DNA of 64,000 bases, taken from NCBI GenBank assembly GCA_965248925.1, contig CBDFLE010000004.1, positions 192,001 to 256,000 of the forward strand. Reading direction: 5' to 3'. The DNA comes from Candidatus Multivoradales bacterium. Lineage in GTDB: Bacteria > Acidobacteriota > Thermoanaerobaculia > Multivoradales > J023. How positions within the stretch are numbered: the first letter of the stretch is position 1; the number at the start of each line of letters is the position of its first letter. Under the pieces are notes generated by a model. That model worked only from the letters and a program-made list of their open reading frames with translations, searched no databases and was not told the DNA's origin. The position numbers and the translations under genes were made by a program. This document shows, one piece after another, positions 1 through 64,000 of the stretch.

Positions 1-3000
1 CGACGGCAACGGCCGCCCCGATGCGCTCAAAGAACAGGATTGGGGAGCGGGGACAGTGCATTTGGCCTTCGATTTCGACGGCCAGCAGACCACCCTCACT
101 GATCGCCGAGGCAAAGTCTGGACCTACCATCTCAACGCTGCTGGGCAGATGCTCAGCGAGCGCGACCCGGCGTCTCATCAGTCGAACTGGTCCTACGAGC
201 CAAGTGGTGCGCTGGCACAGGCCACCGAGGCGGGGGGAATCACCACCGATCTGACCTACGGCTCGGACTCTCCGCGCCAGCGGGGCAATGTGTCGAGCGT
301 GACGACGACGCCTTCCCCTGGCTACCCCAACCCTGTCGCGCCGGTGGTGGTGCAGGTGCTAGAGAGGGTTAAGAAAACCAATCGGGTGGCCAGTTGGAAC
401 GATAAGCACGGTGCGCAGCACCTGATCATCACCTATCCCAACGAGCTGCCCAAGGTGCGTCATGACGCCTATGGCACGCCGCTCAACGCCACCTCGTCGA
501 TGACGTACGACTTTTTCGGTCGGATCACCGAGCAGACCGCCCCCAACCAGAGCAAAACCACCTTTACCTATTCCCTTGAGGACGGTTACTTGACTCAGGT
601 GGTCGCCGATGCCCAGAACCTGGCTCTGAGCACCGACTTTCTGGAGCGCGACGCCCGTGGCAATCCGCTGCGCTGGCGCGACCCGCGCGGGGTGATCCAC
701 GAAGCTGAGTACAACGCCCTCGGCTGGCTGCTGCGCCAGCGGCAGGCGATCTCAGGCGGGGCTGCCCCGATCGGCCTGGTGAGTGAATTCGACTACGACG
801 CCAACGGCCAGGTCACGGCGACCCGGCGCTCCCACAGTGGCGGCGGGATGACCGCCGTTCGCTTCACCTACGGGGTTCTCGGCGAGCTGCTGCGCAGCGA
901 GCGCGAGGTCGAGCCCGGCGGGGCGGCGATCCTCGAGACCGTAGCGTATGACCCTCACCTCAACCCGACTCGCATCGTCGATGGTGTCGGTGGGGTCACC
1001 CTGCTGGAGTACGACGCCCGCAACCTACCGCTGCGCAAGACTAGCGGGGCGGGTACGGCGGCGGAGATTGCAGAGGAGTACTCCTATGACGCCGATGGCC
1101 GGCTGGTGGTCTACACCGATGCTCGCCAACAAGTTTGGCGTACTGAGTACGACGGCTTGGGACGCCCCGCGGCACAGATCAATCCGCTGGGAGAGCGCAC
1201 CGAGACCGAGTACACCCCAGGTGACCTGCCAATCCACCAGCGCCGCTTGAGTGCCTCGGGCGTCGTGAAGAGCGAGCAGCAATGGCAGTGGGACGTGCGG
1301 GCTCGGCAGACCCGCGGCATTGCCCATCTGTGGGCCTATGGCGAGGGTGGCGGCGATGGCGAAGCTCATCAGCAGCTGACGACAGACTTTACTTACGATG
1401 CCATCTCGAATCTGCTCACCGTCGAGGGTCCTGGCATCTCGTTGGAGCATCGCTACGACTCGGCGGGGCGGCGGACCTTGTCGCAGGACCAGGCCGGCAA
1501 CATCGTCGAGCTGGACCTTGACCCGCTAGGTCTGGTCACCAGCCAACGCCACCTTGAGCAGCTCGCCGAGGGGGGCACCGCGACCGTCGAGAACACCTTC
1601 ACCCACGACGCTCTGGGCCGTCCGCTGAGCGAGAGTCTGCCGCACGGTGGCAGCCGCAGCTGGCAATATGACGTCCGTGGCAACCTGACTCGTTTTGCCG
1701 ACGCCGACGGCCGCGTCTGGACCTGGCAATACGACGGCCTCGACCGCCGGCTCGCCGAGCAGGCTCCGGGCGGCGTTGACCTCAGCCACACCTATGACCA
1801 GGCTTCGCGGCCGCTGACCTACACCGACGCTCTCGGTAACCAGACCCGCTGGGTCTACGACATTCTGGGTCGGCGCACCGACTGGCTGCTCAACGGCGTC
1901 GGAGTAGAGATCTACGGCCACGACGAGAGCGGCAACCCAACCTCGATTCTGCGCGCCGACGGCAGCCGCATCGACCAGAGTTTCGATGCCGCCGGCCGGC
2001 TGATCAGCCGCCAGATCAACCTCCCTGACGGCACCCTGGGCGAGGCCGAGAGCTACTCCCATGACGCCCTGGGGCGGATCACCCAGCAAACCGCGGGCGG
2101 CATCTCCACCCAGCACACCTTCGACTCGTTGTCGCGGCTGACCGCCGAGACCACCGCTGGCCTCACCGTCGGTTACCAGCACGATGCCGCCGGCAACTTG
2201 ATTCAGATCAGCTACCCCTCGGGTCGCCGGGTCGACATCGTGCCCGACGGGCTCAATCGCCCCTCCACGGTCGCCTGGGCGGCGCCCGGCCCACCCGAAG
2301 TCAAGGTGCGCTACGGCTATCGCGGCGGCAATCTGATGTCCTCCCGCAGCCTGGCCCAGCTCACCGGGGTGAAGACTTTTGATGCCGGCCGGCGCACCGC
2401 CGGCTGGCAAGTCCAGGATGCTGGCAACCAGTTGCTGCTCGGCGAAAGCCTGACCTGGACCCCCGGCTCGCGGCTGGCCACCGCCACCCGCACCGATTTG
2501 GGTGGCCTCACCCGTCGTTACGGCTACCAGGACGGTCGCTTGATCTCGGCCATCCAGACTGGCGGCCCGGCCTCCAGCACCCCGGCCGCCACCGGCTGGG
2601 CCGACGTGCCCGCGAGCTTCACCTACAGCTACGACCGAGCCCAGAATCTGCTGGGGATGGACTTCGCACAAAGCTGCGCAGCCACCCAGGTCGCCCTGCC
2701 GCTGGATGGCAGCGGCTGGAACCGCCCGGCTTCAGTAGCCGGCGAAGCGCTCCAGTGGACCCCACGCCAGGAGCTGGCGAGCAAAGGAAACCTCAACTTC
2801 ACTTACAGCTGGGACCACCGTCCCATCGAACTTCGGCGCAATGGGGTGACGATCGCCAGCTACAAATACGACTCCCAAGGTCGCCGAGTCGAGCGCCAAG
2901 TCGGCGCCGACACCTACACCACCGTCTGGTCCGGCTGGCAGCCGATCGAAGAATACAAAAACGGTCTATTGCACAGCCGCCGCACCTACGGCGTTGGCCT

Positions 3001-4942
3001 CGACGAACTCATTCGCCTCGAAAGCGACCTCGACGGCGACGGTGTTCTAGAGCAGGAATACCTGCCCTTCTACGACACGATCGGCAACCTAGTCCTACTC
3101 ACCAACGAAGCCGGCAAACCCATCGAACGCTACGCCTACGGCCCTTACGGCCGGCAGTGGATCGTCGCCGATTTGACAGCGCCCGCAGTCGAGCAGATCC
3201 GCATGAAAGGTGATGAGCTGTGGATCGAACTCTCAGAAGAAGTGCGGCTCGACCGCCTGCAAGCCGCCTCTAGCGCCGGCACGCTGACGCTGGTCAACGC
3301 CCTCGGCGATGAAATCAGCTTGCAGATCGAGCAGCCCATCGACAGCGGCCGCGCCGCCCGGCGGCGCGTGGTGCTCAGCGAGCTGCCGAGCCAGAATCCC
3401 CCACGCTGGCCGGTGGCGGGGGAGATTGCCACCCTGACCATCCCAGCCGGAGCCCTGGTCGACCTCTTCGAAAACAAAGGCGCGGCCGTGGCCGAGTCCA
3501 TGACCTGGCCGGCCATCGCGGACGAGATTTACAGCGACACAGCCCCTCCCCAGCTGCTTCAGGCTTGCGTCACAGCGCAAAGAAAAGTCGAGCTGGAATT
3601 CAGCGAGCCCCTCGACGAAGCGACCCTCGACACCATCCAGCTCAACAGCGTGGCAACCACCTGGACCGTCTCCGCCGATGGCTACCGCCTGACCAGCGGC
3701 GCCCTCGCGGTCGGCTCCAACACCCTGCTGGTAGACGGCGAACTGAAAGACCTCGCCGGCACCTCGCTGGCAGGCACCGTGAGCGAGAGCTTCATCGTCA
3801 ATCTAGATCAAGGCACGATCATCCACAGCGCTCCCTACGCCGGGCAGATCGCCATCTCGGCTACCGGTAACCCGTTTGGCTTCAAAGGCTTGCCGAGAGA
3901 CCCGGAGAGTGGGCTGATCTATGTCAGGCACCGCTACTACGATCCAGAAATAGGCCGGTGGATCACCTCCGATCCACTGGGACTCGTCGATGGGTCGAAC
4001 CGCTACCAGTTTGCCCTGAATGATCCGACTAACAACAGCGATCCCACCGGGGAGTTTGTGGTTGTTGGTTCGATCCTGATCGCAGCGGCGATCTATGGGG
4101 CTACTCACGAGATCGAACGAGCCACGGACGTAGACCCGCATGCTAGCGTTGGCGGAGCGGCGGCCCTGGGAGCGACGCGAGGTTTGGTAGTTGGCGGTCT
4201 CGCCATTGCATCGGGAGGGTTTGGTGGAGGACTTGCTGCTGGGCTTGGAGGAGGTACGATTGTCCAGGGCGCTACGGTGGGTGTCTTTGCGGGTGTTGGG
4301 GGCGTCTTTGCTGAGGATGTGATCGATGTCGGGGTGCTTCATCATCGGGAGAGCTTCAGCTCTATCGGGCAGTATGCTGGGGCAGCGGCGATTGGTGGTG
4401 CGTTGGGAGGTGTTGGTGGCGCAGTTCTGGCACGAATGCAGCCAGGAGGTGCTGGTAGGGTGGCACGAGGTGTTAGATCTATTCCAAGACGAAGTGTGAA
4501 GTACAAGACTTCAGGTATGGTTGCCGACATGGCTAGGTTCGACACTAGAAGGGGTGTTCAGTATCTCAATGAGGTTTCTAGGAGACGATATAGGATCTCA
4601 ATCAAGAATGGGAAGCTATACGACGCTTCAGGTCAGCTGTTCGAAACAGTCTCGGCTTCAACAGCATTTAGTAAAGGTAAGGCAATTTTTGTGATGAATG
4701 AAGTTGGAGAAATATTTGCTTCGACATCTCATAGAGTTGGCAGATTTCATCATTCTTCTTTCTTGGCTGGTGGGAAAGTTGCTGCTTCAGGAGAGATCGA
4801 AGTTATGAGAGGTATAGTTGTCGGAATGACGAGAAATAGTGGCCACTACAGGCAGGGTCCGCAGTACCTTCAGCAGATGACGAAAGAGCTTCGTAGGCAT
4901 GGTGTGCGTATTTCTCCAAGTCAAATAAAGGGAGGGTTCTAG
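1..4942 (+). CDS. Giant RHS/YD-repeat polymorphic toxin, unit 0 (5'-partial; barrel type A; C-terminal HHSSF...SGHY tip)
   Basis: YD repeats; RHS core GLIYVRHRYYDPEIGRWITSDPLG...NDPTNNSDPTG; Gly/Ala-rich hydrophobic segment, then a lower-GC tip. The first 148 nt match the middle of the giant genes, so the ORF starts upstream of the window. Confidence 0.92.
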   Translation, partial: DGNGRPDALKEQDWGAGTVHLAFDFDGQQTTLTDRRGKVWTYHLNAAGQMLSERDPASHQSNWSYEPSGALAQATEAGGITTDLTYGSDSPRQRGNVSSVTTTPSPGYPNPVAPVVVQVLERVKKTNRVASWNDKHGAQHLIITYPNELPKVRHDAYGTPLNATSSMTYDFFGRITEQTAPNQSKTTFTYSLEDGYLTQVVADAQNLALSTDFLERDARGNPLRWRDPRGVIHEAEYNALGWLLRQRQAISGGAAPIGLVSEFDYDANGQVTATRRSHSGGGMTAVRFTYGVLGELLRSEREVEPGGAAILETVAYDPHLNPTRIVDGVGGVTLLEYDARNLPLRKTSGAGTAAEIAEEYSYDADGRLVVYTDARQQVWRTEYDGLGRPAAQINPLGERTETEYTPGDLPIHQRRLSASGVVKSEQQWQWDVRARQTRGIAHLWAYGEGGGDGEAHQQLTTDFTYDAISNLLTVEGPGISLEHRYDSAGRRTLSQDQAGNIVELDLDPLGLVTSQRHLEQLAEGGTATVENTFTHDALGRPLSESLPHGGSRSWQYDVRGNLTRFADADGRVWTWQYDGLDRRLAEQAPGGVDLSHTYDQASRPLTYTDALGNQTRWVYDILGRRTDWLLNGVGVEIYGHDESGNPTSILRADGSRIDQSFDAAGRLISRQINLPDGTLGEAESYSHDALGRITQQTAGGISTQHTFDSLSRLTAETTAGLTVGYQHDAAGNLIQISYPSGRRVDIVPDGLNRPSTVAWAAPGPPEVKVRYGYRGGNLMSSRSLAQLTGVKTFDAGRRTAGWQVQDAGNQLLLGESLTWTPGSRLATATRTDLGGLTRRYGYQDGRLISAIQTGGPASSTPAATGWADVPASFTYSYDRAQNLLGMDFAQSCAATQVALPLDGSGWNRPASVAGEALQWTPRQELASKGNLNFTYSWDHRPIELRRNGVTIASYKYDSQGRRVERQVGADTYTTVWSGWQPIEEYKNGLLHSRRTYGVGLDELIRLESDLDGDGVLEQEYLPFYDTIGNLVLLTNEAGKPIERYAYGPYGRQWIVADLTAPAVEQIRMKGDELWIELSEEVRLDRLQAASSAGTLTLVNALGDEISLQIEQPIDSGRAARRRVVLSELPSQNPPRWPVAGEIATLTIPAGALVDLFENKGAAVAESMTWPAIADEIYSDTAPPQLLQACVTAQRKVELEFSEPLDEATLDTIQLNSVATTWTVSADGYRLTSGALAVGSNTLLVDGELKDLAGTSLAGTVSESFIVNLDQGTIIHSAPYAGQIAISATGNPFGFKGLPRDPESGLIYVRHRYYDPEIGRWITSDPLGLVDGSNRYQFALNDPTNNSDPTGEFVVVGSILIAAAIYGATHEIERATDVDPHASVGGAAALGATRGLVVGGLAIASGGFGGGLAAGLGGGTIVQGATVGVFAGVGGVFAEDVIDVGVLHHRESFSSIGQYAGAAAIGGALGGVGGAVLARMQPGGAGRVARGVRSIPRRSVKYKTSGMVADMARFDTRRGVQYLNEVSRRRYRISIKNGKLYDASGQLFETVSASTAFSKGKAIFVMNEVGEIFASTSHRVGRFHHSSFLAGGKVAASGEIEVMRGIVVGMTRNSGHYRQGPQYLQQMTKELRRHGVRISPSQIKGGF

Positions 4943-5256
4943 TGGTAGATTTAGCGGATGAATTGAGGACTGTGCTGTATACGATTTTCTATGTTGAAGA
5001 CTTGTCAGCATTTCAGGGTTTGACCTCCTCTCAGAAGGAAGCATTTCTTCGTGACCATACCCTTGAAGAGTTGGGAAAAATGCGAGATGGTCTCCGGTGG
5101 GGAGTGGCCAATTCTGACTACAATTTCTCATCTCTCTGGGAGGGTCTTAGCTATACTGACCAGGAGATTCTGAGGTATGTAGAAATATTACTGAGGGATT
5201 TTGAAGAATTTGTGCCGAAGCTGTCCCGTCCGCCGCGTCCACAGCCAAAATTGTAG
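4942..5256 (+). CDS. Putative cognate immunity protein (104 aa, acidic, cytoplasmic)
   Basis: GTG overlaps the toxin stop; small, lower GC, directly after the RHS tip; C-terminus LSRPPRPQPKL is encoded by the boundary repeat. Confidence 0.75.
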   Translation: MVDLADELRTVLYTIFYVEDLSAFQGLTSSQKEAFLRDHTLEELGKMRDGLRWGVANSDYNFSSLWEGLSYTDQEILRYVEILLRDFEEFVPKLSRPPRPQPKL

Positions 5257-5357
5257 CCAAACGACCACTTTATTGGTCGCCGTCCCTCATTAGATGGTGT
5301 CCCGTCCGCCGCGTCCACAGTCAAAATTGTAGCCAAACGACCACTTTACTGGTCGCT
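5222..5357 (+). repeat. Unit-boundary direct repeat, two ~55-bp copies (5222, 5298)
   Basis: TGTCCCGTCCGCCGCGTCCACAG(C/T)CAAAATTGTAGCCAAACGACCACTTTA twice, 76 bp apart. Confidence 0.9.
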
Positions 5358-5524
5358 GGTCCTTGTCAATGGACCCGCTCCTTGTCGCTCCTCCTCAGCT
5401 CACGCCGAGAATCTGCCAAACCGACGGCGATCTTCGCTTGCTGCCGAGAATCCGAGGCGCCTGAGCGAGCCTCACCGTGGACAGCGCGTCGCAGCAGCCC
5501 ATCAACTCTCCAGCCTGAGCCGCT

Positions 5525-6439
5525 CTACTTGGGCGCATGGAAGCCAGAGAGCACTCCTTGCCAGGCGGTCATGAATCGTAGGTGCCCTCGTGAGGGCTGG
5601 CGGCCGGTCCAGATCTCTGCCGGTGTGTAGCCGTCGAGGTTCTGGTGCGGGCGCAGTTCGTTGTACCAAAACCGGAAGAAATCCAGCTGCCTCTGGGCCT
5701 TGCGGCCCGCTGGCAGCGGCTCGCGCCGCCGCCGCAAGCGCTCTTTGAAGGTGCCAAAGAATCGCTCGATGCGTCCGTTCTGCCACGGCGAGGCCACCTG
5801 AGTTCGCTGGTGGCGAATGCCGAGAAGAAAAAGTGAGAGCCGGAAGATCCAAGAGGTAAAAGTGGGTTCATTATCGGTGCGCAGACACCTTGGCTTGCCG
5901 CAAAGCTCAATCGCGTCGAGCAGCTGGCGTACCAGCTCGACTGAGGCTTTGGTCTTGACAACCTGAAGGCACAAGCAGAGCCGAGTGCCGTGATCCAGCA
6001 GGCCGAGAATCATCTCTTTCTTGCCGGAGGTGTTGTCGGCGTAGGTGAGATCGGCGGCCCAGATCAGCCGCTTGCCGATGATTCCAGGTTTTCTCCTGCG
6101 GATCTTCCGGCGCCAAGCGAGAATCTCCAGCTGGTGCTCGTTGAAGATCTTTGCAACGTAGCTCTTGCCCACCGTCATTCGGCGATGGCGGTAGTTGCGA
6201 TTGAAGGCTGCCGCGATCGCCCTACAGCCATCGTCGGGCTGCAACGCCTTGAGCCGGATCACCGCTTGGCGCACCCACTTGGGCTTGCGCCGGCAGAAGC
6301 CGCGATAAGTCGTTGGGTCGGGTGGACACTTGGCTCGGCGGCGGTGCTTCGCCCTGGGTTGCAGGGCGAGCGAAGTGAGCGCAAGAATCAGAAGCAACAC
6401 GAACGCCCAGAGCAGGGCGCCGGCAAGATCAGAAGTCAT
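5525..6439 (-). CDS. rve/DDE integrase-core transposase (IS3/IS481-like fold) with N-terminal hydrophobic helix, unit 1
   Basis: WAADLT, LRTDNE, SPWQNGRIERFFGTFKE (D,D,E); WYNELRPHQNLDGYTP integrase C-terminal motif; HTH-like region KWVRQAVIRLKAL...VGKSYVAKI. Confidence 0.88.
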   Translation of the reverse strand: MTSDLAGALLWAFVLLLILALTSLALQPRAKHRRRAKCPPDPTTYRGFCRRKPKWVRQAVIRLKALQPDDGCRAIAAAFNRNYRHRRMTVGKSYVAKIFNEHQLEILAWRRKIRRRKPGIIGKRLIWAADLTYADNTSGKKEMILGLLDHGTRLCLCLQVVKTKASVELVRQLLDAIELCGKPRCLRTDNEPTFTSWIFRLSLFLLGIRHQRTQVASPWQNGRIERFFGTFKERLRRRREPLPAGRKAQRQLDFFRFWYNELRPHQNLDGYTPAEIWTGRQPSRGHLRFMTAWQGVLSGFHAPK

Positions 6440-6489
6440 TCCTTGAGAATACCGATCTCACGCAGCCTAGCCCGAGGTGCCGCGCTGCC

Positions 6490-6572
6490 TCACGTATCAC
6501 CTCTCGAATGCCAGAAGCCCGGCTTGTGCAACTCCAGCACGAAGTCCACCTCGGCGGCCCTCGTCTCGTAGT
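6490..6572 (-). pseudogene. 3' remnant of the 155-aa hypothetical gene, disrupted by IS21 (5' stub at 9475-9486)
   Basis: Matches 28693-28775; matching resumes after the IS at the equivalent of 29149, so ~373 bp are missing. Confidence 0.8.
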
Positions 6573-6786
6573 TGCCTGCACCGACGGAATTCGACCACCG
6601 ATTCCGATTGAAAGTGACCAGTGATTCCAACGGAATCTGACCATCGATTCCGATCGAAAGTGACCACTTTTCCGGGTCGATCGGAATGGGTGGTCAGATT
6701 GGATCGGAATCCTGGCCACGGCGGAGTTCGACGGTAGCGCGCTCCTCACAATTGGGGTATTCCAGCCTCCTTGAAAGGAGGATTGG

Positions 6787-8361
6787 ATGCCGAGAGTGAG
6801 GACATCGATGCGCAAGATACGCGAGGTACTGAGACTGAAATGGCAGCATGGCCTGTCGCACCGCCAGATCGGACGGTCGGTTCGGCTGGGCCACGTGACG
6901 GTGTGCAACTACCTGCTGCGAGCCAAGGTTGAAGGCCTGAGCTGGGAGCAAGTAGCAGCTTTGAGCGACGCTGAGCTGGAGCAACGCCTGTACCCTCGGC
7001 CGCAGCCGCTTCGGAGGGGTGGTCAGCGAGCCTTGCCCGACTGGACCAAGGTGCATGGCGAGCTGAAGAAGAAGTGCGTAACCCTGTCGCTGCTGTGGCA
7101 GGAGTACCGGGAGGACCATCCTGACGGCTACGGTCTCAGCCGCTTCTGTCAGCTGTACCGGATCTGGGAAGGGCGCCTGGATGTGTGCCTGCGCCAAGCC
7201 TACCGGGCGGGCGAGAAGCTGTTCGTCGACTATGCCGGACAGACCGTGAGGGTGATCGACCCGGCGACTGGCAAAGAGCGCGAAGCGCAGATCTTCGTGG
7301 CGGTGCTGGGGGCGAGCAACTACACCTATGCCGAATCAACGTGGAGCCAGGGCCTGGAGGACTGGATCGGCTCTCATGTGCGGACCTTCGCGGCTCTGGG
7401 CGGGGTGAGCGAGCTGGTGGTGCCGGACAATCTGAAGAGCGGCGTGACCAGCCCGTGCCGCTACGAGCCGGAGATCAATCGCACCTACGCGGAGTTGGCC
7501 GAGCACTACGGCGTGGCGGTGGTGCCGGCGCGGGTGAGGAAGCCCCAAGACAAGGCGAAGGTCGAAAACGGTGTATTGCAAGTGGAGCGCTGGATTCTGG
7601 CCCGGCTGCGTAACCAGCAGTTCTTCAGCCTGCGAGAGCTCAACGAGAGCATCGCGAAGCTTCTGGTCGAGCTTAACGACCGTCCGCTGAAGGTGTTGGG
7701 CGTCTCGCGCCGAGCGCTGTTCGAGCAGGTCGATCGTCCTGCTCTGGGTGCTTTGCCGCTCCAGCCCTACGAGCTTGCCGAATGGAAGAAGGTACGCGTT
7801 GCCCCGGACTACCACGTCGAGTTCGAGGGCCACTATTACAGTGTGCCGTACCAGCTGATCAAGAAGCAGCTCGATCTGCGGGCGACGGCGCAACTGGTGG
7901 AGGTGCTCGATCGCGGCAAGCGTGTGGCTGCTCATCGTCGCAATCGGTGTCGGGGTCGGCACACGACCCAGAGCGAGCACATGCCCAAAGCGCACCAGGC
8001 GTACCTGGAGTGGACACCGACACGGCTGATCAGCTGGGCGGCGAAAACAGGCCAGGCGACGGCCGAACTGGTGGAGACCATCATGCTTAACCGCTCCCAT
8101 CCTCAGCACGGCTTTCGCTCGTGTCTGGGGCTGATGCGCCTGGGCAAGACCTATGGTGCCAATCGTTTGGAGGCTGCGTGCCGCCGCGCGCTCGCCATTC
8201 ACGGCCTGTCCTACAAGAGCGTGAAGTCGATCCTGAAGAGCGGCCTGGACCAGCAAGCAGCGCCCGAGCCCACCGAAGTGACGGCGCCGATCGAGCATCG
8301 CAACGTCCGCGGCGCCAGCTACTACAGTGCCGCGCGCCGCGAGGAGACGCCGCCATGCTGA
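6787..8361 (+). CDS. istA: IS21 transposase IstA
   Basis: MRKIREVLRLK HTH; LFVDYAG, VPDNLKSGV, KPQDKAKVENGV motifs; ends HRNVRGASYY. Confidence 0.95.
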   Translation: MPRVRTSMRKIREVLRLKWQHGLSHRQIGRSVRLGHVTVCNYLLRAKVEGLSWEQVAALSDAELEQRLYPRPQPLRRGGQRALPDWTKVHGELKKKCVTLSLLWQEYREDHPDGYGLSRFCQLYRIWEGRLDVCLRQAYRAGEKLFVDYAGQTVRVIDPATGKEREAQIFVAVLGASNYTYAESTWSQGLEDWIGSHVRTFAALGGVSELVVPDNLKSGVTSPCRYEPEINRTYAELAEHYGVAVVPARVRKPQDKAKVENGVLQVERWILARLRNQQFFSLRELNESIAKLLVELNDRPLKVLGVSRRALFEQVDRPALGALPLQPYELAEWKKVRVAPDYHVEFEGHYYSVPYQLIKKQLDLRATAQLVEVLDRGKRVAAHRRNRCRGRHTTQSEHMPKAHQAYLEWTPTRLISWAAKTGQATAELVETIMLNRSHPQHGFRSCLGLMRLGKTYGANRLEAACRRALAIHGLSYKSVKSILKSGLDQQAAPEPTEVTAPIEHRNVRGASYYSAARREETPPC

Positions 8362-9119
8362 GGCACGCGACGCTCGATCAACTCGCCGCGCTCAAGCTCC
8401 ACGGTATGGCCAAAGCCTTTGAGGAGCAGCTGTCGATGGTCGATGTCTCAGAGCTCTCCTTCGAAGAGCGCCTCGGGCTGCTGGTCGAGCGCGAAGCGAC
8501 CGAGCGATCCAGCCGCCGCTTGATAGCGCGGTTGCGAAAAGCCAAGCTGCGCGAGCAGGCGGCCATCGAAGACATCGACTGGCGAGCCAAGAGGGGCCTG
8601 GACAAAGGCCAGATCCTGCGCCTGGCCTCGTGCCAGTGGATCGCCGAGCATCTCAACGTGCTGATCACCGGCAAGGCCGGGGTGGGCAAGACCTTTCTCG
8701 CCTGCGCCTTCGCGCACAAGGCATGTCGGGAGGGTTACACCGCTTTGTACCTGCGGGTGCCGAGGCTGTTTCGCCAGTTCGCCATCGCGCGGGGTGATGG
8801 TAGCTACGAGAAGCTGCTCAAGAGCTATGCTCGCACAGACCTGCTCATCCTCGACGACTGGGGGCTGGCGCCGATCGGGGCCAGCGAGCGGCGCGACCTG
8901 CTCGAGATTCTTGAGGACCGCTACGGCAACCGCTCCACGCTGGTGACCTCCCAGCTACCGGTTGAGAGCTGGTACGAGGTCATCGGCGATCCGACCTTGG
9001 CCGACGCCATCCTCGATCGCATTGTCCACGGCGCCTACAAGCTCGCGGTGGACGGTGACTCCATGCGGGCGAAGAGAGCCGGCGGTATTCGCAAGGCCGC
9101 CCAGCGAGAGGCAAGGTGA
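8355..9119 (+). CDS. istB: IS21 helper AAA+ ATPase IstB
   Basis: ATG 8355 after GAGGAG, overlapping the istA stop; Walker A GKAGVGKT, Walker B LLILDDWG, TSQLP, ADAILDRIVH. Confidence 0.95.
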   Translation: MLRHATLDQLAALKLHGMAKAFEEQLSMVDVSELSFEERLGLLVEREATERSSRRLIARLRKAKLREQAAIEDIDWRAKRGLDKGQILRLASCQWIAEHLNVLITGKAGVGKTFLACAFAHKACREGYTALYLRVPRLFRQFAIARGDGSYEKLLKSYARTDLLILDDWGLAPIGASERRDLLEILEDRYGNRSTLVTSQLPVESWYEVIGDPTLADAILDRIVHGAYKLAVDGDSMRAKRAGGIRKAAQREAR

Positions 9120-9511
9120 GATCCAAGAGCATGCTGAAGCGATCGCCGATCCTGACCCATCAGCGGGCCTGCGGCCCGATCCGGACCCGACCCAAGATGG
9201 ACTGTGGAAGCTGCCGCGGTTGTGGAAATCGCTCTGCGATTCCCACAACCGCTTGGAAAACGCCCCCCTGCCCCCCAACCTGCGTTTCCCACAGCTACGC
9301 ACAGCCCCGACGACGGGTTATTTGAATACAATCAATCAAGAAGAAGAGCCGGAAGGAGGGCTCCAGCTACAGCGAAAGTGGACACTTACAACTGAGGAGA
9401 GCGCCAGCGTCGCTTCGCTCCGACAAGTGGTCGGTTTCGATCGGAATGGCTGGTCAGTTTCGTCGGAATAGGCACAGGGTGGCCATTCTGGTGCTCCTCC
9501 TCGGTGATCTA

Positions 9512-9646
9512 TTATTGGCGGATATTGACGCCGAAACCAATGGCCATGGTTTCGTCTAGCTGCTGGGCAATAACTTGTGGATTGTCTTCGCTCTGGCGCC
9601 AATGTACTAGCCGCCCTAGCCCGAGCTGAATTCGTTCGGGTTTCAT
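9512..9646 (-). pseudogene. Internally deleted copy of PCD-like gene 2
   Basis: Start and end match 29186-29491, but 135 bp instead of 306 bp (in-frame 171-bp deletion). Confidence 0.7.
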
Positions 9647-9664
9647 TCACAATACTCCTTGAGG

Positions 9665-10027
9665 TCACGGTTCAAGAAAAAGCACCCACCGGGCAGAAGG
9701 GACCGGTCCTGCCCGGAGGGGAGTCGCCGTGGTTGGGGAGGGGCCACCACGGCCATCACAGGGACTCAGGGAGCGAGCGAGGTCGAAGTCCGCCGGCCGC
9801 AGACGGGCCGGCGCCACCGGCCCGATCCGTACCGAGACCCAGCGGCCGACTATCGCGGCTCTGGGTTCTAGGTTGGTGAGTTCACCGCGATAAAACACCC
9901 ACTCGACGAAGATCAGGGAATCGCGCCAAGAGTCAAAGAGATATTTGCGGGTGATCTTTTGTTGCCCCTTGATTTGTCGCCAAACGGGTAGGGCACTCAG
10001 GGCCTGTTGGATCTCTTCGTCGGTCAT
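9665..10027 (-). CDS. Pterin-4a-carbinolamine dehydratase (PCD/PhhB)-fold protein 1, degenerate
   Basis: MTDEEIQQALSALPVWRQ...ITRKYLFDSWRDSLIFV...WVSVRI...DFDLARSL follows the PCD pattern; LEP replaces the HHP catalytic motif; AAGGAGAG RBS. Confidence 0.65.
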   Translation of the reverse strand: MTDEEIQQALSALPVWRQIKGQQKITRKYLFDSWRDSLIFVEWVFYRGELTNLEPRAAIVGRWVSVRIGPVAPARLRPADFDLARSLSPCDGRGGPSPTTATPLRAGPVPSARWVLFLEP

Positions 10028-10164
10028 CGCTCTCTCCTTGGGTCTAGGAGATGGTAGGCGAAGGCAGGAGGGATTGAGCAGACATCCTGCTTTTCAAGCG
10101 CTCACTCCGCGCGGCCCGCCCCGTGATCGCCGGACTACCTGGCGGCTGGTTGATTCTCAGGCGT

Positions 10165-10217
10165 GAGGACTGTGAGTCCTCTTCATTGAGAAAGAGAGAG
10201 GACTGAGAGTCCTCTCT
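10165..10217. promoter_or_regulatory. Tandem palindromic operator pair in the divergent promoter region, unit 1
   Basis: GAGGACT-gtg-AGTCCTC (10165-10181) and AGAGAGGACT-gag-AGTCCTCTCT (10195-10217), 33 bp apart; conserved in unit 2. Confidence 0.65.
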
Positions 10218-10309
10218 GTCCAAAAACTCCGTCGTTTTTGCTGTCGAAGCCCCGGAGAGTCGTTGGTTGCGATACTCTTTGGGCCTAATCAATATCTCTG
10301 GAGGGAGCA

Positions 10310-11647
10310 ATGTTTGGCGAATCAGCGAGCGAGCAGCACCAGCGATGCCTACAAACGCTGAAGGCCCATGTGCGACGGCATCCGATGTCGGTAAGGGAGA
10401 TCGAACGCCGCCTGGGATATTCTCCGTCCTACTTGCACCGGATCCTTCGTGGCAAAGTAGGGTTGTCGTTTGAGGGCTTGTTGCAGCTGCTCGAAGTGGT
10501 GGATATGAGCTTCGAGGAGCTGGCGATCAAGACGGCGCGAGTGGATGCCGAGGGATTGTTGGAGAGAGCCTTACCTCCGGGCACGGTAGATCCGCCAGAA
10601 ATTGAGCAGTTGTCGTTAGTAGCAACTCAGCTCATCGAAGGTGATCTTGTTAGAACAGCACCCGATTCAGCATGTCAGGCGCTATTTCAGGCGGTGAGTG
10701 AAGCTGATGAGCAGCGCTACTCGGACCCCTGGTTAGCCGCTGAAAAGGCGTGGTCAATCGCAGCTTATGTAGCGCCTAGAATAGCCGGCAGATCGGCGCT
10801 GGAACTCTGCTGTGGAGCGATCAGTGTTTACGGGTCTTGCTGCCGCATAGGTGGAAGCGTTCAGCAGGCGATCCGTACTCTGATCACGACCGGCCAACTC
10901 GCCCGGTCGTGCGGTCCGAGCCATCAGGCTAATTGGCTTCTTCGTTCTGCGTCGGCCTTGAATAGTCACGGTGAGCATGAGGCCGGGCTGGAACTTGCCC
11001 TGATAGCTGGGGAGATTTTTGAGACATCCGGCGACAGTGCGGGCATGGGCTCGGCCTTTATCAGCAAGGCGATTTCGATGACATTGCTGCCGGACATTGA
11101 GCGAGCAGAAGCGGCCTACCGCACAGCGCTTCTTCACATTCCGCCGGCTGGCCATTTGCGACTACTGTGTTCGGCGCATCACGGCGTCGCTAGGCTTCTG
11201 ATTGAGCGGGGGGAGTTGGGGCGGGCCAAATCACATCTTGAGCATGCTTCTTCGAAGCTTCCAGAGACGGACATCTACAGTCGAGGTATTTTGGCCCGGA
11301 CCTTGGGCTACTGGCATAGGAAAATGGGGCACAGGAAAGAAGCAATAGAGAATCTCAGTCTAGCGGCGAGCTGCCTTTCCAAGATCAACCCCTTCGACAT
11401 GGCTTTTGTTGTGCTCGACCAGATTGAGTTCTGTTTGGAAGATGGGCGACCCGAACAAGCGGTCAAGGCTGCCGAAGATACGTCCGACCTAATCGAGCTG
11501 TTCAAGTCCAATCCGGTCGCAGGTGGCATTCTCTTGAGGCTTCGAGACGCTGCCCAGAAGGGGCGGCTGACAGTGCGTCTGGTTGAGATTGCCCGGAAGA
11601 AGATGGCCGGCAGGCGGAGGTTCGGAATCCGCCCACCGGTTGCCTAG
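10310..11647 (+). CDS. XRE-type HTH + TPR transcriptional regulator, unit 1
   Basis: SVREIERRLGYSPSYLHRILRGKVGLS HTH followed by TPR-like helical repeats; GGAGG RBS. Confidence 0.8.
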   Translation: MFGESASEQHQRCLQTLKAHVRRHPMSVREIERRLGYSPSYLHRILRGKVGLSFEGLLQLLEVVDMSFEELAIKTARVDAEGLLERALPPGTVDPPEIEQLSLVATQLIEGDLVRTAPDSACQALFQAVSEADEQRYSDPWLAAEKAWSIAAYVAPRIAGRSALELCCGAISVYGSCCRIGGSVQQAIRTLITTGQLARSCGPSHQANWLLRSASALNSHGEHEAGLELALIAGEIFETSGDSAGMGSAFISKAISMTLLPDIERAEAAYRTALLHIPPAGHLRLLCSAHHGVARLLIERGELGRAKSHLEHASSKLPETDIYSRGILARTLGYWHRKMGHRKEAIENLSLAASCLSKINPFDMAFVVLDQIEFCLEDGRPEQAVKAAEDTSDLIELFKSNPVAGGILLRLRDAAQKGRLTVRLVEIARKKMAGRRRFGIRPPVA

Positions 11648-11978
11648 CTAGCCGTTGGGATCGATGAATGGGCCGAACTGCATCTCCGCTGACTTGTACT
11701 TGGACATCTGGTTCTCCCTTGAAACGAGCTGGTCGGGCCACGACATTGCGCCCGCTGCCCGCGACAGAGGCCAAAGCTACCTTGCTTCCCCGAGTTGATC
11801 CTTGACTTGAATGCCCATCAGACAGCGGCCGAGACCATGAACCCGGAGTGAGTGCAAGTAGACTCGGAGGGCAGGTATGCCACCTGGGGCCAGTGAGCCG
11901 CTCCGCGTGAGGCCCGTCTCTTGGCTGATCCGAGGCGGCTTAGGCAGCAGAACCTCTGTCATTCAGTGATCTGAGGGG

Positions 11979-12048
11979 AAACGGTTCATTTCGAGCTTGC
12001 GTAAATGAACCGTTTGGTCTCGATGACCATTTTTCCTACAGTCTTCCG
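11979..12048 (+). promoter_or_regulatory. 13-bp perfect inverted repeat plus candidate -10 box (TACAGT) 6 nt before the RHS ATG
   Basis: AAACGGTTCATTT-N11-AAATGAACCGTTT (11979-12015); TACAGT 12037-12042; no Shine-Dalgarno. Confidence 0.6.
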
Positions 12049-15000
12049 ATGTCGAAACAGCTATCTCTGCGCTCTCTCCTCGTCCTCCAAGCCTCTCTCG
12101 GTGCCCTCTTACTGTCGGTGAGCGCCGCGCAGGCGGCGCCGGTCTTTGTCTCGGTAACCCCCGCCGACGGCACTCTGTCGAGCGCCGCGACGGTGACTCT
12201 GACTATCGAAGTGCAGGCCGCGACCAGCTTGCAGGTGGATGGCCAAGCGGTCACCACGGTTGATCCCTCGGGGACGGTGTGGACCGCCGGTCCTTACTCG
12301 TTGAGCGAGGGGGAGCGGGTGTTGGTGTTGATCGCCGAGGACGCTTCTGGGGTGCAGGCTCAGCAGCTGCACCGGGTGGTGCGGGACTCGCTGCCGCCGG
12401 TGCTGAGCTTGAGCCAGCCGGCGGCGGGGGCGATCGTTGCCAGCTCGCCGCTGATCGTGGCCGGCACGGCGGTGGATGCGCATCTGGCGGCGGTGCGGGT
12501 GGGGGGTCAGGTGGCGGCTCTCAGTGGTGCGAGTTTTTCGCACTCTCTGGTCTTGGTGGAGGGCGAGCAGACGTTCACCGTGGAGGCGAGCGACAGCCTG
12601 GGGCAGAGCGGGCAGCAGAGTGTGACGGTGACTCTCGATAGCCAGCCGCCGACGGTGGCGCTGTTGGAGGGAGCTCAGCCGCTGGCGGCGGATGCGCTGT
12701 TCAATCGCTCGGTGGTGCTGAGCTTCAGCGTCACGGATGCGACGGCTACGACGGTCGAAGCGCTGCTCGACGGCGCTTCATTCACCTCCGGCACGACGGT
12801 GAGCGCGGCGGGTTCGCATGTGCTTTCAGTGACCGCCACCGACGCGGCTGGCCAGCCGACTAGCGTCAGCCGGAGCTTTGAGATCGACCTGACGGCGCCG
12901 ACTTTTCTCAGCTTCACGCCGAGCGATGGCACGCTCTTGGCAGACTCGCAGGTGACCCTCAGCGGGGTGGTGGAGGGTGCGGCCGCGCTGAGTGTCGAGG
13001 GGCAGGCGGCGAGCCTGGTGGGGCAGTCGTGGACGGCCGGGGCGTTGCAGCTGATCGAGGGGGAGCGGGAGATTTCTATCCTCGCTACTGATCTGGCGGG
13101 CAATAGCGCCTCGTTCACCTTGCATTTGGAGCGCGACGCGACGGCGCCGCAGCTGATCGGCCTGGTGCCCAGTGTGGACTCGGTTTTGGCGACCTCGCCG
13201 GTGGCGATCAGCGGCACCGCGAGTGACGCCCACTTGCTGGAGGTGCGGGTGGGGGGCGAGCTGGCGAGCCTGACGGGCTCGCAGTTCAGCCACCCGGCGG
13301 TAGTGCTGGTGGAAGGCGAGAATCTTCTGCCGATCGTTGCCACGGATCAGGTGGGCCATCAGGCGACGGCCGAGCTGCGGCTGGTGCTCGACACCCAAGC
13401 ACCGACACTGTCGGTGCTGGTGGCGGGGGTGCCGCTGCAGGGAGGCGCGGTGTTTGCCGGCCCGGTGACGCCTGAGATCTCGGCCAGCGATGCCACTGAA
13501 GTGGTGACGTCGGCGACTCTCGACGGTGCCACCTACTTGCCTGGCACGGTGATCGCTGGCGATGGCTTGCATCAGCTGTCGGTGAGCGCCAGCGACGCGG
13601 CGGGCCATCAGGCGACGGTGCTGGTGAGCTTCAGCCTCGACCTGGCGGCGCCGGTGTTCGCGGATCTGGCGCCGGTGGCTGGCAGTGTGGACAGCGCTGC
13701 TCAGGTGACGCTGACCGGCCGCGCGCCGGGGGCGGTGTCGGTGTCGGTGGACGGGCAAGCGGCGACGCTGGCGGGGGATGGCTTTAGCGCCGGTCCCTTC
13801 AATTTGAGCGAAGGGGAGCGGGTGTTCTTGCTCGCCGCCACCGATAGCGGCGGCAACGTCACCCAGCTGACCCACCGCCTGACCCGCGACTCGACGGCGC
13901 CGCAGCTCACCCTCGGCCAGCCGGCGGCCGGATCCCTGCTGGGGAGTACCACGGTCGATGTCAGCGGCACGGCGAGTGATCCGCGTCTTGATCAGGTGAC
14001 GGTCAATGGGGTGCTGGCCGAAATCAGTGGCGGCGCTTTCCTGGCCCGTCAGGTGGCGCTTATTGAAGGTGACAATGTGCTCACGGTGGTGGCGGCGGAC
14101 ACGGTGGGCAACGAGGTCCAAACGACCCGCTCGGTGACCGTTGATACGACGCCGCCGACGGTCGTCATCACCGACCCGGCCAGCGGCACGATCACCCCCG
14201 AGGCGGGGCTGACCCTGTCGGGCAGCGCCGCGGATCCTCATCTCGATCGGGTCGAGGTGGCGGGGGTGGGGGCGAGCTTGGCGGGTGGGCAATGGTCGTT
14301 GGCGGTGGATCTGCAAGAGGGCAGTAACACTTTCACCGTCGAAGCCTTCGACCCGCTCGGCCACAGCACCAGCGCTAGCGTGACGGTGACCCGCGACAGC
14401 TCGGCGCCTGAGATCCACATCGAGAGCCCGGCCGAGGGGCTTTACAGCCCAGCAGCGAATCTCACGGTCAGCGGCACGGTGGTCGCGGAGCCCGATTTGA
14501 CGGTGACGGTGGGCGGCGTGGCGGCGACGGTGGCGGGCAGTAGCTGGAGCGCCGCCGCGGTGCCGCTAGTAGAGGGTGAGAACCGGCTGATCGCAAGGGT
14601 GACCGACGCCCTGGGCAACCAAGGCACTCACACGCGGGTGGTGTGGCGCGACAACCAAGCGCCGGAGTTTCTATCGTCGATCCCCGCCGCGGGGGCTCTC
14701 GAGCTGCCGGCCGGCAGCAGCTTCCGGCTGCGCTTCAGCGAGCCGTTGGCGGCGCCCAGCGGGGGCGCCTACAGCCTCAGCACATTGGCTGGGCAAGCCC
14801 TGGCGAGCAGTGCCGAGATCGATGGCGACGACTTGGTGATCACCCCGCAGGCAGCACTGCCGTCGGCCACCGAGCTGCGCCTGGTGCTAGGGGCGGGGCT
14901 GGTCGATCGGGCGGGCAATGCTCTAGCGGCGGCTCATACTCTGGCTTTCACCGTGGTCGATGGCGGCTCCCCGGCGGCGCCGCAGCTCGACGCCTACGCT

Positions 15001-18000
15001 AGCTATCTCTGTGCGCCGGCTATCACCCTTGCCGGCAGTGCCGAGCCTGGTGCTTGGATCGAGGTAGATGGCGGGGCCTCAGTAGGAGCGGGGCAGGTGG
15101 CAGACGATGGCCGTTTCGCCATCAGCGTCGTGCTGCTGCCCGAGGGGCCGAATCACCTGACGGTGATCGCCGTCGACGCCGCGGGCAACCCCTCGCCCGC
15201 GACGAGCGCCGATATCGTCCACGATTGCACCGCGCCGGAGGTGCTGGGTGCCAGCCGGGAGGCGGCGGGATTCCGCATCGCCCTCAGCGAGACGGTCGAT
15301 CCGCTGACCTTGAGCGGCTCGGTGCGGGTGTACGACAGTGGCGTGGAGATCGCCGGCACGGTGAGCGCCGCGGTCAATGCTGGCGCTGGCGAGCTGATCT
15401 GGACGGCCACTGCGGCACTGCCATCCGTCGCTCTGCTGGTCGAGGTCGAAGGAGCTTTGGCGGACCTGGCCGGCAACCCGTTGGCTTTCCCCTACCGGCA
15501 ACTCTTCGATATAGCGCTGGGCGGTAGCTTCTTCTCTGGCACCGCTATCGACGACGCCTCCGGCCGGCCGCTGGGCGGGGTGCGGGCGGTGGTGACGGCC
15601 AGCGACGGGGTGGCCCTGGCCGAGCCCTGGCCGGAGCAGACCAGCGGCGAGGACGGTCGCCTGGTGATCGCTCTGCCCGCCGGCACTCACGACGTGACCT
15701 TTGCCCGGCCGGGCTACACGCCGGTGTTTCGGGTGGTGACGACGGTCGACGGCCAAGGCACGGACGTTTTCGACCCTCGCCTGACGCCGGCCGCGGCGGC
15801 GGTGTCGATAGATGCATCGGGTGGCTTGGTGGAGGGCTCTTCCGAGGTCGGCACGGCGCCGCGTCTCACCCTTCCGCCCGCCGGCCTGGCGTCGGCTGCG
15901 GCGGTGCGCCTGACGGCGGTGGGCGGCCAGGGGCTGGCCGCCTTGCTGCCCTACGGCTGGGCACCGCGGGGTGCCGTCTGGGTGGATCTCTCGGCCGTGA
16001 ATCTGGATAGTTCCGCGACCCTCGATCTGCCGGTGACCTCGCCCGACGGGACGGTCCTGGAAGCGGTGACTCTCGATCTCGCCACCCTGCAATGGCGTTC
16101 GCTGGGGGTGGTGACGGTGAGCGGCGGCGAGGTCACGATGACCGTCGACGGCGAAGGAGCCTGGGCGGCGGTGGAAGCCGACTCGGGAGCTTTGGCGCCG
16201 CCCCCGGCGGTCGCTGGCCAGATGCTGGGCTCCTCGGCCGCGCCGCCGTCCGGCGGGGTGACTAGCGCCAGCCTGAGCTTCGATCCCGAGGTGGTCTTGC
16301 CGACGCAGCGCAGCTGGGTACAGGTGCTCTACGGGCTGGCGGCGGAGGTGCCGAGCGGGGTGCCGCTGACTTTGTCGATCGAGGAGCGGCTGGAGCTACT
16401 CGATGGCAGCGTGCGGCGGATCAGTCCCTACAGCGCCGATCTGGTGCTCTACCGCGATTCGCTGGGCGATCCGACCTCGAGGTTCCGCCTGCGGCCTTCG
16501 GCCGCGGCGCGCAGCCTGCCGGTGCGGCTAGGTGCCGAGCAAGTCAGCGTGCGGTCCTACGGTGATGAGACGGTGCGCGGCAACGTGCTCGGCCCCGACG
16601 GCGGGGTGGTGTCGAGTGCCGAGGGCGATCAGGTGGTGTTGCCGACGGGAGCCCTCGAGGAGCCCACGGCGGTGACCCTGAGTCGCCGGACAGTGGCAGA
16701 TCTGCCGCTGGCTCCACCCGCTGGTGGCACGGTCGATGGCGTCTTGGAGCTGGACCTTGCCGGCCGCCGGCTGTTGCTGCCGGCTGAGTTGTCGTGGTCG
16801 CTGACCCCGGCACCGGCTGCTGGCACGCCGGGTTTGTTGCTAGGGGTGGTGGAAGTGGAAGGCGAGCCGCGCTATCGGGCGATTGCCGAGCTGGAAGCCA
16901 CCGGCACGGGCTGGAGGACCCAGGCGATTGACGCTGCCGATCTGGCCTGGCCGGGGGTGCTGGAAGGTGGTTTGTACGTTTTCTTGCGCCTCGATGCGGC
17001 ACCGCGCTTTGTGCGGGGCATGGTGCTTGACCCAGGAGGTGCTCCGGTCGTGGGCGCGGTGGTCGAGTCGACGACGGTGCCTTGGCTCCAGATCTCAGCC
17101 GCCGAGGGTGGCTACGTGCTGCCGATTCTGCTGGATGCCGCCACTCTCAGCGCGCGGCGCGCGGTCACCGGCAACGCGGTGGCGGTGGCGCTGCCGGCCG
17201 GGGTTGCGGCGGAGCGGGTCGATCTCGATTTGCCGCTACAGATCGTGGCGCCGTGGGTCGAGCAGATCACTCCGTCAGCGGGCACCAGCGGAGTGCTGCT
17301 CGGCTTCAATCCAGTGGTGCGTTTCAGCGAGCCGGTGGATCGGGCCTCGCTCGATGGCGCTATCGAGCTGCGCCAGGGGGGCGTGGCGGTGGCGGTGGCA
17401 CTCGATCACCAGGGCGCCCTGGTCACCCTGCTACCGCAGGCGACGCTGGTGCCCGGCAGCGAGTACGAGGTCTGGGTGGGGGCGGCGGTGCGTGACTTGC
17501 AGGGCTATGGGCTGAGCGGCTCGGTGAGCGTGCTGTTTAGCACCGAGGTGGTGGCGACGCCAGCCGGGGTCGATCGCGGGCGGATCTTCCTGGTCGAGCC
17601 CGATGCCCAGGGGCTGGCGCGAGTGGAGGGCCTGGCGGGGGCGGCGCCGGCCGGCACGCTGGTCTTCGTCGAAAACCTGACATCGTTCTCGACCACCGAA
17701 TCTGTACAGAGCGCGGGTGACGGCAGCTTCCTACTGACAATCGGCGCCAGCCTCGACGATCAGCTGCTGCTGCATGTGCTGATCGACGGCGGTAACGAGG
17801 TAGTGATCCTGCTGACTCCGTTCCTGGGCGCCGACCTGCGCACCGGCCTGGCGGGGACGGGGGCGGGGGAGTTTACGACCGCCGATGGAATCACCGTGCG
17901 TTACGCGGCTGGCACCTTCGCCGGGCCGTCCAGGGTGCAGGTGACGCCGATCGCCATGGGCACGCTGGCGGCGGCAGAAGACTTCAGCGAGCTGGTGACC

Positions 18001-21000
18001 TTCCGGCTGGAGATCGCCGGCGCGCAGCCACTGAAGCCGCTGGAAGTGACGATGGCGGCGCCGGCTGGCACCGCACCAGCTGGCACCGCAGCGGGCAGCC
18101 TCTGGCTGCTGCGCCGGCAGCTCGAGATTGCCGATTTACCGTGGATGGTCCACGCCGAGCTGGCTCTCGATGGCGGTGAGCTGAGCACGATCCACACCGT
18201 GGGCGAAGCCCAATCCGCCAACTCCGGCGAGGTGGGTGGCACCAAGTCAGGCACGTTTGACGTGCCGGCCCCTCTGCGGGTACTGAGCCCGGCAGAAGCC
18301 GCCGCGCGGCTGCCGCGCTCGGGCTTCTTGAGCGCTCTGCCGCCTGCTGACCCAGCGGCTCTGGTCGAGGTCGAGCCGCCCCTGGCCGGCTTGGGACCGG
18401 CCAAGGCGACCGTTGTCCCCGTCCTGGCGGACTACCTGGTCGGCGTCTCCCGCCCCGGCATCTACCAGGCAGCGAGGGCCGAGGTCGAGCTGGGTTGGAT
18501 CGCCTTCCCCTTCCGTGGCGCCCAAGATCTGGTGGTGCGCACCGCCGAGTTACCCGAGGTGGTGCTGGCGCTCGATGCCGTCAACCGCTCCTTCCTGCCG
18601 CTAGGCGCCGGTGCCTTGCCGGTTGAACTCAGCCCGACGCCATTGAACGCCGATCCAGCCGCGCCGGGGACCAAGGCGCCGCCAGCGGGCGAGCCCAAGG
18701 CCGACTCGGTGGAGATCCAGGTGCTCGATTTCGCCGGTGTCGAGCTTTACCGGCTGGTGGTCGACGCCCCGACCCAGCAGCTGGTGCTGCTGACCCCCAG
18801 CCAGCTACCCAACGCCGGGCCGCCCATGCCGGTGGGTGGTGGGCCGCTGCGCTTCCATGCATTCGACGTCGCTGAAGGCACCGCTGAGATCGCCGCCGGC
18901 ATCAGCGCCGAGCTGGAGGGTAACTCGCTCACCGTGCGCGGCGAGGCCGGCAGTGCCGGAGCTGGAGTGGCGGTGCGTTTGATCGATCTAGAAAGCTCGA
19001 ACGTGCTCAGCGCTACGGCTTCTCCAGGCGGTAGCTTCAGCGTCGTCGCCAGTCCGTCGCAGCTCGGCGATCAGCTGGTGCTGGCGATCTCGGCCAAGCT
19101 CACTCCCGGCCAGCCGCTGCGCCTCGACTTCTCAGAAGCCTTGCAAGAAGAGGCGCCAGGTATCCGGGTCGAGCACGACGGGATGGCGCTGCCGATCACC
19201 AAAGAGCCTCTGGGCAGCTGGGCACAGCTGCGGATCCATGGCGGCTGGCAGGCTGGCAAGACCTACAACTTGCGCCTGGACTCCACCATGGCCGACGCCG
19301 CCGGCTTGCCTTGGGATACTGACCTGACTCTGCCTTTCGAAGTCGCCGAATCGAGCGCCGGCACTAGCTTCGCGCTCGACGCGGCGCACGACATCGCGCG
19401 CCTCGGCTCGTTGCTCTTCGTGGCCGCCGGCGCCGATGGCCTGGCGGTGCTCGACGCCAGCGACCCGCGCCAGCTGAAGAACTGGCTGGCGGCTGAGACC
19501 TACGTCGATCTGGTCTCGGAGCCAGGTCTACCGGTGCGCGGGGTGGCGACCGACAGCCATGGCCGGGTGGTGGCAGTAGGGGGTGGCGTCGCCCGCCGGG
19601 GGGTGCTGCTGATCCTCGATCCGCAAGAGCTGCCCCAGGGTGCCGCGACGGTGCCCGCGGCGGCGATTCTCGGCCGCACCCTCCTCACCGAGCCCCAGCT
19701 GGCTGGCTCGGGTGCCCCGCCGCTGCTCATCGGTCGGCCGCTGGAGGTCGAAATCTTCAACCGCGACCAGAGCACGACTTGGACGCTGGGGGAGGCGGTG
19801 CCGCCGGGCCTCACCCTGGCCCCGCCCAGTCCACCGAGCGGCACGGCGGCCGTCTCGCTCACGGTCAGCGGCATGGCGACGGCGGAGCGTCCGGTGACCT
19901 TGCGCAATCTCACCACCGGCGAGCGCGACAGCGCTCGCGTCGGCAGTGCTGGTGGCGGCGGTGCTGGCAGTTTCTCCCTGAGTCTCAGCGTGCAGCGCGG
20001 CGACCGCCTGGAGCTACTGCGCAACGAGCTGTCCCTGGCCTACGTGGCAGGTTACGACGCCGGGGTGGTGACGGTGGATCTGAACGCCGTCGAAGCGGCC
20101 GATGAGGAAGTCGACGATCCCTGGGATGCTTTCGATCTGCTGCGCTACAACACCCATTATTTTGTACCGACCGAGGTGCTGTGCTCGACGTTTGAGAACG
20201 ACCAGCGCTTCGACGTGATCGAGGCGCGGGTGCTGCCGGCGGCGTCGGAGGGCGAGCCTTGGAGCGTGCTGGCTCTGGTTGAGAACTATGGCTTGCTGTC
20301 GCTGGGTGCCTCGGTCGCTGCGCCGCTGGACAAGCTGGCCTACCGCGACGCTCTGTGCGGCGAGGTCGATGACAACCGCAAGCTGGGCGGTCTCGACGTG
20401 CTGCCCGGCTACCGTTTCGACCGTAACGGCGACGGTGTGCTGGACGACGATGAGCCCGAGCGTGACTACGCGCTGCTCACCAACACCGTCGGTGGCGGCG
20501 GTCGTGGCTGGCTGCTGATTGTCGATGTCACCGAGCGCGATGAGCTTCGCCGGGTGGGCCGCATCGAGCTGCCCGGCCCGGCGACGCGGGTGACTGCTGA
20601 TCCGGTCGGCCGCCGCGCCCTGGTCTCAGGCCTCGGTGGCGGGGTCTACATCGTCGACCTCGACCGCTGGCCCGAGCTGGGTGGCGGCGGCGGAACCCCT
20701 CAGATCTGGTCGAGCGATCGGGTGGTCGAGCGCTTGAGCTTTGGCGAGGACGTGCGCGCCCCCACCTTGGTGGCGCCGGAGCTGGGCCTGGCCTTCGCCG
20801 GTGGCGTTGCCCGCGGCGTGACCCCCATCAGCACCGGCCTGCCGCGCCTGTCGCTGGTGACCAGCGGCCAGCAGGGACTGCGTCGGGTCGCCCGGCTGGC
20901 GCCATTTGGCGCGCCTACCGCGCCGGAGAGTGCCGAGGAGGGAGCGGAAGAAATACCCGGCGTGATCCGCGTGCAGGCGCAGCTTCCTGGTGGCCTGGCC

Positions 21001-24000
21001 GATGCCGAGGGCAAGATCCGTGTCGACCTCGCGGGCATCGGCCCCGCCGGTTTGCCGGTGCGCGGCCTCGGCGAGGGGCTGATGGACGAGCCCATGGCCG
21101 AGCTGAAAGACGATAAGGCGCTGGTGCTACAACGGCAGTCGGACAACCCCCTGTCAGAGGGCTACAACGTCTTCCTCTCCGACCCGGTGGTGCTGCTGGC
21201 TGACGTGCGCGCCTCGGCGCATTTCGAGCGCTCGGAGGCTGAGAAGAAGGTCTGCCGCCGCTGCGACCTGGTGGACGAGGGGGTCTACTCCGCGGCCGAT
21301 CTACCTCCCAACGAGCTGCATGTCGAGCTGCTGTCGGGTCACCAGGTCCGCGCCAGCTACAGCGCCAGCTTCGCCACCAGCCTCAGCGGGCTTTACAACG
21401 CCGATCTGCTAGCGGGCTACGCCGTCATCGCCGACAGTGTGCCCTGGGATCTCAGCCCCTCGCCGCACCAGGAGCCGGTGCTCAATGCCGCCACTAGCGC
21501 GATGGCGGCGCCGGGCACCCTCCTGCACTCAGGAGAGATGACCCGCCAGGCGATCGACTTAAGCCTCCAAGGCCGGGGATTGGACCTCGCCTTGGTGCGC
21601 ACCTACCGCAGCCAGACAATCAGCAACGGCCCCCTCGGCCCGGGCTGGGATCATGGCTACCGCCTGCGCCTGCGGCTCTTGCCCAATGGCGATATCGACT
21701 TCTTCGACGGCACTGGCCGCCGCGAGACCTTCACCTTGGAAGACGACCGCGAGCTGAAGCCGCCCGTCGGCCGCTTCGTCCAGCTCAAGAAGTACGCCGA
21801 GGGCTACACCCTGATCGGCAGCGGCTACCAGCGCTGGCGTTTCGACCGCTGGGGTCGTTTAGTGTCGATGATCGACTCGGTGCGCACCAGCGAAGGGACC
21901 GGCAACGAGATCACCTTCCACTACGACTCCCACTCGCGCCTGGCGCGAATCCACGACGACCTCGACCGCAACACCTTCCTGCACTACGACGACGAAGGCC
22001 GCCTGGAGAAGATCGTCGACTTCAGTGATCGCGACTTCCTCTACCACTACGACGCCCAGGGAAGATTGACCAGTTTCGAGACCCCAGACGTCGACCTCGG
22101 CAGCGGCAGCAGCCAGCGCCTGTCGACCACCTACGCCTACCATCCCCTTGGCACGGGCCTGGCCGGGCAGCTCACCCAGCGCGATGATCTGAAAAGCGAG
22201 ACCGACGCCAAGAGCCAGACCTGGCTCACCCTGCGGTATCAGGACTCCGACGGCAACGGCCGCCCCGATGCGCTCAAAGAACAAGACTGGGGAGCGGGGA
22301 CAGTGCATTTGGCCTTCGATTTCGACGGCCAGCAGACCACCCTCACCGATCGCCGAGGCAAAGTCTGGACCTACCATCACAACGCTGCTGGGCAGGCCAC
22401 CAGCCTGGTCGATCCGAAGTCAGCCAACGGGTCGTGGCAATACGACGGCGAGGGTCTACTGACCCGCGCCACCCGCCCCCTGGGTGGGGCTACCGAGATC
22501 GAGTATCCGGCGGACACCTCCGGCGACCGCCGCGGCAGAGGCGATGCTCTGCGGATGGTTAAGATCGCCGACAGCCGCGGCCCCAACGGCTCGCCCAGCG
22601 AGCTGGTGACCACCTGGGAATACCACTCGCCGACCCACCAGCCCAGCCGAAAGACCGAGCCCGGTGGCGCGGTGACGGTGTGGGTACGGACGGACAATGG
22701 CCTGCCCCAGCAAATCGTGCGGGCGGCTGGCGCGGCGGAGCAGAGCATCACCGGATTGACCTACAACGCCCGCGGCCAGCTGCTGGAAGCCACTAATCCC
22801 AACGGTCACGTCACCCGCCACAGCTATTTCGCCTCTGGCGGGCAGAAAGGCTATCTGCAGCAAACAGAAGTCGACCCTGGCGGTCTCAGTCTGGTCACCA
22901 CCTACGAGCGCAATGATCGCGGCCAGCTGGAGGCGATCACCGATCCGCGGGGTGTGCGCCATGAGACCGAGCTGAACAATCTGGATTGGCCGCTGGCCCA
23001 AGTAGCCGCCGCCAGCACCAGCGGTTTTCTGGCACCCCTCGGCTACCGCACGACCTGGAGCTACGACGCCAACGGCGACATCAGCGAAGTGGCCAGCCCT
23101 TTCGGCGATGGCTCGACGACGACGATCGAAGCTCGTACTTACGGCGTGCTCGGCGAGCTGCTGTCGGTCGAGAGGGAGGTGGCACCGGGAGGTCGGCGGA
23201 TTGTCGAGACCTCGACCTATGACCCAAACCTGAACCTCTTGACTCACATCGACGGCGCCGGCCAGCGGGTCGAGCGTGAGTACGACGACCGAGGCCAGTT
23301 GTCTCTGGTGCGCCGCGGCTTGGGTACCGGCGCATTGGCGACACCGATTGTCGAGCACCAGAGCTACGACCTGGACGGCCATTTGAGCAGTCAGCGCGAT
23401 GGCCGCGGCATGACCTGGGAGGCCGAGCGCGATGGCCATGGTCGGGTGCTGCGCAGCCGCTCGCCTCTCGGCCACTACCGAGAGCAACGCTACAATCCGG
23501 CCGGCGATCTGGCTGCCCTGCTGGCCTACGATGCCGGGGGGCAGCTGCTAGTCGAGAGTGCTTTTGCCTACGATCTGCTGCACCGCCGCACCGAGACCAC
23601 CGCCTGGCGCTGGACACCGGACCCGCAGCAGCCCGACCCCTCTCGTACCGCTGAGAAGACTCACCATCGGTGGGACGCCGCCAGCAACCTGCTCGAAGTC
23701 GAAGATCCGCTGGGTCGCCTGACCAGGACTTCTTACGATGCTGCCGAGCGCCCCGAGCGAGTGGAGCTGCCCGAGGGCAACGTGCGCCGCACGACCTACG
23801 ATTCTGGTGGCTTGCCGATTACCGAGCATGCCGACGAGGTCGATCCGGCGGGCGGCTCGCACACCATCACCTATCAATCGACTTTCGATGCCCTCGGCCG
23901 CCGCCTCAGCCGCCAAGACGGAATCTTCGCCAACCGCACCCTCTGGACGGTGGATGCTCGCGGCCAAGTGACCCTCGAAGTCGACCCGACCGGTAGTTTC

Positions 24001-26976
24001 ACCCAGCGCAGCTACGATGGGCTCAACCGGATGACCCGCGAGGTGCGGCCGGAAGGAATCTCGGTCGACTACAGTTGGGACGACGCTTCGCGCCTCACCA
24101 CCTACACCGACGCCCGCGGCCAGGCCACCCGCTGGGAGTACGACGGCGTGGGTCGGCGCACCAAAGTCGTCTATCCCGATCAGCAGCAGGAGCGTTGGGT
24201 CTATGACCCCACCGGCAACGTTACCGAGCGCCACGATCCTCGCGGCCTGGTAGTGCATCAAAGCTGGGACGAGGCTGGGCGGTTGCAATCACGTACTGTC
24301 ACCCCGCCGCTGGGCGGCACCCTCGAAGGGCCGGGGGTCGAGGCTTTCACCTTCGACGGCCTCGACCGCCTGACCCGAGCCCAGTCGGGAAGCGTAGTTA
24401 CCGAGCGAGTCTACAACTCCCTCTCCCACCTGGCCTCAGAGACGAATGCCGGACGCACCACCAGCTGGCAGCGCAACGCCCTTGGCGAGCCCACTCGCAC
24501 TAGCTACCCCTCGGGCCGCCAGGTCGAGCGCGCCTTCGACAATCTCGGCCGAGCCAGCACGGTTGGCGAACCCGGCGCGCCAGCCTCGATTGCCAGCTAC
24601 GGCTATCGCGGCCCGGCGATTGCCTACAAGGCTCTCGGCAATGGTCTCCTGGGCAACATAAGCTTCGATGGCTTGCGCCGGATGGTGGACAGCAACTTCA
24701 GCCTGGCGGGGGAGTCCGCCACCTTCCAGGAGAGTCTGGCCTGGAGTCCCCGCAGCCTCAAGACCGGCCAATCGCGGGGCGATCTGGGCGGCGCCGGCCG
24801 GGTCTTCGCCTACGATGGCGCGAAGCGCCTGATCGAATCCGCTCGCGTGCCCCCGGCTTTGGCTCAGCGCCCTGGCAACACGCCCCCCGACGTGGCCCTG
24901 CTGGCCACCTTGCCCGAACGCACGAGCTACCAGCACGACAACGCCATGAACCTGATTCGCAGCACCACCACCCAGCGTGGCATCGAGCAGATCACCGACT
25001 TGCCGCCCGACAATCGCAATCGTCCCAGCGCCTTCGGCGGCGTTGCCCTCGAATGGGACGCTGCCGGCAACATGAAGCGCAAAGGCGATATGCAGATGTA
25101 CTATGATTTACACAACCGCCTGACGCGGGTCGCCCGCGCCGGTGTCGAAGTCGCCAAGTATCACTACGACGCCTTCAACCGCCGGGTGAAGGTCGAAACG
25201 CCGACCCACACTGACGACAGCGTATGGGACGGCTGGCAGTCGTTAGAGACCTATCGCGATGGCGCCTTGGCTTCGCGGCGAGTTTACGGCAACGGTATCG
25301 ACGAGATCCTGCAACAAGAGGCCGACCTCGACGGAGATGGCACGGTGGAGCAGACTTACTATCCGATCACCGACAGCACCGGCAACGTGGCGATGCTGAC
25401 CGGAGCCGACGGCAAGCCCATCGAGCGCTACTTCTACAGCCCCTTCGGCGGGCGCAAAGTGCTGGTCGACTCCACGCCCCCCGAGGTCGAACAGGTGCGG
25501 GTCCAAGACAGTGCACTGTGGATCGAGCTTTCTGAAGAAGTCTCCACCGAAGAACTACAAGCCAGCCTGGCCGACGGTCGCATCCAGCTGACCCAGACCA
25601 GCGACGGAATGCCCCTACCGCTGAACTTCGATCTACCCGTTCAGGAAGGCCGTCAAGCTCGGCGAAGACTCGTACTGACGCCGGCCACGCTGCCGGCCGA
25701 CGGTGACAGCCTGCGGCTAGAAGTCGCCGCCAGCGCGCTGAGCGATACCTTCCGCAACCTGGCCAATGCCGGCGTCGACCTCACCTGGACCTGGTCCGCG
25801 GCCGACGAAGTGCTGCAAGATACCGCCGCGCCGCGGGTCGCCGAAATCCTGCTGCGATCACGCGTCGTCGAGATCCAGTTCAGCGAAGAAGCCGATTTCG
25901 CCGCCGCGTCTGGCGCGATCCTCTTAGACGGTCAGCCCACTAGCTGGACCCTGGCTGAAGACCGATACACCCTGATCTCTACTACGACGCTGGCAGCAGG
26001 AACGCACACACTCGACATCAGCACCACCGCTCTCGACCTCGCCGGCAGCGGCCTGGCCGCTGCCTTCAGTCAGGCGCTCGACGTGCCCGCCAGCGGCGAC
26101 CAGCTGGCCTACCAGGCCGCCGACCCACGACTCAGCAGCACCAGTGCCGCCGGCAACGCTCATGGCTTCCATGGCCGGCCGGTGGATGAGGAAACCGGGC
26201 TGCTGTACTTCAGGAATCGGTATCTTGATCCGGAGATGGGACGGTTTGTTAGTAGCGACCCGATGGGTTATGTGGATGGGCCTAGTGGGTATCAGTTTGC
26301 GGGGAATAACCCTGTCAATGATAGTGATTCTCTTGGCCTGAGGCGGGAAGTGAGAGAGCCGGTTACGAGAAAGGAAAGGCGGATCGCGCGAGCTTACAAC
26401 GCTGAGTATGAGAAAATGAAGTCGGACCCGAGATTTTCCGACGCTCTCAAAGAGCTTAAAGAAAATGAAGATTATACTTTGGAGGTCGTCTTTGATGATG
26501 AGTACGATGGATATGGGCAGTTGGCAGTAGTGGGGGGGTACAAGTTTGACGATGATGGGAACCTTATAGGTGCAACGCTAACAGTCGGGCCAGGTTTTAG
26601 AGGCTCTATTAATATTGGAAATGACGAAATGTACCCGTATGGGAGTACTCTCTCGGGAGAGAAGAACAGGCGAGTTTATACAATCTTGCATGAGGAGCTC
26701 GGACATGGTTTCCTGCCTATAACAGACAGGAAATATCTCAGTATACTTCAGGAGAAATCTGCTTACAACGAACGCCTCAACGAGCTGGAAGAAAGTGTCA
26801 GCGTGCCCAGGTCGAGTGCCCGAGAGTGGGTTGAAGAATATCAGCGGCTTTTCGCTGAGAGTGAATTCAGTACGCCTGAGTTCAAGAAGCGCAGGATCGA
26901 AATTAAGAAATATATTGAAAACAGTGCCGATCAACGTGCCCAGGAACTCATTGAAGGTGGTGGAAGGGATGAGTAG
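12049..26976 (+). CDS. Giant secreted Ig-repeat/LVIVD/RHS polymorphic toxin, unit 1 (4975 aa; barrel type B; HEELGH metallopeptidase-like tip)
   Basis: Signal peptide ending AAQA; repeated Ig-like D-x-x-P-P...SG units; Big_5-like FSEP/DxAGN domains; LVIVD-like repeat; pre-RHS motif SGEMTRQAIDL...GPLGPGWDHGY; YD repeats; core ETGLLYFRNRYLDPEMGRFVSSDPMG. Confidence 0.93.
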   Translation: MSKQLSLRSLLVLQASLGALLLSVSAAQAAPVFVSVTPADGTLSSAATVTLTIEVQAATSLQVDGQAVTTVDPSGTVWTAGPYSLSEGERVLVLIAEDASGVQAQQLHRVVRDSLPPVLSLSQPAAGAIVASSPLIVAGTAVDAHLAAVRVGGQVAALSGASFSHSLVLVEGEQTFTVEASDSLGQSGQQSVTVTLDSQPPTVALLEGAQPLAADALFNRSVVLSFSVTDATATTVEALLDGASFTSGTTVSAAGSHVLSVTATDAAGQPTSVSRSFEIDLTAPTFLSFTPSDGTLLADSQVTLSGVVEGAAALSVEGQAASLVGQSWTAGALQLIEGEREISILATDLAGNSASFTLHLERDATAPQLIGLVPSVDSVLATSPVAISGTASDAHLLEVRVGGELASLTGSQFSHPAVVLVEGENLLPIVATDQVGHQATAELRLVLDTQAPTLSVLVAGVPLQGGAVFAGPVTPEISASDATEVVTSATLDGATYLPGTVIAGDGLHQLSVSASDAAGHQATVLVSFSLDLAAPVFADLAPVAGSVDSAAQVTLTGRAPGAVSVSVDGQAATLAGDGFSAGPFNLSEGERVFLLAATDSGGNVTQLTHRLTRDSTAPQLTLGQPAAGSLLGSTTVDVSGTASDPRLDQVTVNGVLAEISGGAFLARQVALIEGDNVLTVVAADTVGNEVQTTRSVTVDTTPPTVVITDPASGTITPEAGLTLSGSAADPHLDRVEVAGVGASLAGGQWSLAVDLQEGSNTFTVEAFDPLGHSTSASVTVTRDSSAPEIHIESPAEGLYSPAANLTVSGTVVAEPDLTVTVGGVAATVAGSSWSAAAVPLVEGENRLIARVTDALGNQGTHTRVVWRDNQAPEFLSSIPAAGALELPAGSSFRLRFSEPLAAPSGGAYSLSTLAGQALASSAEIDGDDLVITPQAALPSATELRLVLGAGLVDRAGNALAAAHTLAFTVVDGGSPAAPQLDAYASYLCAPAITLAGSAEPGAWIEVDGGASVGAGQVADDGRFAISVVLLPEGPNHLTVIAVDAAGNPSPATSADIVHDCTAPEVLGASREAAGFRIALSETVDPLTLSGSVRVYDSGVEIAGTVSAAVNAGAGELIWTATAALPSVALLVEVEGALADLAGNPLAFPYRQLFDIALGGSFFSGTAIDDASGRPLGGVRAVVTASDGVALAEPWPEQTSGEDGRLVIALPAGTHDVTFARPGYTPVFRVVTTVDGQGTDVFDPRLTPAAAAVSIDASGGLVEGSSEVGTAPRLTLPPAGLASAAAVRLTAVGGQGLAALLPYGWAPRGAVWVDLSAVNLDSSATLDLPVTSPDGTVLEAVTLDLATLQWRSLGVVTVSGGEVTMTVDGEGAWAAVEADSGALAPPPAVAGQMLGSSAAPPSGGVTSASLSFDPEVVLPTQRSWVQVLYGLAAEVPSGVPLTLSIEERLELLDGSVRRISPYSADLVLYRDSLGDPTSRFRLRPSAAARSLPVRLGAEQVSVRSYGDETVRGNVLGPDGGVVSSAEGDQVVLPTGALEEPTAVTLSRRTVADLPLAPPAGGTVDGVLELDLAGRRLLLPAELSWSLTPAPAAGTPGLLLGVVEVEGEPRYRAIAELEATGTGWRTQAIDAADLAWPGVLEGGLYVFLRLDAAPRFVRGMVLDPGGAPVVGAVVESTTVPWLQISAAEGGYVLPILLDAATLSARRAVTGNAVAVALPAGVAAERVDLDLPLQIVAPWVEQITPSAGTSGVLLGFNPVVRFSEPVDRASLDGAIELRQGGVAVAVALDHQGALVTLLPQATLVPGSEYEVWVGAAVRDLQGYGLSGSVSVLFSTEVVATPAGVDRGRIFLVEPDAQGLARVEGLAGAAPAGTLVFVENLTSFSTTESVQSAGDGSFLLTIGASLDDQLLLHVLIDGGNEVVILLTPFLGADLRTGLAGTGAGEFTTADGITVRYAAGTFAGPSRVQVTPIAMGTLAAAEDFSELVTFRLEIAGAQPLKPLEVTMAAPAGTAPAGTAAGSLWLLRRQLEIADLPWMVHAELALDGGELSTIHTVGEAQSANSGEVGGTKSGTFDVPAPLRVLSPAEAAARLPRSGFLSALPPADPAALVEVEPPLAGLGPAKATVVPVLADYLVGVSRPGIYQAARAEVELGWIAFPFRGAQDLVVRTAELPEVVLALDAVNRSFLPLGAGALPVELSPTPLNADPAAPGTKAPPAGEPKADSVEIQVLDFAGVELYRLVVDAPTQQLVLLTPSQLPNAGPPMPVGGGPLRFHAFDVAEGTAEIAAGISAELEGNSLTVRGEAGSAGAGVAVRLIDLESSNVLSATASPGGSFSVVASPSQLGDQLVLAISAKLTPGQPLRLDFSEALQEEAPGIRVEHDGMALPITKEPLGSWAQLRIHGGWQAGKTYNLRLDSTMADAAGLPWDTDLTLPFEVAESSAGTSFALDAAHDIARLGSLLFVAAGADGLAVLDASDPRQLKNWLAAETYVDLVSEPGLPVRGVATDSHGRVVAVGGGVARRGVLLILDPQELPQGAATVPAAAILGRTLLTEPQLAGSGAPPLLIGRPLEVEIFNRDQSTTWTLGEAVPPGLTLAPPSPPSGTAAVSLTVSGMATAERPVTLRNLTTGERDSARVGSAGGGGAGSFSLSLSVQRGDRLELLRNELSLAYVAGYDAGVVTVDLNAVEAADEEVDDPWDAFDLLRYNTHYFVPTEVLCSTFENDQRFDVIEARVLPAASEGEPWSVLALVENYGLLSLGASVAAPLDKLAYRDALCGEVDDNRKLGGLDVLPGYRFDRNGDGVLDDDEPERDYALLTNTVGGGGRGWLLIVDVTERDELRRVGRIELPGPATRVTADPVGRRALVSGLGGGVYIVDLDRWPELGGGGGTPQIWSSDRVVERLSFGEDVRAPTLVAPELGLAFAGGVARGVTPISTGLPRLSLVTSGQQGLRRVARLAPFGAPTAPESAEEGAEEIPGVIRVQAQLPGGLADAEGKIRVDLAGIGPAGLPVRGLGEGLMDEPMAELKDDKALVLQRQSDNPLSEGYNVFLSDPVVLLADVRASAHFERSEAEKKVCRRCDLVDEGVYSAADLPPNELHVELLSGHQVRASYSASFATSLSGLYNADLLAGYAVIADSVPWDLSPSPHQEPVLNAATSAMAAPGTLLHSGEMTRQAIDLSLQGRGLDLALVRTYRSQTISNGPLGPGWDHGYRLRLRLLPNGDIDFFDGTGRRETFTLEDDRELKPPVGRFVQLKKYAEGYTLIGSGYQRWRFDRWGRLVSMIDSVRTSEGTGNEITFHYDSHSRLARIHDDLDRNTFLHYDDEGRLEKIVDFSDRDFLYHYDAQGRLTSFETPDVDLGSGSSQRLSTTYAYHPLGTGLAGQLTQRDDLKSETDAKSQTWLTLRYQDSDGNGRPDALKEQDWGAGTVHLAFDFDGQQTTLTDRRGKVWTYHHNAAGQATSLVDPKSANGSWQYDGEGLLTRATRPLGGATEIEYPADTSGDRRGRGDALRMVKIADSRGPNGSPSELVTTWEYHSPTHQPSRKTEPGGAVTVWVRTDNGLPQQIVRAAGAAEQSITGLTYNARGQLLEATNPNGHVTRHSYFASGGQKGYLQQTEVDPGGLSLVTTYERNDRGQLEAITDPRGVRHETELNNLDWPLAQVAAASTSGFLAPLGYRTTWSYDANGDISEVASPFGDGSTTTIEARTYGVLGELLSVEREVAPGGRRIVETSTYDPNLNLLTHIDGAGQRVEREYDDRGQLSLVRRGLGTGALATPIVEHQSYDLDGHLSSQRDGRGMTWEAERDGHGRVLRSRSPLGHYREQRYNPAGDLAALLAYDAGGQLLVESAFAYDLLHRRTETTAWRWTPDPQQPDPSRTAEKTHHRWDAASNLLEVEDPLGRLTRTSYDAAERPERVELPEGNVRRTTYDSGGLPITEHADEVDPAGGSHTITYQSTFDALGRRLSRQDGIFANRTLWTVDARGQVTLEVDPTGSFTQRSYDGLNRMTREVRPEGISVDYSWDDASRLTTYTDARGQATRWEYDGVGRRTKVVYPDQQQERWVYDPTGNVTERHDPRGLVVHQSWDEAGRLQSRTVTPPLGGTLEGPGVEAFTFDGLDRLTRAQSGSVVTERVYNSLSHLASETNAGRTTSWQRNALGEPTRTSYPSGRQVERAFDNLGRASTVGEPGAPASIASYGYRGPAIAYKALGNGLLGNISFDGLRRMVDSNFSLAGESATFQESLAWSPRSLKTGQSRGDLGGAGRVFAYDGAKRLIESARVPPALAQRPGNTPPDVALLATLPERTSYQHDNAMNLIRSTTTQRGIEQITDLPPDNRNRPSAFGGVALEWDAAGNMKRKGDMQMYYDLHNRLTRVARAGVEVAKYHYDAFNRRVKVETPTHTDDSVWDGWQSLETYRDGALASRRVYGNGIDEILQQEADLDGDGTVEQTYYPITDSTGNVAMLTGADGKPIERYFYSPFGGRKVLVDSTPPEVEQVRVQDSALWIELSEEVSTEELQASLADGRIQLTQTSDGMPLPLNFDLPVQEGRQARRRLVLTPATLPADGDSLRLEVAASALSDTFRNLANAGVDLTWTWSAADEVLQDTAAPRVAEILLRSRVVEIQFSEEADFAAASGAILLDGQPTSWTLAEDRYTLISTTTLAAGTHTLDISTTALDLAGSGLAAAFSQALDVPASGDQLAYQAADPRLSSTSAAGNAHGFHGRPVDEETGLLYFRNRYLDPEMGRFVSSDPMGYVDGPSGYQFAGNNPVNDSDSLGLRREVREPVTRKERRIARAYNAEYEKMKSDPRFSDALKELKENEDYTLEVVFDDEYDGYGQLAVVGGYKFDDDGNLIGATLTVGPGFRGSINIGNDEMYPYGSTLSGEKNRRVYTILHEELGHGFLPITDRKYLSILQEKSAYNERLNELEESVSVPRSSAREWVEEYQRLFAESEFSTPEFKKRRIEIKKYIENSADQRAQELIEGGGRDE

Positions 26977-27433
26977 ATTAAGGAATTGTATTCATGTTGT
27001 TGAGTCATTGACTCTGGGTATTGCTATATTCCTTATTGTCGAGGCTTGTGCAGTTACCGGAGAGTGTTTGATCTCTGAAGGCGAGATTTCGTCGTATCAG
27101 AGGTTAATTGTTCGACCAGAGAACTCTGGTGATTTCTACCGGGTAGTCGGGATTTACCGTGGTGGGTTTGAGACTTCTGTAGTTACCCTGTTCCTTGATG
27201 AGGATCTGAGTTTGTTGAATTTGGACTATAGCGGGTCTATGGCGTATTGCGTTAGAGTCAGAGACTCTTGTGAATCGGTGTTTTACGAAGGACTCTCTGG
27301 CAACGTGGAGGCGTCATTCGACTACCCATTCTATGGCAAGGTCGATTTGCTGGTTCGCTTTGAAGGGGAGTCTAGCGATTTAGACTGTCGGTCTGGCAGA
27401 TTGACCGTGTTGCGAATTCACGAAATGCATTGA
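26969..27433 (+). CDS. Putative immunity protein (154 aa, N-terminal hydrophobic segment, likely exported)
   Basis: ATG overlaps the toxin end; low GC; LTLGIAIFLIVEAC segment. Confidence 0.7.
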   Translation: MSRLRNCIHVVESLTLGIAIFLIVEACAVTGECLISEGEISSYQRLIVRPENSGDFYRVVGIYRGGFETSVVTLFLDEDLSLLNLDYSGSMAYCVRVRDSCESVFYEGLSGNVEASFDYPFYGKVDLLVRFEGESSDLDCRSGRLTVLRIHEMH

Positions 27434-27442
27434 TTTCCTGTC

Positions 27443-27560
27443 TGTCCCGTCCGCGTGTCCCGTCCGCGGCGTCCACGATCAAAATCGTAGCCAAACGGCC
27501 TGTCCCGTCCGCGGCGTCCGCGAACGAAATAGTGGCTAAAAGGCCACTTTATTAGCCGTC
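27443..27560 (+). repeat. Unit-boundary direct repeat, three staggered copies (27443, 27456, 27501)
   Basis: TGTCCCGTCCGCG; TGTCCCGTCCGCGGCGTCCACGATCAAAATCGTAGCCAAACGGCC; TGTCCCGTCCGCGGCGTCCGCGAACGAAATAGTGGCTAAAAGGCCACTTT. Confidence 0.88.
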
Positions 27561-27727
27561 TAGCCTCGCCGGTAAGCCGGCACCGTGCCGATCATCCTCA
27601 GCTCATTCTGAAAATCTTCCCAGCCGACCGCCATCTTCGCTCACCGGCCGGAAATCGTGCCCCATGGTCGCACCTCACCGTGGACAGCGCGTCGCAGCAG
27701 CCCATCAACTCGCCAGCCCGAACCGCT

Positions 27728-28642
27728 CTACTTGGGCGCATAGAAGCCAGAGAGCACTCCTTGCCAGGCGGTCATGAATCGTAGGTGCCCTCGTGAGGGC
27801 TGGCGGCCGGTCCATATCTCTGCCGGTGTGCAGCCGTCGAGGTTCTGATGCGGGCGCAGTTCGTTATACCAAAACCGGAAGACATCCAGCTGCCTCTGGG
27901 CCTTGCGGCCCGCTGGCAGCGACTCGCACCGCCGCCGCAGGCGCTCTTTGAAAGTGCCGAAGAAGCGCTCGATTCGGCCGTTCTGCCAGGGCGAGGCCAG
28001 TTGCGTTCGCTGATGGCGGATGCCCAGCAGGGCCAGCGAGAGCCGGAAGATCCACGAGGTGAAGACAGGCTCGTTGTCAGTGCGCAAGCACTTTGGCTTG
28101 CCGCAGAACTCGATCGCGTCGAGCAGCTGGCGCACCAGTTCGACCGAGGCTTTGGTCTTGACAACTTGAAGGCACAAGCAGAGCCGAGTGCCGTGATCCA
28201 GCAGGCCGAGAATCATCTCTTTCTTGCTGGCGGTGTTGTCAGCGTAGGTGAGATCGGCGGCCCAGATCAGCCGCTTGCCGCCGATCCCAGGTTTTCTCCT
28301 GCGGATCTTCCGGCGCCAAGCGAGAATCTCCAGCTGGTGCTCGTTGAAGATCTTTGCAACGTAGCTCTTGCCCACCGTCATTCGGCGATGGCGGTAGTTG
28401 CGATTGAAGGCTGCCGCGATCGCCCTACAGCCATCGTCAGGCTGCAACGCCTTGAGCCGGATCACCGCTTGGGGCACCCACTTGGGCTTGCGCCGGCAGA
28501 AGCCGCGATAAGTCGTTGGGTCGGGTGGACACTTGGCTCGGCGGCGGTGCTTCGCCCTGGGTTGCAGGGCGAGCGAAGTGAGCGCAAGAATCAGAAGTAA
28601 CATGAAGGCACAGAGCAGGGCGCCGGCAAGATCAGAAGTCAT
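27728..28642 (-). CDS. rve/DDE integrase with N-terminal hydrophobic helix, unit 2 (intact)
   Basis: Close paralog of 5525-6439 with DDE motifs intact. Confidence 0.88.
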   Translation of the reverse strand: MTSDLAGALLCAFMLLLILALTSLALQPRAKHRRRAKCPPDPTTYRGFCRRKPKWVPQAVIRLKALQPDDGCRAIAAAFNRNYRHRRMTVGKSYVAKIFNEHQLEILAWRRKIRRRKPGIGGKRLIWAADLTYADNTASKKEMILGLLDHGTRLCLCLQVVKTKASVELVRQLLDAIEFCGKPKCLRTDNEPVFTSWIFRLSLALLGIRHQRTQLASPWQNGRIERFFGTFKERLRRRCESLPAGRKAQRQLDVFRFWYNELRPHQNLDGCTPAEIWTGRQPSRGHLRFMTAWQGVLSGFYAPK

Positions 28643-28692
28643 TCCTTGAGAATACCGATCTCACGCAGCCTAGCCCGAGGTGCCGCGCTGCC

Positions 28693-29160
28693 TCACGTAT
28701 CACCTCCCGAATGCCAGAAGCCCGGCTTGTGCAACTCCAGCACGAAGTCCACCTCGGCGGCCCTCGTCTCGTAGTCACGCCGCTCCTTCGCCGCCGCGAT
28801 CCTGGCGGCGATCTCGCTGGCCAGGTGCTCTCCCTTGCCGGGTCGCGTCGGCAAGGCTTCTCTGGCCACATCGCGGAGGACTTGCTCCACCAGCGCCCGG
28901 TCCTTCTTCTTCGGGTCGCTAGCGTGGTTGAGAAACCACAGGATCAGCGCCGCGGGCTCGAGGAAGCGGTGGTTGACCGCGGCCAGGAAGGCCGCGGTCA
29001 GCTCTTCGATCGGTGCGCTGGCAGAAAGCTTAATCTCAGCCAGGCTGTCGATGCTGGAATGATTGAGTCGCTGGTTGGCGCCGGTGATCTGAGCGGCGAT
29101 CTGGCGTACTGTCTGGTGGATCTGTTCGGTGGTCATAGGCTTTCTGGACAGAGTGGCCAT
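28693..29160 (-). CDS. Hypothetical helical protein (155 aa), conserved in the unit
   Basis: AGGAGG RBS; near-identical copy at 48750-49217; directly upstream of the integrase. Confidence 0.75.
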   Translation of the reverse strand: MATLSRKPMTTEQIHQTVRQIAAQITGANQRLNHSSIDSLAEIKLSASAPIEELTAAFLAAVNHRFLEPAALILWFLNHASDPKKKDRALVEQVLRDVAREALPTRPGKGEHLASEIAARIAAAKERRDYETRAAEVDFVLELHKPGFWHSGGDT

Positions 29161-29185
29161 TCTGGTGTTCCTCCTAGGTGATCTA

Positions 29186-29491
29186 TTATTGGCGGATATT
29201 GACGCCGAAGCCGATGGCCATGGTTTCGATGGCTTGGGCCAGGGCGATGTGTTGCTCGGTGAGTTCGGCCTCCGGCGTGGCGGGCAACTTGAGGGTCAGC
29301 AAAGTGCCTCGTAGATGAACTTCGATCGTTGCCCTCTGACACACCACGAAAGCCAGGAGCTGGCGCAGGAACCGGTAGGCGGCGGGGAAGTCGACGAACT
29401 CTAGCCGCTGGGCAATAACTTGTGGATTGTCTTCGCTCTGGCGCCAATGTACTAGCCGCCCTAGCCCGAGCTGAATTCGTTCGGGTTTCAT
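29186..29491 (-). CDS. PCD-fold-like protein 2 (101 aa)
   Basis: MKPERIQLGLGRLVHWRQ...IAQRLEFVDFPAAYRFL...ELTEQHIALAQAIE resembles the PCD pattern, no HHP; AAGGAG RBS. Confidence 0.6.
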   Translation of the reverse strand: MKPERIQLGLGRLVHWRQSEDNPQVIAQRLEFVDFPAAYRFLRQLLAFVVCQRATIEVHLRGTLLTLKLPATPEAELTEQHIALAQAIETMAIGFGVNIRQ

Positions 29492-29509
29492 TCACAATAC
29501 TCCTTGAGG

Positions 29510-29872
29510 TCACGGTTCAAGAAAAAGCACCCTCCGGGCAGCAGGGGCTGATTCTGCCCGGAGGGGAGTCGCCGTGGTTGGGGAGGGACCACCACGGCCA
29601 TCACAGGGACTCAGGGAGCGAGCGAGGTCGAAATCTTCCGGCCGCAGACGGGCCGGCGCCGCCGGCCCGATCCGTACCGAGACCCAGCGGCCGACCATCG
29701 CGGCTCTGGGTTCTAGGTTGGTGAGTTCACCGCGATAGAACACCCACTCGACGAAGATCAGAGAATCGCGCCAAGAATCAAAGAGATATTTGCGGGTGAT
29801 CTTTTGTTGCCCTTTGATTTGTCGCCAAACGGGTAGGGCACTCAGGGCCTGTTGGATCTCTTCGTCGGTCAT
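29510..29872 (-). CDS. PCD-fold protein 1, unit 2
   Basis: Near-identical to 9665-10027. Confidence 0.65.
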   Translation of the reverse strand: MTDEEIQQALSALPVWRQIKGQQKITRKYLFDSWRDSLIFVEWVFYRGELTNLEPRAAMVGRWVSVRIGPAAPARLRPEDFDLARSLSPCDGRGGPSPTTATPLRAESAPAARRVLFLEP

Positions 29873-30010
29873 CGCTTGCTCCGTGGGTCTAGGAGGATGG
29901 TAGGCGAAGGAAGGAGGGATTGAGCAGACATCCTGCTTTTCAAGCGCTCACTCCGCGCGGCCCGTCCCGTGATCGCCGGACTACCTTGCGGCTGGTTGAT
30001 TCTGAGGCTT

Positions 30011-30063
30011 GAGGACTGTGAGTCCTCTTCATTGAGTAAGAGAGAGGACTGAGAGTCCTCTCT
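30011..30063. promoter_or_regulatory. Tandem palindromic operator pair, unit 2
   Basis: GAGGACTGTGAGTCCTC at 30011 and GAGGACTGAGAGTCCTC at 30044. Confidence 0.65.
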
Positions 30064-30155
30064 GTCCAAAAACTCCGTCGTTCTTGCTGTCGAGGCCGCG
30101 GAGAGCCGTTGGTTGCGATACTCTTTGGGCCTAATCAATATCTCTGGAGGGAGCA

Positions 30156-31499
30156 ATGTTTGGCGAATCAGCGAGCGAGCAGCACCAGCGATGCCTAGAA
30201 ACGCTGAAGGCCCATGTGCGACGGCATCCGATGTCGGTAAGGGAGATCGAGCGGCGCCTGGGATATTCTCCGTCCTACTTGCACCGGATCCTTCGTGGCA
30301 AAGTAGGGTTGTCGTTTGAGGGCTTGTTGCAGCTGCTCGAAGTGGTGGATATGAGCTTCGAGGAGCTGGCGATCAAGACGGCGCGAGTGGATGCCGAGGG
30401 ATTGTTGGAGAGAGCCTTACCTCCGGGCACGGTAGATCCGCCAGAAATTGAGCAGTTGTCGTTAGTAGCAACTCAGCTCATCGAAGGTGATCTTGTTAGA
30501 ACAGCACCCGATTCAGCATGTCAGGCGCTATTTCAGGCGGTGAGTGAAGCTGATGAGCAGCGCTACTCGGACCCCTGGTTAGCCGCTGAAAAGGCGTGGT
30601 CAATCGCAGCTTGTGTAGCGCCTAGAATAGCCGGCAGATCGGCGCTGGAACTCTGCTGTGGAGCGATCAGTGTTTACGGGTCTTGCTGCCGAATCGGCGG
30701 AGCTGCTCAGCACGCGATTCGCGCGTTGATTTCTGTTAGCCAGCTCGTTCGATCGTGCGGGCTGAGCCATCGGGCGGATTGGCTTCTTCGGGCCGCCTCG
30801 GCATTGAATAGTCACGGTGAGCATGAAGCTGGGCTGGAACTCGGCATTGTGGCTGGAGAGATCTTCGAGAGGTTGGGGGACAGTGCGGGTGTAGGCTCGG
30901 CTCTCATCAGCAAGGCTATCTCGATGGTCTTCTTGAAGGACAATGAGCGAGCGGCGACGACCTTCCACTCTGCGCTTCTTCATATTCCGTCGAAGGGCTA
31001 TTCTCGTCGGCTGATGGCAGCTCATCATGGTCTGGCGAAGTTGCTGGTCGAGCAAGGGGATTTGGAGGAGGCTAGATCACATATTGTGTCTGCATCGTCA
31101 GAGGTCCAAGCGTCGGACACCTACAGTCGAGGCATGCTGGCCCGGACCATGGGCAACTGGCATTGGAAGAAAGGACATAGGGAAGAGGCAATAGAGGATT
31201 TGCGCTCAGCGGAGAAGTGCCTTGTGGAGATCAATCCCTTCGATACGGCTTTTGTCGTACTCGACCAGATCGGGTTCTGCCTGGAAATTGGCCGACTCCA
31301 GGAAGCGATCAAGGCTGCCGAGGAAACGTCCGACCTGATCGAGCTGTTCAAGTCCAATCCGATGGCAGGTGGCATTCTTTTGAGGCTTCGAGACGCTGCC
31401 CAGAGGGGAAGGCTGAGCATGCGTCTGATTGAGATCGCCCGGAGAAGGATGGCCGGCAGGCGGCCTTTCGGAATCCGCCCGCCGGCAACATTTAATTAG
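30156..31499 (+). CDS. XRE-type HTH + TPR regulator, unit 2
   Basis: First ~180 aa almost identical to 10310-11647; TPR region diverged. Confidence 0.8.
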   Translation: MFGESASEQHQRCLETLKAHVRRHPMSVREIERRLGYSPSYLHRILRGKVGLSFEGLLQLLEVVDMSFEELAIKTARVDAEGLLERALPPGTVDPPEIEQLSLVATQLIEGDLVRTAPDSACQALFQAVSEADEQRYSDPWLAAEKAWSIAACVAPRIAGRSALELCCGAISVYGSCCRIGGAAQHAIRALISVSQLVRSCGLSHRADWLLRAASALNSHGEHEAGLELGIVAGEIFERLGDSAGVGSALISKAISMVFLKDNERAATTFHSALLHIPSKGYSRRLMAAHHGLAKLLVEQGDLEEARSHIVSASSEVQASDTYSRGMLARTMGNWHWKKGHREEAIEDLRSAEKCLVEINPFDTAFVVLDQIGFCLEIGRLQEAIKAAEETSDLIELFKSNPMAGGILLRLRDAAQRGRLSMRLIEIARRRMAGRRPFGIRPPATFN

Positions 31500-31826
31500 C
31501 CGCTGGGATCGATGGATCCACCGTATTGCGGCCCTACTGGCTTGGTTTCTAACATCTGATTTCTCCCTTGAAGTGCGAGCAAGCTGGGCCACTTAATTGC
31601 GCCCGCTGCCCGCTACAGGCCCAAGCTACAGCGCTTCCCAAACAGATCCTTTGGTTGAATGCTCATCAGAGGGCGATGGAGGCCGTGAACACGGCTTGAG
31701 TGCGAGTAGATTCAAAGCGCTCGTAGACTGTTTAGGGCTAGTGAGTAGCTCCGTGCGAGGCCCGCCGAAGGGTGCTTCTCTTGCGTTTTGGGCAGCAGAA
31801 CCTCTGTCATTCAGTGATCTGAGGGG

Positions 31827-31896
31827 AAACGGTTCATTTCGAGCTTGCACAAATGAACCGTTTGGTCTCAGCGGTGGACTTGCCTACAGTCTTCCG
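31827..31896 (+). promoter_or_regulatory. 13-bp inverted repeat plus TACAGT upstream of the unit 2 RHS
   Basis: AAACGGTTCATTT-cgagcttgcac-AAATGAACCGTTT (31827-31863); arms conserved, spacer differs from unit 1. Confidence 0.6.
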
Positions 31897-34800
31897 ATGC
31901 CAAAACAGCTATCTCTGCGCTCTCTCCTCGTCCTCCAAGCCTCTCTCGGTGCCCTCCTACTGTCGGCGAGCGCCGCTCAAGCGGCGCCTGCCTTTATCTC
32001 GGTAACCCCCGCCGACGGCACTCTGTCGAGCGCCGCGACGGTGACTCTGACTATCGAAGTGCAGGCCGCGACCAGCTTGCAGGTGGATGGCCAAGCGGTC
32101 ACCACGGTTGATCCCTCGGGGACGGTGTGGACCGCTGGTCCTTACTCGTTGAGCGAGGGGGAGCGGGTGTTGGTGTTGATTGCCGAGGACGCTTCCGGGG
32201 TGCAGGCTCAGCAGCTGCACCGGGTGGTGCGGGACTCGCTGGCGCCGGTGCTGAGCCTGAGCCAGCCGGCGGCGGCGGCGATTGTCGCCAGCTCGCCGCT
32301 CACCGTGGCCGGCACGGCGGTGGATGCGCATCTGGCGGCGGTGCGGGTGGGGGGTCAGGTGGCGGCTCTCAGTGGTGCGAGTTTTTCGCACTCGCTGGTC
32401 TTGGTGGAGGGCGAGCAGACGTTCACCGTGGAGGCGAGCGACAGCCTGGGGCAGAGCGGGCAGCAGAGTGTGACGGTGACTCTCGATAGCCAGCCGCCGA
32501 CGGTGGCGCTGTTGGAGGGAGCTCAGCCGTTGGCGGCGGATGCGCTGTTCAATCGCTCGGTGGTGCTGAGCTTCAGCGTCACGGATGCGACGGCTACGAC
32601 GGTCGAAGCGCTGCTCGACGGCGCTTCTTTTGTCTCTGGCACGACGGTGAGCGGGGCGGGTTCGCATGTGTTCTCAGTGACCGCCACCGACGCGGCTGGC
32701 CAGCCGACTAGCGTCAGCCGGAGCTTTGAGATCGACCTGACGGCGCCGACTTTTCTCAGCTTCACGCCGAGCGATGGCACGCTCTTGGCAGGCTCGCAGG
32801 TGACCCTCAGCGGGGTGGTAGAGGGTGCGGCCGCGCTGAGTGTCGAGGGACAGGCGGCGAGCCTGGTGGGGCAGTCGTGGACGGCCGGGGCATTGCAGCT
32901 GATCGAGGGGGAGCGGGAGATTTCTATCGTCGCTACTGATCTGGCGGGCAATAGCGCCTCGTTCACCTTGCATTTGGAGCGCGACGCGACGGCGCCGCAG
33001 CTGATCGGCCTGGTGCCCAGTGTGGACTCGGTTTTGGCGACCTCGCCGGTGGCGATCAGCGGCACCGCGAGTGACGCCCACTTGCTGGAGGTGCGGGTGG
33101 GGGGCGAGCTGGCGAGCCTGACGGGCTCGCAGTTCAGCCAGCCGGCGGTGGCGCTGGTGGAGGGTGAGAATCTCCTGCCGATCGTGGCCACGGATCAGGT
33201 GGGCCATCAGGCGACGGCCGAGCTGCGGCTGGTGCTCGATACCCAAGCACCGACGCTGTCGCTGCTGGTGGCGGGGGTGCCGCTGCAGGGTGGCGCGGTG
33301 TTCGCCGGCCCGGTGACGCCTGAGATCTCGGCCAGCGACGCCACCGAGGTGGTGACGTCGGCGACTCTCGACGGCGCCACCTACTTGCCGGGCACGGTGA
33401 TTGATGGCGATGGCTTGCATCAGCTGTCAGTGAGCGCCAGCGACGCGGCGGGCCATCAGGCGACGGTGCTGGTGAGCTTCAGCCTCGACCTGGCGGCGCC
33501 GGTGTTCGCGGATCTGGCGCCGGTGGCTGGCAGTGTGGACAGCGCTGCTCAGGTGACGCTGACCGGCCGCGCGCCGGGGGCGGTGTCGGTGTCGGTGGAC
33601 GGGCAAGCGGCGACGCTGGCGGGGGATGGCTTTAGCGCCGGTCCCTTCAATTTGAGCGAAGGGGAGCGGGTGTTCTTGCTCGCCGCCACCGATAGCGGCG
33701 GCAACGTCACCCAGCTGACCCACCGCCTGACCCGCGACTCGACGGCGCCGCAGCTCACCCTCGGCCAGCCGGCGGCCGGATCCCTGCTGGGGAGTACCAC
33801 GGTCGATGTCAGCGGCACGGCGAGTGATCCGCGTCTTGATCAGGTGACGGTCAATGGGGTGCTGGCCGAAATCAGTGGCGGCGCTTTCCTGGCCCGTCAG
33901 GTGGCGCTTATTGAAGGTGACAATGTGCTCACGGTGGTGGCGGCGGACACGGTGGGCAACGAGGTCCAAACGACCCGCTCGGTGACCGTTGATACGACGC
34001 CGCCGACGGTCGTCATCACCGACCCGGCCAGCGGCACGATCACCCCCGAGGCGGGGCTGACCCTGTCGGGCAGCGCCGCGGATCCTCATCTCGACCGGGT
34101 CGAGGTGGCGGGGGTGGGGGCGAGCCTGGTGGGTGAGCAATGGTCGTTGGCGGTGGATCTGCAAGAGGGCAGTAACACTTTCACCGTCGAAGCCTTCGAC
34201 CCGCTCGGCCACAGCACCAGCGCCAGCGTCACGGTGACTCGCGACAGCTCGGCGCCTGAGATCCACATCGAGAGCCCGGCCGAGGGGCTTTACAGCCCAG
34301 CAGCGAATCTCACGGTCAGCGGCACGGTGGTCGCGGAGCCCGATTTGACAGTGACGGTGGGCGGCGTGGCGGCGACGATTGCGGGCAGCAGCTGGAGCGC
34401 CGCCGCGGTGCCGCTAGTAGAGGGTGAGAACCGGCTGATCGCAAGGGTGACCGACGCCCTGGGCAACCAAGGCACTCACACGCGGGTGGTGTGGCGCGAC
34501 AACCAAGCGCCGGAGTTTCTATCGTCGATCCCCGCCGCGGGGGCTCTCGAGCTGCCGGCCGGCAGCAGCTTCCGGCTGCGCTTCAGCGAGCCGTTGGCGG
34601 CGCCCAGCGGGGGCGCCTACAGCCTCAGCACCTTGGCCGGGCAAGCCCTGGCGAGCAGCGCCGAGATCGATGGCGACGACTTGGTGATCACCCCGCAGGC
34701 AGCACTGCCGTCGGCCACCGAGCTGCGCCTGGTGCTAGGGGCGGGGCTGGTCGATCGGGCGGGCAATGCTCTAGCGGCGGCTCATACTCTGGCTTTCACC

Positions 34801-37800
34801 GTGGTCGATGGCGGCTCCCCGGCGGCGCCGCAGCTCGACGCCTACGCTAGCTATCTCTGTGCGCCGGCTATCACCCTTGCCGGCAGTGCCGAGCCTGGTG
34901 CTTGGATCGAGGTAGATGGCGGGGCCTCAGTAGGAGCGGGGCAGGTGGCAGACGATGGCCGTTTCGCCATCAGCGTCGTGCTGCTGCCCGAGGGGCCGAA
35001 TCACCTGACGGTGATCGCCGTCGACGCCGCGGGCAACCCCTCGCCCGCGACGAGCGCCGATATCGTCCACGATTGCACCGCGCCGGAGGTGCTGGGTGCC
35101 AGCCGGGAGGCGGCGGGATTCCGCATCGCCCTCAGCGAGACGGTCGATCCGCTGACCTTGAGCGGCTCGGTGCGGGTGTACGACAGTGGCGTGGAGATCG
35201 CCGGCACGGTGAGCGCCGCGGTCAATGCTGGCGCTGGCGAGCTGATCTGGACGGCCACTGCGGCACTGCCATCCGTCGCTCTGCTGGTCGAGGTCGAAGG
35301 AGCTTTGGCGGACCTGGCCGGCAACCCGTTGGCTTTCCCCTACCGGCAACTCTTCGATATAGCGCTGGGCGGTAGCTTCTTCTCTGGCACCGCTATCGAC
35401 GACGCCTCCGGCCGGCCGCTGGGCGGGGTGCGGGCGGTGGTGACGGCCAGCGACGGGGTGGCCCTGGCCGAGCCCTGGCCGGAGCAGACCAGCGGCGAGG
35501 ACGGTCGCCTGGTGATCGCTCTGCCCGCCGGCACTCACGACGTGACCTTTGCCCGGCCGGGCTACACGCCGGTGTTTCGGGTGGTGACGACGGTCGACGG
35601 CCAAGGCACGGACGTTTTCGACCCTCGCCTGACGCCGGCCGCGGCGGCGGTGTCGATAGATGCATCGGGCGGCTTGGTGGAGGGCTCTTCCGAGGTCGGC
35701 ACGGCGCCGCGTCTCACTCTTCCGCTCGCCGGCCTGGCGTCGGCTGCGGCGGTGCGCCTGACGGCGGTGGGCGGCCAGGGGCTGGCCGCCTTGCTGCCCT
35801 ACGGCTGGGCACCGCGGGGTGCCGTCTGGGTGGATCTCTCGGCCGTGAATCTGGATAGTTCCGCGACCCTCGATCTGCCGGTGACCTCGGCCGACGGGAC
35901 GGTCCTGGAAGCGGTGACTCTCGATCTCGCCACCCTGCAATGGCGTTCGCTGGGGGTGGTGACGGTGAGCGGCGGCGAGGTCACGATGACCGTCGACGGC
36001 GAAGGAGCCTGGGCGGCGGTGGAAGCCGACTCGGGAGCTTTGGCGCCGCCCCCGGCGGTCGCTGGCCAGATGCTGGGCTCCTCGGCCGCGCCGCCGTCCG
36101 GCGGGGTGACTAGCGCCAGCCTGAGCTTCGATCCCGAGGTGGTCTTGCCGACGCAGCGCAGCTGGGTACAGGTGCTCTACGGGCTGGCGGCGGAGGTGCC
36201 GAGCGGGGTGCCGCTGACTTTGTCGATCGAGGAGCGGCTGGAGCTACTCGATGGCAGCGTGCGGCGGATCAGTCCCTACAGCGCCGATCTGGTGCTCTAC
36301 CGCGATTCGCTGGGCGATCCGACCTCGAGGTTCCGCCTGCGGCCTTCGGCCGCGGCGCGCAGCCTGCCGGTGCGGCTAGGTGCCGAGCAAGTCAGCGTGC
36401 GGTCCTACGGTGATGAGACGGTGCGCGGCAACGTGCTCGGCCCCGACGGCGGGGTGGTGTCGAGTGCCGAGGGCGATCAGGTGGTGTTGCCGACGGGAGC
36501 CCTCGAGGAGCCCACGGCGGTGACCCTGAGTCGCCGGACAGTGGCAGATCTGCCGCTGGCTCCACCCGCTGGTGGCACGGTCGATGGCGTCTTGGAGCTG
36601 GACCTTGCCGGCCGCCGGCTGTTGCTGCCGGCTGAGTTGTCGTGGTCGCTGACCCCGGCACCGGCTGCTGGCACGCCGGGTTTGTTGCTAGGGGTGGTGG
36701 AAGTGGAAGGCGAGCCGCGCTATCGGGCGATTGCCGAGCTGGAAGCCACCGCCACGGGCTGGAGGACCCAGGCGATTGACGCTGCCGATCTGGCCTGGCC
36801 GGGGGTGCTGGAAGGTGGTTTGTACGTTTTCTTGCGCCTCGATGCGGCACCGCGCTTTGTGCGGGGCATGGTGCTTGACCCAGGAGGTGCTCCGGTCGTG
36901 GGCGCGGTGGTCGAGTCGACGACGGTGCCTTGGCTCCAGATCTCAGCCGCCGAGGGTGGCTACGTGCTGCCGATTCTGCTGGATGCCGCCACTCTCAGCG
37001 CGCGGCGCGCGGTCACCGGCAACGCGGTGGCGGTGGCGCTGCCGGCCGGGGTGGCGGGGGAGCGGGTCGATCTCGATTTGCCGCTACAGATCGTGGCGCC
37101 GTGGGTCGAGCAGATCACTCCGTCAGCGGGCACCAGCGGAGTGTTGCTCGGGGTCAATCCAGTGGTGCGTTTCAGCGAGCCGGTGGATCGGGCCTCGCTC
37201 GATGGCGCTATCGAGCTGCGCCAGGGGGGCGTGGCGGTGGCGGTGGCACTCGATCACCAGGGCGCCCTGGTCACCCTGCTACCGCAGGCGACGCTGGTGC
37301 CTGGCAGTGAGTACGAGGTCTGGGTGGGGGCGGCGGTGCGTGACTTGCAGGGCTATGGGCTGAGCGGCTCGGTGAGCGTGCTGTTTAGCACCGAGGTGGT
37401 GGCGACGCCGGCCGGGGTCGATCGCGGGCGGATCTTCCTGGTCGAGCCCGATGCCCAGGGGCTGGCGCGAGTGGAGGGCCTGGCGGGGGCGGCGCCGGCC
37501 GGCACGCTGGTCTTCGTTGAAAATCTGACGTCGTTCTCGACCACCGAGTCTGTACAGAGCGCGGGTGACGGTAGCTTCCTGCTGACGATCGGCGCCAGCC
37601 TCGAGGATCAGCTGCTGCTGCATGTGCTGATCGATGGGGGTAACGAGGTAGTGATCCTGCTGACTCCGTTCCTGGGCGCCGACCTGCGCACCGGCCTGGC
37701 GGGGACGGGGGCGGGGGAGTTTACGACCGCCGATGGAATCACCGTGCGTTACGCGGCTGGCACCTTCGCCGGGCCGTCCAGGGTGCAGGTGACGCCGATC

Positions 37801-40800
37801 GCCATGGGCACGCTCGCGGCGGCAGAAGACTTCAGCGAGCTGCTGACCTTCCGGCTGGAGATCGCCGGCGCGCAGCCACTGAAGCCGCTGGAAGTGACGA
37901 TGGCGGCGCCGGCTGGCACCGCACCAGCTGGCACCGCAGCGGGCAGCCTCTGGCTGCTGCGCCGGCAGCTCGAGATTGCCGATTTACCGTGGATGGTCCA
38001 CGCCGAGCTGGCTCTCGATGGCGGTGAGCTGAGCACGATCCACACCGTGGGCGAAGCCCAATCCGCCAACTCCGGCGAGGTGGGTGGCACCAAGTCAGGC
38101 ACGTTTGACGTGCCGGCCCCTCTGCGGGTACTGAGCCCGGCAGAAGCCGCCGCGCGGCTGCCGCGCTCGGGCTTCTTGAGCGCTCTGCCGCCTGCTGACC
38201 CAGCGGCTCTGGTCGAGGTCGAGCCGCCCCTGGCCGGCTTGGGAGCGGCCAAGGCGACCGTTGCCCCCGTCCTGGCGGACTACCTGGTCGGCGTCTCCCG
38301 CCCCGGCATCTACCAGGCAGCGAGGGCCGAGGTCGAGCTGGGTTGGATCGCCTTCCCCTTCCGTGGCGCCCAAGATCTGGTGGTGCGCACCGCCGAGTTA
38401 CCCGAGGTGGTGCTGGCGCTCGATGCCGTCAACCGCTCCTTCCTGCCGCTAGGCGCCGGTGCCTTGCCGGTTGAACTCAGCCCGACGCCATTGAACGCCG
38501 ATCCCGCCGCGCCGGGGACGCCGGGGACGCCGGGGTCGAAGGCGCCGCCAGCGGGCGAGCCCAAGGCCGACTCGGTGGAGATCCAGGTGCTCGATTTCGC
38601 CGGTGTCGAGCTTTATCGGGTGGTGGTTGACGCCCCGACCCAGCAGGTGGTGCTGCTGAGCCCCAGCCAGCTACCCAACGCCGGGCCGCCCATGCCGCTG
38701 GGCGGTGGGCCGCTGCGCTTCCATGCTTTTAGCGCCGCTCCAGGCACTAGCGAGATCGCCGCCGGCATCAGCGCCGAGCTGGAGGGTAACTCGCTCACCG
38801 TGCGCGGCGAGGCGGGCAGCGCCGGAGCCGGAGTGGCGGTGCGTCTGATCGATCTAGAAAGCTCGAACGTGCTCAGCGCCACGGCGTCTCCAGGCGGTAG
38901 CTTCAGCGTCGTCGCCAGTCCGTCGCAGCTCGGCGATCAGCTGGTGCTGGCGATCTCGGCCAAGCTCACTCCGGGCCAGCCGCTGCGCCTCGACTTCTCA
39001 GAAGCCTTGCAAGAAGAGGCGCCAGGAATCCGGGTCGAGCACGACGGGATGGCCCTGCCCATCACCAAAGAGCCTCTGGGCAGCTGGGCACAGCTGCTGA
39101 TCCACGGCGGCTGGCAGGCAGGCAAGACCTACAACTTGCGCCTGGACTCCACCATGGCCGACGCCGCCGGCTTGCCTTGGGATACTGACCTGACTCTGCC
39201 TTTCGAAGTCGCCGAATCGAGCGCCGGCACTAGCTTCGCGCTCGACGCGGCGCACGACATCGCGCGCCTCGGCTCGTTGCTCTTCGTGGCGGCCGGAGCC
39301 GATGGCCTGGCGGTGCTCGACGCCAGCGACCCGCGCCAGCTGAAGAACTGGCTGGCGGCTGAGACCTACGTTGATCTGGTCGCGGAGCCAGGTCTACCGG
39401 TGCGCGGGGTGGCGACCGACAGCCATGGCCGGGTGGTGGCAGTAGGGGGTGGCGTCGCCCGCCGGGGGGTGCTGCTGATCCTCGATCCGCAAGAGCTGCC
39501 CCAGGGTGCCGCGACGGTGCCCGCGGCGGCGATTCTCGGCCGCACCCTCCTCACCGAGCCCCAGCTGGCTGGCTCGGGTGCCCCGCCGCTGCTCATCGGG
39601 CGGCCGCTGGCGGTCGAGATCTTCAACCGCGATGAGAGCACGAGCTGGACGGTGGGGGAGGTGGTGCCGCCGGGCCTCACCCTGGCTCCGCCCAGCCCAC
39701 CGAGCGGCACGGCGGCTGTCTCGCTCACCGTCAGTGGCATGGCGACGGCGGAGCGTCCGGTGACTCTGCGCAACCTCACCACCGGCGAGCGCGACAGCGC
39801 TCGCGTCGGCAGTGCTGGTGGCGGCGGTGCTGGCAGTTTCTCCCTGAGTCTCAGCGTGCGGCGCGGCGACCGCCTGGAGCTACTGCGCAACGAGCTGTCC
39901 TTGGCCTACGTGGCGGGTTACGACGCCGGGGTGGTGACGGTGGATCTGAACGCCGTCGAAGCGGCCGATGAGGAAGTCGACGATCCTTGGGATGCCTTCG
40001 ATCTGCTGCGCTACAACACTCACTATTTTGTACCGACCGAGGTGCTGTGCTCGACGTTTGAGAACGATCAGCGCTTCGACGTGATCGACGCGCGGGTGCT
40101 GCCGGCGGCGTCGGAGGGCGAGCCTTGGAGCGTGCTGGCCCTGGTCGAGAATTATGGCTTGCTGTCGCTGGGTGCCTCGGTCGCTGCGCCGCTGGACAAG
40201 CTGGCCTACCGCGACGCTCTCTGCGGCGAGGTCGACGGCAACCGCAAGCTGGGGGGTCTCGATGTGCTGCCCGGCTACCGCTTCGACCGCAACGGCGACG
40301 GTGTGCTGGACGACGAGGAGCCCGAGCGTGACTACGCGCTGCTCACCAACACCGTCGGTGGCGGCGGTCTTGGCTGGCTGCTGATCGTCGATGTCACCAA
40401 GCGCGATGAGCTGCTTCTTGTGGGCCGCATCGAGCTGCCCGGCCCAGCGACGCGGGTGACTGCTGACCCGGTCGGCCGCCGCGCCCTGGTCTCAGGCCTC
40501 GGTGGCGGGGTCTACATCGTCGACCTCGACCGCTGGCCCGAGCTGGGTGGCGGCGGCGGAACCCCTCAGATCTGGTCGAGCGATCGGGTGGTCGAGCGCT
40601 TGAGCTTTGGCGAGGACGTGCGCGCCCCCACCCTGGTGGCTCCAGAACTGGGCCTGGCCTTCGCCGGTGGCGTTGCCCGCGGCGTGACCCCCATCAGCAC
40701 CGGCCTGCCGCGCCTGTCGCTGGTGACCAGCGGCCAGCAGGGACTGCGTCGGGTCGCCCGGCTGGCGCCATTTGGCGCGCCTACCGCGCCGGAGAGTGCC

Positions 40801-43800
40801 GAGGAGGGAGCGGAAGAAATACCCGGCGTGATCCGCGTGCAGGCGCAGCTTCCTGGTGGCCTGGCCGATGCCGAGGGCAAGATCCGTGTCGACCTCGCGG
40901 GCATCGGCCCCGCCGGTTTGCCGGTGCGCGGCCTCGGCGAGGGGCTGATGGACGAGCCCATGGCCGAGCTGAAAGACGATAAGGCGCTGGTGCTACAACG
41001 GCAGTCGGACAACCCCCTGTCAGAGGGCTACAACGTCTTCCTCTCCGACCCGGTGGTGCTGCTGGCTGACGTGCGCGCCTCGGCGCATTTCGAGCGCTCG
41101 GAGGCTGAGAAGAAGGTCTGCCGCCGCTGCGACCTGGTGGACGAGGGGGTCTACTCCGCGGCCGATCTACCTCCCAACGAGCTGCATGTCGAGCTGCTGT
41201 CGGGTCACCAGGTCCGCGCCAGCTACAGCGCCAGCTTCGCCACCAGCCTCAGCGGGCTTTACAACGCCGATCTGCTAGCGGGCTACGCCGTCATCGCCGA
41301 CAGTGTGCCCTGGGATCTCAGCCCCTCGCCGCACCAGGAGCCGGTGCTCAATGCCGCCACTAGCGCGATGGCGGCGCCGGGCACCCTCCTGCACTCAGGA
41401 GAGATGACCCGCCAGGCGATCGACTTAAGCCTCCAAGGCCGGGGATTGGACCTCGCCTTGGTGCGCACCTACCGCAGCCAGACAATCAGCAACGGCCCCC
41501 TCGGCCCGGGCTGGGATCATGGCTACCGCCTGCGCCTGCGGCTCTTGCCCAATGGCGATATCGACTTCTTCGACGGCACTGGCCGCCGCGAGACCTTCAC
41601 CTTGGAAGACGACGGCAAGCTTATGCCGCCCGTCGGCCGCTTCGTCCAGCTCAAGAAGTACGCCGAGGGCTACACCCTGATCGGCAGCGGCTACCAGCGC
41701 TGGCGTTTCGACCGCTGGGGTCGTTTAGTGTCGATGATCGACTCGGTGCGCACCAGCGAAGGGACCGGCAACGAGATCACCTTCCACTACGACTCCCACT
41801 CGCGCCTGGCGCGAATCCACGACGACCTCGACCGCAACACCTTCCTGCACTACGACGACGAAGGCCGCCTGGAGAAGATCGTCGACTTCAGTGATCGCGA
41901 CTTCCTCTACCACTACGACGCCCAGGGAAGATTGACCAGTTTCGAGACCCCAGACGTCGACCTCGGCAGCGGCAGCAGCCAGCGCCTGTCGACCACCTAC
42001 GCCTACCATCCCCTTGGCACGGGCCTGGCCGGGCAGCTCACCCAGCGCGATGATCTGAAAAGCGAGACCGACGCCAAGAGCCAGACCTGGCTCACCCTGC
42101 GGTATCAGGACTCCGACGGCAACGGCCGCCCCGATGCGCTCAAAGAACAAGACTGGGGAGCGGGGACAGTGCATTTGGCCTTCGATTTCGACGGCCAGCA
42201 GACCACCCTGACCGATCGCCGAGGCAAAGTCTGGACCTACCATCTCAACGCTGCTGGGCAGGCCACCAGCCTGATCGATCCGAAGTCAGCCAACGGGTCG
42301 TGGCAATACGACGGCGAGGGTCTGCTGACCCGCGCCACCCGCCCCTTGGGTGGGGCTACCCAGATCGAGTATCCGGCGGACACCTCCGGCGACCGCCGCG
42401 GCAGAGGCGATGCCCAGCGGATGGTTAAGATCGCCGATGGCCGCGGCCCCAACGGCTCGCCCAGCGAGCTGGTGACCACCTGGGAATACCACTCACCGAC
42501 CCACCAGCCCAGCCGAAAAACCGAGCCCGGTGGCGCGGTGACGGTGTGGGAACGGACGGATAATGGCCTGCCCGAGCAGATCGTGCGGGCCGCTGGCGCG
42601 GCGGAGCAGAGCATCACTGGGTTGAGCTACAACGCCCGCGGCCAGCTGCTGGAAGCCACCAATCCCAACGGCCACGTCACCCGCCACAGCTATTTCACCT
42701 CTGGCTCAGAAGAAGGCTACTTGAAGCAAACTGAAGTCGACCCTGGCGGTCTCAGCCTGGTCACCATTTACGAGCGCAACGATCGCGGCCAGCTGGAGGC
42801 GATCACCGATCCGCGAGGCGTGCGCCATGAGACCGAGCTGAACAGGCTGGATTGGCCGCTGGCCCAGGTAGCCGCCGCCAGCACCAGCGGTTTTCTGGCA
42901 CCCCTCGGCTACCGCACGACCTGGCGCTACGACGCCAACGGCGACATCACCGAAGTGGCCAGCCCCTTCGGCGACGGCTCGACGACGACGATCGAGGTCC
43001 GCACCTTCGGCGTGCTCGGCGAGCTGCTGTCGGCCGAGAGAGAGGTGGCTCCAGGAGGTCGGCGTATTGTAGAGACCTCGACCTATGACCCAAACCTGAA
43101 CCTCTTGACTCACATCGACGGCGCCGGCCAGCGGGTCGAGCGTGAGTACGACGACCGAGGCCAGTTGTCTCTGGTGCGCCGCGGCTTGGGTACCGGCGCA
43201 TTGGCGACACCGATTGTCGAGCACCAGAGCTACGACCTGGACGGCCATTTGAGCAGTCAGCGCGATGGCCGCGGCATGACCTGGGAGGCCGAGCGCGATG
43301 GCCATGGCCGGGTGCTGCGCAGCCGCACTCCGCTCGGCCACTACCGAGAGCAGAGTTACGGCGCGGCCGGCGATCTGGCGGCCACGCTGGCCTTTGACGC
43401 CGGTGGCCAGCTGCTGGCCGAGAGTGCTTTCACCCACGATCTGCTACACCGCCGCACCGAGACCACCGCCTGGCGCTGGACTCCCGATCCACAGCAGCCC
43501 GACCCCGCTCGGACTGCTGAGAAAACTCACCATCGGTGGGATGTCGCCAGCAACCTACTCGAAGTCGAAGATCCGCTGGGTCGCCTGACCCGGACCTTCT
43601 ACGACGCTGCCGAGCGCCCCGAGCGAGTGGAGCTGCCCGAGGGCAACGTGCGCCGCACGACCTACGATTCTGGTGGCTTGCCGATTACCGAGCATGCCGA
43701 CGAGGTCGATCCGGCGGGCGGCTCGCACACCATCACCTATCAATCGACTTTCGATGCCCTCGGCCGCCGCCTCAGCCGCCAAGACGGAATCTTCGCCAAC

Positions 43801-46800
43801 CGCACCCTCTGGACGGTGGATGCTCGCGGCCAAGTGACCCTCGAAGTCGACCCGACCGGTAGTTTCACCCAGCGCAGCTACGATGGGCTCAACCGGATGA
43901 CCCGCGAGATCCGTCCGGAAGGGATCTCGGTCGACTACAGTTGGGACGACGCCTCGCGCCTCAGCACCTACACCGACGCCCGCGGTCAGGCCACCCGCTG
44001 GACCTACGACGCCGTGGGCCGGCGCACCAAAGTGGTCTACCCTGATCAGCAGCAGGAACGCTGGGTCTATGACCCCACCGGCAACGTTACCGAGCGCCAC
44101 GATCCTCGCGGCTTGGTCGTGCATCAGAGCTGGGATGACGCTGGGCGGTTGCAATCACGTACTGTCACCCCGCCGCTGGGCGGCACCCTCGAAGGGCCGG
44201 GGGTCGAGGCTTTCACCTTCGACGGCCTCGACCGCCTGACCCGAGCCCAGTCGGGAAGCGTAGTTACCGAGCGAGTCTACAACTCCCTCTCCCACCTGGC
44301 CTCAGAGACGAATGCCGGACGCACCACCAGCTGGCAGCGCAACGCCCTTGGCGAGCCCACTCGCACTAGCTACCCCTCGGGCCGCCAGGTCGAGCGCGCC
44401 TTCGACAATCTCGGCCGAGCCAGCACGGTTGGCGAACCCGGCGCGCCAGCCTCGATTGCCAGCTACGGCTATCGCGGCCCGGCGATTGCCTACAAGGCTC
44501 TCGGCAATGGTCTCCTGGGCAACATAAGCTTCGATGGCTTGCGCCGGATGGTGGACAGCAACTTCAGCCTGGCGGGGGAGTCCGCCACCTTCCAGGAGAG
44601 TCTGGCCTGGAGTCCCCGCAGCCTCAAGACCGGCCAATCGCGGGGCGATCTGGGCGGCGCCGGCCGGGTCTTCGCCTACGATGGCGCGAAGCGCCTGATC
44701 GAATCCGCTCGCGTGCCCCCGGCTTTGGCTCAGCGCCCTGGCAACACGCCCCCCGACGTGGCCCTGCTGGCCAGCTTGCCCGAACGCACAAGCTACCAGC
44801 ACGACAACGCCATGAACCTGATTCGCAGCACCACCACCCAGCGTGGCATCGAGCAGATCACCGATTTACCGCCGGACAATCGCAATCGTCCCAGCGCTGT
44901 CGGCGGCGTTGCCCTCGAATGGGACGCTGCCGGCAACATGAAGCGCAAGGGCGATATGCAGATGTACTATGATTTCAAGAGCCGACTGACGCGGGTCGCC
45001 CGCGCCGGTGTCGAAGTCGCCAAGTATCACTACGACGCCTTCAACCGCCGGGTGAAGGTCGAGACGCCGACCCACACTGAGGACAGCGTCTGGGACGGCT
45101 GGCAATCGTTAGAAACCTATCGCGATGGTGCCTTGGCCTCGCGGCGGGTCTACGGCAACGGTATCGACGAGATCCTGCAACAAGAGGCCGACCTCGATGG
45201 AGATGGCACGGTGGAGCAGACTTACTATCCGATCACCGACAGCACCGGCAACGTGGCGATGCTGACCGGAGCTGACGGCAAGCCCATCGAGCGCTACTTC
45301 TACACCCCGTTTGGCGGGCGCAAAGTGCTGGTCGACTCCACGCCCCCCGAGGTCGAACAGGTGCGGGTGCAAGACGGTGCACTGTGGATCGAGCTTTCTG
45401 AAGAAGTCTCCACCGAAGAACTACAAGCCAGCCTGGCCGACGGTCGCATCCAGCTGACCCAGACCAGCGACGGAATGCCCCTGCCGCTGACTCTTGATCT
45501 GCCCGTCCAGGAAGGCCGTCAAGCTCGGCGAAGACTCGTGCTGACGCCGGCCACGCCGCCCACCGACGGCGACAGCCTGCGGCTAGAAGTCGCCGCCAGC
45601 GCGCTGAGCGACACCTTCCGCAACCTGGCCAATGCCGGCGTCGACCTCACCTGGACCTGGTCCGCGGCCCAAGAGGTGCTGCAAGACACCGCCGCGCCGC
45701 GGGTCGCCGAAGTCCTGTTGCGATCACGCATCGTCGAGATCCAGTTCAGCGAAGAAGCCGACCTCGCCGCGGCTGCCAGCGCGATCCTCTTAGACGGTCA
45801 GCCCACTAGCTGGACCCTGGCTGAAGACCGATACACCCTGGTCGCAAGCAATACTCTGGCAGCAGGCACTCACACCCTCGACATTGGTACAGACGCTCTC
45901 GACCTCGCCGGCAGCGGCCTGGCCGCTGCCTTCAGTCAAGCCCTCAACGTGCCGGCCAGCGGCGACCAGCTGGCCTTCCAGGCCGCCGACCCGCGACTCA
46001 GCAGCACCAGTGCCGCCGGCAACGCTCATGGCTTCCATGGCCGGCCGGTGGATGAGGAAACCGGGCTGCTGTACTTTAGGAACCGTTATGTCGATCCGGA
46101 GATGGGGCGGTTTGTTAGCAGCGACCCGATGGGGTATGTGGATGGGCCTAGTGGGTATCAGTTTGCGGGGAGTTCGCCCGAGGGTTTTAGAGATCCGCTG
46201 GGGTTAGCTCTCGTGTTCGGAGGAGACAAGTCATTAGAACTAGCCGTCGGTCGTCTACGTATTCGTAGTCCACAAATCGATGCCACATTGGCGAAATACG
46301 AAGGGCCTGGGGAACCGGATCTGATCTTCCAGAGACAAGGAACGCTGGCTGCGGATCGCGACGGCGGCAAAGTATTGCAGCATTTCAAGCCGTCCTTCAA
46401 TCAAAGCGAGTTTTTGCCGATAAACTTCGAAGCAATGGAAGAGGAGACCCGCACATGGTTTGCTGATCACGCGAAGGCCAAGTCGGCTAGCGGGCCTAGA
46501 TGGAAAGGAAATCCAACACTGGAAATTCCGCCAATTTTCTATAACGACAGTACTGGCAATGGGAACTGCGATAGTGGGCGGTATATTGACCCGATGTCTG
46601 TTCGATTGGAAAGGGCGTATATAGTAGTGAGCGTTAAGGAAAACAGGGCCGGTAGTGTTGAAGAAGCGTTCAGCTTGATACACGAACTAGGCCATGCTGA
46701 TCAAGCGGCAAACAATACATGGGACTTTTTATCGAAGACATGCAATGATCAAATTTATAGGGAGTTCAGTCTTGAAACCGAATCGTGGATTGGCGTGATC

Positions 46801-46941
46801 CCTCACGATGAACGCAGCGTGGAAAAGTACGCAGACCAATATCGCAGGTCTGTAGGCATTGAACTTGGTGTGGTACCAACAGATTTGAGGAGCAAGAAAG
46901 CGTGGCTCAAGAGATTGAAAGAGATTGGATTTCGGAGATGA
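31897..46941 (+). CDS. Giant secreted Ig-repeat/LVIVD/RHS polymorphic toxin, unit 2 (5014 aa; barrel type B; HELGH zincin tip)
   Basis: Start set by homology to 12049 (MPKQLSLRSLL signal peptide); same architecture; core ends FRDPLG; tip LIHELGHADQ. Confidence 0.93.
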   Translation: MPKQLSLRSLLVLQASLGALLLSASAAQAAPAFISVTPADGTLSSAATVTLTIEVQAATSLQVDGQAVTTVDPSGTVWTAGPYSLSEGERVLVLIAEDASGVQAQQLHRVVRDSLAPVLSLSQPAAAAIVASSPLTVAGTAVDAHLAAVRVGGQVAALSGASFSHSLVLVEGEQTFTVEASDSLGQSGQQSVTVTLDSQPPTVALLEGAQPLAADALFNRSVVLSFSVTDATATTVEALLDGASFVSGTTVSGAGSHVFSVTATDAAGQPTSVSRSFEIDLTAPTFLSFTPSDGTLLAGSQVTLSGVVEGAAALSVEGQAASLVGQSWTAGALQLIEGEREISIVATDLAGNSASFTLHLERDATAPQLIGLVPSVDSVLATSPVAISGTASDAHLLEVRVGGELASLTGSQFSQPAVALVEGENLLPIVATDQVGHQATAELRLVLDTQAPTLSLLVAGVPLQGGAVFAGPVTPEISASDATEVVTSATLDGATYLPGTVIDGDGLHQLSVSASDAAGHQATVLVSFSLDLAAPVFADLAPVAGSVDSAAQVTLTGRAPGAVSVSVDGQAATLAGDGFSAGPFNLSEGERVFLLAATDSGGNVTQLTHRLTRDSTAPQLTLGQPAAGSLLGSTTVDVSGTASDPRLDQVTVNGVLAEISGGAFLARQVALIEGDNVLTVVAADTVGNEVQTTRSVTVDTTPPTVVITDPASGTITPEAGLTLSGSAADPHLDRVEVAGVGASLVGEQWSLAVDLQEGSNTFTVEAFDPLGHSTSASVTVTRDSSAPEIHIESPAEGLYSPAANLTVSGTVVAEPDLTVTVGGVAATIAGSSWSAAAVPLVEGENRLIARVTDALGNQGTHTRVVWRDNQAPEFLSSIPAAGALELPAGSSFRLRFSEPLAAPSGGAYSLSTLAGQALASSAEIDGDDLVITPQAALPSATELRLVLGAGLVDRAGNALAAAHTLAFTVVDGGSPAAPQLDAYASYLCAPAITLAGSAEPGAWIEVDGGASVGAGQVADDGRFAISVVLLPEGPNHLTVIAVDAAGNPSPATSADIVHDCTAPEVLGASREAAGFRIALSETVDPLTLSGSVRVYDSGVEIAGTVSAAVNAGAGELIWTATAALPSVALLVEVEGALADLAGNPLAFPYRQLFDIALGGSFFSGTAIDDASGRPLGGVRAVVTASDGVALAEPWPEQTSGEDGRLVIALPAGTHDVTFARPGYTPVFRVVTTVDGQGTDVFDPRLTPAAAAVSIDASGGLVEGSSEVGTAPRLTLPLAGLASAAAVRLTAVGGQGLAALLPYGWAPRGAVWVDLSAVNLDSSATLDLPVTSADGTVLEAVTLDLATLQWRSLGVVTVSGGEVTMTVDGEGAWAAVEADSGALAPPPAVAGQMLGSSAAPPSGGVTSASLSFDPEVVLPTQRSWVQVLYGLAAEVPSGVPLTLSIEERLELLDGSVRRISPYSADLVLYRDSLGDPTSRFRLRPSAAARSLPVRLGAEQVSVRSYGDETVRGNVLGPDGGVVSSAEGDQVVLPTGALEEPTAVTLSRRTVADLPLAPPAGGTVDGVLELDLAGRRLLLPAELSWSLTPAPAAGTPGLLLGVVEVEGEPRYRAIAELEATATGWRTQAIDAADLAWPGVLEGGLYVFLRLDAAPRFVRGMVLDPGGAPVVGAVVESTTVPWLQISAAEGGYVLPILLDAATLSARRAVTGNAVAVALPAGVAGERVDLDLPLQIVAPWVEQITPSAGTSGVLLGVNPVVRFSEPVDRASLDGAIELRQGGVAVAVALDHQGALVTLLPQATLVPGSEYEVWVGAAVRDLQGYGLSGSVSVLFSTEVVATPAGVDRGRIFLVEPDAQGLARVEGLAGAAPAGTLVFVENLTSFSTTESVQSAGDGSFLLTIGASLEDQLLLHVLIDGGNEVVILLTPFLGADLRTGLAGTGAGEFTTADGITVRYAAGTFAGPSRVQVTPIAMGTLAAAEDFSELLTFRLEIAGAQPLKPLEVTMAAPAGTAPAGTAAGSLWLLRRQLEIADLPWMVHAELALDGGELSTIHTVGEAQSANSGEVGGTKSGTFDVPAPLRVLSPAEAAARLPRSGFLSALPPADPAALVEVEPPLAGLGAAKATVAPVLADYLVGVSRPGIYQAARAEVELGWIAFPFRGAQDLVVRTAELPEVVLALDAVNRSFLPLGAGALPVELSPTPLNADPAAPGTPGTPGSKAPPAGEPKADSVEIQVLDFAGVELYRVVVDAPTQQVVLLSPSQLPNAGPPMPLGGGPLRFHAFSAAPGTSEIAAGISAELEGNSLTVRGEAGSAGAGVAVRLIDLESSNVLSATASPGGSFSVVASPSQLGDQLVLAISAKLTPGQPLRLDFSEALQEEAPGIRVEHDGMALPITKEPLGSWAQLLIHGGWQAGKTYNLRLDSTMADAAGLPWDTDLTLPFEVAESSAGTSFALDAAHDIARLGSLLFVAAGADGLAVLDASDPRQLKNWLAAETYVDLVAEPGLPVRGVATDSHGRVVAVGGGVARRGVLLILDPQELPQGAATVPAAAILGRTLLTEPQLAGSGAPPLLIGRPLAVEIFNRDESTSWTVGEVVPPGLTLAPPSPPSGTAAVSLTVSGMATAERPVTLRNLTTGERDSARVGSAGGGGAGSFSLSLSVRRGDRLELLRNELSLAYVAGYDAGVVTVDLNAVEAADEEVDDPWDAFDLLRYNTHYFVPTEVLCSTFENDQRFDVIDARVLPAASEGEPWSVLALVENYGLLSLGASVAAPLDKLAYRDALCGEVDGNRKLGGLDVLPGYRFDRNGDGVLDDEEPERDYALLTNTVGGGGLGWLLIVDVTKRDELLLVGRIELPGPATRVTADPVGRRALVSGLGGGVYIVDLDRWPELGGGGGTPQIWSSDRVVERLSFGEDVRAPTLVAPELGLAFAGGVARGVTPISTGLPRLSLVTSGQQGLRRVARLAPFGAPTAPESAEEGAEEIPGVIRVQAQLPGGLADAEGKIRVDLAGIGPAGLPVRGLGEGLMDEPMAELKDDKALVLQRQSDNPLSEGYNVFLSDPVVLLADVRASAHFERSEAEKKVCRRCDLVDEGVYSAADLPPNELHVELLSGHQVRASYSASFATSLSGLYNADLLAGYAVIADSVPWDLSPSPHQEPVLNAATSAMAAPGTLLHSGEMTRQAIDLSLQGRGLDLALVRTYRSQTISNGPLGPGWDHGYRLRLRLLPNGDIDFFDGTGRRETFTLEDDGKLMPPVGRFVQLKKYAEGYTLIGSGYQRWRFDRWGRLVSMIDSVRTSEGTGNEITFHYDSHSRLARIHDDLDRNTFLHYDDEGRLEKIVDFSDRDFLYHYDAQGRLTSFETPDVDLGSGSSQRLSTTYAYHPLGTGLAGQLTQRDDLKSETDAKSQTWLTLRYQDSDGNGRPDALKEQDWGAGTVHLAFDFDGQQTTLTDRRGKVWTYHLNAAGQATSLIDPKSANGSWQYDGEGLLTRATRPLGGATQIEYPADTSGDRRGRGDAQRMVKIADGRGPNGSPSELVTTWEYHSPTHQPSRKTEPGGAVTVWERTDNGLPEQIVRAAGAAEQSITGLSYNARGQLLEATNPNGHVTRHSYFTSGSEEGYLKQTEVDPGGLSLVTIYERNDRGQLEAITDPRGVRHETELNRLDWPLAQVAAASTSGFLAPLGYRTTWRYDANGDITEVASPFGDGSTTTIEVRTFGVLGELLSAEREVAPGGRRIVETSTYDPNLNLLTHIDGAGQRVEREYDDRGQLSLVRRGLGTGALATPIVEHQSYDLDGHLSSQRDGRGMTWEAERDGHGRVLRSRTPLGHYREQSYGAAGDLAATLAFDAGGQLLAESAFTHDLLHRRTETTAWRWTPDPQQPDPARTAEKTHHRWDVASNLLEVEDPLGRLTRTFYDAAERPERVELPEGNVRRTTYDSGGLPITEHADEVDPAGGSHTITYQSTFDALGRRLSRQDGIFANRTLWTVDARGQVTLEVDPTGSFTQRSYDGLNRMTREIRPEGISVDYSWDDASRLSTYTDARGQATRWTYDAVGRRTKVVYPDQQQERWVYDPTGNVTERHDPRGLVVHQSWDDAGRLQSRTVTPPLGGTLEGPGVEAFTFDGLDRLTRAQSGSVVTERVYNSLSHLASETNAGRTTSWQRNALGEPTRTSYPSGRQVERAFDNLGRASTVGEPGAPASIASYGYRGPAIAYKALGNGLLGNISFDGLRRMVDSNFSLAGESATFQESLAWSPRSLKTGQSRGDLGGAGRVFAYDGAKRLIESARVPPALAQRPGNTPPDVALLASLPERTSYQHDNAMNLIRSTTTQRGIEQITDLPPDNRNRPSAVGGVALEWDAAGNMKRKGDMQMYYDFKSRLTRVARAGVEVAKYHYDAFNRRVKVETPTHTEDSVWDGWQSLETYRDGALASRRVYGNGIDEILQQEADLDGDGTVEQTYYPITDSTGNVAMLTGADGKPIERYFYTPFGGRKVLVDSTPPEVEQVRVQDGALWIELSEEVSTEELQASLADGRIQLTQTSDGMPLPLTLDLPVQEGRQARRRLVLTPATPPTDGDSLRLEVAASALSDTFRNLANAGVDLTWTWSAAQEVLQDTAAPRVAEVLLRSRIVEIQFSEEADLAAAASAILLDGQPTSWTLAEDRYTLVASNTLAAGTHTLDIGTDALDLAGSGLAAAFSQALNVPASGDQLAFQAADPRLSSTSAAGNAHGFHGRPVDEETGLLYFRNRYVDPEMGRFVSSDPMGYVDGPSGYQFAGSSPEGFRDPLGLALVFGGDKSLELAVGRLRIRSPQIDATLAKYEGPGEPDLIFQRQGTLAADRDGGKVLQHFKPSFNQSEFLPINFEAMEEETRTWFADHAKAKSASGPRWKGNPTLEIPPIFYNDSTGNGNCDSGRYIDPMSVRLERAYIVVSVKENRAGSVEEAFSLIHELGHADQAANNTWDFLSKTCNDQIYREFSLETESWIGVIPHDERSVEKYADQYRRSVGIELGVVPTDLRSKKAWLKRLKEIGFRR

Positions 46942-47525
46942 AGATGGTTTCTTATACTTGGAAGCACTGTTGGCTTTTTGTCCTCTTGGTTCTTCTTTTG
47001 GCAATGATGCCTGATATCCATGCGTCGGAGCTTCTTCCTACGCAGGTAGCTGGCACGGAAGAAGTCTATCTGTCTCTACGAGTTGATCTTGCTTTTGAGG
47101 AGAAGTGGCCAGGAATTAGTAGTTCTCTCGAACAGCGAGCGCGTGAGCTGCTGGCAGAAGGAGGCATCGCCATCGCTCCACCCTTCCGGGTTGTCGAACG
47201 GGCAGGACTTCCCGGCCGAACTCTCGTTATCGAGATTAGTTTCATTGTACTTGATCGAAGGCAGGGTTGTGATATGGCAGCGATCCTCTTTGAGCTTGAT
47301 CTCAAGGAGTGGGTAGAGCTGAGTCGACCTCCAGAAGTGAAGGCGAAAGGGGGCGGGAAGGCTTGGGTTTCGGTATGGGGAGACCGCGATAGCGCTTGGC
47401 TAAAGATGGATGATATCAGAGCTGAAGTTGAAGAAGATTTGGAGTTTTATATCAACTATTTCGTAAAGCAAGTCGAACTCGCAAATGGGGTCGTGGCCCG
47501 TCCCCCACGTCCACAATCAGACTAG
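46938..47525 (+). CDS. Putative exported immunity protein (195 aa)
   Basis: ATGA overlap with the toxin stop; signal-peptide-like WLFVLLVLLLAMMPDIHA; C-terminal ARPPRPQ is encoded by a degenerate boundary repeat. Confidence 0.72.
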   Translation: MKMVSYTWKHCWLFVLLVLLLAMMPDIHASELLPTQVAGTEEVYLSLRVDLAFEEKWPGISSSLEQRARELLAEGGIAIAPPFRVVERAGLPGRTLVIEISFIVLDRRQGCDMAAILFELDLKEWVELSRPPEVKAKGGGKAWVSVWGDRDSAWLKMDDIRAEVEEDLEFYINYFVKQVELANGVVARPPRPQSD

Positions 47526-47618
47526 CCCTACTTAGTCAGATTGTCCGCCCTCAGAAAGCGTCCCGTCCGCCGCGTCCGCGATCAAAATCGTAGCCAAACG
47601 GCCACTTTATTGGTCGCC
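47494..47618 (+). repeat. Unit-boundary repeat: degenerate copy (47494) and full copy (47560)
   Basis: TGGCCCGTCCCCCACGTCCACAATCAGACTAGCC; GTCCCGTCCGCCGCGTCCGCGATCAAAATCGTAGCCAAACGGCCACTTTATTGGTCGCC. Confidence 0.85.
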
Positions 47619-47785
47619 TGCCTTCGTTGATGGACCCGCTCCTTGTCGCTCCTCTTCAGCTCACGCCGAGAATTTCCCAGACCGACGGCGATCTTCGCTA
47701 GCTGCCGAGAATCCGAGGCGCCTGAGCGAGCCTCACCGTGGACAGCGCGTCGCAGCAGCCCATCAACTCGCCAGCCTGAGCCGCT

Positions 47786-48699
47786 CTACTTGGGCGCATA
47801 GAAGCCAGAGAGCACTCCTTGCCAGGCGGTCATGAATCGTAGGTGCCCCCGTGAGGGCTTGCGGCCGGTCCAGATCTCGGCTGGCGTGTAGCCATCGAGG
47901 CTTTGGTGCGGGCGCAGTTCGTTGTACCAAAACCGGAAGACATCCAGCTGCCGCTGGGCCTTGCGGCCCGCTGGCAGCGGCTCGCGCCGCCGCCGCAGGC
48001 GCTCTTTGAAGGTACCGAAGAACCGTTCGACGCGGCCGTTCTGCCAGGGCGAGGCCACCTGAGTTCGCTGGTGGCGAATACCCAGTATGGCCAGCGAAAG
48101 CCGGAAGATCCAAGATGTAAAGACTGGCTCGTTGTCAGTGCGCAAGCACTTTGGCTTGCCGCATAGCTCGATCGCGTTGAGCAGCTGGCGAACCAGCTCA
48201 ATGGAGGCTTTGGTCTTCACCGTCTGAAGGCACAAGCAGAGCCGAGTGCCGTGATCCAGCAGGCCGAGAATCATCTCTTTCTTGCTGGCGGTGTTGTCAG
48301 CGTAGGTGAGATCGGCGGCCCAGATCAGCCGCTTGCCGATGATTCCAGGTTTTCTCCTGCGATCTTCCGGCGCCAAGCGAGAATCTCCAGCTGGTGCTCG
48401 TTGAAGATCTTCGCAACGTAGCTCTTGCCCACCGTCATTCGGCGATGGCGGTAGTTGCGATTGAAGGCTGCCGCGATGGCGCGGCAGCCATCGTCGGGCT
48501 GCAACGCCTTGAGCCGAATCACCGCTTGGCGCACCCACTTGGGCTTGGGCCGGCAGAAGCCGCGATAGGTCGTTGGGCCGCGTGGACACCCAGCTCGGCG
48601 GCGGTGCTTCGCCCTGGGTTGCTGGGCGAGCGAAATGAGCGCAAGAATCAGAACCAACACGAAGGCACAGAGCAGGATGCCGGCAAGGTCGGGAGTCAT
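47786..48699 (-). pseudogene. rve/DDE integrase, unit 3, frameshifted
   Basis: CCTGCGATCTT versus CCTGCGGATCTT in the paralogs (1-nt loss at ~48361); could be a sequencing indel. Confidence 0.8.
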
Positions 48700-48749
48700 T
48701 CCTTGAGAATACAGATCTAACGCAGCCTAGCCAGAGGTGCCGCGCTTCC

Positions 48750-49217
48750 TCACGTATCACCTCCCGAATGCCAGAAGCCCGGCTTGTGTAGCTCCAGCAC
48801 GAAGTCCACCTTGGCGGCCCTCCTCTCGTAGTCACGCCGCTCCTTCGCCGCCGCGATCCTGGCGGCGATCTCGCTGGCCAGGTGCTCTCCCTTGCCGGGT
48901 CGCGTGGGCAGGGCTTCCCTGGCCACATCGCGGAGGACTTGCTCCACCAGCGCCCGGTCCTTCTTCTTCGGGTCGCTAGCGTGGTTGAGAAACCACAGGA
49001 TCAGCGCCGCGGGCTCGAGGAAGCGGTGGTTGACCGCGGCCAGGAAGGCCGCGGTCAGCTCTTCGATCGGCGCGCCGGCAGAAAGCTTTATCTCGGCCAG
49101 GCTGTCGATGCTGGAGTGATTGAGTCGCTGGTTGGCGCCGGTGATCTGAGCGGCGATCTGGCGTGCTGCCTGGTGGATCTGTTCGGCGGTCATCGGCTTT
49201 CTGGACAGGGTGGCCAT
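48750..49217 (-). CDS. Hypothetical 155-aa protein, unit 3
   Basis: Paralog of 28693-29160. Confidence 0.75.
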   Translation of the reverse strand: MATLSRKPMTAEQIHQAARQIAAQITGANQRLNHSSIDSLAEIKLSAGAPIEELTAAFLAAVNHRFLEPAALILWFLNHASDPKKKDRALVEQVLRDVAREALPTRPGKGEHLASEIAARIAAAKERRDYERRAAKVDFVLELHKPGFWHSGGDT

Positions 49218-49239
49218 TCTGGTGCTCCTCCTCGGTAAT

Positions 49240-49378
49240 CTATTGTTGGCGGATATTGACGCCGAAGCCGATGGCCATGGTTTCGATGGCTTGGGCCAGG
49301 GCGATGTGTTGCTCGGTGAGTTCGGTCTCCGGAGCGCCTGGCAGCTTGAGGGTCAGCAAAGTGCCTCGTAGATGAATT
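49240..49378 (-). pseudogene. 5'-deleted PCD-like gene 2 remnant
   Basis: Matches ~29183-29319, then jumps to the equivalent of ~29502. Confidence 0.65.
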
Positions 49379-49386
49379 CCTTAAGG

Positions 49387-49752
49387 TCATGGTTCAAGAA
49401 AAAGCACCCTCCGGGCAGCAGGGACTGATTCTGCCCGGAGGGGTGGAGTTGCCGTGGTTGGGGAGGGACCACCACGGCCATCACAGGGACTCAGGGAGCG
49501 AGCGAGGTCGAAATCTTCCGGCCGCAGACGGGCCGGCGCCGCCGGCCCGATCCGTACCGAGACCCAGCGGCCGACCATCGCGGCTCTGGGTTCTAGGTTG
49601 GTGAGTTCACCGCGATAGAACACCCACTCGACGAAGATCAGGGAATCGCGCCAAGAGTCAAAGAGATATTTGCGGGTGATCTTTTGTTGCCCCTTGATTT
49701 GTCGCCAAACGGGTAGGGCACTCAGGGCCTGTTGGATCTCTTCGTCGGTCAT
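49387..49752 (-). CDS. PCD-fold protein 1, unit 3
   Basis: MTDEEIQQALS start after AAGGAGAG; paralog of 9665 and 29510. Confidence 0.65.
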   Translation of the reverse strand: MTDEEIQQALSALPVWRQIKGQQKITRKYLFDSWRDSLIFVEWVFYRGELTNLEPRAAMVGRWVSVRIGPAAPARLRPEDFDLARSLSPCDGRGGPSPTTATPPLRAESVPAARRVLFLEP

Positions 49753-50033
49753 CGCTCTCTCCTTGGGTCTAGGAGATCGTAGGTCCAATGTGTCAGATCT
49801 GCGCAAACAGTCCGGGCTTCGCTATAGCCTGAAGCGGGGCACCTGAGAATCCCTCCTTTCTGGTCTGCTTGGGTGTTAAAGAACTCGGTTTCGGACAATA
49901 GGCGCGCACTGTGCTGACATGGGTGCTGATTCTCGTGCAGCTTTGATGTTTTTCGCGCCAAAATCTCGGCGAAAGCTCTGCGTGGGCTATACTTTGCTCC
50001 TGAGCCAACTATCTGGAGGGGTGTATGTCAGAA

Positions 50034-51306
50034 CACTGCTGTCCCGTTAACTTCCGACGATTACCAGTTGTCTTTCGTCTAGTCCTGGGATCGGCGGCGG
50101 CTCTCGTTTCAAGAGGGCCATGAGGTCGCGGCGCTCAAAGAGGTTCAATTGAAGGAGGCGCAAGGCCTCCCGTAAACTACTGGAAAGACGGTGCTTGTGC
50201 TTGATGAAAGCGAGCAATAGGTAGACGCACATGGCGATCCAAAGCTGAGTCAGCACGGCGTTGCGGCTGGTGCCGACGAAAGTCTTGATCTTCAGATTCT
50301 GCTTGATCCACTTGAAGAAGAGTTCAATTTGCCAACGTTCGTGGTAGATATCGGCAATGGTCTGAGGTGACAGGCGGAACAGGTTCGTCAAGAAATAGTA
50401 GATCTTGCCGGTCTCAGGGTCGCGATAGCCTACTCTCCGCAGAGGCATCGGGCAGTCACGACACGCCTTCACACCGGTCCATTCGATCGTTTGGTCGCTC
50501 ATCAAACCCTTGGAACGATTGACTCTTCGACGTTCGGTCACGCGGTACTTGGCCCCGCGCTTCAGACGGGTCACAAAGAAAAGACCCTTCTCGCTCAGCT
50601 GACGAAACCAGCTGTAGCTGTTGTAACCACGATCACAAGCTACGATGCTTCCTCGTGGCAGCGTCAGGCTCTTGCAGCCCGCGATGTCACCTGTTTTTCC
50701 ATCCGAGATCGCAACGAAGGCAGGCAAGTAGCCACCGTGATCCAACCCCACATGCAGCTTGATCGCTCCCTTGGTCGTACGAAACTTCGCCCATGGGAAT
50801 ATCGACAGACAGAGGTCTATCACCGAGGCGTCAAGCGAGAACAAGCGGTTCTTGAACCGGAACGTATGCTTGGGCGCCACTGCCTGAGCATGCCCCAGAA
50901 GTCTCCCAAATAGCTCTTCAAAAAGGAGATAGGGCTTCTCTTCGTTGATCCGTGCCAAGTTAGATCGCGACAGGACTCGGCAGCCGAGATGGTAGAGCTT
51001 GTGCCGCTGCGCTCGTAGATTGTCAACGATGTCGCGCAAGCTAGAACGCCCGGACAGCTGGGCCATCATCAGAGCCACCAGCTGCGACCAGCGGCTCGCA
51101 GTGCGGAACTGGCGACCGGCGTGGTGGCGTTTTGCGAGGGCCTCGAATTCATGTCTCGAAATCAGTTGCAGTAGCTGGGCGAAGACGGTGCTATGATGTG
51201 CCAAGGCTCAGATCTCCCTTTGATTCAGCCGTTTAGCGATGACTGATTCTATCAAGACCAGGGAGGTTTGAGCCTATTTTTCTGCGAAGTTAACGGGACA
51301 GCAGTG
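50034..51306 (-). mobile_element. IS4-family insertion sequence (1273 bp) with 9-bp target duplication ATGTCAGAA
   Basis: Perfect IR CACTGCTGTCCCGTTAACTT / AAGTTAACGGGACAGCAGTG; duplicated target at 50025-50033 and 51307-51315. Confidence 0.95.
50047..51204 (-). CDS. IS4-family transposase (DUF4372-type N-terminus + DDE_Tnp_1)
   Basis: TVFAQLLQLI N-terminus; LDASVI, DRGY, YHERWQIELFFKWIKQNLKIK (YREK signature). Confidence 0.93.
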   Translation of the reverse strand: MAHHSTVFAQLLQLISRHEFEALAKRHHAGRQFRTASRWSQLVALMMAQLSGRSSLRDIVDNLRAQRHKLYHLGCRVLSRSNLARINEEKPYLLFEELFGRLLGHAQAVAPKHTFRFKNRLFSLDASVIDLCLSIFPWAKFRTTKGAIKLHVGLDHGGYLPAFVAISDGKTGDIAGCKSLTLPRGSIVACDRGYNSYSWFRQLSEKGLFFVTRLKRGAKYRVTERRRVNRSKGLMSDQTIEWTGVKACRDCPMPLRRVGYRDPETGKIYYFLTNLFRLSPQTIADIYHERWQIELFFKWIKQNLKIKTFVGTSRNAVLTQLWIAMCVYLLLAFIKHKHRLSSSLREALRLLQLNLFERRDLMALLKREPPPIPGLDERQLVIVGS

Positions 51307-52647
51307 ATGTCAGAAGCTCTATTTCTATCCGACTATCAGCAGCTTCTAACCACGCTGAGAGTGCATGTGCGGCGCCATCCGAGGTCACTTCAAGCTATTG
51401 AGAGGCAGCTTGGGTGGTCGCGCTCCTACCTTTCTCGAAAACTGGCTGGTGCAATTAGCCTCTCTACAGAGCAGCTGCTAAAGATCCTGAAGATCGTCGA
51501 CCTGAATCTTAGCGAGCTAGAAGCGAAGGCATCCTGGGTTGATGTCGAGGGCCTCCTTGAGGGTCTGCTGCCTGAAGGAAGTCGAAATCCAGCTCCGATT
51601 GTAGAGTTGCGGCGAGTGGCACGGAAGCTGACCGAGCGGGATTGCACTTCAGAGCAGCTGAGGGGGCCAGCAGGGTCACTTATCGAAGTGCTGCATAGGA
51701 TCGATCGACAGCGCTACAGGGATCCTTGGGCTTCAGCTGGACAGGCATTCGCCCTTGCGGTGAAAGTAGCTCCTACTCTCGAAGGGTTGGGAGGCTCTGA
51801 GATCTTCTGCAGGGCGGCAAGTGTCTATGCCGCTTCCTGCCGATTGGGTGGTGCTCCCGAGTACTCAATCCGTGTTCTCTTGGTAGCTCTCTGTTCTTCA
51901 GGCCGGCTTCGATCGCGACTGCGGATTTGTCTTCTTCGACAAGCGAGCTACCTCCTGATGTCGCATGACAGGACTTCAGATGCTCTATTGGTTCTGGATC
52001 TGGCTGAAGTTCATTGCCTCAGGTCCGAAGACAGATGGTGCCGCGGGCGAACCGCTGTTGCAAGAGGCGCTGCTTTGGTCTATCTGGGAGAGTTCGAGGC
52101 TGCAGAGCGGTCATTCAGGATAGTGCTGTCGGAGCTTGAAGGGCGGATCAACCGCAGGTTTCTTGGCTCTGCGCACCAGGGGCTCGCAAGGATCCATCTT
52201 GAGACGGATGATCTTGGGAACGCTGCTCGCGAGCTTGAACGAGCTGGTAGATTCTTTTCTCAAAGTGATCTCTATAGCCAAGGGAAGTTGGATTGGACTG
52301 TCGGTCGTTGGGCTCGCCAATGCGGCCAGAGAGATTTGGCGGAACAGAAGTTCCGAAGCGCCGTTGGACACCTCTCGTCGATCAATCCGTTCGATTCGGC
52401 ACTGGCGAGTCTGGACTGGATCGATCTCCTCGTTGAAGTAGGGGAGACTGCGGAGGCTGTAGTGATCGCTAGGAACCTGGCGGAGCTTATGGAGCCTCTC
52501 AAATCGAACACGATAGCGAGTAATACGATCGTTGCTCTTCGAAGAAAGGCCAACGCTGGTAGGTTGACGCTGAAGCTGATCGAGATTGCCCGTAAGAGGA
52601 TCTCTGGTGGGCGGCTCAAAGGCATCCGCCCACCAGAGATATCCTAG
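51307..52647 (+). CDS. Divergent XRE-HTH + TPR regulator, unit 3 (separated from its RBS and promoter by IS4)
   Basis: HVRRHPRSLQAIERQLGWSRSYLSRKL HTH; shares INPFD and GRLT...IEIARK...GIRPP with the paralogs; native GGAGG lies at ~50015. Confidence 0.8.
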   Translation: MSEALFLSDYQQLLTTLRVHVRRHPRSLQAIERQLGWSRSYLSRKLAGAISLSTEQLLKILKIVDLNLSELEAKASWVDVEGLLEGLLPEGSRNPAPIVELRRVARKLTERDCTSEQLRGPAGSLIEVLHRIDRQRYRDPWASAGQAFALAVKVAPTLEGLGGSEIFCRAASVYAASCRLGGAPEYSIRVLLVALCSSGRLRSRLRICLLRQASYLLMSHDRTSDALLVLDLAEVHCLRSEDRWCRGRTAVARGAALVYLGEFEAAERSFRIVLSELEGRINRRFLGSAHQGLARIHLETDDLGNAARELERAGRFFSQSDLYSQGKLDWTVGRWARQCGQRDLAEQKFRSAVGHLSSINPFDSALASLDWIDLLVEVGETAEAVVIARNLAELMEPLKSNTIASNTIVALRRKANAGRLTLKLIEIARKRISGGRLKGIRPPEIS

Positions 52648-52783
52648 CCCTCCGGAGAAATCAGCATCCCGTAGCTCATTTGGTTTTCACGAGATTTAGT
52701 TTTCATCAGTGACCTCCTTCGCAACGAGCCAAGAGTCGCTGAATTGCTCTTCTTGGTCCGAAGTCCCGCCCAAACTATATCGA

Positions 52784-55700
52784 CGCAGCTCGGCGATCAG
52801 CTGGTGCTGGCGATCTCGGCCAAGCTCACTCCGGGCCAGCCGCTGCGCCTCGACTTCTCAGAAGCCTTGCAAGAAGAGGCGCCAGGTATCCGGGTCGAGC
52901 ACGACGGGATGGCGCTGCCGATCACCAAAGAGCCTCTGGGCAGCTGGGCACAGCTGCGGATCCATGGCGGCTGGCAGGCTGGCAAGACCTACAACTTGCG
53001 CCTGGACTCCACCATGGCCGACGCCGCCGGCTTGCCTTGGGATACTGACCTGACTCTGCCTTTCGAAGTCGCCGAATCGAGCGCCGGCACTAGCTTCGCG
53101 CTCGACGCGGCGCACGACATCGCGCGCCTCGGCTCGTTGCTCTTCGTGGCCGCCGGCGCCGATGGCCTGGCGGTGCTCGACGCCAGCGACCCGCGCCAGC
53201 TGAAGAACTGGCTGGCGGCTGAGACCTACGTCGATCTGGTCTCGGAGCCAGGTCTACCGGTGCGCGGGGTGGCGACCGACAGCCATGGCCGGGTGGTGGC
53301 AGTAGGGGGTGGCGTCGCCCGCCGGGGGGTGCTGCTGATCCTCGATCCGCAAGAGCTGCCCCAGGGTGCCGCGACGGTGCCCGCGGCGGCGATTCTCGGC
53401 CGCACCCTCCTCACCGAGCCCCAGCTGGCTGGCTCGGGTGCCCCGCCGCTGCTCATCGGGCGGCCGCTGGCGGTCGAGATCTTCAACCGCGATGAGAGCA
53501 CGAGCTGGACGGTGGGGGAGGTGGTGCCGCCGGGCCTCACCCTGGCTCCGCCCAGCCCACCGAGCGGCACGGCGGCTGTCTCGCTCACCGTCAGTGGCAT
53601 GGCGACGGCGGAGCGTCCGGTGACTCTGCGCAACCTCACCACCGGCGAGCGCGACAGCGCTCGCGTCGGCAGTGCTGGTGGCGGCGGTGCTGGCAGTTTC
53701 TCCCTGAGTCTCAGCGTGCGGCGCGGCGACCGCCTGGAGCTACTGCGCAACGAGCTGTCCTTGGCCTACGTGGCGGGTTACGACGCCGGGGTGGTGACGG
53801 TGGATCTGAACGCCGTCGAAGCGGCCGATGAGGAAGTCGACGATCCTTGGGATGCCTTCGATCTGCTGCGCTACAACACTCACTATTTTGTACCGACCGA
53901 GGTGCTGTGCTCGACGTTTGAGAACGATCAGCGCTTCGACGTGATCGACGCGCGGGTGCTGCCGGCGGCGTCGGAGGGCGAGCCTTGGAGCGTGCTGGCC
54001 CTGGTCGAGAATTATGGCTTGCTGTCGCTGGGTGCCTCGGTCGCTGCGCCGCTGGACAAGCTGGCCTACCGCGACGCTCTCTGCGGCGAGGTCGACGGCA
54101 ACCGCAAGCTGGGGGGTCTCGATGTGCTGCCCGGCTACCGCTTCGACCGCAACGGCGACGGTGTGCTGGACGACACTGAGCCCGAGCGTGACTACGCGCT
54201 GCTCACCAACACCGTCGGTGGCGGCGGTCTTGGCTGGCTGCTGATCGTCGATGTCACCAAGCGCGATGAGCTGCTTCTTGTGGGCCGCATCGAGCTGCCC
54301 GGCCCAGCGACGCGGGTGACTGCTGACCCGGTCGGCCGCCGCGCCCTGGTCTCAGGCCTCGGTGGCGGGGTCTACATCGTCGACCTCGACCGCTGGCCCG
54401 AGCTGGGTGGCGGCGGCGGAACCCCTCAGATCTGGTCGAGCGATCGGGTGGTCGAGCGCTTGAGCTTTGGCGAGGACGTGCGCGCCCCCACCTTGGTGGC
54501 GCCGGAGCTGGGCCTGGCCTTCGCCGGTGGCGTTGCCCGCGGCGTGACCCCCATCAGCACCGGCCTGCCGCGCCTGTCGCTGGTGACCAGCGGCCAGCAG
54601 GGACTGCGTCGGGTCGCCCGGCTGGCGCCATTTGGCGCGCCTACCGCGCCGGAGAGTGCCGAGGAGGGAGCGGAAGAAATACCCGGCGTGATCCGCGTGC
54701 AGGCGCAGCTTCCTGGTGGCCTGGCCGATGCCGAGGGCAAGATCCGTGTCGACCTCGCGGGCATCGGCCCCGCCGGTTTGCCGGTGCGCGGCCTCGGCGA
54801 GGGGCTGATGGACGAGCCCATGGCCGAGCTGAAAGACGATAAGGCGCTGGTGCTACAACGGCAGTCGGACAACCCCCTGTCAGAGGGCTACAACGTCTTC
54901 CTCTCCGACCCGGTGGTGCTGCTGGCTGACGTGCGCGCCTCGGCGCATTTCGAGCGCTCGGAGGCTGAGAAGAAGGTCTGCCGCCGCTGCGACCTGGTGG
55001 ACGAGGGGGTCTACTCCGCGGCCGATCTACCTCCCAACGAGCTGCATGTCGAGCTGCTGTCGGGTCACCAGGTCCGCGCCAGCTACAGCGCCAGCTTCGC
55101 CACCAGCCTCAGCGGGCTTTACAACGCCGATCTGCTAGCGGGCTACGCCGTCATCGCCGACAGTGTGCCCTGGGATCTCAGCCCCTCGCCGCACCAGGAG
55201 CCGGTGCTCAATGCCGCCACTAGCGCGATGGCGGCGCCGGGCACCCTCCTGCACTCAGGAGAGATGACCCGCCAGGCGATCGACCTCAGCCTCCAAGGCC
55301 GGGGTTTAGATGTGGCCTTGGTGCGCACCTACCGCAGCCAAACGATCAGCAACGGCCCCCTCGGCCCGGGCTGGGATCATGGCTACCGCCTGCGCTTGCG
55401 GCTCTTGCCCAATGGCGATATCGACTTCTTCGACGGCACTGGCCGCCGCGAGACCTTCACCTTGGAAGACGACCGCGAGCTGAAGCCGCCAGCCGGCCGT
55501 TTCGTCCAGCTCAAGAAGTACGCCGAGGGCTACACCCTGATCGGCAGCGGCTACCAGCGCTGGCGTTTCGATCGCTGGGGTCGTTTAGTGTCGATGATCG
55601 ACTCGGTGCGCACCAGCGAAGAGACCGGCAACGAGATCACCTTCCACTACGACTCCCACTCGCGCCTGGCGCGAATCCACGACGATCTCGACCGCAACAC

Positions 55701-58700
55701 CTTCCTGCACTACGACGAAGGCCGCCTGGAGAAGATCGTCGACTTCAGTGATCGCGACTTCCTCTACCACTACGACGCCCAGGGAAGATTGACCAGTTTC
55801 GAGACTCCAGTCGTCGACCTCGGCAGCGGCAGCAGCCAGCGCCTGTCGACCACCTACGCCTACCACGCCGCCGGCACCGGCCTGGCTGGCCAGCTCAGCC
55901 AACGCGATGATCTGAAAAGCGAGACCGACGCCAAGAGCCAGACCTGGCTCACCCTGCGGTATCAGGACTCCGACGGCAACGGCCGCCCCGATGCGCTCAA
56001 AGAACAAGACTGGGGAGCGGGGACAGTGCATTTGGCCTTCGATTTCGACGGCCAGCAGACCACCCTGACCGATCGGCGGGGCAAAGTCTGGACCTACCAT
56101 CTCAACGCCGCTGGGCAGATGCTCAGCGAGCGCGACCCGGCGTCTCATCAGTCGAACTGGTCCTACGAGCCGAGTGGTGCATTGGCACAGGCCACCGAGG
56201 CGGGGGGAATCACCACCGGTCTGACCTACGGCTCGGACTCTCCGCGCCAGCGGGGCAATGTGTCGAGCGTGACGACGACGCCTTCCCCTGGCCACCCCAA
56301 CCCCGTCTCGCCGGTGGTGGTGCAGGTGCTAGAGAGGGTTAAGAAAACCAATCGGGTGGCCAGTTGGAACGATAAGCACGGTGCTCAGCACCTGATCATT
56401 TCCTATCCCAACGAGCTGCCCAAGGTGCGTCAAGACGCCTATGGCACACCGCTCAACGCCACCTCGTCGATGAAGTACGACCTTTTCGGTCGGATCACCG
56501 AGCAGATTGCCCCCAACCAGAGCGTCACCAGTTTTACCTACGGCGAGGATGGCTACCTGACTCAGGTGGTCGCCGACGCCCAGAACCTGGCTCTGAGCAC
56601 CGACTTTCTGGCGCGCGACGCCCGTGGCAATCCGCTGCGCTGGCGCGACCCGCGCGGGGTGATCCACGAAGCTGAGTACAACGCCCTTGGCTGGCTGCTG
56701 CGTCAGCGGCAAGCGATCTCGGGCGGCGGCGCCCCGATCGACCTGGTGAGTGAATTCGACTACGACGCCAACGGTCAGGTCACGGAGACCCGCCTCTCCT
56801 ACAGTGGCGGCGGGATGACCGCGACTCGCTTCACTTACGGAATTCTCGGCGAGCTACTGCGCAGCGAGCGCGAGGTCGAGACCGGCGGGGTGGCGATCCT
56901 CGAGACCGTAGCGTACGACTCCCATCTCAACCCGACTCGCATCGTCGATGGTGTCGGTGGGGTCACCTTGCTGCAGTACGACGCCCGCAGCCTACCGCTC
57001 CGCAAGACCAGCGGGGCGGGTACGGCGGCGGAGATCTCAGAGGAGTACTACTACGACGCCGACGGCCGGCTGGTGGTCTACACCGATGCTCGCCAACAAG
57101 TTTGGCGTACTGAGTACGACGGCTTGGGACGCCCCGCGGCGCAGATCAATCCGCTGGGAGAGCGCACCGAGACCGAGTACACCCCAGGTAACCTGCCAAT
57201 CCGCAAACGCCGCTTGAGTGCCTCGGGCGTCTTGAAGAGCGAGCAGCAATGGCAGTGGGACGTGCGTGCTCGGCAGACCCGCGGATTTGCTCATCTGTGG
57301 GCCTACGGCGAGGGTGGCGGCGATGGCGAAGCTCATCAGCAGCTGACGACAGAGTTAACTTACGATGCCATCTCGAATCTGCTCACCGTCGAGGGTCCTG
57401 GCATCTCGTTGGAGCATCGCTACGACTCGGCGGGGCGGCGGACCTTCTCGCAAGACCAGGCCGGCAACATCGTCGAGCTGGACCTCGACCCGCTAGGTCT
57501 GGTCACCACCCAACGCCACATCGAGCAGCTCGCCGAGGGGGGCACCGCGACCGTCGAGAACACCTTCACCCACGACGCTTTGGGCCGTCCGCTGAGCGAG
57601 AGTCTGCCGCACGGTGGCAGCCGCAGCTGGCAATATGACGTCCGTGGCAACCTGACTCGTTTTGCCGACGCCGACGGCCGCGTCTGGACCTGGCAATACG
57701 ACGGCCTCGACCGCCGGCTCGCCGAGCAGGCTCCGGGAGGTGTTGACCTCAGCCACACCTATGACCAGGCTTCGCGGCCGCTGACCTACACCGACGCTCT
57801 CGGTAACCAGACCCGCTGGGTCTACGACATTCTGGGTCGGCGCACCGACTGGCTGCTCAACGGCGTCGGAGTAGAGATCTACGGCCACGACGAGAGCGGC
57901 AACCCAACCTCCATCCTGCGCGCCGACGGCAGCCGCATCGACCAGAGTTTCGATGCCGCCGGCCGGCTGATCAGCCGCCAGATCAACCTCCCTGACGGCA
58001 CCCTGGGCGAGGCCGAGAGCTACTCCCATGACGCCCTGGGCGGATCACTCAGCAAACCGCGGGCGGCATCTCCACCCAGCACAGCTTCGACTCGTTGTCG
58101 CGGCTGACCGCCGAGACCACCGCTGATCTCACCGTCGGTTACCAGCACGATGCCGCCGGCAACCTGATTCAGATCAGCTACCCCTCGGGTCGCCGGGTCG
58201 ACATCGTGCCCGACGGGCTCAATCGCCCCTCCACGGTCGCCTGGGCGGCGCCCGGCCCGCCCGAAGTCAAGGTGCGCTACGGCTATCGCGGCGGCAATCT
58301 GATGTCCTCCCGCAGCCTGGCCCAGCTCACCGGGGTGAAGACTTTTGATGCCGGCCGGCGCACCGCCGGCTGGCAAGTCCAGGATGCTGGCAACCAGTTG
58401 CTGCTCGGCGAAAGCCTGACCTGGACCCCCGGCTCGCGGCTGGCCACCGCCACCCGCACCGATTTGGGTGGCCTCACCCGTCGTTACGGCTACCAGGACG
58501 GTCGCTTGATCTCGGCCATCCAGACTGGCGGCCCGGCCTCCAGCGCCCCGGCCGCCACCGGCTGGGCCGACGTGCCCGCGAGCTTCACCTACAGCTACGA
58601 CCGAGCCCAGAATCTGCTGGGGATGGACTTCGCACAAAGCTGCGCAGCCACCCAGGTCGCCCTGCCGCTGGATGGCAGCGGCTGGAACCGCCCGGCTTCA

Positions 58701-60872
58701 GTAGCCGGCGAAGCGCTCCAGTGGACCCCACGCCAGGAGCTGGCGAGCAAAGGAAATCTCAACTTCACTTACAGCTGGGACCACCGTCCCATCGAACTTC
58801 GGCGCAATGGGGTGACGATCGCCAGCTACAAATACGACTCCCAAGGTCGCCGAGTCGAGCGCCAAGTCGGCGCCGACACCTACACCACCGTCTGGTCCGG
58901 CTGGCAGCCGATCGAAGAATACAAAAACGGTCTATTGCACAGCCGCCGCACCTACGGCGTTGGCCTCGACGAACTTATTCGCCTCGAAAGCGACCTCGAC
59001 GGCGACGGTGTTCTAGAGCAAGAATACCTGCCCTTCTACGACACGATCGGCAACCTCGTCCTACTCACCAACGAAGCCGGCAAGCCCATCGAACGCTATG
59101 CCTACGGCCCCTATGGCCGGCAGTGGATCGTCGCCGACTCGACAGCGCCGGTAGTCGAGCAGATCCGCATGAAAAGTGACGAGCTGTGGATCGAGTTTTC
59201 CGAAGAAGTGCGTCTCGATCGCCTGCAAGCCGTCGCCAGCGCCGGCACGCTGACGCTAGTCAACGCCCTCGGCGATGAGATCAGCTTGCAGATCGAGCAG
59301 CCCGTCGACAACGGCCGCGCCGCCCGGCGGCGCGTGGTGCTGAGCGAGGCGCCGAGCCAGAATCCCCCACGCTGGCCAGCGGCGGGCGAGACTGCCACCC
59401 TGACTATCCCAGCCGGAGCCCTGGTCGACCTCTTCGAAAACAAAGGCGCGGCCGTGGCCGAAGCTATGACCTGGCCGGCCACCGCGGACGAGATCCACAG
59501 CGACACAGCCCCTCCCCAGCTGCTCCACGCTTGCGTCACACCGCAGAGAAAAGTCGAGCTGGAATTCAGCGAGCCCCTCGACGAAGCGACCCTCGACACC
59601 ATCCAGCTCAACAGCGCAGCAACCACCTGGACCGTCTCGGCCGATGGCTATCGCCTGACCAGCGGCGCCCTCGCGGTCGGCTCCAACACCCTGCTGGTAG
59701 ACGGCGAACTGAAAGACCTCGCCGGCACCTCTCTAGCCGGCACCGTGAGCGAGAGCTTCATCGTCAGCCAGGGTCAGGGCACGATCATCCACAGCGCCCC
59801 CTACGCCGGGCAGATCACTGCCTCGGCTACCGGTAACCCGTTTGGCTTCAAAGGCTTGCCGAGAGACCCGGAGAGTGGGCTGATCTATGTCAGGCACCGC
59901 TACTACGATCCAGAAATAGGCCGGTGGATCACCTCCGATCCACTGGGACTCGTCGATGGGTCGAACCGCTACCAGTTTGCCCTGAATGATCCGACTAACA
60001 ACAGCGATCCCACCGGGGAGTTTGTGGTTGTTGGTTCGATCCTGATCGCAGCGGCGATCTACGGGGCTACTCACGAGATCGAACGAGCTACAGACCTTGA
60101 TCCGTATGCAAGCGTCGGCGGTGCGGCGACCTTGGGAGCAGGGAAGGGTCTGGTGGTTGGTGGTCTTGCCCTAGCCTCGGGAGGATTTGGTGGAGGACTA
60201 GCTGCTGGGCTTGGGGGTGGTGCAGTTACCCAGGGTGCTACGGCGGGTGTCTTTGCGGGTGTTGGTGGCGTCTTTGCGGAGGATGTGATCGATGTTGGGG
60301 TGCTGCATCATCGGGAGAGCTTCAGCTCTATCGGGCGGTATGCTGGGGCAGCGGCGATTGGTGGTGTTGGTGGGGCGGTTCTGGGGCGGATTGGCCAAGC
60401 CGGGACTCGGGCAAATAGACTAGCGCTCCAGGGGCGTGTCCAAGGTCGATTACGGTCGGCAAGCACGCCGCGAATCAACTTAGCTCCCAAGATTCGGTAT
60501 CACTACGCCCCGGAAAGAACTATTTCTGCCATTAGAGCATCGAGAGTTCTCAAAGCAGCAGATCTGGGCGCTCCTCTGGTCAGCACTCCGAAAGCATGGG
60601 TTACTCCAATTGCTCCAGCACGACTCGCTGGCCCCTTTGGGTGGCTACACCGGTTGCGCTTGGGCTTTAGCCCAACTCCGAGAATCCCAACCCCTCATTT
60701 GAGATCTGGTAAGTTTGTCATGCAGGCTGAAGATTCCTATATTGCTATTGATGTTAGTGGACTCCAGCTTACTCGTGCGCCAGTTTGGAAAGCGCCGCTT
60801 GGAGGGCAACAATACATCGTTGGAGATATTTCCCTGCGAACCCGACTTCTTCACTCTGGAGGAATCCGATAG
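52784..60872 (+). pseudogene. 5'-truncated, frameshifted giant RHS toxin, unit 3 (barrel type A; HYD1-like ADP-ribosyltransferase tip)
   Basis: Homology starts abruptly at QLGDQLVLA (~2340 codons including the signal peptide missing); GGG at 58038-58040 versus GGGG in unit 0 splits it into ORFs 52744-58107 and 58095-60872. Confidence 0.85.
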
Positions 60873-61127
60873 GTGTATTCTCAGATTGCAGTAGTTTTTT
60901 TGGTGGGTCTAGTCCTGGGCGTTTTGCAATCGCTGTTGGTTGGTATCCGCATCGGCACCTGGGACGGTGGAACTGGTTGTCTCTGGGGACTCTTGGTTGG
61001 GATTGCGTCAGGACTGTGTGCGATCTGGATTGGTTGGTGGGGCAATGCTGTCGCAGTGTTGATGTCTTTGGTGTGTTTCATCGGTGCCGAAGTGTGGATT
61101 AGGAAGAACGGCGCGCCCCGCATGTAG
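60873..61127 (+). CDS. Putative immunity protein (84 aa, ~3 TM helices)
   Basis: GTG directly after the toxin stop; strongly hydrophobic. Confidence 0.65.
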   Translation: MYSQIAVVFLVGLVLGVLQSLLVGIRIGTWDGGTGCLWGLLVGIASGLCAIWIGWWGNAVAVLMSLVCFIGAEVWIRKNGAPRM

Positions 61128-61141
61128 TGTCTTGCCTGCCG

Positions 61142-61159
61142 TGTCCCGTCCGCCGCGTC
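61142..61159 (+). repeat. Terminal 18-bp copy of the unit-boundary motif
   Basis: TGTCCCGTCCGCCGCGTC, identical to 5222-5239; unrelated sequence follows. Confidence 0.85.
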
Positions 61160-61222
61160 GTCCCTGAATAGGTGCCAGCCGATTCGCAATCCGCCTAGAA
61201 TCAGCAGCTTGCCTTGACCAAA

Positions 61223-61240
61223 GCCCGGCTAGCGCCGGGC
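61223..61240. terminator. GC hairpin between convergent genes, possible terminator
   Basis: GCCCGGC-TAGC-GCCGGGC; no clear U-tract. Confidence 0.35.
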
Positions 61241-61256
61241 ATTGCTGCATCCGCGG

Positions 61257-61610
61257 TCAGATACCAGCCTGTTGGAGGACGGTCTCGATCATCTGCGAGA
61301 CGAATTTCTGCTGGCTCCTTGGCAGTTTGGCTAGCTGCTCAAGCTGATGCTGTAGCTTGGAAGTAGGGCCCCGCTTGGCCTGCCGCGTTTCAACTCCGAT
61401 CAGCTCAGCGATGGAGATCCCCAAAGCCTTGGAGAGGGTGGGGAGATCGGTCACCGGAACCCGCCTTCGGCCCTTCTCTAGAGAGACGACCCGTTGCTGT
61501 GAGCAGCCGAGCATCTCGGCGAGCTGCACCTGGGTCATGCCCCGGCTCCTGCGGAGAGTGGCCATCCGTTTGCCAAGCTGCTGAAAGAAGTTCTTCTCGT
61601 CTGAGGTCAT
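61257..61610 (-). CDS. XRE-family HTH transcriptional regulator
   Basis: LRRSRGMTQVQLAEMLGCSQQRVVSLEKGRRR HTH; KRGPTSKL...LPRSQQKFVSQMIETVL tail; GGAG RBS before ATG 61610. Confidence 0.9.
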   Translation of the reverse strand: MTSDEKNFFQQLGKRMATLRRSRGMTQVQLAEMLGCSQQRVVSLEKGRRRVPVTDLPTLSKALGISIAELIGVETRQAKRGPTSKLQHQLEQLAKLPRSQQKFVSQMIETVLQQAGI

Positions 61611-61660
61611 CGCTCCATCCACCTTGTTCTAGGCGATAAGTGTATCCCTGGATTTCCATA

Positions 61661-61694
61661 TTGGGGTTTTATATACTCCGAAACGTGTTATAAT
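61661..61694 (+). promoter_or_regulatory. Extended -10 promoter and imperfect palindrome (candidate XRE operator)
   Basis: TGTTATAAT 61686-61694; TTGGGGTTTTATATACTCCGAA 61661-61682. Confidence 0.5.
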
Positions 61695-61753
61695 TCGTTT
61701 GAGTTTGAGACCCCAGAACGGCCTTGACAGGTTTTCAGCCGAAGGAGAGCCCC

Positions 61754-61966
61754 ATGATCGACCGCACTCTGACCGTCTCCAGCCTCTACCCTTCGTCGTC
61801 TTCGCCCTCGGGCTGGCGCTCGGTGCGCCAGGCCCGCCGCCAGCAGGCGGTGCCCTACTTGCGGCTGTCAGGCCACTGGCTGGAGTCGGCGGGTTTCGAG
61901 ATCGGCTCGAAGGTGCGGGTGGTGGTCGAGTCGGACCGCCTGGTGGTGGAGCCGGCGGATGTGTGA
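61754..61966 (+). CDS. symE: SymE-family (AbrB-fold) protein
   Basis: VPYLRLSGHWLESAGFEIGSKVRVVVESDRLVV matches the SymE signature; AAGGAG RBS. Confidence 0.8.
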   Translation: MIDRTLTVSSLYPSSSSPSGWRSVRQARRQQAVPYLRLSGHWLESAGFEIGSKVRVVVESDRLVVEPADV

Positions 61967-62180
61967 GCAGCAGCTCCGGGTGTCGGGCTTCTATCGTCCC
62001 GGTTGGCCGGCGGCGCCTGGGGTGGAGCGGCCGTCGCCGCTGCTGCTGCTGGTGGGCTCGTGGCTGGCGGAGGCGGGCTTTGCTCCTGGTGATGAGGTGC
62101 GGGTGTCGGGGCGGGACGGTCGTTTGCAGGTGGTGCGGCGGGAGCTGGAGGATGAGACGTCGGCTTGGGGAGGGGAGTAG
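61959..62180 (+). CDS. Second SymE-like protein
   Basis: PLLLLVGSWLAEAGFAPGDEVRVSGRDGRLQV; overlaps the first copy. Confidence 0.7.
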   Translation: MCEQQLRVSGFYRPGWPAAPGVERPSPLLLLVGSWLAEAGFAPGDEVRVSGRDGRLQVVRRELEDETSAWGGE

Positions 62181-62182
62181 GG

Positions 62183-64000
62183 GTGAGCCGGATTCCGCAA
62201 GCGGAGGTGGAGCGGCTAAAGCGAGAGGTTGCCGTGGAGCGCCTGGCCTTGGCACGGGGGGTGAAGCTGAAGCGGCACGGGGCGGACCTGCTGGGGCTGT
62301 GCCCGTTCCACGACGATCGCGAGCCGTCACTGGTGATCTCGCCGAAGAAGAACCTCTGGCATTGCCTGGGTGCCTGCCAGGCGGGCGGGTCGGTGATCGA
62401 TTGGGTGATGCGAGATCGTGGGGTGTCGTTTCGCCACGCGGTGGAGCTGCTGCGCTCGGATCTGCCGGCGGCGGTGGTGGCTGAGGCACAAACCTCGGCG
62501 CCGGCTTTACCGTCGCCGGTGGCGGCTGAGGCGGCGGACGCGGAGCTGCTCGGCCAGGTCGTCGGCTATTACCACGAGGCTTTGAAGGAGAGCCCGGAGG
62601 CGCTGGGGTATCTAGAGAGTCGGGGGCTGAAGCATCCGGAGATGATCGAGCATTTCCAGCTCGGTTTTGCCAACCGGACGCTGGGCTACCGGCTGCCGGA
62701 TAAGTCGGTGAAGGCGGGGCGTGAGATTCGGGGAAGGCTTCAGCAGCTGGGGGTTCTGCGCCAGAGCGGTCACGAGCATTTCAATGGGTCGTTGGTGATC
62801 CCGGTTTTCGGTGGTGATGGCCAGGTGGTGGAGATCTACGGCCGCAAGGTCGGCGAGCGATTGCGCAAAGGGACGCCCTTGCATCTCTATCTGCCGGGTC
62901 CACACCGAGGGATCTTCAATGTGGAAGCTCTGGTGGCTTCGAGCGAGATCATTCTGTGCGAGTCGCTGATCGACGCCTTGACCTTCTGGTGCGCTGGCTA
63001 CCGCAACGTGAACTCGGCCTACGGAATCAACGGCTTTACGGACGAGATGCTGGCAGCCTTCGGTGGCCACGGAGTCGAGCGGGTGTTGATCGCCTACGAC
63101 CGGGATGGCGCGGGCGAGAAAGCTGCTGGGAAGCTAGCCGAGAAGTTAACAGGTGCCGGGATCGACTGCTACCGGATCCAGTTTCCACGCGGCATGGATG
63201 CCAACGAGTACGCGCTGAAGGTGACTCCGGCCGCGAAGTCGCTGGCGGTGGTGATCCGTAAAGCACAGTGGCTCGGCAAAGGCAAGGCGCCTGGCGTGGA
63301 ACTGGGTCTTGGGCCAACAGCTGGCCCATTGGCCCCGCCGGACACCACCGCAGAGGCTGTACTCGCCCCGCCGGCAAAGCCTTCGACACCGCCGAATACG
63401 GCCGGAGAGGCGGTATTGGAGCTGCCAGCCTCGACCGAAGCCTCTCCACTGCCGGCTCCGCCACCGCCAGAAGTGCCAGCCGAGGTGCGTGAGCAGGAGG
63501 TGGTCTTGTCGCTCGGCGATCGCCGCTATCGGATTCGCGGACTGGCGAAGAACCTGGCCTACGACTTGCTGAAGATCAACCTCCTCGCAGGCCGGGGGGA
63601 CGCCTTCCACGTCGACAATCTGGATCTCTACTCGGCGCGCCAGCGGGCTGTCTTCCAGAAGGCCGCAGCGGCCGAGCTGGGGGTGGATGCGGAGGTGGTG
63701 AAGACAGATCTTGGCAAGGTGCTGCTGAAGCTCGAGGAGCTGCAGGACGAGCAGATCCGCGCGGCGCTGGAGCCGAAGAGCGAGGCGGTGGAGCTGTCGG
63801 ATGTGGAGACGTCGGAGGCCCTGGCGCTGCTGCGCTCGCCGGATCTTCTGGTGCGGATTCTGAAGGATTTTGAAGCGTGTGGAGTGGTCGGCGAGGAGGT
63901 CAACAAGCTGATGGGCTACCTGGCGTCGACCTCGCGGCTCCTGGAGCGGCCGCTGGCGGTGGTGGTGCAGTCAAGCTCGGCGGCCGGCAAGTCATCGCTG
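62183..64000 (+). CDS. CHC2 zinc-finger + TOPRIM primase fused to a P-loop NTPase (3'-partial; not in the ORF track)
   Basis: Hand translation from GTG 62183: GLCPFHDDREPS...WHCLGAC (CHC2), ILCESLIDAL...IAYDRDGAG (TOPRIM), ends QSSSAAGKSSL (Walker A) in the same frame. Confidence 0.9.
   Translation, partial: MSRIPQAEVERLKREVAVERLALARGVKLKRHGADLLGLCPFHDDREPSLVISPKKNLWHCLGACQAGGSVIDWVMRDRGVSFRHAVELLRSDLPAAVVAEAQTSAPALPSPVAAEAADAELLGQVVGYYHEALKESPEALGYLESRGLKHPEMIEHFQLGFANRTLGYRLPDKSVKAGREIRGRLQQLGVLRQSGHEHFNGSLVIPVFGGDGQVVEIYGRKVGERLRKGTPLHLYLPGPHRGIFNVEALVASSEIILCESLIDALTFWCAGYRNVNSAYGINGFTDEMLAAFGGHGVERVLIAYDRDGAGEKAAGKLAEKLTGAGIDCYRIQFPRGMDANEYALKVTPAAKSLAVVIRKAQWLGKGKAPGVELGLGPTAGPLAPPDTTAEAVLAPPAKPSTPPNTAGEAVLELPASTEASPLPAPPPPEVPAEVREQEVVLSLGDRRYRIRGLAKNLAYDLLKINLLAGRGDAFHVDNLDLYSARQRAVFQKAAAAELGVDAEVVKTDLGKVLLKLEELQDEQIRAALEPKSEAVELSDVETSEALALLRSPDLLVRILKDFEACGVVGEEVNKLMGYLASTSRLLERPLAVVVQSSSAAGKSSL

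Follow-up and report, generated by a model that had tools for sequence, protein, structure and literature searches.

The toxin array and its repeating units

The window analysed here is a stretch of 64,000 nucleotides (C4:192001-256000) from a genome of Candidatus Multivoradales, a soil-type member of the Acidobacteriota, and it covers the middle part of an array of Rhs toxin genes that, as assembled across two contigs (C4 and C5), extends for ~210 kb and includes 13 Rhs toxin tips. The end of one unit (unit 0) and units 1 to 3 lie in the window, with the features listed below in window coordinates; RE denotes the right end of an IS-like element that is described further on.

2-4942, +: 3' part of the unit-0 Rhs gene, 1646 codons including the C-terminal tip (RHS_repeat, E 8e-62; ORF map); the whole gene (C4:189464-196942) encodes 2492 aa
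4942-5256, +: putative immunity ORF 0, 104 aa, by position only; its end overlaps the first partial RE
5222-5297, +: partial RE copy, 76 nt, stacked outside the full RE
5298-6572, -: IS-like element of unit 1 with its RE tip at 5298 and an intact integrase gene (5525-6439; rve, rve_3) whose protein shares 95% identity with that of unit 2
6573-9473, +: IS21-family insertion at a break in the homology between units; istA 6787-8361 (Mu-transpos_C_2/rve), istB 8121-9119 (IstB_IS21, E 2e-75)
9665-10027, -: PCD1 of unit 1, pterin-4a-carbinolamine dehydratase-like, within a 95.6% block; Pfam match from the unit-2 copy
10310-11647, +: HTH-TPR regulator of unit 1, 85.9% nucleotide identity with the unit-2 gene
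12049-26976, +: Rhs gene 1, encoding 4975 aa with signal peptide, Ig-like, Glucodextran_B, DUF6531, RHS repeats, unique tip
26795-27433, +: putative immunity ORF 1, by position; no family match
27442-27500, +: two incomplete RE copies of 13 and 45 nt, both tip-first
27501-28700, -: IS-like element of unit 2 with its RE tip at 27501 and the integrase gene at 27728-28642; left boundary approximate
28693-29160, -: 155-aa gene (p155), weak AphA_like match (E 0.008); paralogues elsewhere in the host genome are ~40% identical
29186-29491, -: PCD2, a diverged PCD-like ORF of 101 aa; Pterin_4a match full-length but weak, below cut-off (E 1.4e-4, 22.4 bits, cut-off 26)
29510-29872, -: PCD1 of unit 2 (Pterin_4a, E 6.7e-10)
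30156-31499, +: HTH-TPR regulator of unit 2 (HTH_31 and TPR)
31597-46941, +: Rhs gene 2, encoding 5114 aa, with a DPLGL motif at the core end and beyond it a unique tip with a HELGH motif
46902-47525, +: putative immunity ORF 2, by position; junction in contig at 46142-47589
47559-48930, -: IS-like element of unit 3 with its RE tip at 47559/47560 and an integrase frameshifted near codon 113 (two matches in different frames, rve and rve_3 domains)
48750-49217, -: p155 of unit 3, within a 91.4% block matching unit 2
49387-49806, -: PCD1 of unit 3 (Pterin_4a, E 4e-10)
50034-51307, -: IS4-like insertion, DUF4372 and DDE_Tnp_1 transposase at 50047-51204; multi-copy in the sample (high depth between loose ends at 50033/50034 and 51307/51308)
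51268-52647, +: diverged HTH-TPR regulator of unit 3 (HTH_31), 39% identical to the unit-2 regulator
52744-60872, +: Rhs gene 3, of the short type, split between overlapping frames at 52744-58107 and 58095-60872 (RHS_repeat, DUF6531)
60785-61127, +: putative immunity ORF(s) 3, by position
61142-61160, +: 19-nt RE stump, then unrelated DNA

An earlier, sequence-only reading of this DNA had claimed a repeated gene order with a regulator-to-regulator period of 19846 bp between units 1 and 2. The repetition is real and was understated, and the period agrees with regulator starts at 10310 and 30156. Positions 29400-46171 match 9555-26305 at 95.6% identity with an offset of 19845, 55971-60366 match the tail at 1-4400 at 95%, and the integrase block is found at 5298-6572, 27501-29323 and 47560-49379 with 91-92% identity. 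Overall, identity is 91-98% for the unit backbones and 91-99.6% for units over 10-17 kb, with divergence starting past the Rhs core-end motif, and whole Rhs genes with their own regulator genes and a DDE integrase are, as claimed, what is repeated. The order of genes is the same in each unit only in outline: in unit 1 the IS21 element (istA/istB, ~6573-9473) takes the place of most of the 155-aa gene, PCD2 has in-frame deletions of 171 bp in unit 1 and 177 bp in unit 3, and unit 3 further combines its IS4-like insertion and diverged regulator with a frameshifted integrase and a shorter, two-frame Rhs gene.

Two segments of the window are reproduced in contigs from four short-read runs. The segment at 46142-47589 (tip 2, immunity ORF and RE) shows 0 differences in 4 of 4 runs, and that at 60307-61933 was recovered in 3 of 4, likewise with 0 differences in the contig match. 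All four runs come from one sample, possibly the genome's own source sample, so that this does not count as independent support. For Rhs gene 3 the short-read contigs have one extra base after 58037; since they differ at 6-10 other places, they may derive from a paralogue.

Toxin tips and orphan fragments

The large genes of the array are Rhs polymorphic toxin genes, consisting of an RHS/YD-repeat shell (RHS_repeat E-values of 2.5e-62, 8e-62 and 2e-54) and a core-end motif followed by a variable tip, and they are accompanied by orphan tips with core fragments. A Sec signal peptide is present on the 4975-aa protein. In an alignment of the four tips of the window, conservation extends to ...SDP(M/L)G(Y/L)VDG...DP(L/T)G and the sequences beyond are unrelated. 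All four tips differ past the core end, units 0 and 3 having ~140 residues in common before they diverge. Searches of the four tips and the four ORFs downstream of them against Pfam and NCBIfam gave no family matches, and the immunity ORFs are putative assignments made by position alone. The orphan tips that keep core fragments all lie outside the window, at C4:266986-269061, C4:260157-263510 and C5:62648-64051, the last of these being the 3' part of a core that lies behind an incomplete integrase block (its ORF reads C5:62691-64082). One orphan junction is common to two units.

An IS-like element with one precise end

The motif that had been taken for a direct repeat bounding a 20-kb transposon turns out to be one end, the precise right end (RE, TGTCCCGTCCGC...), of an IS-like element of ~1.2 kb. 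With up to 3 mismatches allowed, the motif TGTCCCGTCCGCGGCGTCC occurs at 6 sites in the window (5222, 5298, 27456, 27501, 47559 and 61142), all on the plus strand, against 0.10 expected, and none of 100 shuffles reached 6. The host genome as a whole has 29 RE copies on the plus strand and 0 on the minus strand. This one sharply defined end (...GCGGACNNGCGGACGGGACA-3') is common to several phyla, and wherever the element meets unique flanking DNA, as at 14 junctions, the join is exactly at TGTCCCGTCC. Partial RE copies, 3-76 nt long plus one of 495 nt, are stacked at such junctions, and each begins at the tip. The position of the junction can vary: in two units that are otherwise 99.65% identical, the RE tip meets the same tip DNA at points 153 bp apart, so that the C5 copy of immunity ORF 0, with the rest identical, ends 153 bp sooner at the RE tip. 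Elsewhere one RE tip cuts short another transposase ORF.

Across the family, a 12-mer of RE, with 2 mismatches at most, is found 163-344 nt beyond the end of the integrase match at 62 of 69 loci, as compared with 0 of 69 for its reverse complement in the same interval, 5 of 64 upstream and 1 of 45 in a far window; the exact 12-mer is present at 33 of 99 loci. In the 300 nt that precede the integrase start, searched at 73 loci, no inverted partner of RE exceeded background, and no conserved sequence was found at the immunity-side boundary of the host-genome junctions. Since the search gave no second transposon end, the element cannot be assigned a standard DDE transposition pathway.

The element encodes a 304-aa integrase in a single ORF, with only ~70 bp upstream of its start inside the shared block. 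The protein has rve and rve_3 domains, an invariant DDE triad (D130/D189/E225) and a three-domain fold for which the top PDB matches are retroviral intasomes and TnsB; it is a retroviral-type DDE enzyme of an unnamed family. Its top NCBIfam matches are IS481 (NF033577, 107.8 bits against a cut-off of 224) and IS3 (NF033516, 92.7 bits against 160). We rejected membership of either family given the scores and the lack of a detectable terminal inverted repeat, and of IS3 also given the single ORF, with no orfA-orfB or frameshift arrangement. Membership of IS6/IS26 by transposase type was set aside as well, the DDE_Tnp_IS240 score being 23.4-26.9 bits against a cut-off of 27, with rve_3 the stronger match at ~60 bits. 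In public sources the protein goes only under the names "integrase core domain-containing protein" or "transposase InsO family". The ratio dN/dS is ~0.19 among 9 intact host-genome copies (dS up to 0.28) and 0.16-0.22 among 3 copies in Nitrincola, which points to a working gene under purifying selection in array copies, and 3 of the 14 host-genome copies are frameshifted or degenerate.

Linkage to Rhs and CdiA genes

Linkage of the integrase to Rhs genes and to the motif had been set beforehand as the test on which the earlier proposal could fail, and the linkage is found here, in relatives and, with CdiA as well as Rhs, in other phyla. All 14 host-genome copies lie behind an Rhs tip, including 2 degenerate ones in a second, unrelated Rhs array; the element is convergent with the toxin genes, follows a tip and immunity pair, and has one orientation relative to the toxins in all copies. 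The family numbers 491 confirmed loci in several phyla. Rhs core fragments are present at 7 of 8 fetched loci from relatives in the same family or order, and at wider loci Rhs or CdiA was detected by tblastn in at least 26 of 79, always in the orientation opposite to that of the integrase. Of the 45 loci whose flank on the RE side reaches 2.5 kb or more, 18 have Rhs or CdiA there, and Pfam assigns RHS_repeat to 12 of 46 largest convergent ORFs and Fil_haemagg_2 to 2 of 46; by these crude tests fewer than half of the family loci have Rhs or CdiA.

Copies of the element are few and clustered rather than scattered. In Nitrincola all 4 lie inside the sole Fil_haemagg_2 locus (21.6 kb of 4.8 Mb), where they alternate with orphan cdiA fragments, and in Pseudoduganella 3 full-length matches and 1 partial match are all within its sole such locus; Ca. 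Ferrigenium straubiae has 2 intact copies in a genome where neither RHS_repeat nor Fil_haemagg_2 was matched. Among 72,556 plasmid records a single family member turned up, lying convergent to a gene of 38.8 kb for a repeat protein. The left side of the element adjoins 5'-truncated toxin fragments of varying length, for example Rhs core that begins at residue 646 or at residue 835, or pieces of cdiA 766-1325 aa long. The usual cargo of the relatives is an orphan tip of the classical kind, in which rhs or cdiA is truncated at the 5' end and accompanied by an immunity gene, so that the contrast with orphan tip modules drawn earlier does not extend to the family, and the whole-gene units of this genome are a special case of the same system.

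How the array may have been built

The anatomy of the array, the conserved end, its linkage and orientation, the selection on the integrase and the variable RE junctions can be read directly from the DNA; catalysis, circles and the order of events are what we infer. Our preferred reading, to which we assign a probability of roughly 55%, is that the element is the recombination module of the array, and that circles resembling translocatable units, together with homologous recombination, build such arrays. Relatives of the integrase that have this DNA end lie between toxin cassettes in other phyla, and the integrase may accordingly be the enzyme that moves toxin tips. Either the integrase acting at RE or host recombination between direct copies would release a circle of one element with the adjacent toxin DNA, like an IS26 translocatable unit or an IS2-like megacircle. 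Such a circle would re-enter either next to a resident element or through one crossover in the conserved body of rhs or cdiA, giving the expressed gene a new tip and displacing the old one downstream behind a copy of the integrase. A circle with a variable second breakpoint predicts 5'-truncated left-side fragments of varying length, as are seen. In most relatives the cargo would be a 5'-truncated toxin fragment with tip and immunity gene, and in the host genome it would have grown to a whole ~20-kb Rhs operon with regulator genes, with additional copies arising through homologous recombination between units. In one unit pair with identical tips the integrases that follow differ (dS 0.25), and tip and integrase have therefore not always travelled together.

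More tentatively, the integrases could form a dedicated one-ended DDE family, persistent in its lineages and serving polymorphic toxin loci, that makes or inserts circular tip cassettes via its single conserved end by some mechanism other than standard two-ended transposition; the stacked, tip-first partial ends would then be its footprints. If true, this would supply the source of the circular tip cassettes that have been assumed for Rhs/CdiA C-terminal displacement since 2009.

A doubtful alternative is that the element is a passenger IS that landed behind an Rhs operon. Unequal homologous recombination would then have amplified the ~20-kb unit, and double crossovers, with the conserved core on one side and the conserved IS on the other, would have exchanged the tips; the integrase would serve only as a homology arm. 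Backbones that are 95-99.6% identical and the shared orphan junction are explicable by RecA-type duplication alone: the extent of identity between units fits such amplification, and the deletion junction shared by two orphans means that copying came after the junction had formed. The decoupled histories of integrase and tip in one unit pair and the 3 broken copies fit it too. It leaves unexplained, however, why the same family, end and orientation recur behind Rhs/CdiA tips in other phyla, why array copies in two phyla are under purifying selection, and how the tip-exact junctions, the 153-bp alternative junction and the stacked tip copies arose.

We consider it unlikely that, as the sequence-only reading proposed, the whole ~20-kb unit is a self-mobilising, motif-bounded element that accumulates like integron cassettes. 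The full unit is what repeats here, each array unit lies between two motif copies in tandem arrangement, and a translocatable unit between neighbouring elements would carry exactly this content. Against this, the element conserved across the family is only ~1.2 kb and the immunity-side boundary has no conserved sequence; p155, PCD and HTH-TPR genes, which had been counted as parts of the mobile unit, were not found beside family members in other genomes, and paralogous modules of them occur at other places in the host genome with no integrase match. The comparison with integrons has only partial support and fails in the strict sense, as the recombinase is an rve DDE enzyme, with no tyrosine recombinase and no attC-like site, and the repeat is a one-sided element end rather than an imperfect palindrome in each cassette.

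A smaller locus inflated by repeat mis-assembly is highly improbable: although the array does break the assembly (C4 terminates inside one of the Rhs genes, with 5.95 kb of overlap with C5), one 9.7-kb segment is present twice at 99.65% identity and junction support is limited to short-read contigs, the units differ by 2-9%, carry unrelated tips and unit-specific insertions (IS21, IS4-like) and deletions, have unique junction contigs from short-read runs that are possibly of the genome's own sample, and share their architecture with relatives.

Comparison with known systems

Elements of the IS481 and IS3 families end in ...CA-3', and the present element resembles them in this end and in its single rve/rve_3 DDE core; it differs in that no terminal inverted repeat was found and its copies are few and clustered. 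H-rpt elements, IS-like members of the ISAs1 family in E. coli Rhs loci, are habitually downstream of Rhs core extensions and are thus alike in position, but their transposase is of the DDE_Tnp_1 type and so of another family, and we know of no conserved single end or orientation rule for them.

The IS26 translocatable unit is a circle of one IS with adjacent DNA that re-inserts near, or by homology with, resident copies. In Burkholderia thailandensis, according to Ocasio and Cotter (2019, PMC6350997), an IS2-like transposase circularises one IS with the bcpAIOB CDI genes, and this "megacircle" inserts adjoining a resident IS. As in both of these systems, direct copies of a DDE element alternate with cargo in the host-genome array, and the cargo is a polymorphic toxin system here as in B. 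thailandensis. The protein family is a different one (26.9 against 27 bits for the IS6 type, and below the cut-off for IS3), the host-genome element has a single conserved end with no inverted repeats, and the family spans several phyla almost only behind giant toxins (Rhs/CdiA in fewer than half of the loci by crude tests). The megacircle is described there as made by the transposase, whereas circles of the host array are predicted from sequence.

A further parallel is Rhs C-terminal displacement and its orphan tip arrays (Jackson et al. 2009, PMC2935791; also a 2016 paper, PMC4927057). The 2009 paper proposed episomal circles carrying a core fragment and a tip, and asked where these originate. 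The core-end motif, the unrelated tips, the small downstream ORFs and the orphan 5'-truncated fragments are shared, and the present architecture fits the single-crossover circle model. In this genome, however, the repeats comprise whole 15-kb genes with their regulators and not tips alone, and they are interspersed with members of one specific integrase family that has a conserved DNA end.

Organization of the toxin array

The sequence-only reading had described a tandem array of ~20-kb units, each with an integrase, a regulator and an Rhs toxin gene, and this repetition was borne out by comparison of the window with itself. Positions 29400-46171 match 9555-26305 at 95.6% identity (offset 19845), the integrase block occurs three times (5298-6572, 27501-29323 and 47560-49379; 91-92% identity) and positions 55971-60366 match the window's initial 4.4 kb at 95% identity. 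The gene order also stands as first described, i.e., integrase, 155-aa ORF, two ORFs resembling pterin-4a-carbinolamine dehydratase (PCD), a divergent regulator, Rhs and a small ORF.

Features of the repeat unit
Minus strand: DDE integrase with rve/rve_3 domain matches
Next in the unit after the integrase: 155-aa ORF (p155)
29186-29491: PCD2, weak Pterin_4a match (22.4 bits, under the cut-off of 26)
PCD1: Pterin_4a match (E 7e-10)
Divergent orientation: HTH_31-TPR regulator
Rhs protein, 4975-5114 aa: Sec signal peptide, Ig-like, Glucodextran_B, DUF6531, RHS repeats
Small ORF after Rhs: putative immunity gene, without family match

Four successive units (0-3) touch the window. Unit 1 is interrupted by an IS21 insertion, while unit 3 has an IS4-like insertion, a regulator with only 39% identity, a frameshift in its integrase and an Rhs gene that is shorter and reads in two frames; the in-frame deletions in PCD2 differ between these two units. 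Relative to the assembly, short-read contigs have one extra base after 58037, slightly before Rhs gene 3 changes frame, and three extra bases after 55711, but these contigs may be from a paralogous unit, since they carry 6-10 further differences. Pfam searches gave no match for the four toxin tips (the variable C-terminal parts that follow the core-end motif), and neither Pfam nor NCBIfam gave one for the four immunity ORFs. The tip of Rhs 2 (45949-46938) has a HELGH motif of the HExxH type; the Rhs 1 tip has HEELGH at the aligned position, and this residue pattern hints at a metallopeptidase-like toxin that matches no Pfam family.

The genome assembly has six contigs with a total of 7.98 Mb, and the window covers C4:192001-256000. 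Segments of Rhs backbone and integrase blocks are found repeatedly over an interval that starts at C4:133194, takes in the rest of contig C4 and reaches about C5:64082. The terminal 5.95 kb of C4 and the initial 5.95 kb of C5 are 99.93% identical, so that the two contigs abut and the array extends over ~210 kb as assembled. It holds 13 toxin tips: six on full-size genes (~5000 aa, one split into two frames), four on genes of ~2500-2700 aa and three on orphans, or 5'-truncated fragments, that start within the core. Beyond the core-end motif these tips are unrelated to one another, with the exception of one exact duplicate, which lies in a 9.7-kb segment present twice at 99.65% identity, one pair that is 65% identical (53% for their immunity ORFs) and two pairs that are alike in the initial part of the tip only. 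The unique junctions between tip, immunity gene and element end were reproduced with no differences in short-read contigs from four runs on one sample, possibly the assembly's own source sample, so that this support is not independent.

Outside the window, two of the Rhs genes have giant same-strand ORFs (4727 aa, C4:133194-147377, and 1658 aa, C5:16044-21020) 19 nt upstream, possibly much longer N-terminal extensions broken by a stop codon. Paralogues of p155, PCD1 and the HTH-TPR regulator occur elsewhere in the genome (27-47% identity), often with the divergent arrangement seen in the array.

Paralogues of the p155/PCD1/HTH-TPR module
C6:4661696-4664304
C6:3277579-3280078
C6:2414577-2416138
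C6:4912126-4913130
C5:1076682-1077687

None of these sites is among the genome's integrase matches, a 43-bp stretch between p155 and PCD is conserved at five of them, and the three genes appear to form a module with a general regulatory role in this genome.

The right end of the element

When copies within a genome are compared, the block that they have in common is merely ~1.0-1.25 kb long, starting ~60-70 bp upstream of the integrase start codon and stopping sharply at ...GCGGACGGGACA, the reverse complement of the motif seen in the window (TGTCCCGTCC...). The motif occurs six times in the window, on the plus strand only, against 0.10 expected, and genome-wide it matches 29 sites, all of them on the plus strand; two of these, on C6, are probably due to chance, as they have three mismatches and lie far away. 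All copies start at one identical nucleotide, ~230 nt past the integrase stop codon and in constant orientation, and the sequence outside the tip of this right end (RE) differs between all junctions. A full RE copy is often flanked on its outer side by one to four partial ones, which all begin exactly at the tip and extend inward for 3-76 nt (once 495 nt) up to the next tip. Two units with 99.65% identity elsewhere have the tip joined at points 153 bp apart, and one of these junctions shortens the putative immunity ORF. Such features are typical of the terminus of a mobile element, not of a recombination site common to both sides of a cassette. The earlier description of the motif as a repeat bounding the unit was not borne out.

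No inverted copy of the end motif was found above background in the window, the genome, Nitrincola or 73 upstream regions, nor was a conserved upstream k-mer or word found at the family loci. The RE region folds no better than its shuffles (z -0.95), and promoter and terminator scans of it stayed at shuffle level. Two joints seen in the short-read data were considered as evidence of excision and rejected, as the joint of 46171 to 47560 connects two sequences common to all units and the "go-back" joint 47589/47560 equals the stacks of other units.

Beyond a 19-nt RE stump lie ~12 kb of unrelated DNA (window 61257-64000 and onward to C4:265414) with an HTH_3 repressor-like gene, a 286-aa ORF and a 1029-aa primase of the DnaG type (zinc ribbon and Toprim), followed by an Rhs 3' fragment whose 2.9 kb recur at 100% identity within a C5 unit. 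This DNA terminates in a truncated rve transposase ORF, cut at C4:265414 by the next RE tip, and looks like a mobile-element remnant captured within the array.

The integrase and its family

Residues D130, D189 and E225 of the 304-aa integrase are invariant or nearly so. In its AlphaFold model (pLDDT 83.5), a helical N-domain is followed by an RNase-H-like core and, C-terminally, by a small beta domain; the best PDB matches are to retroviral intasomes (E 1.5e-10) and TnsB. The dN/dS ratio is 0.19 among the nine intact integrases of the array (dS up to 0.28) and 0.16-0.22 among three Nitrincola copies. Residues 3-25 of the copy at 27728-28642 (minus strand) form a confidently modelled hydrophobic helix, which is unusual for a transposase and is followed in the model by a low-confidence linker and a helical, DNA-binding-like domain; the Nitrincola copies have the hydrophobic N-terminal stretch as well. 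The protein scores under the IS481 and IS3 cut-offs and is named in public records only as "integrase core domain-containing protein" or "InsO family", and the family may have an existing IS name.

A pattern scan of a species collection confirmed 491 family loci, the best 79 of which were kept; their hosts include Acidobacteriota, Gamma- and Betaproteobacteria, Nitrospirota, Fibrobacterota and others. A quick IQ-TREE tree (SH-aLRT support only) mostly follows host phyla, with toxin-linked members dispersed across the family; 7 of the 79 loci, in which the integrase match contained a stop codon or was under 230 residues long, were excluded from it. The RE 12-mer (up to two mismatches) is found 163-344 nt beyond the integrase match at 62 of 69 loci, as compared to 0/69 for its reverse complement, 5/64 for an upstream window and 1/45 for a far window, and stacked partial ends are present in Nitrincola too.

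Linkage to polymorphic toxin genes

The check proposed with the first reading, i.e., whether integrase relatives are linked to Rhs genes and to the motif, came out in favor of linkage: in same-family relatives, homologues (45-56% identity) have Rhs core fragments as neighbors at seven of the eight loci fetched, and on one relative's contig three integrases are interleaved with 5'-truncated Rhs fragments. All 14 integrase copies in the genome studied here are linked to Rhs, a count that includes two degenerate copies beyond the main array, since these likewise follow Rhs genes, of a different class. This second array (C5:2322943-2355317 and C6:5203504-5214741) lies near two contig ends; its Rhs proteins are ~25% identical to those of the main array, its integrase 85-87% and the adjoining p155 paralogue merely 40%.

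CdiA arrays present a similar picture. All four copies in a Nitrincola sp. chromosome are interleaved with orphan cdiA fragments (Fil_haemagg_2, DUF637, Tox-REase-7) downstream of a full-length cdiA, in an array that covers 21.6 kb of 4.8 Mb and is the sole Fil_haemagg_2 locus of that genome. Pseudoduganella sp. has the same arrangement, together with a degenerate copy ~10 kb past the last RHS_repeat match of a giant opposite-strand Rhs frame. One further family locus has an SpvB-TcdB_midN-RHS gene. By tblastn, after removal of the "CdiA" labels of loci L041, L079 and L083 as antisense-of-integrase artefacts of one query, Rhs or CdiA is found at 26 of 79 loci, a rough lower figure in that locus L078, whose genome has Fil_haemagg_2 beside the integrase, was missed; the toxin strand is opposite to the integrase in all. 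For the RE side, 45 loci had 2.5 kb or more of flanking sequence, and 18 of them have Rhs or CdiA there. Pfam matches to the largest convergent ORF are RHS_repeat in 12/46 and Fil_haemagg_2 in 2/46, and on the left side 3/41 for each.

The flanks are not exclusively those of known toxins. Seven large convergent ORFs scanned at loci without an Rhs/CdiA label comprise one weak RHS_repeat match, one Ig/LamG surface protein, one UvrC and four without a match, and housekeeping genes occur in many flanks. Candidatus Ferrigenium straubiae has two intact copies, yet no RHS_repeat or Fil_haemagg_2 match. A single family member occurs among 72,556 plasmid records; the gene whose 3' end it faces spans 38.8 kb and encodes a "tandem-95 repeat protein".

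A proposed route of tip movement

Rhs and CdiA toxins diversify through exchange of their C-terminal tips, and to our knowledge it has never been established by what means a tip is excised, carried and inserted. We rate the element as IS-like, of the translocatable-unit type and specialised for polymorphic toxin loci. In the arrays, directly oriented elements alternate with toxin DNA, the junction between the RE and the immunity gene that it faces is exact, toxin fragments cut at varying points adjoin the element on its left, and copies are clustered, not dispersed. This combination is the layout expected of a two-step circle route. A circle consisting of one element, the adjoining tip with its immunity gene and a portion of the toxin body would form first, perhaps through catalysis by the integrase or through host recombination between direct copies, and would then enter a resident toxin gene by a single crossover. 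The expressed gene would gain a new tip followed by the element, with the old tip displaced downstream behind it; in the genome studied here the cargo would have widened to the entire operon, and the stacked ends may likewise originate from integrase action. Homologous recombination between units clearly contributes too, since two orphans of this genome stem from one deletion that was later copied.

The compact 304-aa DDE integrase is a candidate enzyme for tip movement, the ~20-nt right end, conserved from Acidobacteriota to Proteobacteria, is its defined putative DNA substrate, and the Nitrincola and Pseudoduganella chromosomes provide clean arrays in cultured, fully sequenced hosts; together these make the question of tip movement testable at the bench. 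The present genome is an extreme outcome, with ~2.6% of 8 Mb devoted to 13 toxin tips. Integrase plus end motif also provide a simple marker for toxin/immunity cassettes that lack domains of known families. The literature covered (mostly non-subscription, ISfinder being outside its scope) contained no paper naming this integrase family, its single end or its orientation rule, and none reporting it from Rhs as well as CdiA arrays; no relevant integrase or transposase passage was found in Zhang et al. 2012, Poole et al. 2011 or Jamet and Nassif 2015.

Two published precedents invite comparison. Ocasio and Cotter (2019, PMC6350997) showed that an IS2-like transposase produces a circle containing one IS and the CDI genes, which re-enters next to a resident IS. 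Jackson et al. (2009, PMC2935791) remarked that no integrase was known alongside Rhs, proposed episomal circles for Rhs and raised the question of their origin; the circles proposed here would resemble those.

Follow-up and report, generated by a model that had tools for sequence, protein, structure and literature searches.

The 18-nt sequence that follows each putative immunity gene in a large array of Rhs toxin genes is the outer terminus, or tip, of an IS481/IS3-like DDE element of about 1.2 kb, called E hereafter. E is probably a single-ended DDE element that borders polymorphic toxin cassettes, its transposase mediating one-ended joining at the tip. In the swapping of toxin/immunity cassettes, the left crossover is explained through homology in the conserved core of the toxin gene. 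To our knowledge, the right-hand junction of this swap has so far been left vague. A conserved and selected DDE element is now seen to mark this right-hand junction to the base, in both Rhs and CdiA-type loci, and loci with E are found in Acidobacteriota, Nitrospirota, Gamma- and Betaproteobacteria, and others. E is a concrete candidate for the missing recombination step of cassette exchange, and its tip may help explain how toxin/immunity cassettes are exchanged.

The window, i.e., the whole stretch of 64,000 nt analysed (G000:C4:192001-256000, on contig C4 of the source genome), consists of tandem units of about 20 kb. Each unit comprises an HTH-TPR regulator gene, a giant Rhs gene, its variable C-terminal region, a small ORF, the motif, and a transposase gene on the opposite strand (Table 1). 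The Rhs protein of each unit is about 5000 residues long (RHS_repeat, E = 1e-62), and its variable C-terminal region starts past the canonical end of the Rhs core, ...DPLG...DPTG. All the hallmarks of an Rhs polymorphic toxin locus are thus found here, namely RHS repeats, a core end of the PxxxxDPxGL type, a variable C-terminus, and a small downstream ORF. The four small ORFs would be immunity genes, as judged by position alone; none of them has a match in Pfam or NCBIfam, and no homologues of ORFs 4942-5253 and 46902-47522 were found among the candidates searched. At 4/4 junctions of the window, the tip lies 0-40 nt past the last ORF or within that ORF. The stop codon of ORF 26795-27433 is located 10 nt ahead of the first tip copy, while ORF 46902-47525 enters a degenerate one.

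Table 1. Cassettes, terminus copies, and elements along the window (positions are those of the window).
Feature	Position	Strand	Remarks
Cassette 1: variable Rhs toxin region and putative immunity ORF 4942-5256	4052-5221	+	GC 0.518; left coordinate approximate
Truncated terminus copy, first 76 nt of E	5222-5297	+	Family D17; 90% identity to the abutting full copy
E copy 1	5298-6572	-	Tip 5298-5315; internal inverted GTGGACAGCGCG 5477-5488
Transposase gene of E copy 1, intact, 304 aa	5525-6439	-	rve, rve_3; 95% identity, no stops
Cassette 2: variable toxin region and putative immunity ORF 26795-27433	26338-27442	+	Left coordinate approximate
Two truncated terminus copies, 13 nt (27443-27455) and 45 nt (27456-27500)	27443-27500	+	
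E copy 2	27501-28692	-	Tip 27501-27518; internal inverted site 27680-27691
Transposase gene of E copy 2 (P0001), intact	27728-28642	-	
Cassette 3: variable toxin region and putative immunity ORF 46902-47525	46207-47493	+	Left coordinate approximate
Degenerate truncated terminus copy, about 31 nt, then about 34 nt of filler	47494-47558	+	15/18 bases match
E copy 3	47559-48750	-	Tip 47559-47576, base 1 C not T; internal inverted site 47738-47749
Cassette 4: variable toxin region and putative immunity ORF 60785-61102	60018-61141	+	Left coordinate approximate
Solo 18-nt tip remnant at the array end, without element body	61142-61159	+	

The three E copies of the window differ in their state of preservation. 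For copy 1, homology to unit 2 extends over 5298-6572, its left side being cut off by the insertion of an IS21 element (about 6573-9473); another secondary insertion is represented by an IS4-like gene at 50047-51204. The end of copy 2 falls in the 50 nt preceding the stop codon of a 155-aa ORF. In copy 3, a frameshift near residue 113 splits the transposase gene (the two pieces cover residues 113-304 and 1-114), so that the 380-aa ORF 47786-48928 is a frame fusion. The 45-nt truncated copy at 27456 is of another sequence type than the full copy that comes after it.

When up to three mismatches are allowed, TGTCCCGTCCGCCGCGTC has seven matches in the window, all on the + strand, for a chance expectation of 0.25, and none of 100 shuffled sequences reached this number. 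Exact copies are located at 5222, 5298, and 61142, copies with one mismatch at 27456, 27501, and 47559, and a copy with three mismatches at 47494; an additional 13-nt piece can be read from the sequence at 27443. An earlier note, made from the letters of this DNA, had placed the motif after all four putative immunity genes, always in direct orientation, and this description holds. It had also located the clusters where low-GC immunity DNA switches to conserved unit DNA. GC content indeed drops to 0.50-0.57 in the 1-kb bins just ahead of each tip cluster, and the unit DNA common to the repeats (families D7-D9) begins at 5298, 27501, and 47559. The RPPRPQ tail that two unrelated ORFs were said to gain from the motif is likewise found, as ...SRPPRPQPKL* in ORF 4942-5256 and ...ARPPRPQSD* in ORF 46902-47525. 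The last copy, at 61142, is a bare 18-mer as described there, followed by unrelated DNA in which genes for an XRE-type regulator and a primase are located. Since short-read contigs cross the stacked copies at 27443-27500, this stacking is no artefact of the long-read assembly: contigs of all four runs (4/4, from one study; the runs may stem from the source sample) extend over 26300-27484 or 26300-27500 without differences, and one more contig covers 27471-27663.

In the whole genome, an 11-nt core of the 18-mer occurs 19 times in forward and 0 times in reverse orientation on contig C4, and 10 times forward and 0 times reverse on contig C5. The remaining copies are four isolated, unrelated matches at chance level, all on contig C6. 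This genome-wide search of both strands revealed no inverted core copy in the toxin arrays, in agreement with the earlier failure to find an inverted partner by eye, and none lies near the 5' end of the transposase gene, where it would have pointed to an ordinary insertion sequence. A dispersed repeat of the REP/BIME type, the other reading against which the motif had been set, was rejected, because 29 of the 33 core copies sit within Rhs toxin arrays, each adjoining an E copy or remnant, the others being chance-level matches.

Homology among the E copies begins exactly at the T of TGTCCC, which identifies the motif as the outer boundary of the element. The tip corresponds to a right inverted repeat, its last bases on the transposase strand being ...GGGACA-3'. 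E is made of a short leader, a single transposase gene read toward the tip, and a non-coding end region, with about 230-240 nt between the transposase stop codon and the tip. Three GTCC-type sites are distributed over 180 nt of this end region: the first is the terminal TGTCCCGTCC; the second, TGTCCGC-like and direct, is located 12-20 nt inward, and the third is an inverted copy about 180 nt inward, at 179 nt from the tip in 3/3 window copies. We take these to be putative transposase-binding sites. A small hairpin with a T-rich run, 30-46 nt from the tip on the transposase strand, may serve as the terminator of the transposase transcript. The E copies are least alike over the 200 nt beside the tip (85% identity, with a minimum of 67%), their identity reaching 90-99% elsewhere.

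The transposase has 304 residues with rve and rve_3 domains, and all aligned sequences keep D130, D189, and E225. Among solved structures, retroviral integrase cores come nearest to it, and enzymes of the retroviral integrase type act on ends finishing with ...CA-3'. The best NCBIfam match is the IS481 model NF033577, which scores 107.8 bits for a cut-off of 224 and leaves profile positions 1-62 unmatched, followed by the IS3 model NF033516 (92.7 bits against a cut-off of 160). DDE_Tnp_IS240 scores 26.9 for a cut-off of 27, which is weaker than rve_3. The N-terminus of the protein is hydrophobic. E resembles IS481 and IS3 elements in its single rve-type DDE transposase, its size of about 1.2-1.4 kb, and its terminus, which follows the 5'-TGT...ACA-3' rule of the IS481 family. 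It departs from both families by model scores far under the curated cut-offs, by a complex end region with three GTCC sites, by the hydrophobic N-terminus, and by the lack of free-standing copies in the source genome. Whereas IS3 elements have two overlapping ORFs connected by a -1 frameshift, the E transposase is encoded by one continuous 304-aa ORF.

One copy or cluster of the motif per cassette, always in direct orientation and with a recombinase-type gene adjoining each, is also what would be expected of an integron-like attC/attI site served by a site-specific recombinase of its own. This is very improbable. The adjoining enzyme is a DDE transposase and not a tyrosine or serine recombinase; no match to Phage_integrase (PF00589) was found in C4:192001-256000, the nearest one being at C4:257665. 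The single-strand folds are unremarkable (z from +0.6 to -2.7), the terminal 12 nt being unpaired. The junction points are variable, some of them inside ORFs, and the motif runs on into a conserved body of 1.2 kb. The att-like site proposed in the earlier note is thus not borne out, given the lack of a tyrosine recombinase in the window, the lack of a stable fold, and the varying positions of the flank junctions. The one-ended or self-targeting end proposed there as an alternative is supported and agrees with every test: the motif is the boundary of a DDE element with no inverted partner and with non-homologous targets; it would be used by the transposase.

Homologues of the E transposase with 45-56% identity are present in 11 of 40 related genomes (E < 1e-37), in only one of 300 genomes sampled across the phylum (protein search), and also in many other phyla, with at least 1379 homologous protein clusters at E <= 1e-20. 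They are named at most 'integrase core domain-containing protein' (PGAP). Of 78 homologous loci spread over several phyla, 69 have the tip no more than 420 nt from where the gene match ends, at a median of 241 nt, in a count that allows one mismatch and in which the loci are not independent, several coming from one assembly. Six of the nine loci without a tip are contigs that end too early. Each of the first 10 nt of the tip is conserved at 68% (base 6, C or T) to 100%, with the consensus TGTCCCGTCCGC.TGTCCGC, and the inverted TGTCCGC copy, forming a 7-10-nt repeat, is kept 171-201 nt inside the end in 45/68 loci. This conserved inverted repeat, together with the hairpin and T-rich run close to the tip, could suggest a regulatory or RNA element, such as a toxin-operon terminator, a structured 3' UTR of the transposase gene, or a guide-type RNA. 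Such a function has very little likelihood: the 242-nt end region folds no better than shuffled sequences (z -0.05), 47400-49400 has no Rfam match, the near-invariant terminal 10 nt stay unpaired, and the base-1 restarts and illegitimate junctions described below would be left unexplained.

Nine intact transposase copies, each one continuous 304-aa ORF, are present in the source genome. Pairwise comparison gave a median dN/dS of 0.17 (dS up to 0.28), and values of 0.16-0.24 were obtained across four Nitrincola copies. By these ratios, the transposase gene is under purifying selection in two phyla.

A second end comparable to the tip is hardly ever found. When an inverted partner of the tip, starting from its position 0, was looked for by local alignment within 500 nt upstream of the gene in 52 loci, a significant one was detected only in L044 (z = 8.5). 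This locus contains a 1388-bp unit with both ends alike across about 33 nt, which could be either an ancestral two-ended form or a head-to-head remnant. Two TGT inverted repeats are expected in the IS481 family; E, in contrast, has its TGT tip at one end, without a partner in 51/52 loci. The left boundary is sharp in genome G009 (three copies) and in Nitrincola (four copies), 40-75 nt upstream of the start codon, where the flanks differ and no inverted repeat of the tip is present. Genome G318 has two copies in differing contexts, with common homology only from within the gene to the tip. No target-site duplications were recognised at Nitrincola, G009, or L044; within arrays none is expected, since the two flanks of E belong to different cassettes. 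As an IS-like family, E is widespread and persists with one end, an unusual trait among DDE elements.

Every transposase copy or fragment of the source genome adjoins a tip within a toxin array, and none is free-standing. At its left, each E copy has the 155-aa ORF or a divergent paralogue, and this shared context indicates that the copies multiplied by segmental duplication along with the units rather than by transposition. The 155-, 101-, and 120-aa ORFs lying upstream of the transposase gene were considered as parts of E and rejected, because this trio occurs without E at four places at least. It is a separate multicopy module of the host, missing from the E copies of G009 and Nitrincola.

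The association with toxin genes extends to the homologous loci, which are not independent in these cross-phylum counts, several of them sharing an assembly. The largest ORF on the tip side and on the opposite strand is of toxin type in 20/60 loci (13 Rhs, six filamentous haemagglutinin/CdiA-type, and one Tle1). Among the same-strand ORFs on the tip side, 0/49 are Rhs or haemagglutinin, and there is one RTX protein. On the left side of E, toxin fragments or toxin domains were found in 11/63 loci. Same-orientation arrays of E with orphan toxin fragments in between are observed in G009, Nitrincola, and Pseudoduganella, with a spacing of 3.6-6.4 kb in Nitrincola, and the E copy of an Undibacterium plasmid faces a giant repeat protein. 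E lies in convergent orientation directly after the toxin/immunity cassette, so that each cassette has the same right-hand border, the tip.

The source genome contains 17 truncated tip copies of 13-496 nt, 15 of which abut a next copy that restarts at tip base 1. At C5:49301, for example, pieces of 45, 41, 31, and 14 nt are stacked ahead of a full copy. Some of the partial copies differ in sequence type from the full copy after them, and stacking (at least 0.8 identity between neighbouring copies) was also observed in 12 loci outside the source genome. The staggered copies read as scars of repeated insertion in the earlier note are 3'-truncated, and all restart at tip base 1.

Two tip-precise illegitimate junctions, for which both parent sequences survive, are particularly informative. 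In the first one, C5:51432-61120, a 99.65% identical 9.7-kb copy of C4:187380-197068, is joined at C5:61120/61121 to base 1 of an E; the joint falls about 150 nt within the first putative immunity ORF, and this E matches C4:269596-270899 at 100% identity. In the second one (C4:265413/265414), a 1642-bp multicopy IS is cut 318 nt short of its end and joined to base 1 of a complete E; a 13-nt tip piece lies ahead of this IS at C4:264087. With the breakpoint fixed at base 1 and a non-homologous sequence on the other side, these junctions argue for end-specific, transposase-mediated joining, and neither slippage nor homologous exchange would give rise to them. The arrays are repetitive, and in the assembly of six contigs the end of C4 overlaps the start of C5, so that some distant junctions could be misjoined. 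Short-read contigs support several of the distant junctions: their loose ends match the junctions C5:61121 and C5:10730 and the stacked tips C5:49387 and C4:163134.

Could E be a passive fossil? An ordinary two-ended IS would have landed a single time behind an ancestral Rhs cassette and, having lost the left one of its ends, would have been carried along as the 20-kb units were copied. Its tip would now be out of use, and stacks and odd junctions would result from slippage, illegitimate recombination, or assembly error. The shared left neighbour of the E copies in the source genome does indicate spread by duplication, the 1388-bp unit of L044 resembles a two-ended form, and target duplications were not seen. 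Slippage or random breaks, however, would not make 15/17 extra copies restart at base 1, nor set the breakpoint at base 1 in two junctions with parents present at 99.6-100% identity. Purifying selection on the transposase gene in two phyla, as well as the recurrence of the one-ended layout and of stacking in unrelated lineages, also weigh against a fossil origin, which we consider unlikely. Even if E were only a passive passenger, its tip would still be useful in annotation, where it marks cassette borders and orphan arrays precisely.

One-ended joining by an active transposase could proceed as follows. The enzyme would bind the GTCC sites and nick at the ...ACA-3' end of the tip, whose 3'-OH would then be joined by one-ended strand transfer to nearby, sister-chromosome, or paralogous DNA. 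The product would be resolved through replication or through homologous recombination with the resident E. If the end were joined within another E, a truncated tip copy would be left lying outside a full one. Joining to the flank would lead to an adjacent deletion, with DNA trimmed up to or into the immunity gene, and joining to another unit to a unit duplication, a deletion, or a new cassette/E combination. Such a scheme would account for the survival of only same-orientation, local products, and E would act as the right-hand homology arm in cassette exchange. Several points speak against it: transposition of the IS3/IS481 type is known to use two ends, no target-site duplications were identified, the E copies of the source genome multiplied by segmental duplication, and one of the three window copies is frameshifted. 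The scars would look identical if a whole second copy had been inserted and had then recombined, instead of a one-ended reaction. One-ended transposition (Tn3 family; ISEcp1/IS1380) and IS-mediated adjacent deletions share a fixed end and a variable stop, the flank being deleted or mobilised. These Tn3 and ISEcp1/IS1380 elements, which belong to other enzyme families than E, normally have two ends and use a single one only occasionally, and we know of no link between their one-ended transposition and toxin cassettes.

Another possible route is a translocatable unit, in which E and a cassette would leave as a circle and re-enter beside another E or in the toxin core, the tip being a crossover point between E copies and not a one-ended attacker. 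The same-orientation E arrays with 3.6-6.4-kb cassettes in Nitrincola and G009 have this appearance, and the 5'-truncated Rhs/haemagglutinin fragments that follow E, with a varying core start, are what circle integration should produce. IS26 and the IS2-like element that set the precedent nevertheless have two inverted ends, while E lacks a second one; more precisely, IS6/IS26 elements carry 14-bp paired inverted repeats, of which E has none, only the layout of direct-orientation arrays being in common. A targeted conservative reaction of the IS26 type is not known to leave truncated end copies, and the frequent stacking observed here is not predicted; no circle junction was seen either. As a full explanation, such a route is quite unlikely; it overlaps the preferred one, and could act alongside one-ended joining. 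The precedent is the 'megacircle' transposon of Burkholderia thailandensis, an IS2-like element carrying CDI genes (Ocasio & Cotter 2019, PMC6350997). As in IS26 units, direct-orientation IS copies flank the passenger DNA and insertion takes place beside an existing copy, and the passenger of the megacircle is itself a polymorphic toxin system (PMC6350997). IS26 units and the megacircle differ from E in their two inverted repeats and their much larger or unrelated cargo (210 kb in the megacircle), E being one-ended, with single cassettes of about 1.1-1.3 kb and stacked truncated ends.

Taken one step further, one-ended joining by E might make it a transposase-based capture platform for polymorphic toxin cassettes, parallel to integrons in its outcome, though relying on a DDE enzyme and a single end. 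The resident tip would attack incoming or paralogous toxin DNA just past the immunity gene, and recombination in the conserved toxin core would complete the swap. The tip would in this way make the right-hand border of each new cassette, trimming it down to the immunity gene. The host could benefit from a diversified Rhs/CdiA toxin repertoire, selection for which would have kept E in many phyla. Such a platform is a tentative and rather doubtful proposal.

Some of these elements have been touched upon previously. H-rpt IS-like elements are known in the Rhs loci of E. coli and belong to the ISAs1 transposase family, which differs from E. Mobile-element genes between displaced CdiA/Rhs C-terminal/immunity modules are already in print (Ruhe et al. 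2016, PMC4927057); in the passages of that paper dealing with these modules, no transposase family, terminus, orientation rule, or stacking is named, unlike what is described here for E. In the 300,000 characters searched of Aravind's 2012 survey (PMC3482391), 'integrase' occurs 0 times and 'transposase' once. The right inverted repeat of ISPa57 from Pseudomonas aeruginosa starts with the same 10 nt as the tip, TGTCCCGTCC, as its entry in Table 1 of PMC7378034 indicates. At L106, a locus with an ISPa57-type end, no homologue of the E transposase was detected (tblastn, nothing below E = 3.7), and the resemblance probably does not go beyond the end motif. While the presence of transposase genes between orphan toxin modules is already known, no description of the E family, of the one end that it conserves, or of its stacked tips was found in the literature searched, and the family may already bear an IS name.

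A last observation concerns the reading frame in which ORFs run into the tip. In the source genome, 7 of 14 junction ORFs of at least 58 codons enter it in the frame yielding SRPPRP. A frame bias was rejected as a property of the whole family, the frame counts in other genomes being 15, 8, and 5. In the source genome, the SRPPRP frame may reflect selection for the shortest added tail.

Rhs proteins 1 and 4 have about 170 residues in common in their C-terminal regions after the core motif (window 4052-4560 and 60018-60520) and then diverge, which suggests a second, nested module boundary within the toxin/immunity cassette. This common stretch is glycine-rich and hydrophobic. The cassette is directly followed by the tip, the 18-nt outer terminus of E (a ~1.2-kb IS481/IS3-like DDE transposase element). 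Among the 14 cassette/tip junctions of the genome (window 5222, 47494 and others), seven have a junction ORF of at least 58 codons that enters the tip in one shared frame, the one giving the shortest added tail (SRPPRP...). No frame bias at cassette/tip junctions was found in other genomes.

Where the array ends in the window, the segment 61257-64000, whose genes are listed in the table, may be another mobile element, which would have truncated the last E to 18 nt. The end of contig C4 (278798-284747) and the start of contig C5 (1-5947) are 99.93% identical over 5.9 kb, and the toxin array probably runs on across this assembly break.

Coordinates of the features discussed (window positions unless a contig or accession is named)
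Feature	Position	Remark
Three-gene host module	28693-29872; also 48750-49806; remnants 9474-10027	minus strand
Hydrophobic, membrane-helix-like stretch, then basic patch	28553-28642	minus strand; transposase P0001, residues 1-30
IS21-type element	6573-9473	between E copy 1 and host module
IstA-like ORF	6787-8361	part of IS21-type element
IstB ORF	8121-9119	part of IS21-type element
IS4-like transposase gene	50047-51204	inserted in unit 3; DUF4372 + DDE_Tnp_1
Divergent HTH-TPR regulator gene, unit 3	51268-52647	IS4-like transposase gene inserted upstream
XRE-type regulator gene	61257-61622	where array ends
Family-less 286-aa ORF	within 61257-64000	array end
DnaG-like primase gene	62165 onward	array end
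1642-bp IS copy	C4:264096-265423	and about 30 other places
L105, locus with E-transposase homologue	NZ_AP018442.1, 127727-168629	Undibacterium sp. YM2 plasmid

The host module to the left of E consists of 120- and 101-aa ORFs, weakly similar to pterin-4a-carbinolamine dehydratase, and of a family-less 155-aa ORF; beside E copy 1, the IS21-type element has replaced about 370 nt of this ORF. It is also found without the transposase at no fewer than four other sites of the genome, with 40-50% identity. Another multicopy element, the 1642-bp IS, has evidently been active recently, to judge from its ~30 genomic copies at 96-99.9% identity; one of these copies is cut by an E tip.

The N-terminus of the E transposase is unusual, a membrane-helix-like segment being atypical among transposases; acidobacteriotal and gammaproteobacterial homologues retain this hydrophobic segment together with the basic patch. 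At L105, the genes in front of the transposase homologue are a hypothetical one and one of ~38.8 kb, facing it, for a 'tandem-95 repeat protein', and the association of E may thus extend to giant surface proteins other than Rhs and CdiA.

Follow-up and report, generated by a model that had tools for sequence, protein, structure and literature searches.

A DDE integrase family with a hydrophobic N-terminus at the borders of Rhs and CdiA toxin cassettes, possibly a membrane-tethered recombinase

The window, by which we mean the whole stretch of 64,000 nucleotides that was analysed, carries three copies of an integrase gene, two of them intact and one frameshifted. The copy discussed here, copy B, lies with its conserved downstream terminus just beyond the C-terminal end of a giant Rhs gene, and the features of the locus are collected in Table 1.

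Table 1. Features of the integrase locus and of the related copies in the window
Feature	Position	Strand	Remarks
Integrase copy A, intact	5525..6439	-	terminus motifs at 5222 and 5298
Giant Rhs-type gene, 4975 aa	12049..26976	+	convergent with integrase; Pfam RHS_repeat, DUF6531, Ig-like domains
Copy-specific Rhs C-terminal tip and small downstream ORF	26305..27433	+	putative toxin tip and immunity gene, by position; small ORF 26795-27433
Two partial terminus copies	27443..27467	-	tandem, outside the full terminus
Conserved right terminus	27501..27522	-	+ strand TGTCCCGTCCGCGGCGTCCGCG; gene sense ...GGACGGGACA-3'
Inner inverted site	27682..27686	-	gene sense TGTCC, about 42 nt past stop
Integrase CDS, copy B	27728..28642	-	304 aa, from the ORF list; rve-type DDE integrase
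RNase-H-fold DDE catalytic core, codons 126-262	27857..28267	-	triad and structural/sequence matches
Catalytic residues D130, D189, E225	28253-28255, 28076-28078, 27968-27970	-	
Helical DNA-binding-like domain, codons 55-115	28298..28480	-	four AF2 helices; opens with KPxWV motif
Basic, Pro-rich, disordered linker, codons 27-54	28481..28564	-	QPRAKHRRRAKCPP...RRKPK
N-terminal hydrophobic helix, codons 2-26	28565..28639	-	core GALLCAFMLLLILALTSLAL, residues 7-26
155-aa ORF, no family assigned	28693..29160	-	directly upstream of integrase, co-oriented
Two small pterin-4a-carbinolamine-dehydratase-like ORFs	29186-29491, 29603-29872	-	co-oriented
HTH(Xre)-TPR regulator gene	30156..31499	+	precedes next Rhs gene (31597-46941)
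Integrase copy C, broken	47786..48699	-	1-nt deletion; terminus-like motif at 47559
Solo right-terminus motif without integrase	61142..61153	-	directly past last Rhs gene and small hydrophobic ORF

The copy B protein begins MTSDLAGALLCAFMLLLILALTSLALQPRAKHRRRAK and scores above the Pfam cut-offs for both rve_3 (59.6 bits, cut-off 26.5) and rve (34.7 bits, cut-off 32.6). The AF2 model has a mean pLDDT of 89.4, and the best matches, by Foldseek for structures and by PDB sequence profiles, are retroviral integrases and TnsB. In an alignment of 37 diverse sequences the three catalytic residues are invariant, as are P53 and W55 of the KPxWV motif, with K52 and V56 nearly so, and the triad is intact in all nine of the intact copies in the genome. 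We infer that the gene encodes an intact DDE recombinase of the rve type, with activity predicted, in an uncharacterised clade related to the IS481 and IS3 transposases.

There are nine intact 915-nt copies in the genome and at least four more that are degraded. The intact copies are all on one strand and are confined to Rhs arrays, and they are 89-100% identical, with a median nucleotide identity of 93.2%. All 915 nt are open in the nine at a pS of 0.15, with pN/pS 0.21 overall, and the gene is under purifying selection. The IS3-like element of the same genome is present in 23 copies on both strands with a median nucleotide identity of 98.9%, and the IS21-like element in 21 copies at 99.6%. 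The integrase gene is unlike these active insertion sequences and is not a typical IS.

With regard to the toxin loci of this genome, the integrase genes are all 3.5-9.5 kb past RHS-repeat matches, and each copy is just beyond a Rhs toxin-immunity pair, the roles of the pair being putative and assigned by position. About 15 Rhs genes of the genome have no integrase. Next to copy B the segment with the Rhs tip and small ORF matches no paralogous cassette, whereas both of its flanks match at 79-96%. The 155-aa ORF is upstream of six of the nine integrase copies, is truncated in three, and is absent from the Nitrincola loci described below. With the Pfam model Pterin_4a the first of the two pterin dehydratase-like ORFs falls short of the cut-off at 22.4 bits, and the second exceeds it at 40.7 bits.

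A sequence-only reading of the window had noted that all three copies start with about 20 hydrophobic residues and then a basic patch, and the sequences bear this out (copy A ...GALLWAFVLLLILALTSLAL, copy C ...GILLCAFVLVLILALISLAQ), with the addition that the frame of copy C is broken by its 1-nt deletion after about residue 113. The same hydrophobic-then-basic layout is present in all nine intact genomic copies. In the AF2 model of copy B the helix has a block pLDDT of 86-96 and the linker one of 51-57 with no secondary structure, the folded domains coming after it. Membrane insertion was predicted from hydropathy scales (Kyte-Doolittle, Hessa and Eisenberg). The copy B helix is apolar throughout about 20 residues before a patch of +5 or greater, and has a Kyte-Doolittle (KD) value of 2.72 over 19 residues, a hydrophobic moment of 0.06 and a Hessa-scale sum of about -4.3 kcal/mol; being uncharged, with about 19 or more hydrophobic residues, it is of transmembrane grade on these scales. 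Across the nine copies the helix region has pN/pS 0.48. The KD value alone yields false positives in a GC-rich genome, as the Ala/Val-rich HTH of the unrelated IS3-like transposase of the same genome scores 2.08; its Hessa sum is +3.2. Two other identities for the N-terminus were considered and ruled out. By the usual rules on charge and lipobox it is not a signal peptide or lipoprotein, as the charges come after the hydrophobic core and a lipobox is absent, and it is not a remnant of the IS3-type HTH with the pattern 'LC..LGVSRS.YY', as BLASTP against the genome's IS3-like protein aligns the catalytic core only.

The family was represented by 194 full-length homologues, about 45-55% identical and from many phyla. 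KD over 19 residues is at least 1.6 in the N-terminus of 123 of them, as compared with 4 for the rest of the protein, and at least 1.0 in the N-terminus of 171. The Hessa-type sum is zero or below in the N-terminus of 74 and in the rest of the protein of none. The hydrophobicity is retained without sequence conservation, over many phyla and GC contents, and this N-terminal feature is common across the family beyond chance, so that the earlier description of the helix as conserved is upheld. All but 23 of the 194 have an acid-poor, hydrophobic or aromatic N-terminus and then a net charge of about +4; 23 have a short Trp/Arg-rich amphipathic N-terminus (Nitrospira-type) with no classical span. 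The N-terminus is below KD 1.6 in 71, and in a third to half of the family it is too short, or too interrupted by Arg or Trp, for a classical membrane span. For the family as a whole "membrane association" is thus a safer term than "transmembrane helix". The mean net charge rises from +1.2 ahead of the helix to +4.3 over the 15 residues that follow it, and is greater after than before in 88% of the 194. This asymmetry fits an N-out/C-in anchor with the catalytic domain in the cytoplasm, and makes a membrane tether plausible; to that extent the earlier proposal of a membrane-tethered integrase is partly supported.

The right terminus has the pattern ...GGACA-N2-3-GGACGGGACA and lies about 220-240 nt past the stop codon, with conservation ending exactly at ...ACA. 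Of 71 loci from many phyla, 50 have a match to the terminus 12-mer at 200-260 nt past the stop, with up to two mismatches allowed. In 37 of 51 loci TGTCC is found no more than 80 nt past the stop, where shuffled sequences gave 2.2 on average. Tandem partial ends similar to those beside copy B are found in other genomes too, and in the arrays of this genome the termini have a single orientation throughout. We considered the stretch of about 190 nt from the inner to the terminal site as an independent mini-element (MITE) and ruled this out, as the solo fragments (107-175 nt) are terminal and have no inner site.

On the left side, a search with inverted 12-mers gave no credible left inverted repeat (IRL), and when the 22-nt terminus of each locus was compared with the 700 nt upstream the best inverted match was at shuffle level. 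None of the 8-mers shared upstream is conserved, and the upstream '+' terminus matches, inspected one by one, are chance matches. Pairs of copies in four genomes, compared to locate their left boundaries, also gave no credible IRL or target duplication. As neither a left end nor a target duplication was found the mobile unit has no defined bounds, and its transposition stays a proposal. There is an apparent, weak likeness in direct orientation between ACAGCGGGC near the Nitrincola left boundary and ACAGCGGAC in the Nitrincola right end.

At an E-value of 1e-30 or below the family comprises 167 clusters at 50% identity. Its members are annotated at source only as "integrase core domain-containing protein" or "transposase InsO family", and the ESM Atlas matches are to generic rve clusters only. 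The cultured hosts among the loci include Nitrincola, Stenotrophomonas nitritireducens, Rheinheimera and Limnohabitans. In Nitrincola there are four integrase copies in the space of 15 kb, placed between a CdiA-type gene and the orphan fragments of that gene (Fil_haemagg_2, DUF637 and Tox-REase-7), Ahniella has loci with Rhs-AHH and Rhs-NucA, and the Cellvibrio locus has a hemagglutinin and EndoU. In all three, and in the genome studied here, co-oriented integrase copies alternate with cargo. The copies of any one genome are always diverged (85-93%), and this argues against recent movement.

Context was tallied for 56 loci with at least 2.5 kb of flank, several of them from the same or sister genomes and thus not all independent. 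The largest downstream ORF is convergent in 44 and of at least 1000 aa in 19, and it matches RHS_repeat in 14 and Fil_haemagg_2 in 6, with a toxin-type match absent at 33 or more of the 56. The sequence-only reading had proposed that tethering might couple recombination to DNA uptake or cell contact. The findings lend no support to the first of these. The second has indirect support only, in that the family is embedded in contact-dependent toxin loci (Rhs and CdiA); the association is genomic, and contact-responsive recombination is not in evidence.

The reading we prefer, to which we give a probability of about 0.55, is of a DDE recombinase that is tethered to the membrane, restricted to action in cis and associated with cassette arrays of polymorphic toxins, the membrane insertion, cis action and mobilisation being its predicted parts. 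The first 26 or so residues would be a helix of the signal-anchor type, its hydrophobic core and basic linker inserting N-out/C-in, and a flexible tether of about 28 residues would hold the HTH and catalytic domains against the cytoplasmic side of the inner membrane. Together, the gene and the terminus some 230 nt past its stop would form a fixed 3' border for toxin cassettes repeated head to tail, the cassettes being a Rhs tip and immunity gene here, and elsewhere also CdiA tips and orphans. Co-translational membrane insertion could keep the enzyme near its own gene and so lead to cis action on its own ...GGACGGGACA-3' end. The direct repeats could then allow movement of the toxin cassette between them as a circle or translocatable unit, or its homologous exchange, and we liken this to IS26 units and to the IS2-like megacircle with a Burkholderia CDI locus.

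Could the gene instead be an old but ordinary IS of the IS481/IS3 type? The N-terminal peptide would then be a soluble feature and not an anchor, for which roles as an oligomerisation or autoinhibitory helix, or as an arm packing on the DNA or the core, can be proposed, and the association with toxins would reflect tolerated or selected insertion sites. The catalytic core has the standard rve fold and the terminus ends in CA, as in other DDE elements; many family matches are on metagenome contigs of 1-2 kb, as is often so for repeats, the family is patchy among relatives (12 of 31 genomes), and about a third of it has Trp/Arg-rich amphipathic N-termini below transmembrane grade. However the copy B helix (hydrophobic moment 0.06, Hessa sum -4.3) with its patch of at least +5 is the signature of a signal anchor and not of a soluble helix. 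In addition no IRL was found, there is one match in 72,556 plasmid records, the curated cut-offs for IS481 and IS3 are widely missed, and the copies are clustered, co-oriented and diverged as compared with the two active IS families of the genome. We regard an ordinary IS as unlikely.

Somewhat more doubtful is a domesticated recombinase, itself immobile, with the gene and terminus serving as a downstream homology arm and perhaps as a generator of site-specific nicks or breaks, while Rhs or CdiA tips and immunity genes are swapped by homologous recombination. The variable segment between the conserved Rhs core and the conserved terminus and integrase fits this well, as do paralogues that are under purifying selection and never near-identical, and ends of one kind only that are always in direct orientation. 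Domestication sits less easily with the occurrence of the family next to unrelated giant genes (RTX and tandem-95 repeat proteins) and at loci with no recognisable toxin, with the patchy distribution among close relatives and the many degraded copies, which are as for mobile DNA, and with the tandem partial termini, which resemble repeated end-directed events.

A more speculative form of the membrane reading, which we think improbable, is that the anchor keeps the enzyme latent and that envelope events license its action on the one-sided ...GGACGGGACA ends. Such events might be envelope stress, delivery of a contact-dependent toxin by a rival, or cleavage of the anchor by an intramembrane protease. 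If this were so, excision, amplification or reshuffling of toxin and immunity cassettes would coincide exactly with contact warfare, in a one-ended cassette system bounded by direct repeats that has a DDE enzyme and not a tyrosine recombinase.

The ATG of copy B is the first start codon, six codons past an in-frame stop. AAGGA directly adjoins it, a spacer of 0 where the genome mode is 6-7 nt, and is a poor ribosome-binding site. The doubt raised earlier about the true start is correct on this point but is a minor one, as in three of the nine copies CAGGGC replaces AAGGA and the ORF is kept. The only other in-frame ATG, GTG or TTG before K52-P53-x-W55 is codon 14, which is inside the helix, and translation could start downstream of the helix only at the cost of the invariant P53 and W55; the downstream start that had been considered thus finds no support. 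That the helix is not made, either through such a start or because the copies are decaying passengers duplicated with Rhs cassettes, its hydrophobicity being a by-product of composition, is very improbable: spacer 0 is rare (seen at 17 of the 528 genes that have an SD-like motif), one of the three window copies is frameshifted and at least four further copies in the genome are broken, but 53% of the long ORFs of the genome have no SD-like motif, there is no start codon from codon 14 up to the invariant KPxW, the nine copies have stayed open at the pS and pN/pS given above, hydrophobicity is retained in homologues that are 45-55% identical and cover many phyla and GC contents, and no nucleotide motif is conserved across the N-terminal region.

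What is new is the locus context and the terminus: the family is widespread and undescribed, and it marks the borders of cassettes in Rhs and CdiA systems. In the main text of the open-access papers searched we found no description of the family or of any membrane-anchored DDE transposase or integrase, and to our knowledge a conserved membrane anchor would be unusual in a DDE transposase. The gain and stacking of tips and immunity genes in Rhs and CdiA systems have so far been explained only generally, by "recombination" or "intervening transposases", and a defined enzyme family with a recognisable terminus makes the question of cassette acquisition directly testable. For annotation, the terminus motif is also of practical use as a marker of toxin-cassette arrays. 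For the membrane-tethered recombinase that we prefer, the anchor, if real, would be a physical mechanism for cis-restriction or signal-dependent release.

With regard to known systems, the best NCBIfam match is the IS481 model at 107.8 bits, which does not reach the cut-off of 224, and the IS3 model at 92.7 bits does not reach its cut-off of 160. IS481 transposases are alike in having a single ORF of about 300 aa with a helical DNA-binding region and then a rve/rve_3 core with D,D,E. They differ in that the N-terminus is a soluble HTH where here there is a hydrophobic anchor-like helix, and here no inverted repeat pair was found and the copies are neither scattered nor near-identical. The IS3 OrfAB transposases, to which the IS2-like elements discussed below belong, share the rve core, but the integrase is a single ORF with no -1 frameshift between orfA and orfB, and again no IRL was found; the 155-aa ORF ends 50 nt before the integrase ATG with no overlap, and other genomes lack it.

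IS26 has 14-bp terminal inverted repeats and near-identical copies. The arrays resemble IS26/IS6 units in the alternation of co-oriented copies with cargo, and the tandem end remnants are compatible with insertion beside an existing copy. They differ in that the integrase family is nearly absent from plasmids, and the match to Pfam DDE_Tnp_IS240 is below cut-off (23.5 bits, cut-off 27).

For the tether itself there is a parallel in ToxR, TcpP and CadC, inner-membrane proteins with a single-span anchor that nonetheless act on chromosomal DNA. These are transcription factors in which an N-terminal cytoplasmic domain is joined through the one span to a periplasmic sensor, whereas the span predicted for the integrase comes at the very start of the protein and leaves next to nothing outside, and its cargo is a recombinase.

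Among studies of toxin systems, a survey of polymorphic toxins uses the word "transposase" once, in another sense (PMC3482391). Transposase and integrase genes intervene in orphan CDI arrays (Ruhe et al. 2016, PMC4927057) and, like the integrase genes here, are placed between displaced toxin-immunity pairs (orphan cdiA-CT/cdiI) in tandem arrays. The passage concerned mentions them generically and defines there no family, conserved terminus or N-terminal anchor (PMC4927057). A parallel to the arrays is found in Burkholderia thailandensis, where an IS2-like, IS26-TU-like megacircle carries bcpAIOB and where cis action of nascent transposases is discussed (PMC6350997). There too direct-oriented copies flank a contact-dependent toxin locus, although the segment is of 210 kb, as against cassettes of 1.2-20 kb here, and a circle is here a proposal. 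A megacircle of one IS with the intervening DNA is nonetheless a ready model for the head-to-tail units described here (PMC6350997).

Copy B of the integrase falls in the retroviral-integrase DDE superfamily, with Pfam matches above cut-off to rve_3 (59.6 bits) and rve (34.7 bits), and D130, D189 and E225 are invariant across the family alignment. It is one of three copies in the window, of which copy C is a pseudogene because of its 1-nt deletion. Genome-wide (7.98 Mb in 6 contigs) nine intact copies of 915 nt lie on contigs C4 and C5, always on the minus strand; at least four more are degraded. Among the nine paralogues pS is 0.15 and pN/pS 0.21 overall, these being pairwise averages over related copies and not independent events; for codons 1-27 pN/pS is 0.48, which is relaxed, not neutral. 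The gene is intact and under selection, and by its sequence encodes a DDE enzyme of predicted activity with an anchor-like N-terminus. The copies at C4:269824-270735 and C5:61349-62260 are nucleotide-identical, and may result from a recent segmental duplication or from duplicate assembly of the end of C4 and the start of C5; all other pairs differ by 4-11%.

Integrase copies and neighbouring features of the window
Feature	Position	Strand	Remarks
Integrase copy A	5525-6439	-	intact
IS21-family element	6787-9119		istA 6787-8361 (Mu-transposase C-terminal and rve), istB 8121-9119; about 130 nt upstream of copy A, replacing most of the 155-aa ORF present at other copies; about 21 near-identical copies in genome
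Xre-type HTH and TPR paralogues	10310-11647, 30156-31499, 51268-52647	+	one ahead of each Rhs gene
Unit-specific segment	26305-27433		Rhs C-terminal tip and small ORF
Partial extra termini	27443, 27456
Terminus	27501
Inner inverted site	27682-27686
Integrase copy B	27728-28642	-	304 aa, starts MTSDLAGALLCAFMLLLILALTSLALQPRAKHRRRAKCPP
Three small co-oriented ORFs	28693-29872	-	upstream of 6 of the 9 integrase copies: 155-aa protein without family, two pterin-4a-carbinolamine-dehydratase-like proteins (22 and 40.7 bits)
Integrase copy C	47786-48699		1-nt deletion past about residue 113
DDE_Tnp_1 transposase, DUF4372 N-terminus (IS4/IS5-type)	50047-51204	-	between copy C and next regulator gene
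Last Rhs gene, split	52744-58107, 58095-60872
Small, very hydrophobic ORF, then solo terminus	60880-61160		terminus at 61142, without integrase
Xre-like ORF and DnaG-type primase gene	62165-64000		beyond solo terminus; may be edge of island

All nine copies are confined to arrays of giant Rhs genes, and RHS-repeat matches 3.5-9.5 kb before every integrase place it just past the Rhs 3' end; some 15 further Rhs genes, which are shorter, are without an integrase. The repeated unit reads terminus, integrase (-), 155-aa ORF (-), two PCD-like ORFs (-), Xre-TPR regulator (+), Rhs gene of about 5000 aa (+), small ORF (+) and then the terminus of the following unit, and the arrays are head-to-tail. Paralogous units are 79-96% identical throughout except for about 1.1 kb, unique to each unit, at the Rhs tip. 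A segment of this kind is characteristic of polymorphic toxin and immunity cassettes, with the small ORF past the tip as a putative immunity gene. The HTH and TPR protein is likely to be a dedicated regulator of the giant Rhs gene.

In two unrelated delivery systems the integrase has a fixed place, at the 3' border of the toxin and immunity cassettes. The complete Nitrincola genome has four copies, on one strand and within 15 kb, lying between a CdiA-type gene (Fil_haemagg_2, DUF637) and at least three orphan fragments (one with Tox-REase-7 at its end); the three small ORFs are absent from these units. Ahniella has five clustered copies beside Rhs-AHH and Rhs-NucA genes, and in Cellvibrio a hemagglutinin-repeat gene and an EndoU ORF lie between two copies. 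The 56 genome loci having 2.5 kb or more of downstream sequence were tallied without selection. Among them the largest ORF found within 6 kb matched RHS_repeat at 14 loci, Fil_haemagg_2 at 6, RTX repeats at 2 and ShlB at 1; these counts overstate independence because some loci belong to the same or to sister genomes, and at 33 or more the ORF gave no toxin-type match. This ORF is convergent with the integrase in 44 of the 56 and has at least 1000 aa in 19. The family is present in 12 of 31 related genomes, often as fragments on small contigs. Only one relative was found among 72,556 plasmids, on Undibacterium sp. YM2 pUYM01 (record 127727-168629), its annotated CDS of 603 nt lacking the N-terminal part. 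It adjoins a 38.8-kb gene for a 'tandem-95 repeat protein', to which it is convergent, and giant surface proteins in general may therefore share in the association.

The unit has a conserved end of a single type. The terminus, GCGGACGGGACA with at most 2 mismatches, lies about 200-260 nt past the stop codon in 50 of 71 loci; a second GGACA repeat precedes it, and conservation ends exactly past its ACA. An inner inverted site, TGTCCG, about 46 nt past the stop, is present in 37 of 51 loci as against 2.2 expected from shuffles. Upstream of the integrase no inverted partner was found, the best matches being at shuffle level; upstream regions have no 8-mer in common, plus-orientation candidates there are chance matches, and empirical left boundaries in four genomes have no clear motif in common. 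Within an array all termini have the same orientation, and solo and tandem partial termini are common, one solo example following the last Rhs gene of the window. At the right termini of four loci (L022, L023, L085 and L090) the last 8 nt are repeated directly outside the terminus (GGACGGGACA up to the border, ACGGGACAACGGGAC... beyond it), which looks as if there had been repeated end-directed events or slippage at the cleavage point.

The IS3-like and IS21-like rve elements of the same genome are clearly active, with 23 and 21 copies respectively on both strands and median pairwise nucleotide identities of 98.9% and 99.6%. In contrast the integrase has nine copies on one strand with a median of 93.2% (range 89.3-100%), and does not behave as an IS in its own genome. 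Intra-genome copies of the family are 85-93% identical, and near-identical ones were never seen, the C4/C5 pair apart.

With regard to the N-terminus, the sequence-only reading had all three window copies beginning with a hydrophobic segment, and this is confirmed, the copy C peptide being identical to that reported. Its caution about the start was fair, as the SD-like AAGGA touches the ATG and SD-like motifs in this genome are mostly 5-9 nt upstream; 53% of 1133 long ORFs lack one altogether, and in three of the nine copies CAGGGC replaces AAGGA with the ORF still open. The ATG is the first start codon, with an in-frame stop 6 codons upstream, and the sole downstream in-frame ATG, GTG or TTG before residue 56 is codon 14, within the hydrophobic stretch. 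K52, P53 and W55 (the KPxW motif) are invariant or nearly so throughout the family, and translation must therefore begin at codon 1 or, in the worst case, codon 14, with no start between the helix and KPxW.

With a word-indexed search 1390 relatives were obtained, of which the 120 best from other genomes are 43-55% identical and about 300 aa long; an exhaustive profile-free search matched 167, 750 and 5597 50%-identity clusters at E<=1e-30, <=1e-10 and <=1e-3 respectively. KPxW lies in the first 140 residues of 207 of 266 collected proteins, 194 of them with at least 25 residues preceding it. Kyte-Doolittle hydropathy over 19 N-terminal residues is at least 1.6 in 123 of these 194, 1.0-1.6 in 48 and below 1.0 in 23; elsewhere in the protein 1.6 is attained in only 2%. 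The 15 residues that follow the segment carry a net charge of +4.3, as against +1.2 ahead of it. What the family has throughout is thus an acid-poor, hydrophobic N-terminus and, behind it, a basic patch. Neither its amino-acid sequence nor any nucleotide motif is conserved, so constraint acts on the physical character of the peptide. Used by itself, the Kyte-Doolittle scale can be misleading in a genome as GC-rich as this one: at C5:364726 and 22 further places the unrelated IS3-like transposase carries an N-terminal HTH rich in Ala and Val (…AACVALAVPRATFYRRRRQ), which at 2.08 exceeds the TM threshold, so that hydropathy scans over-call membrane helices in such genomes. Hessa-type sums are -4.3 for the window helix and +3.2 for this HTH control, and are at or below 0 in 74 of 194 N-termini and in none of 194 remaining sequences. 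The low-hydropathy class, typical of Nitrospira loci, has short Trp/Arg-rich N-termini with a hydrophobic moment of 0.34-0.51 (0.06 for the window helix) that look like interfacial amphipathic helices and not membrane spans. Judged from sequence, roughly 40-60% of the family, the window member included, is TM-grade. The suggested membrane tether is plausible for the window copy and about half the family; coupling of recombination to DNA uptake is without support.

An AF2 model from a 37-sequence alignment (mean pLDDT 89.4) predicts a single helix (residues 2-26), a disordered basic linker (27-54), a four-helix DNA-binding-like domain (55-115) and an RNase-H core (126-262). Relatives are publicly named solely 'integrase core domain-containing protein' or 'transposase InsO family protein', and the open-access literature searched described neither the family nor its terminus, nor any DDE transposase anchored in a membrane.

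We consider the fixed partnership with polymorphic-toxin cassettes, together with the one-ended architecture, more interesting than the membrane tether. The helix would insert N-out/C-in and tether the enzyme to the membrane, and because insertion would be co-translational the enzyme would remain close to the gene and end it belongs to; PMC6350997 discusses, in its section 8, cis action by nascent transposases. The closest solved structures are retroviral integrases and TnsB, and the integrase scores below the curated cut-offs for the IS481 (107.8 against 224 bits) and IS3 (92.7 against 160 bits) families. Co-oriented units would permit the intervening cassette to move in the manner of an IS26 TU or a 'megacircle', or to be exchanged by homology. 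Published precedents are generic: transposase and integrase genes are noted between the orphan modules of CDI arrays (PMC4927057), and bcpAIOB is carried by an IS2-like, transposase-dependent megacircle whose formation needs BcpA activity (PMC6350997).
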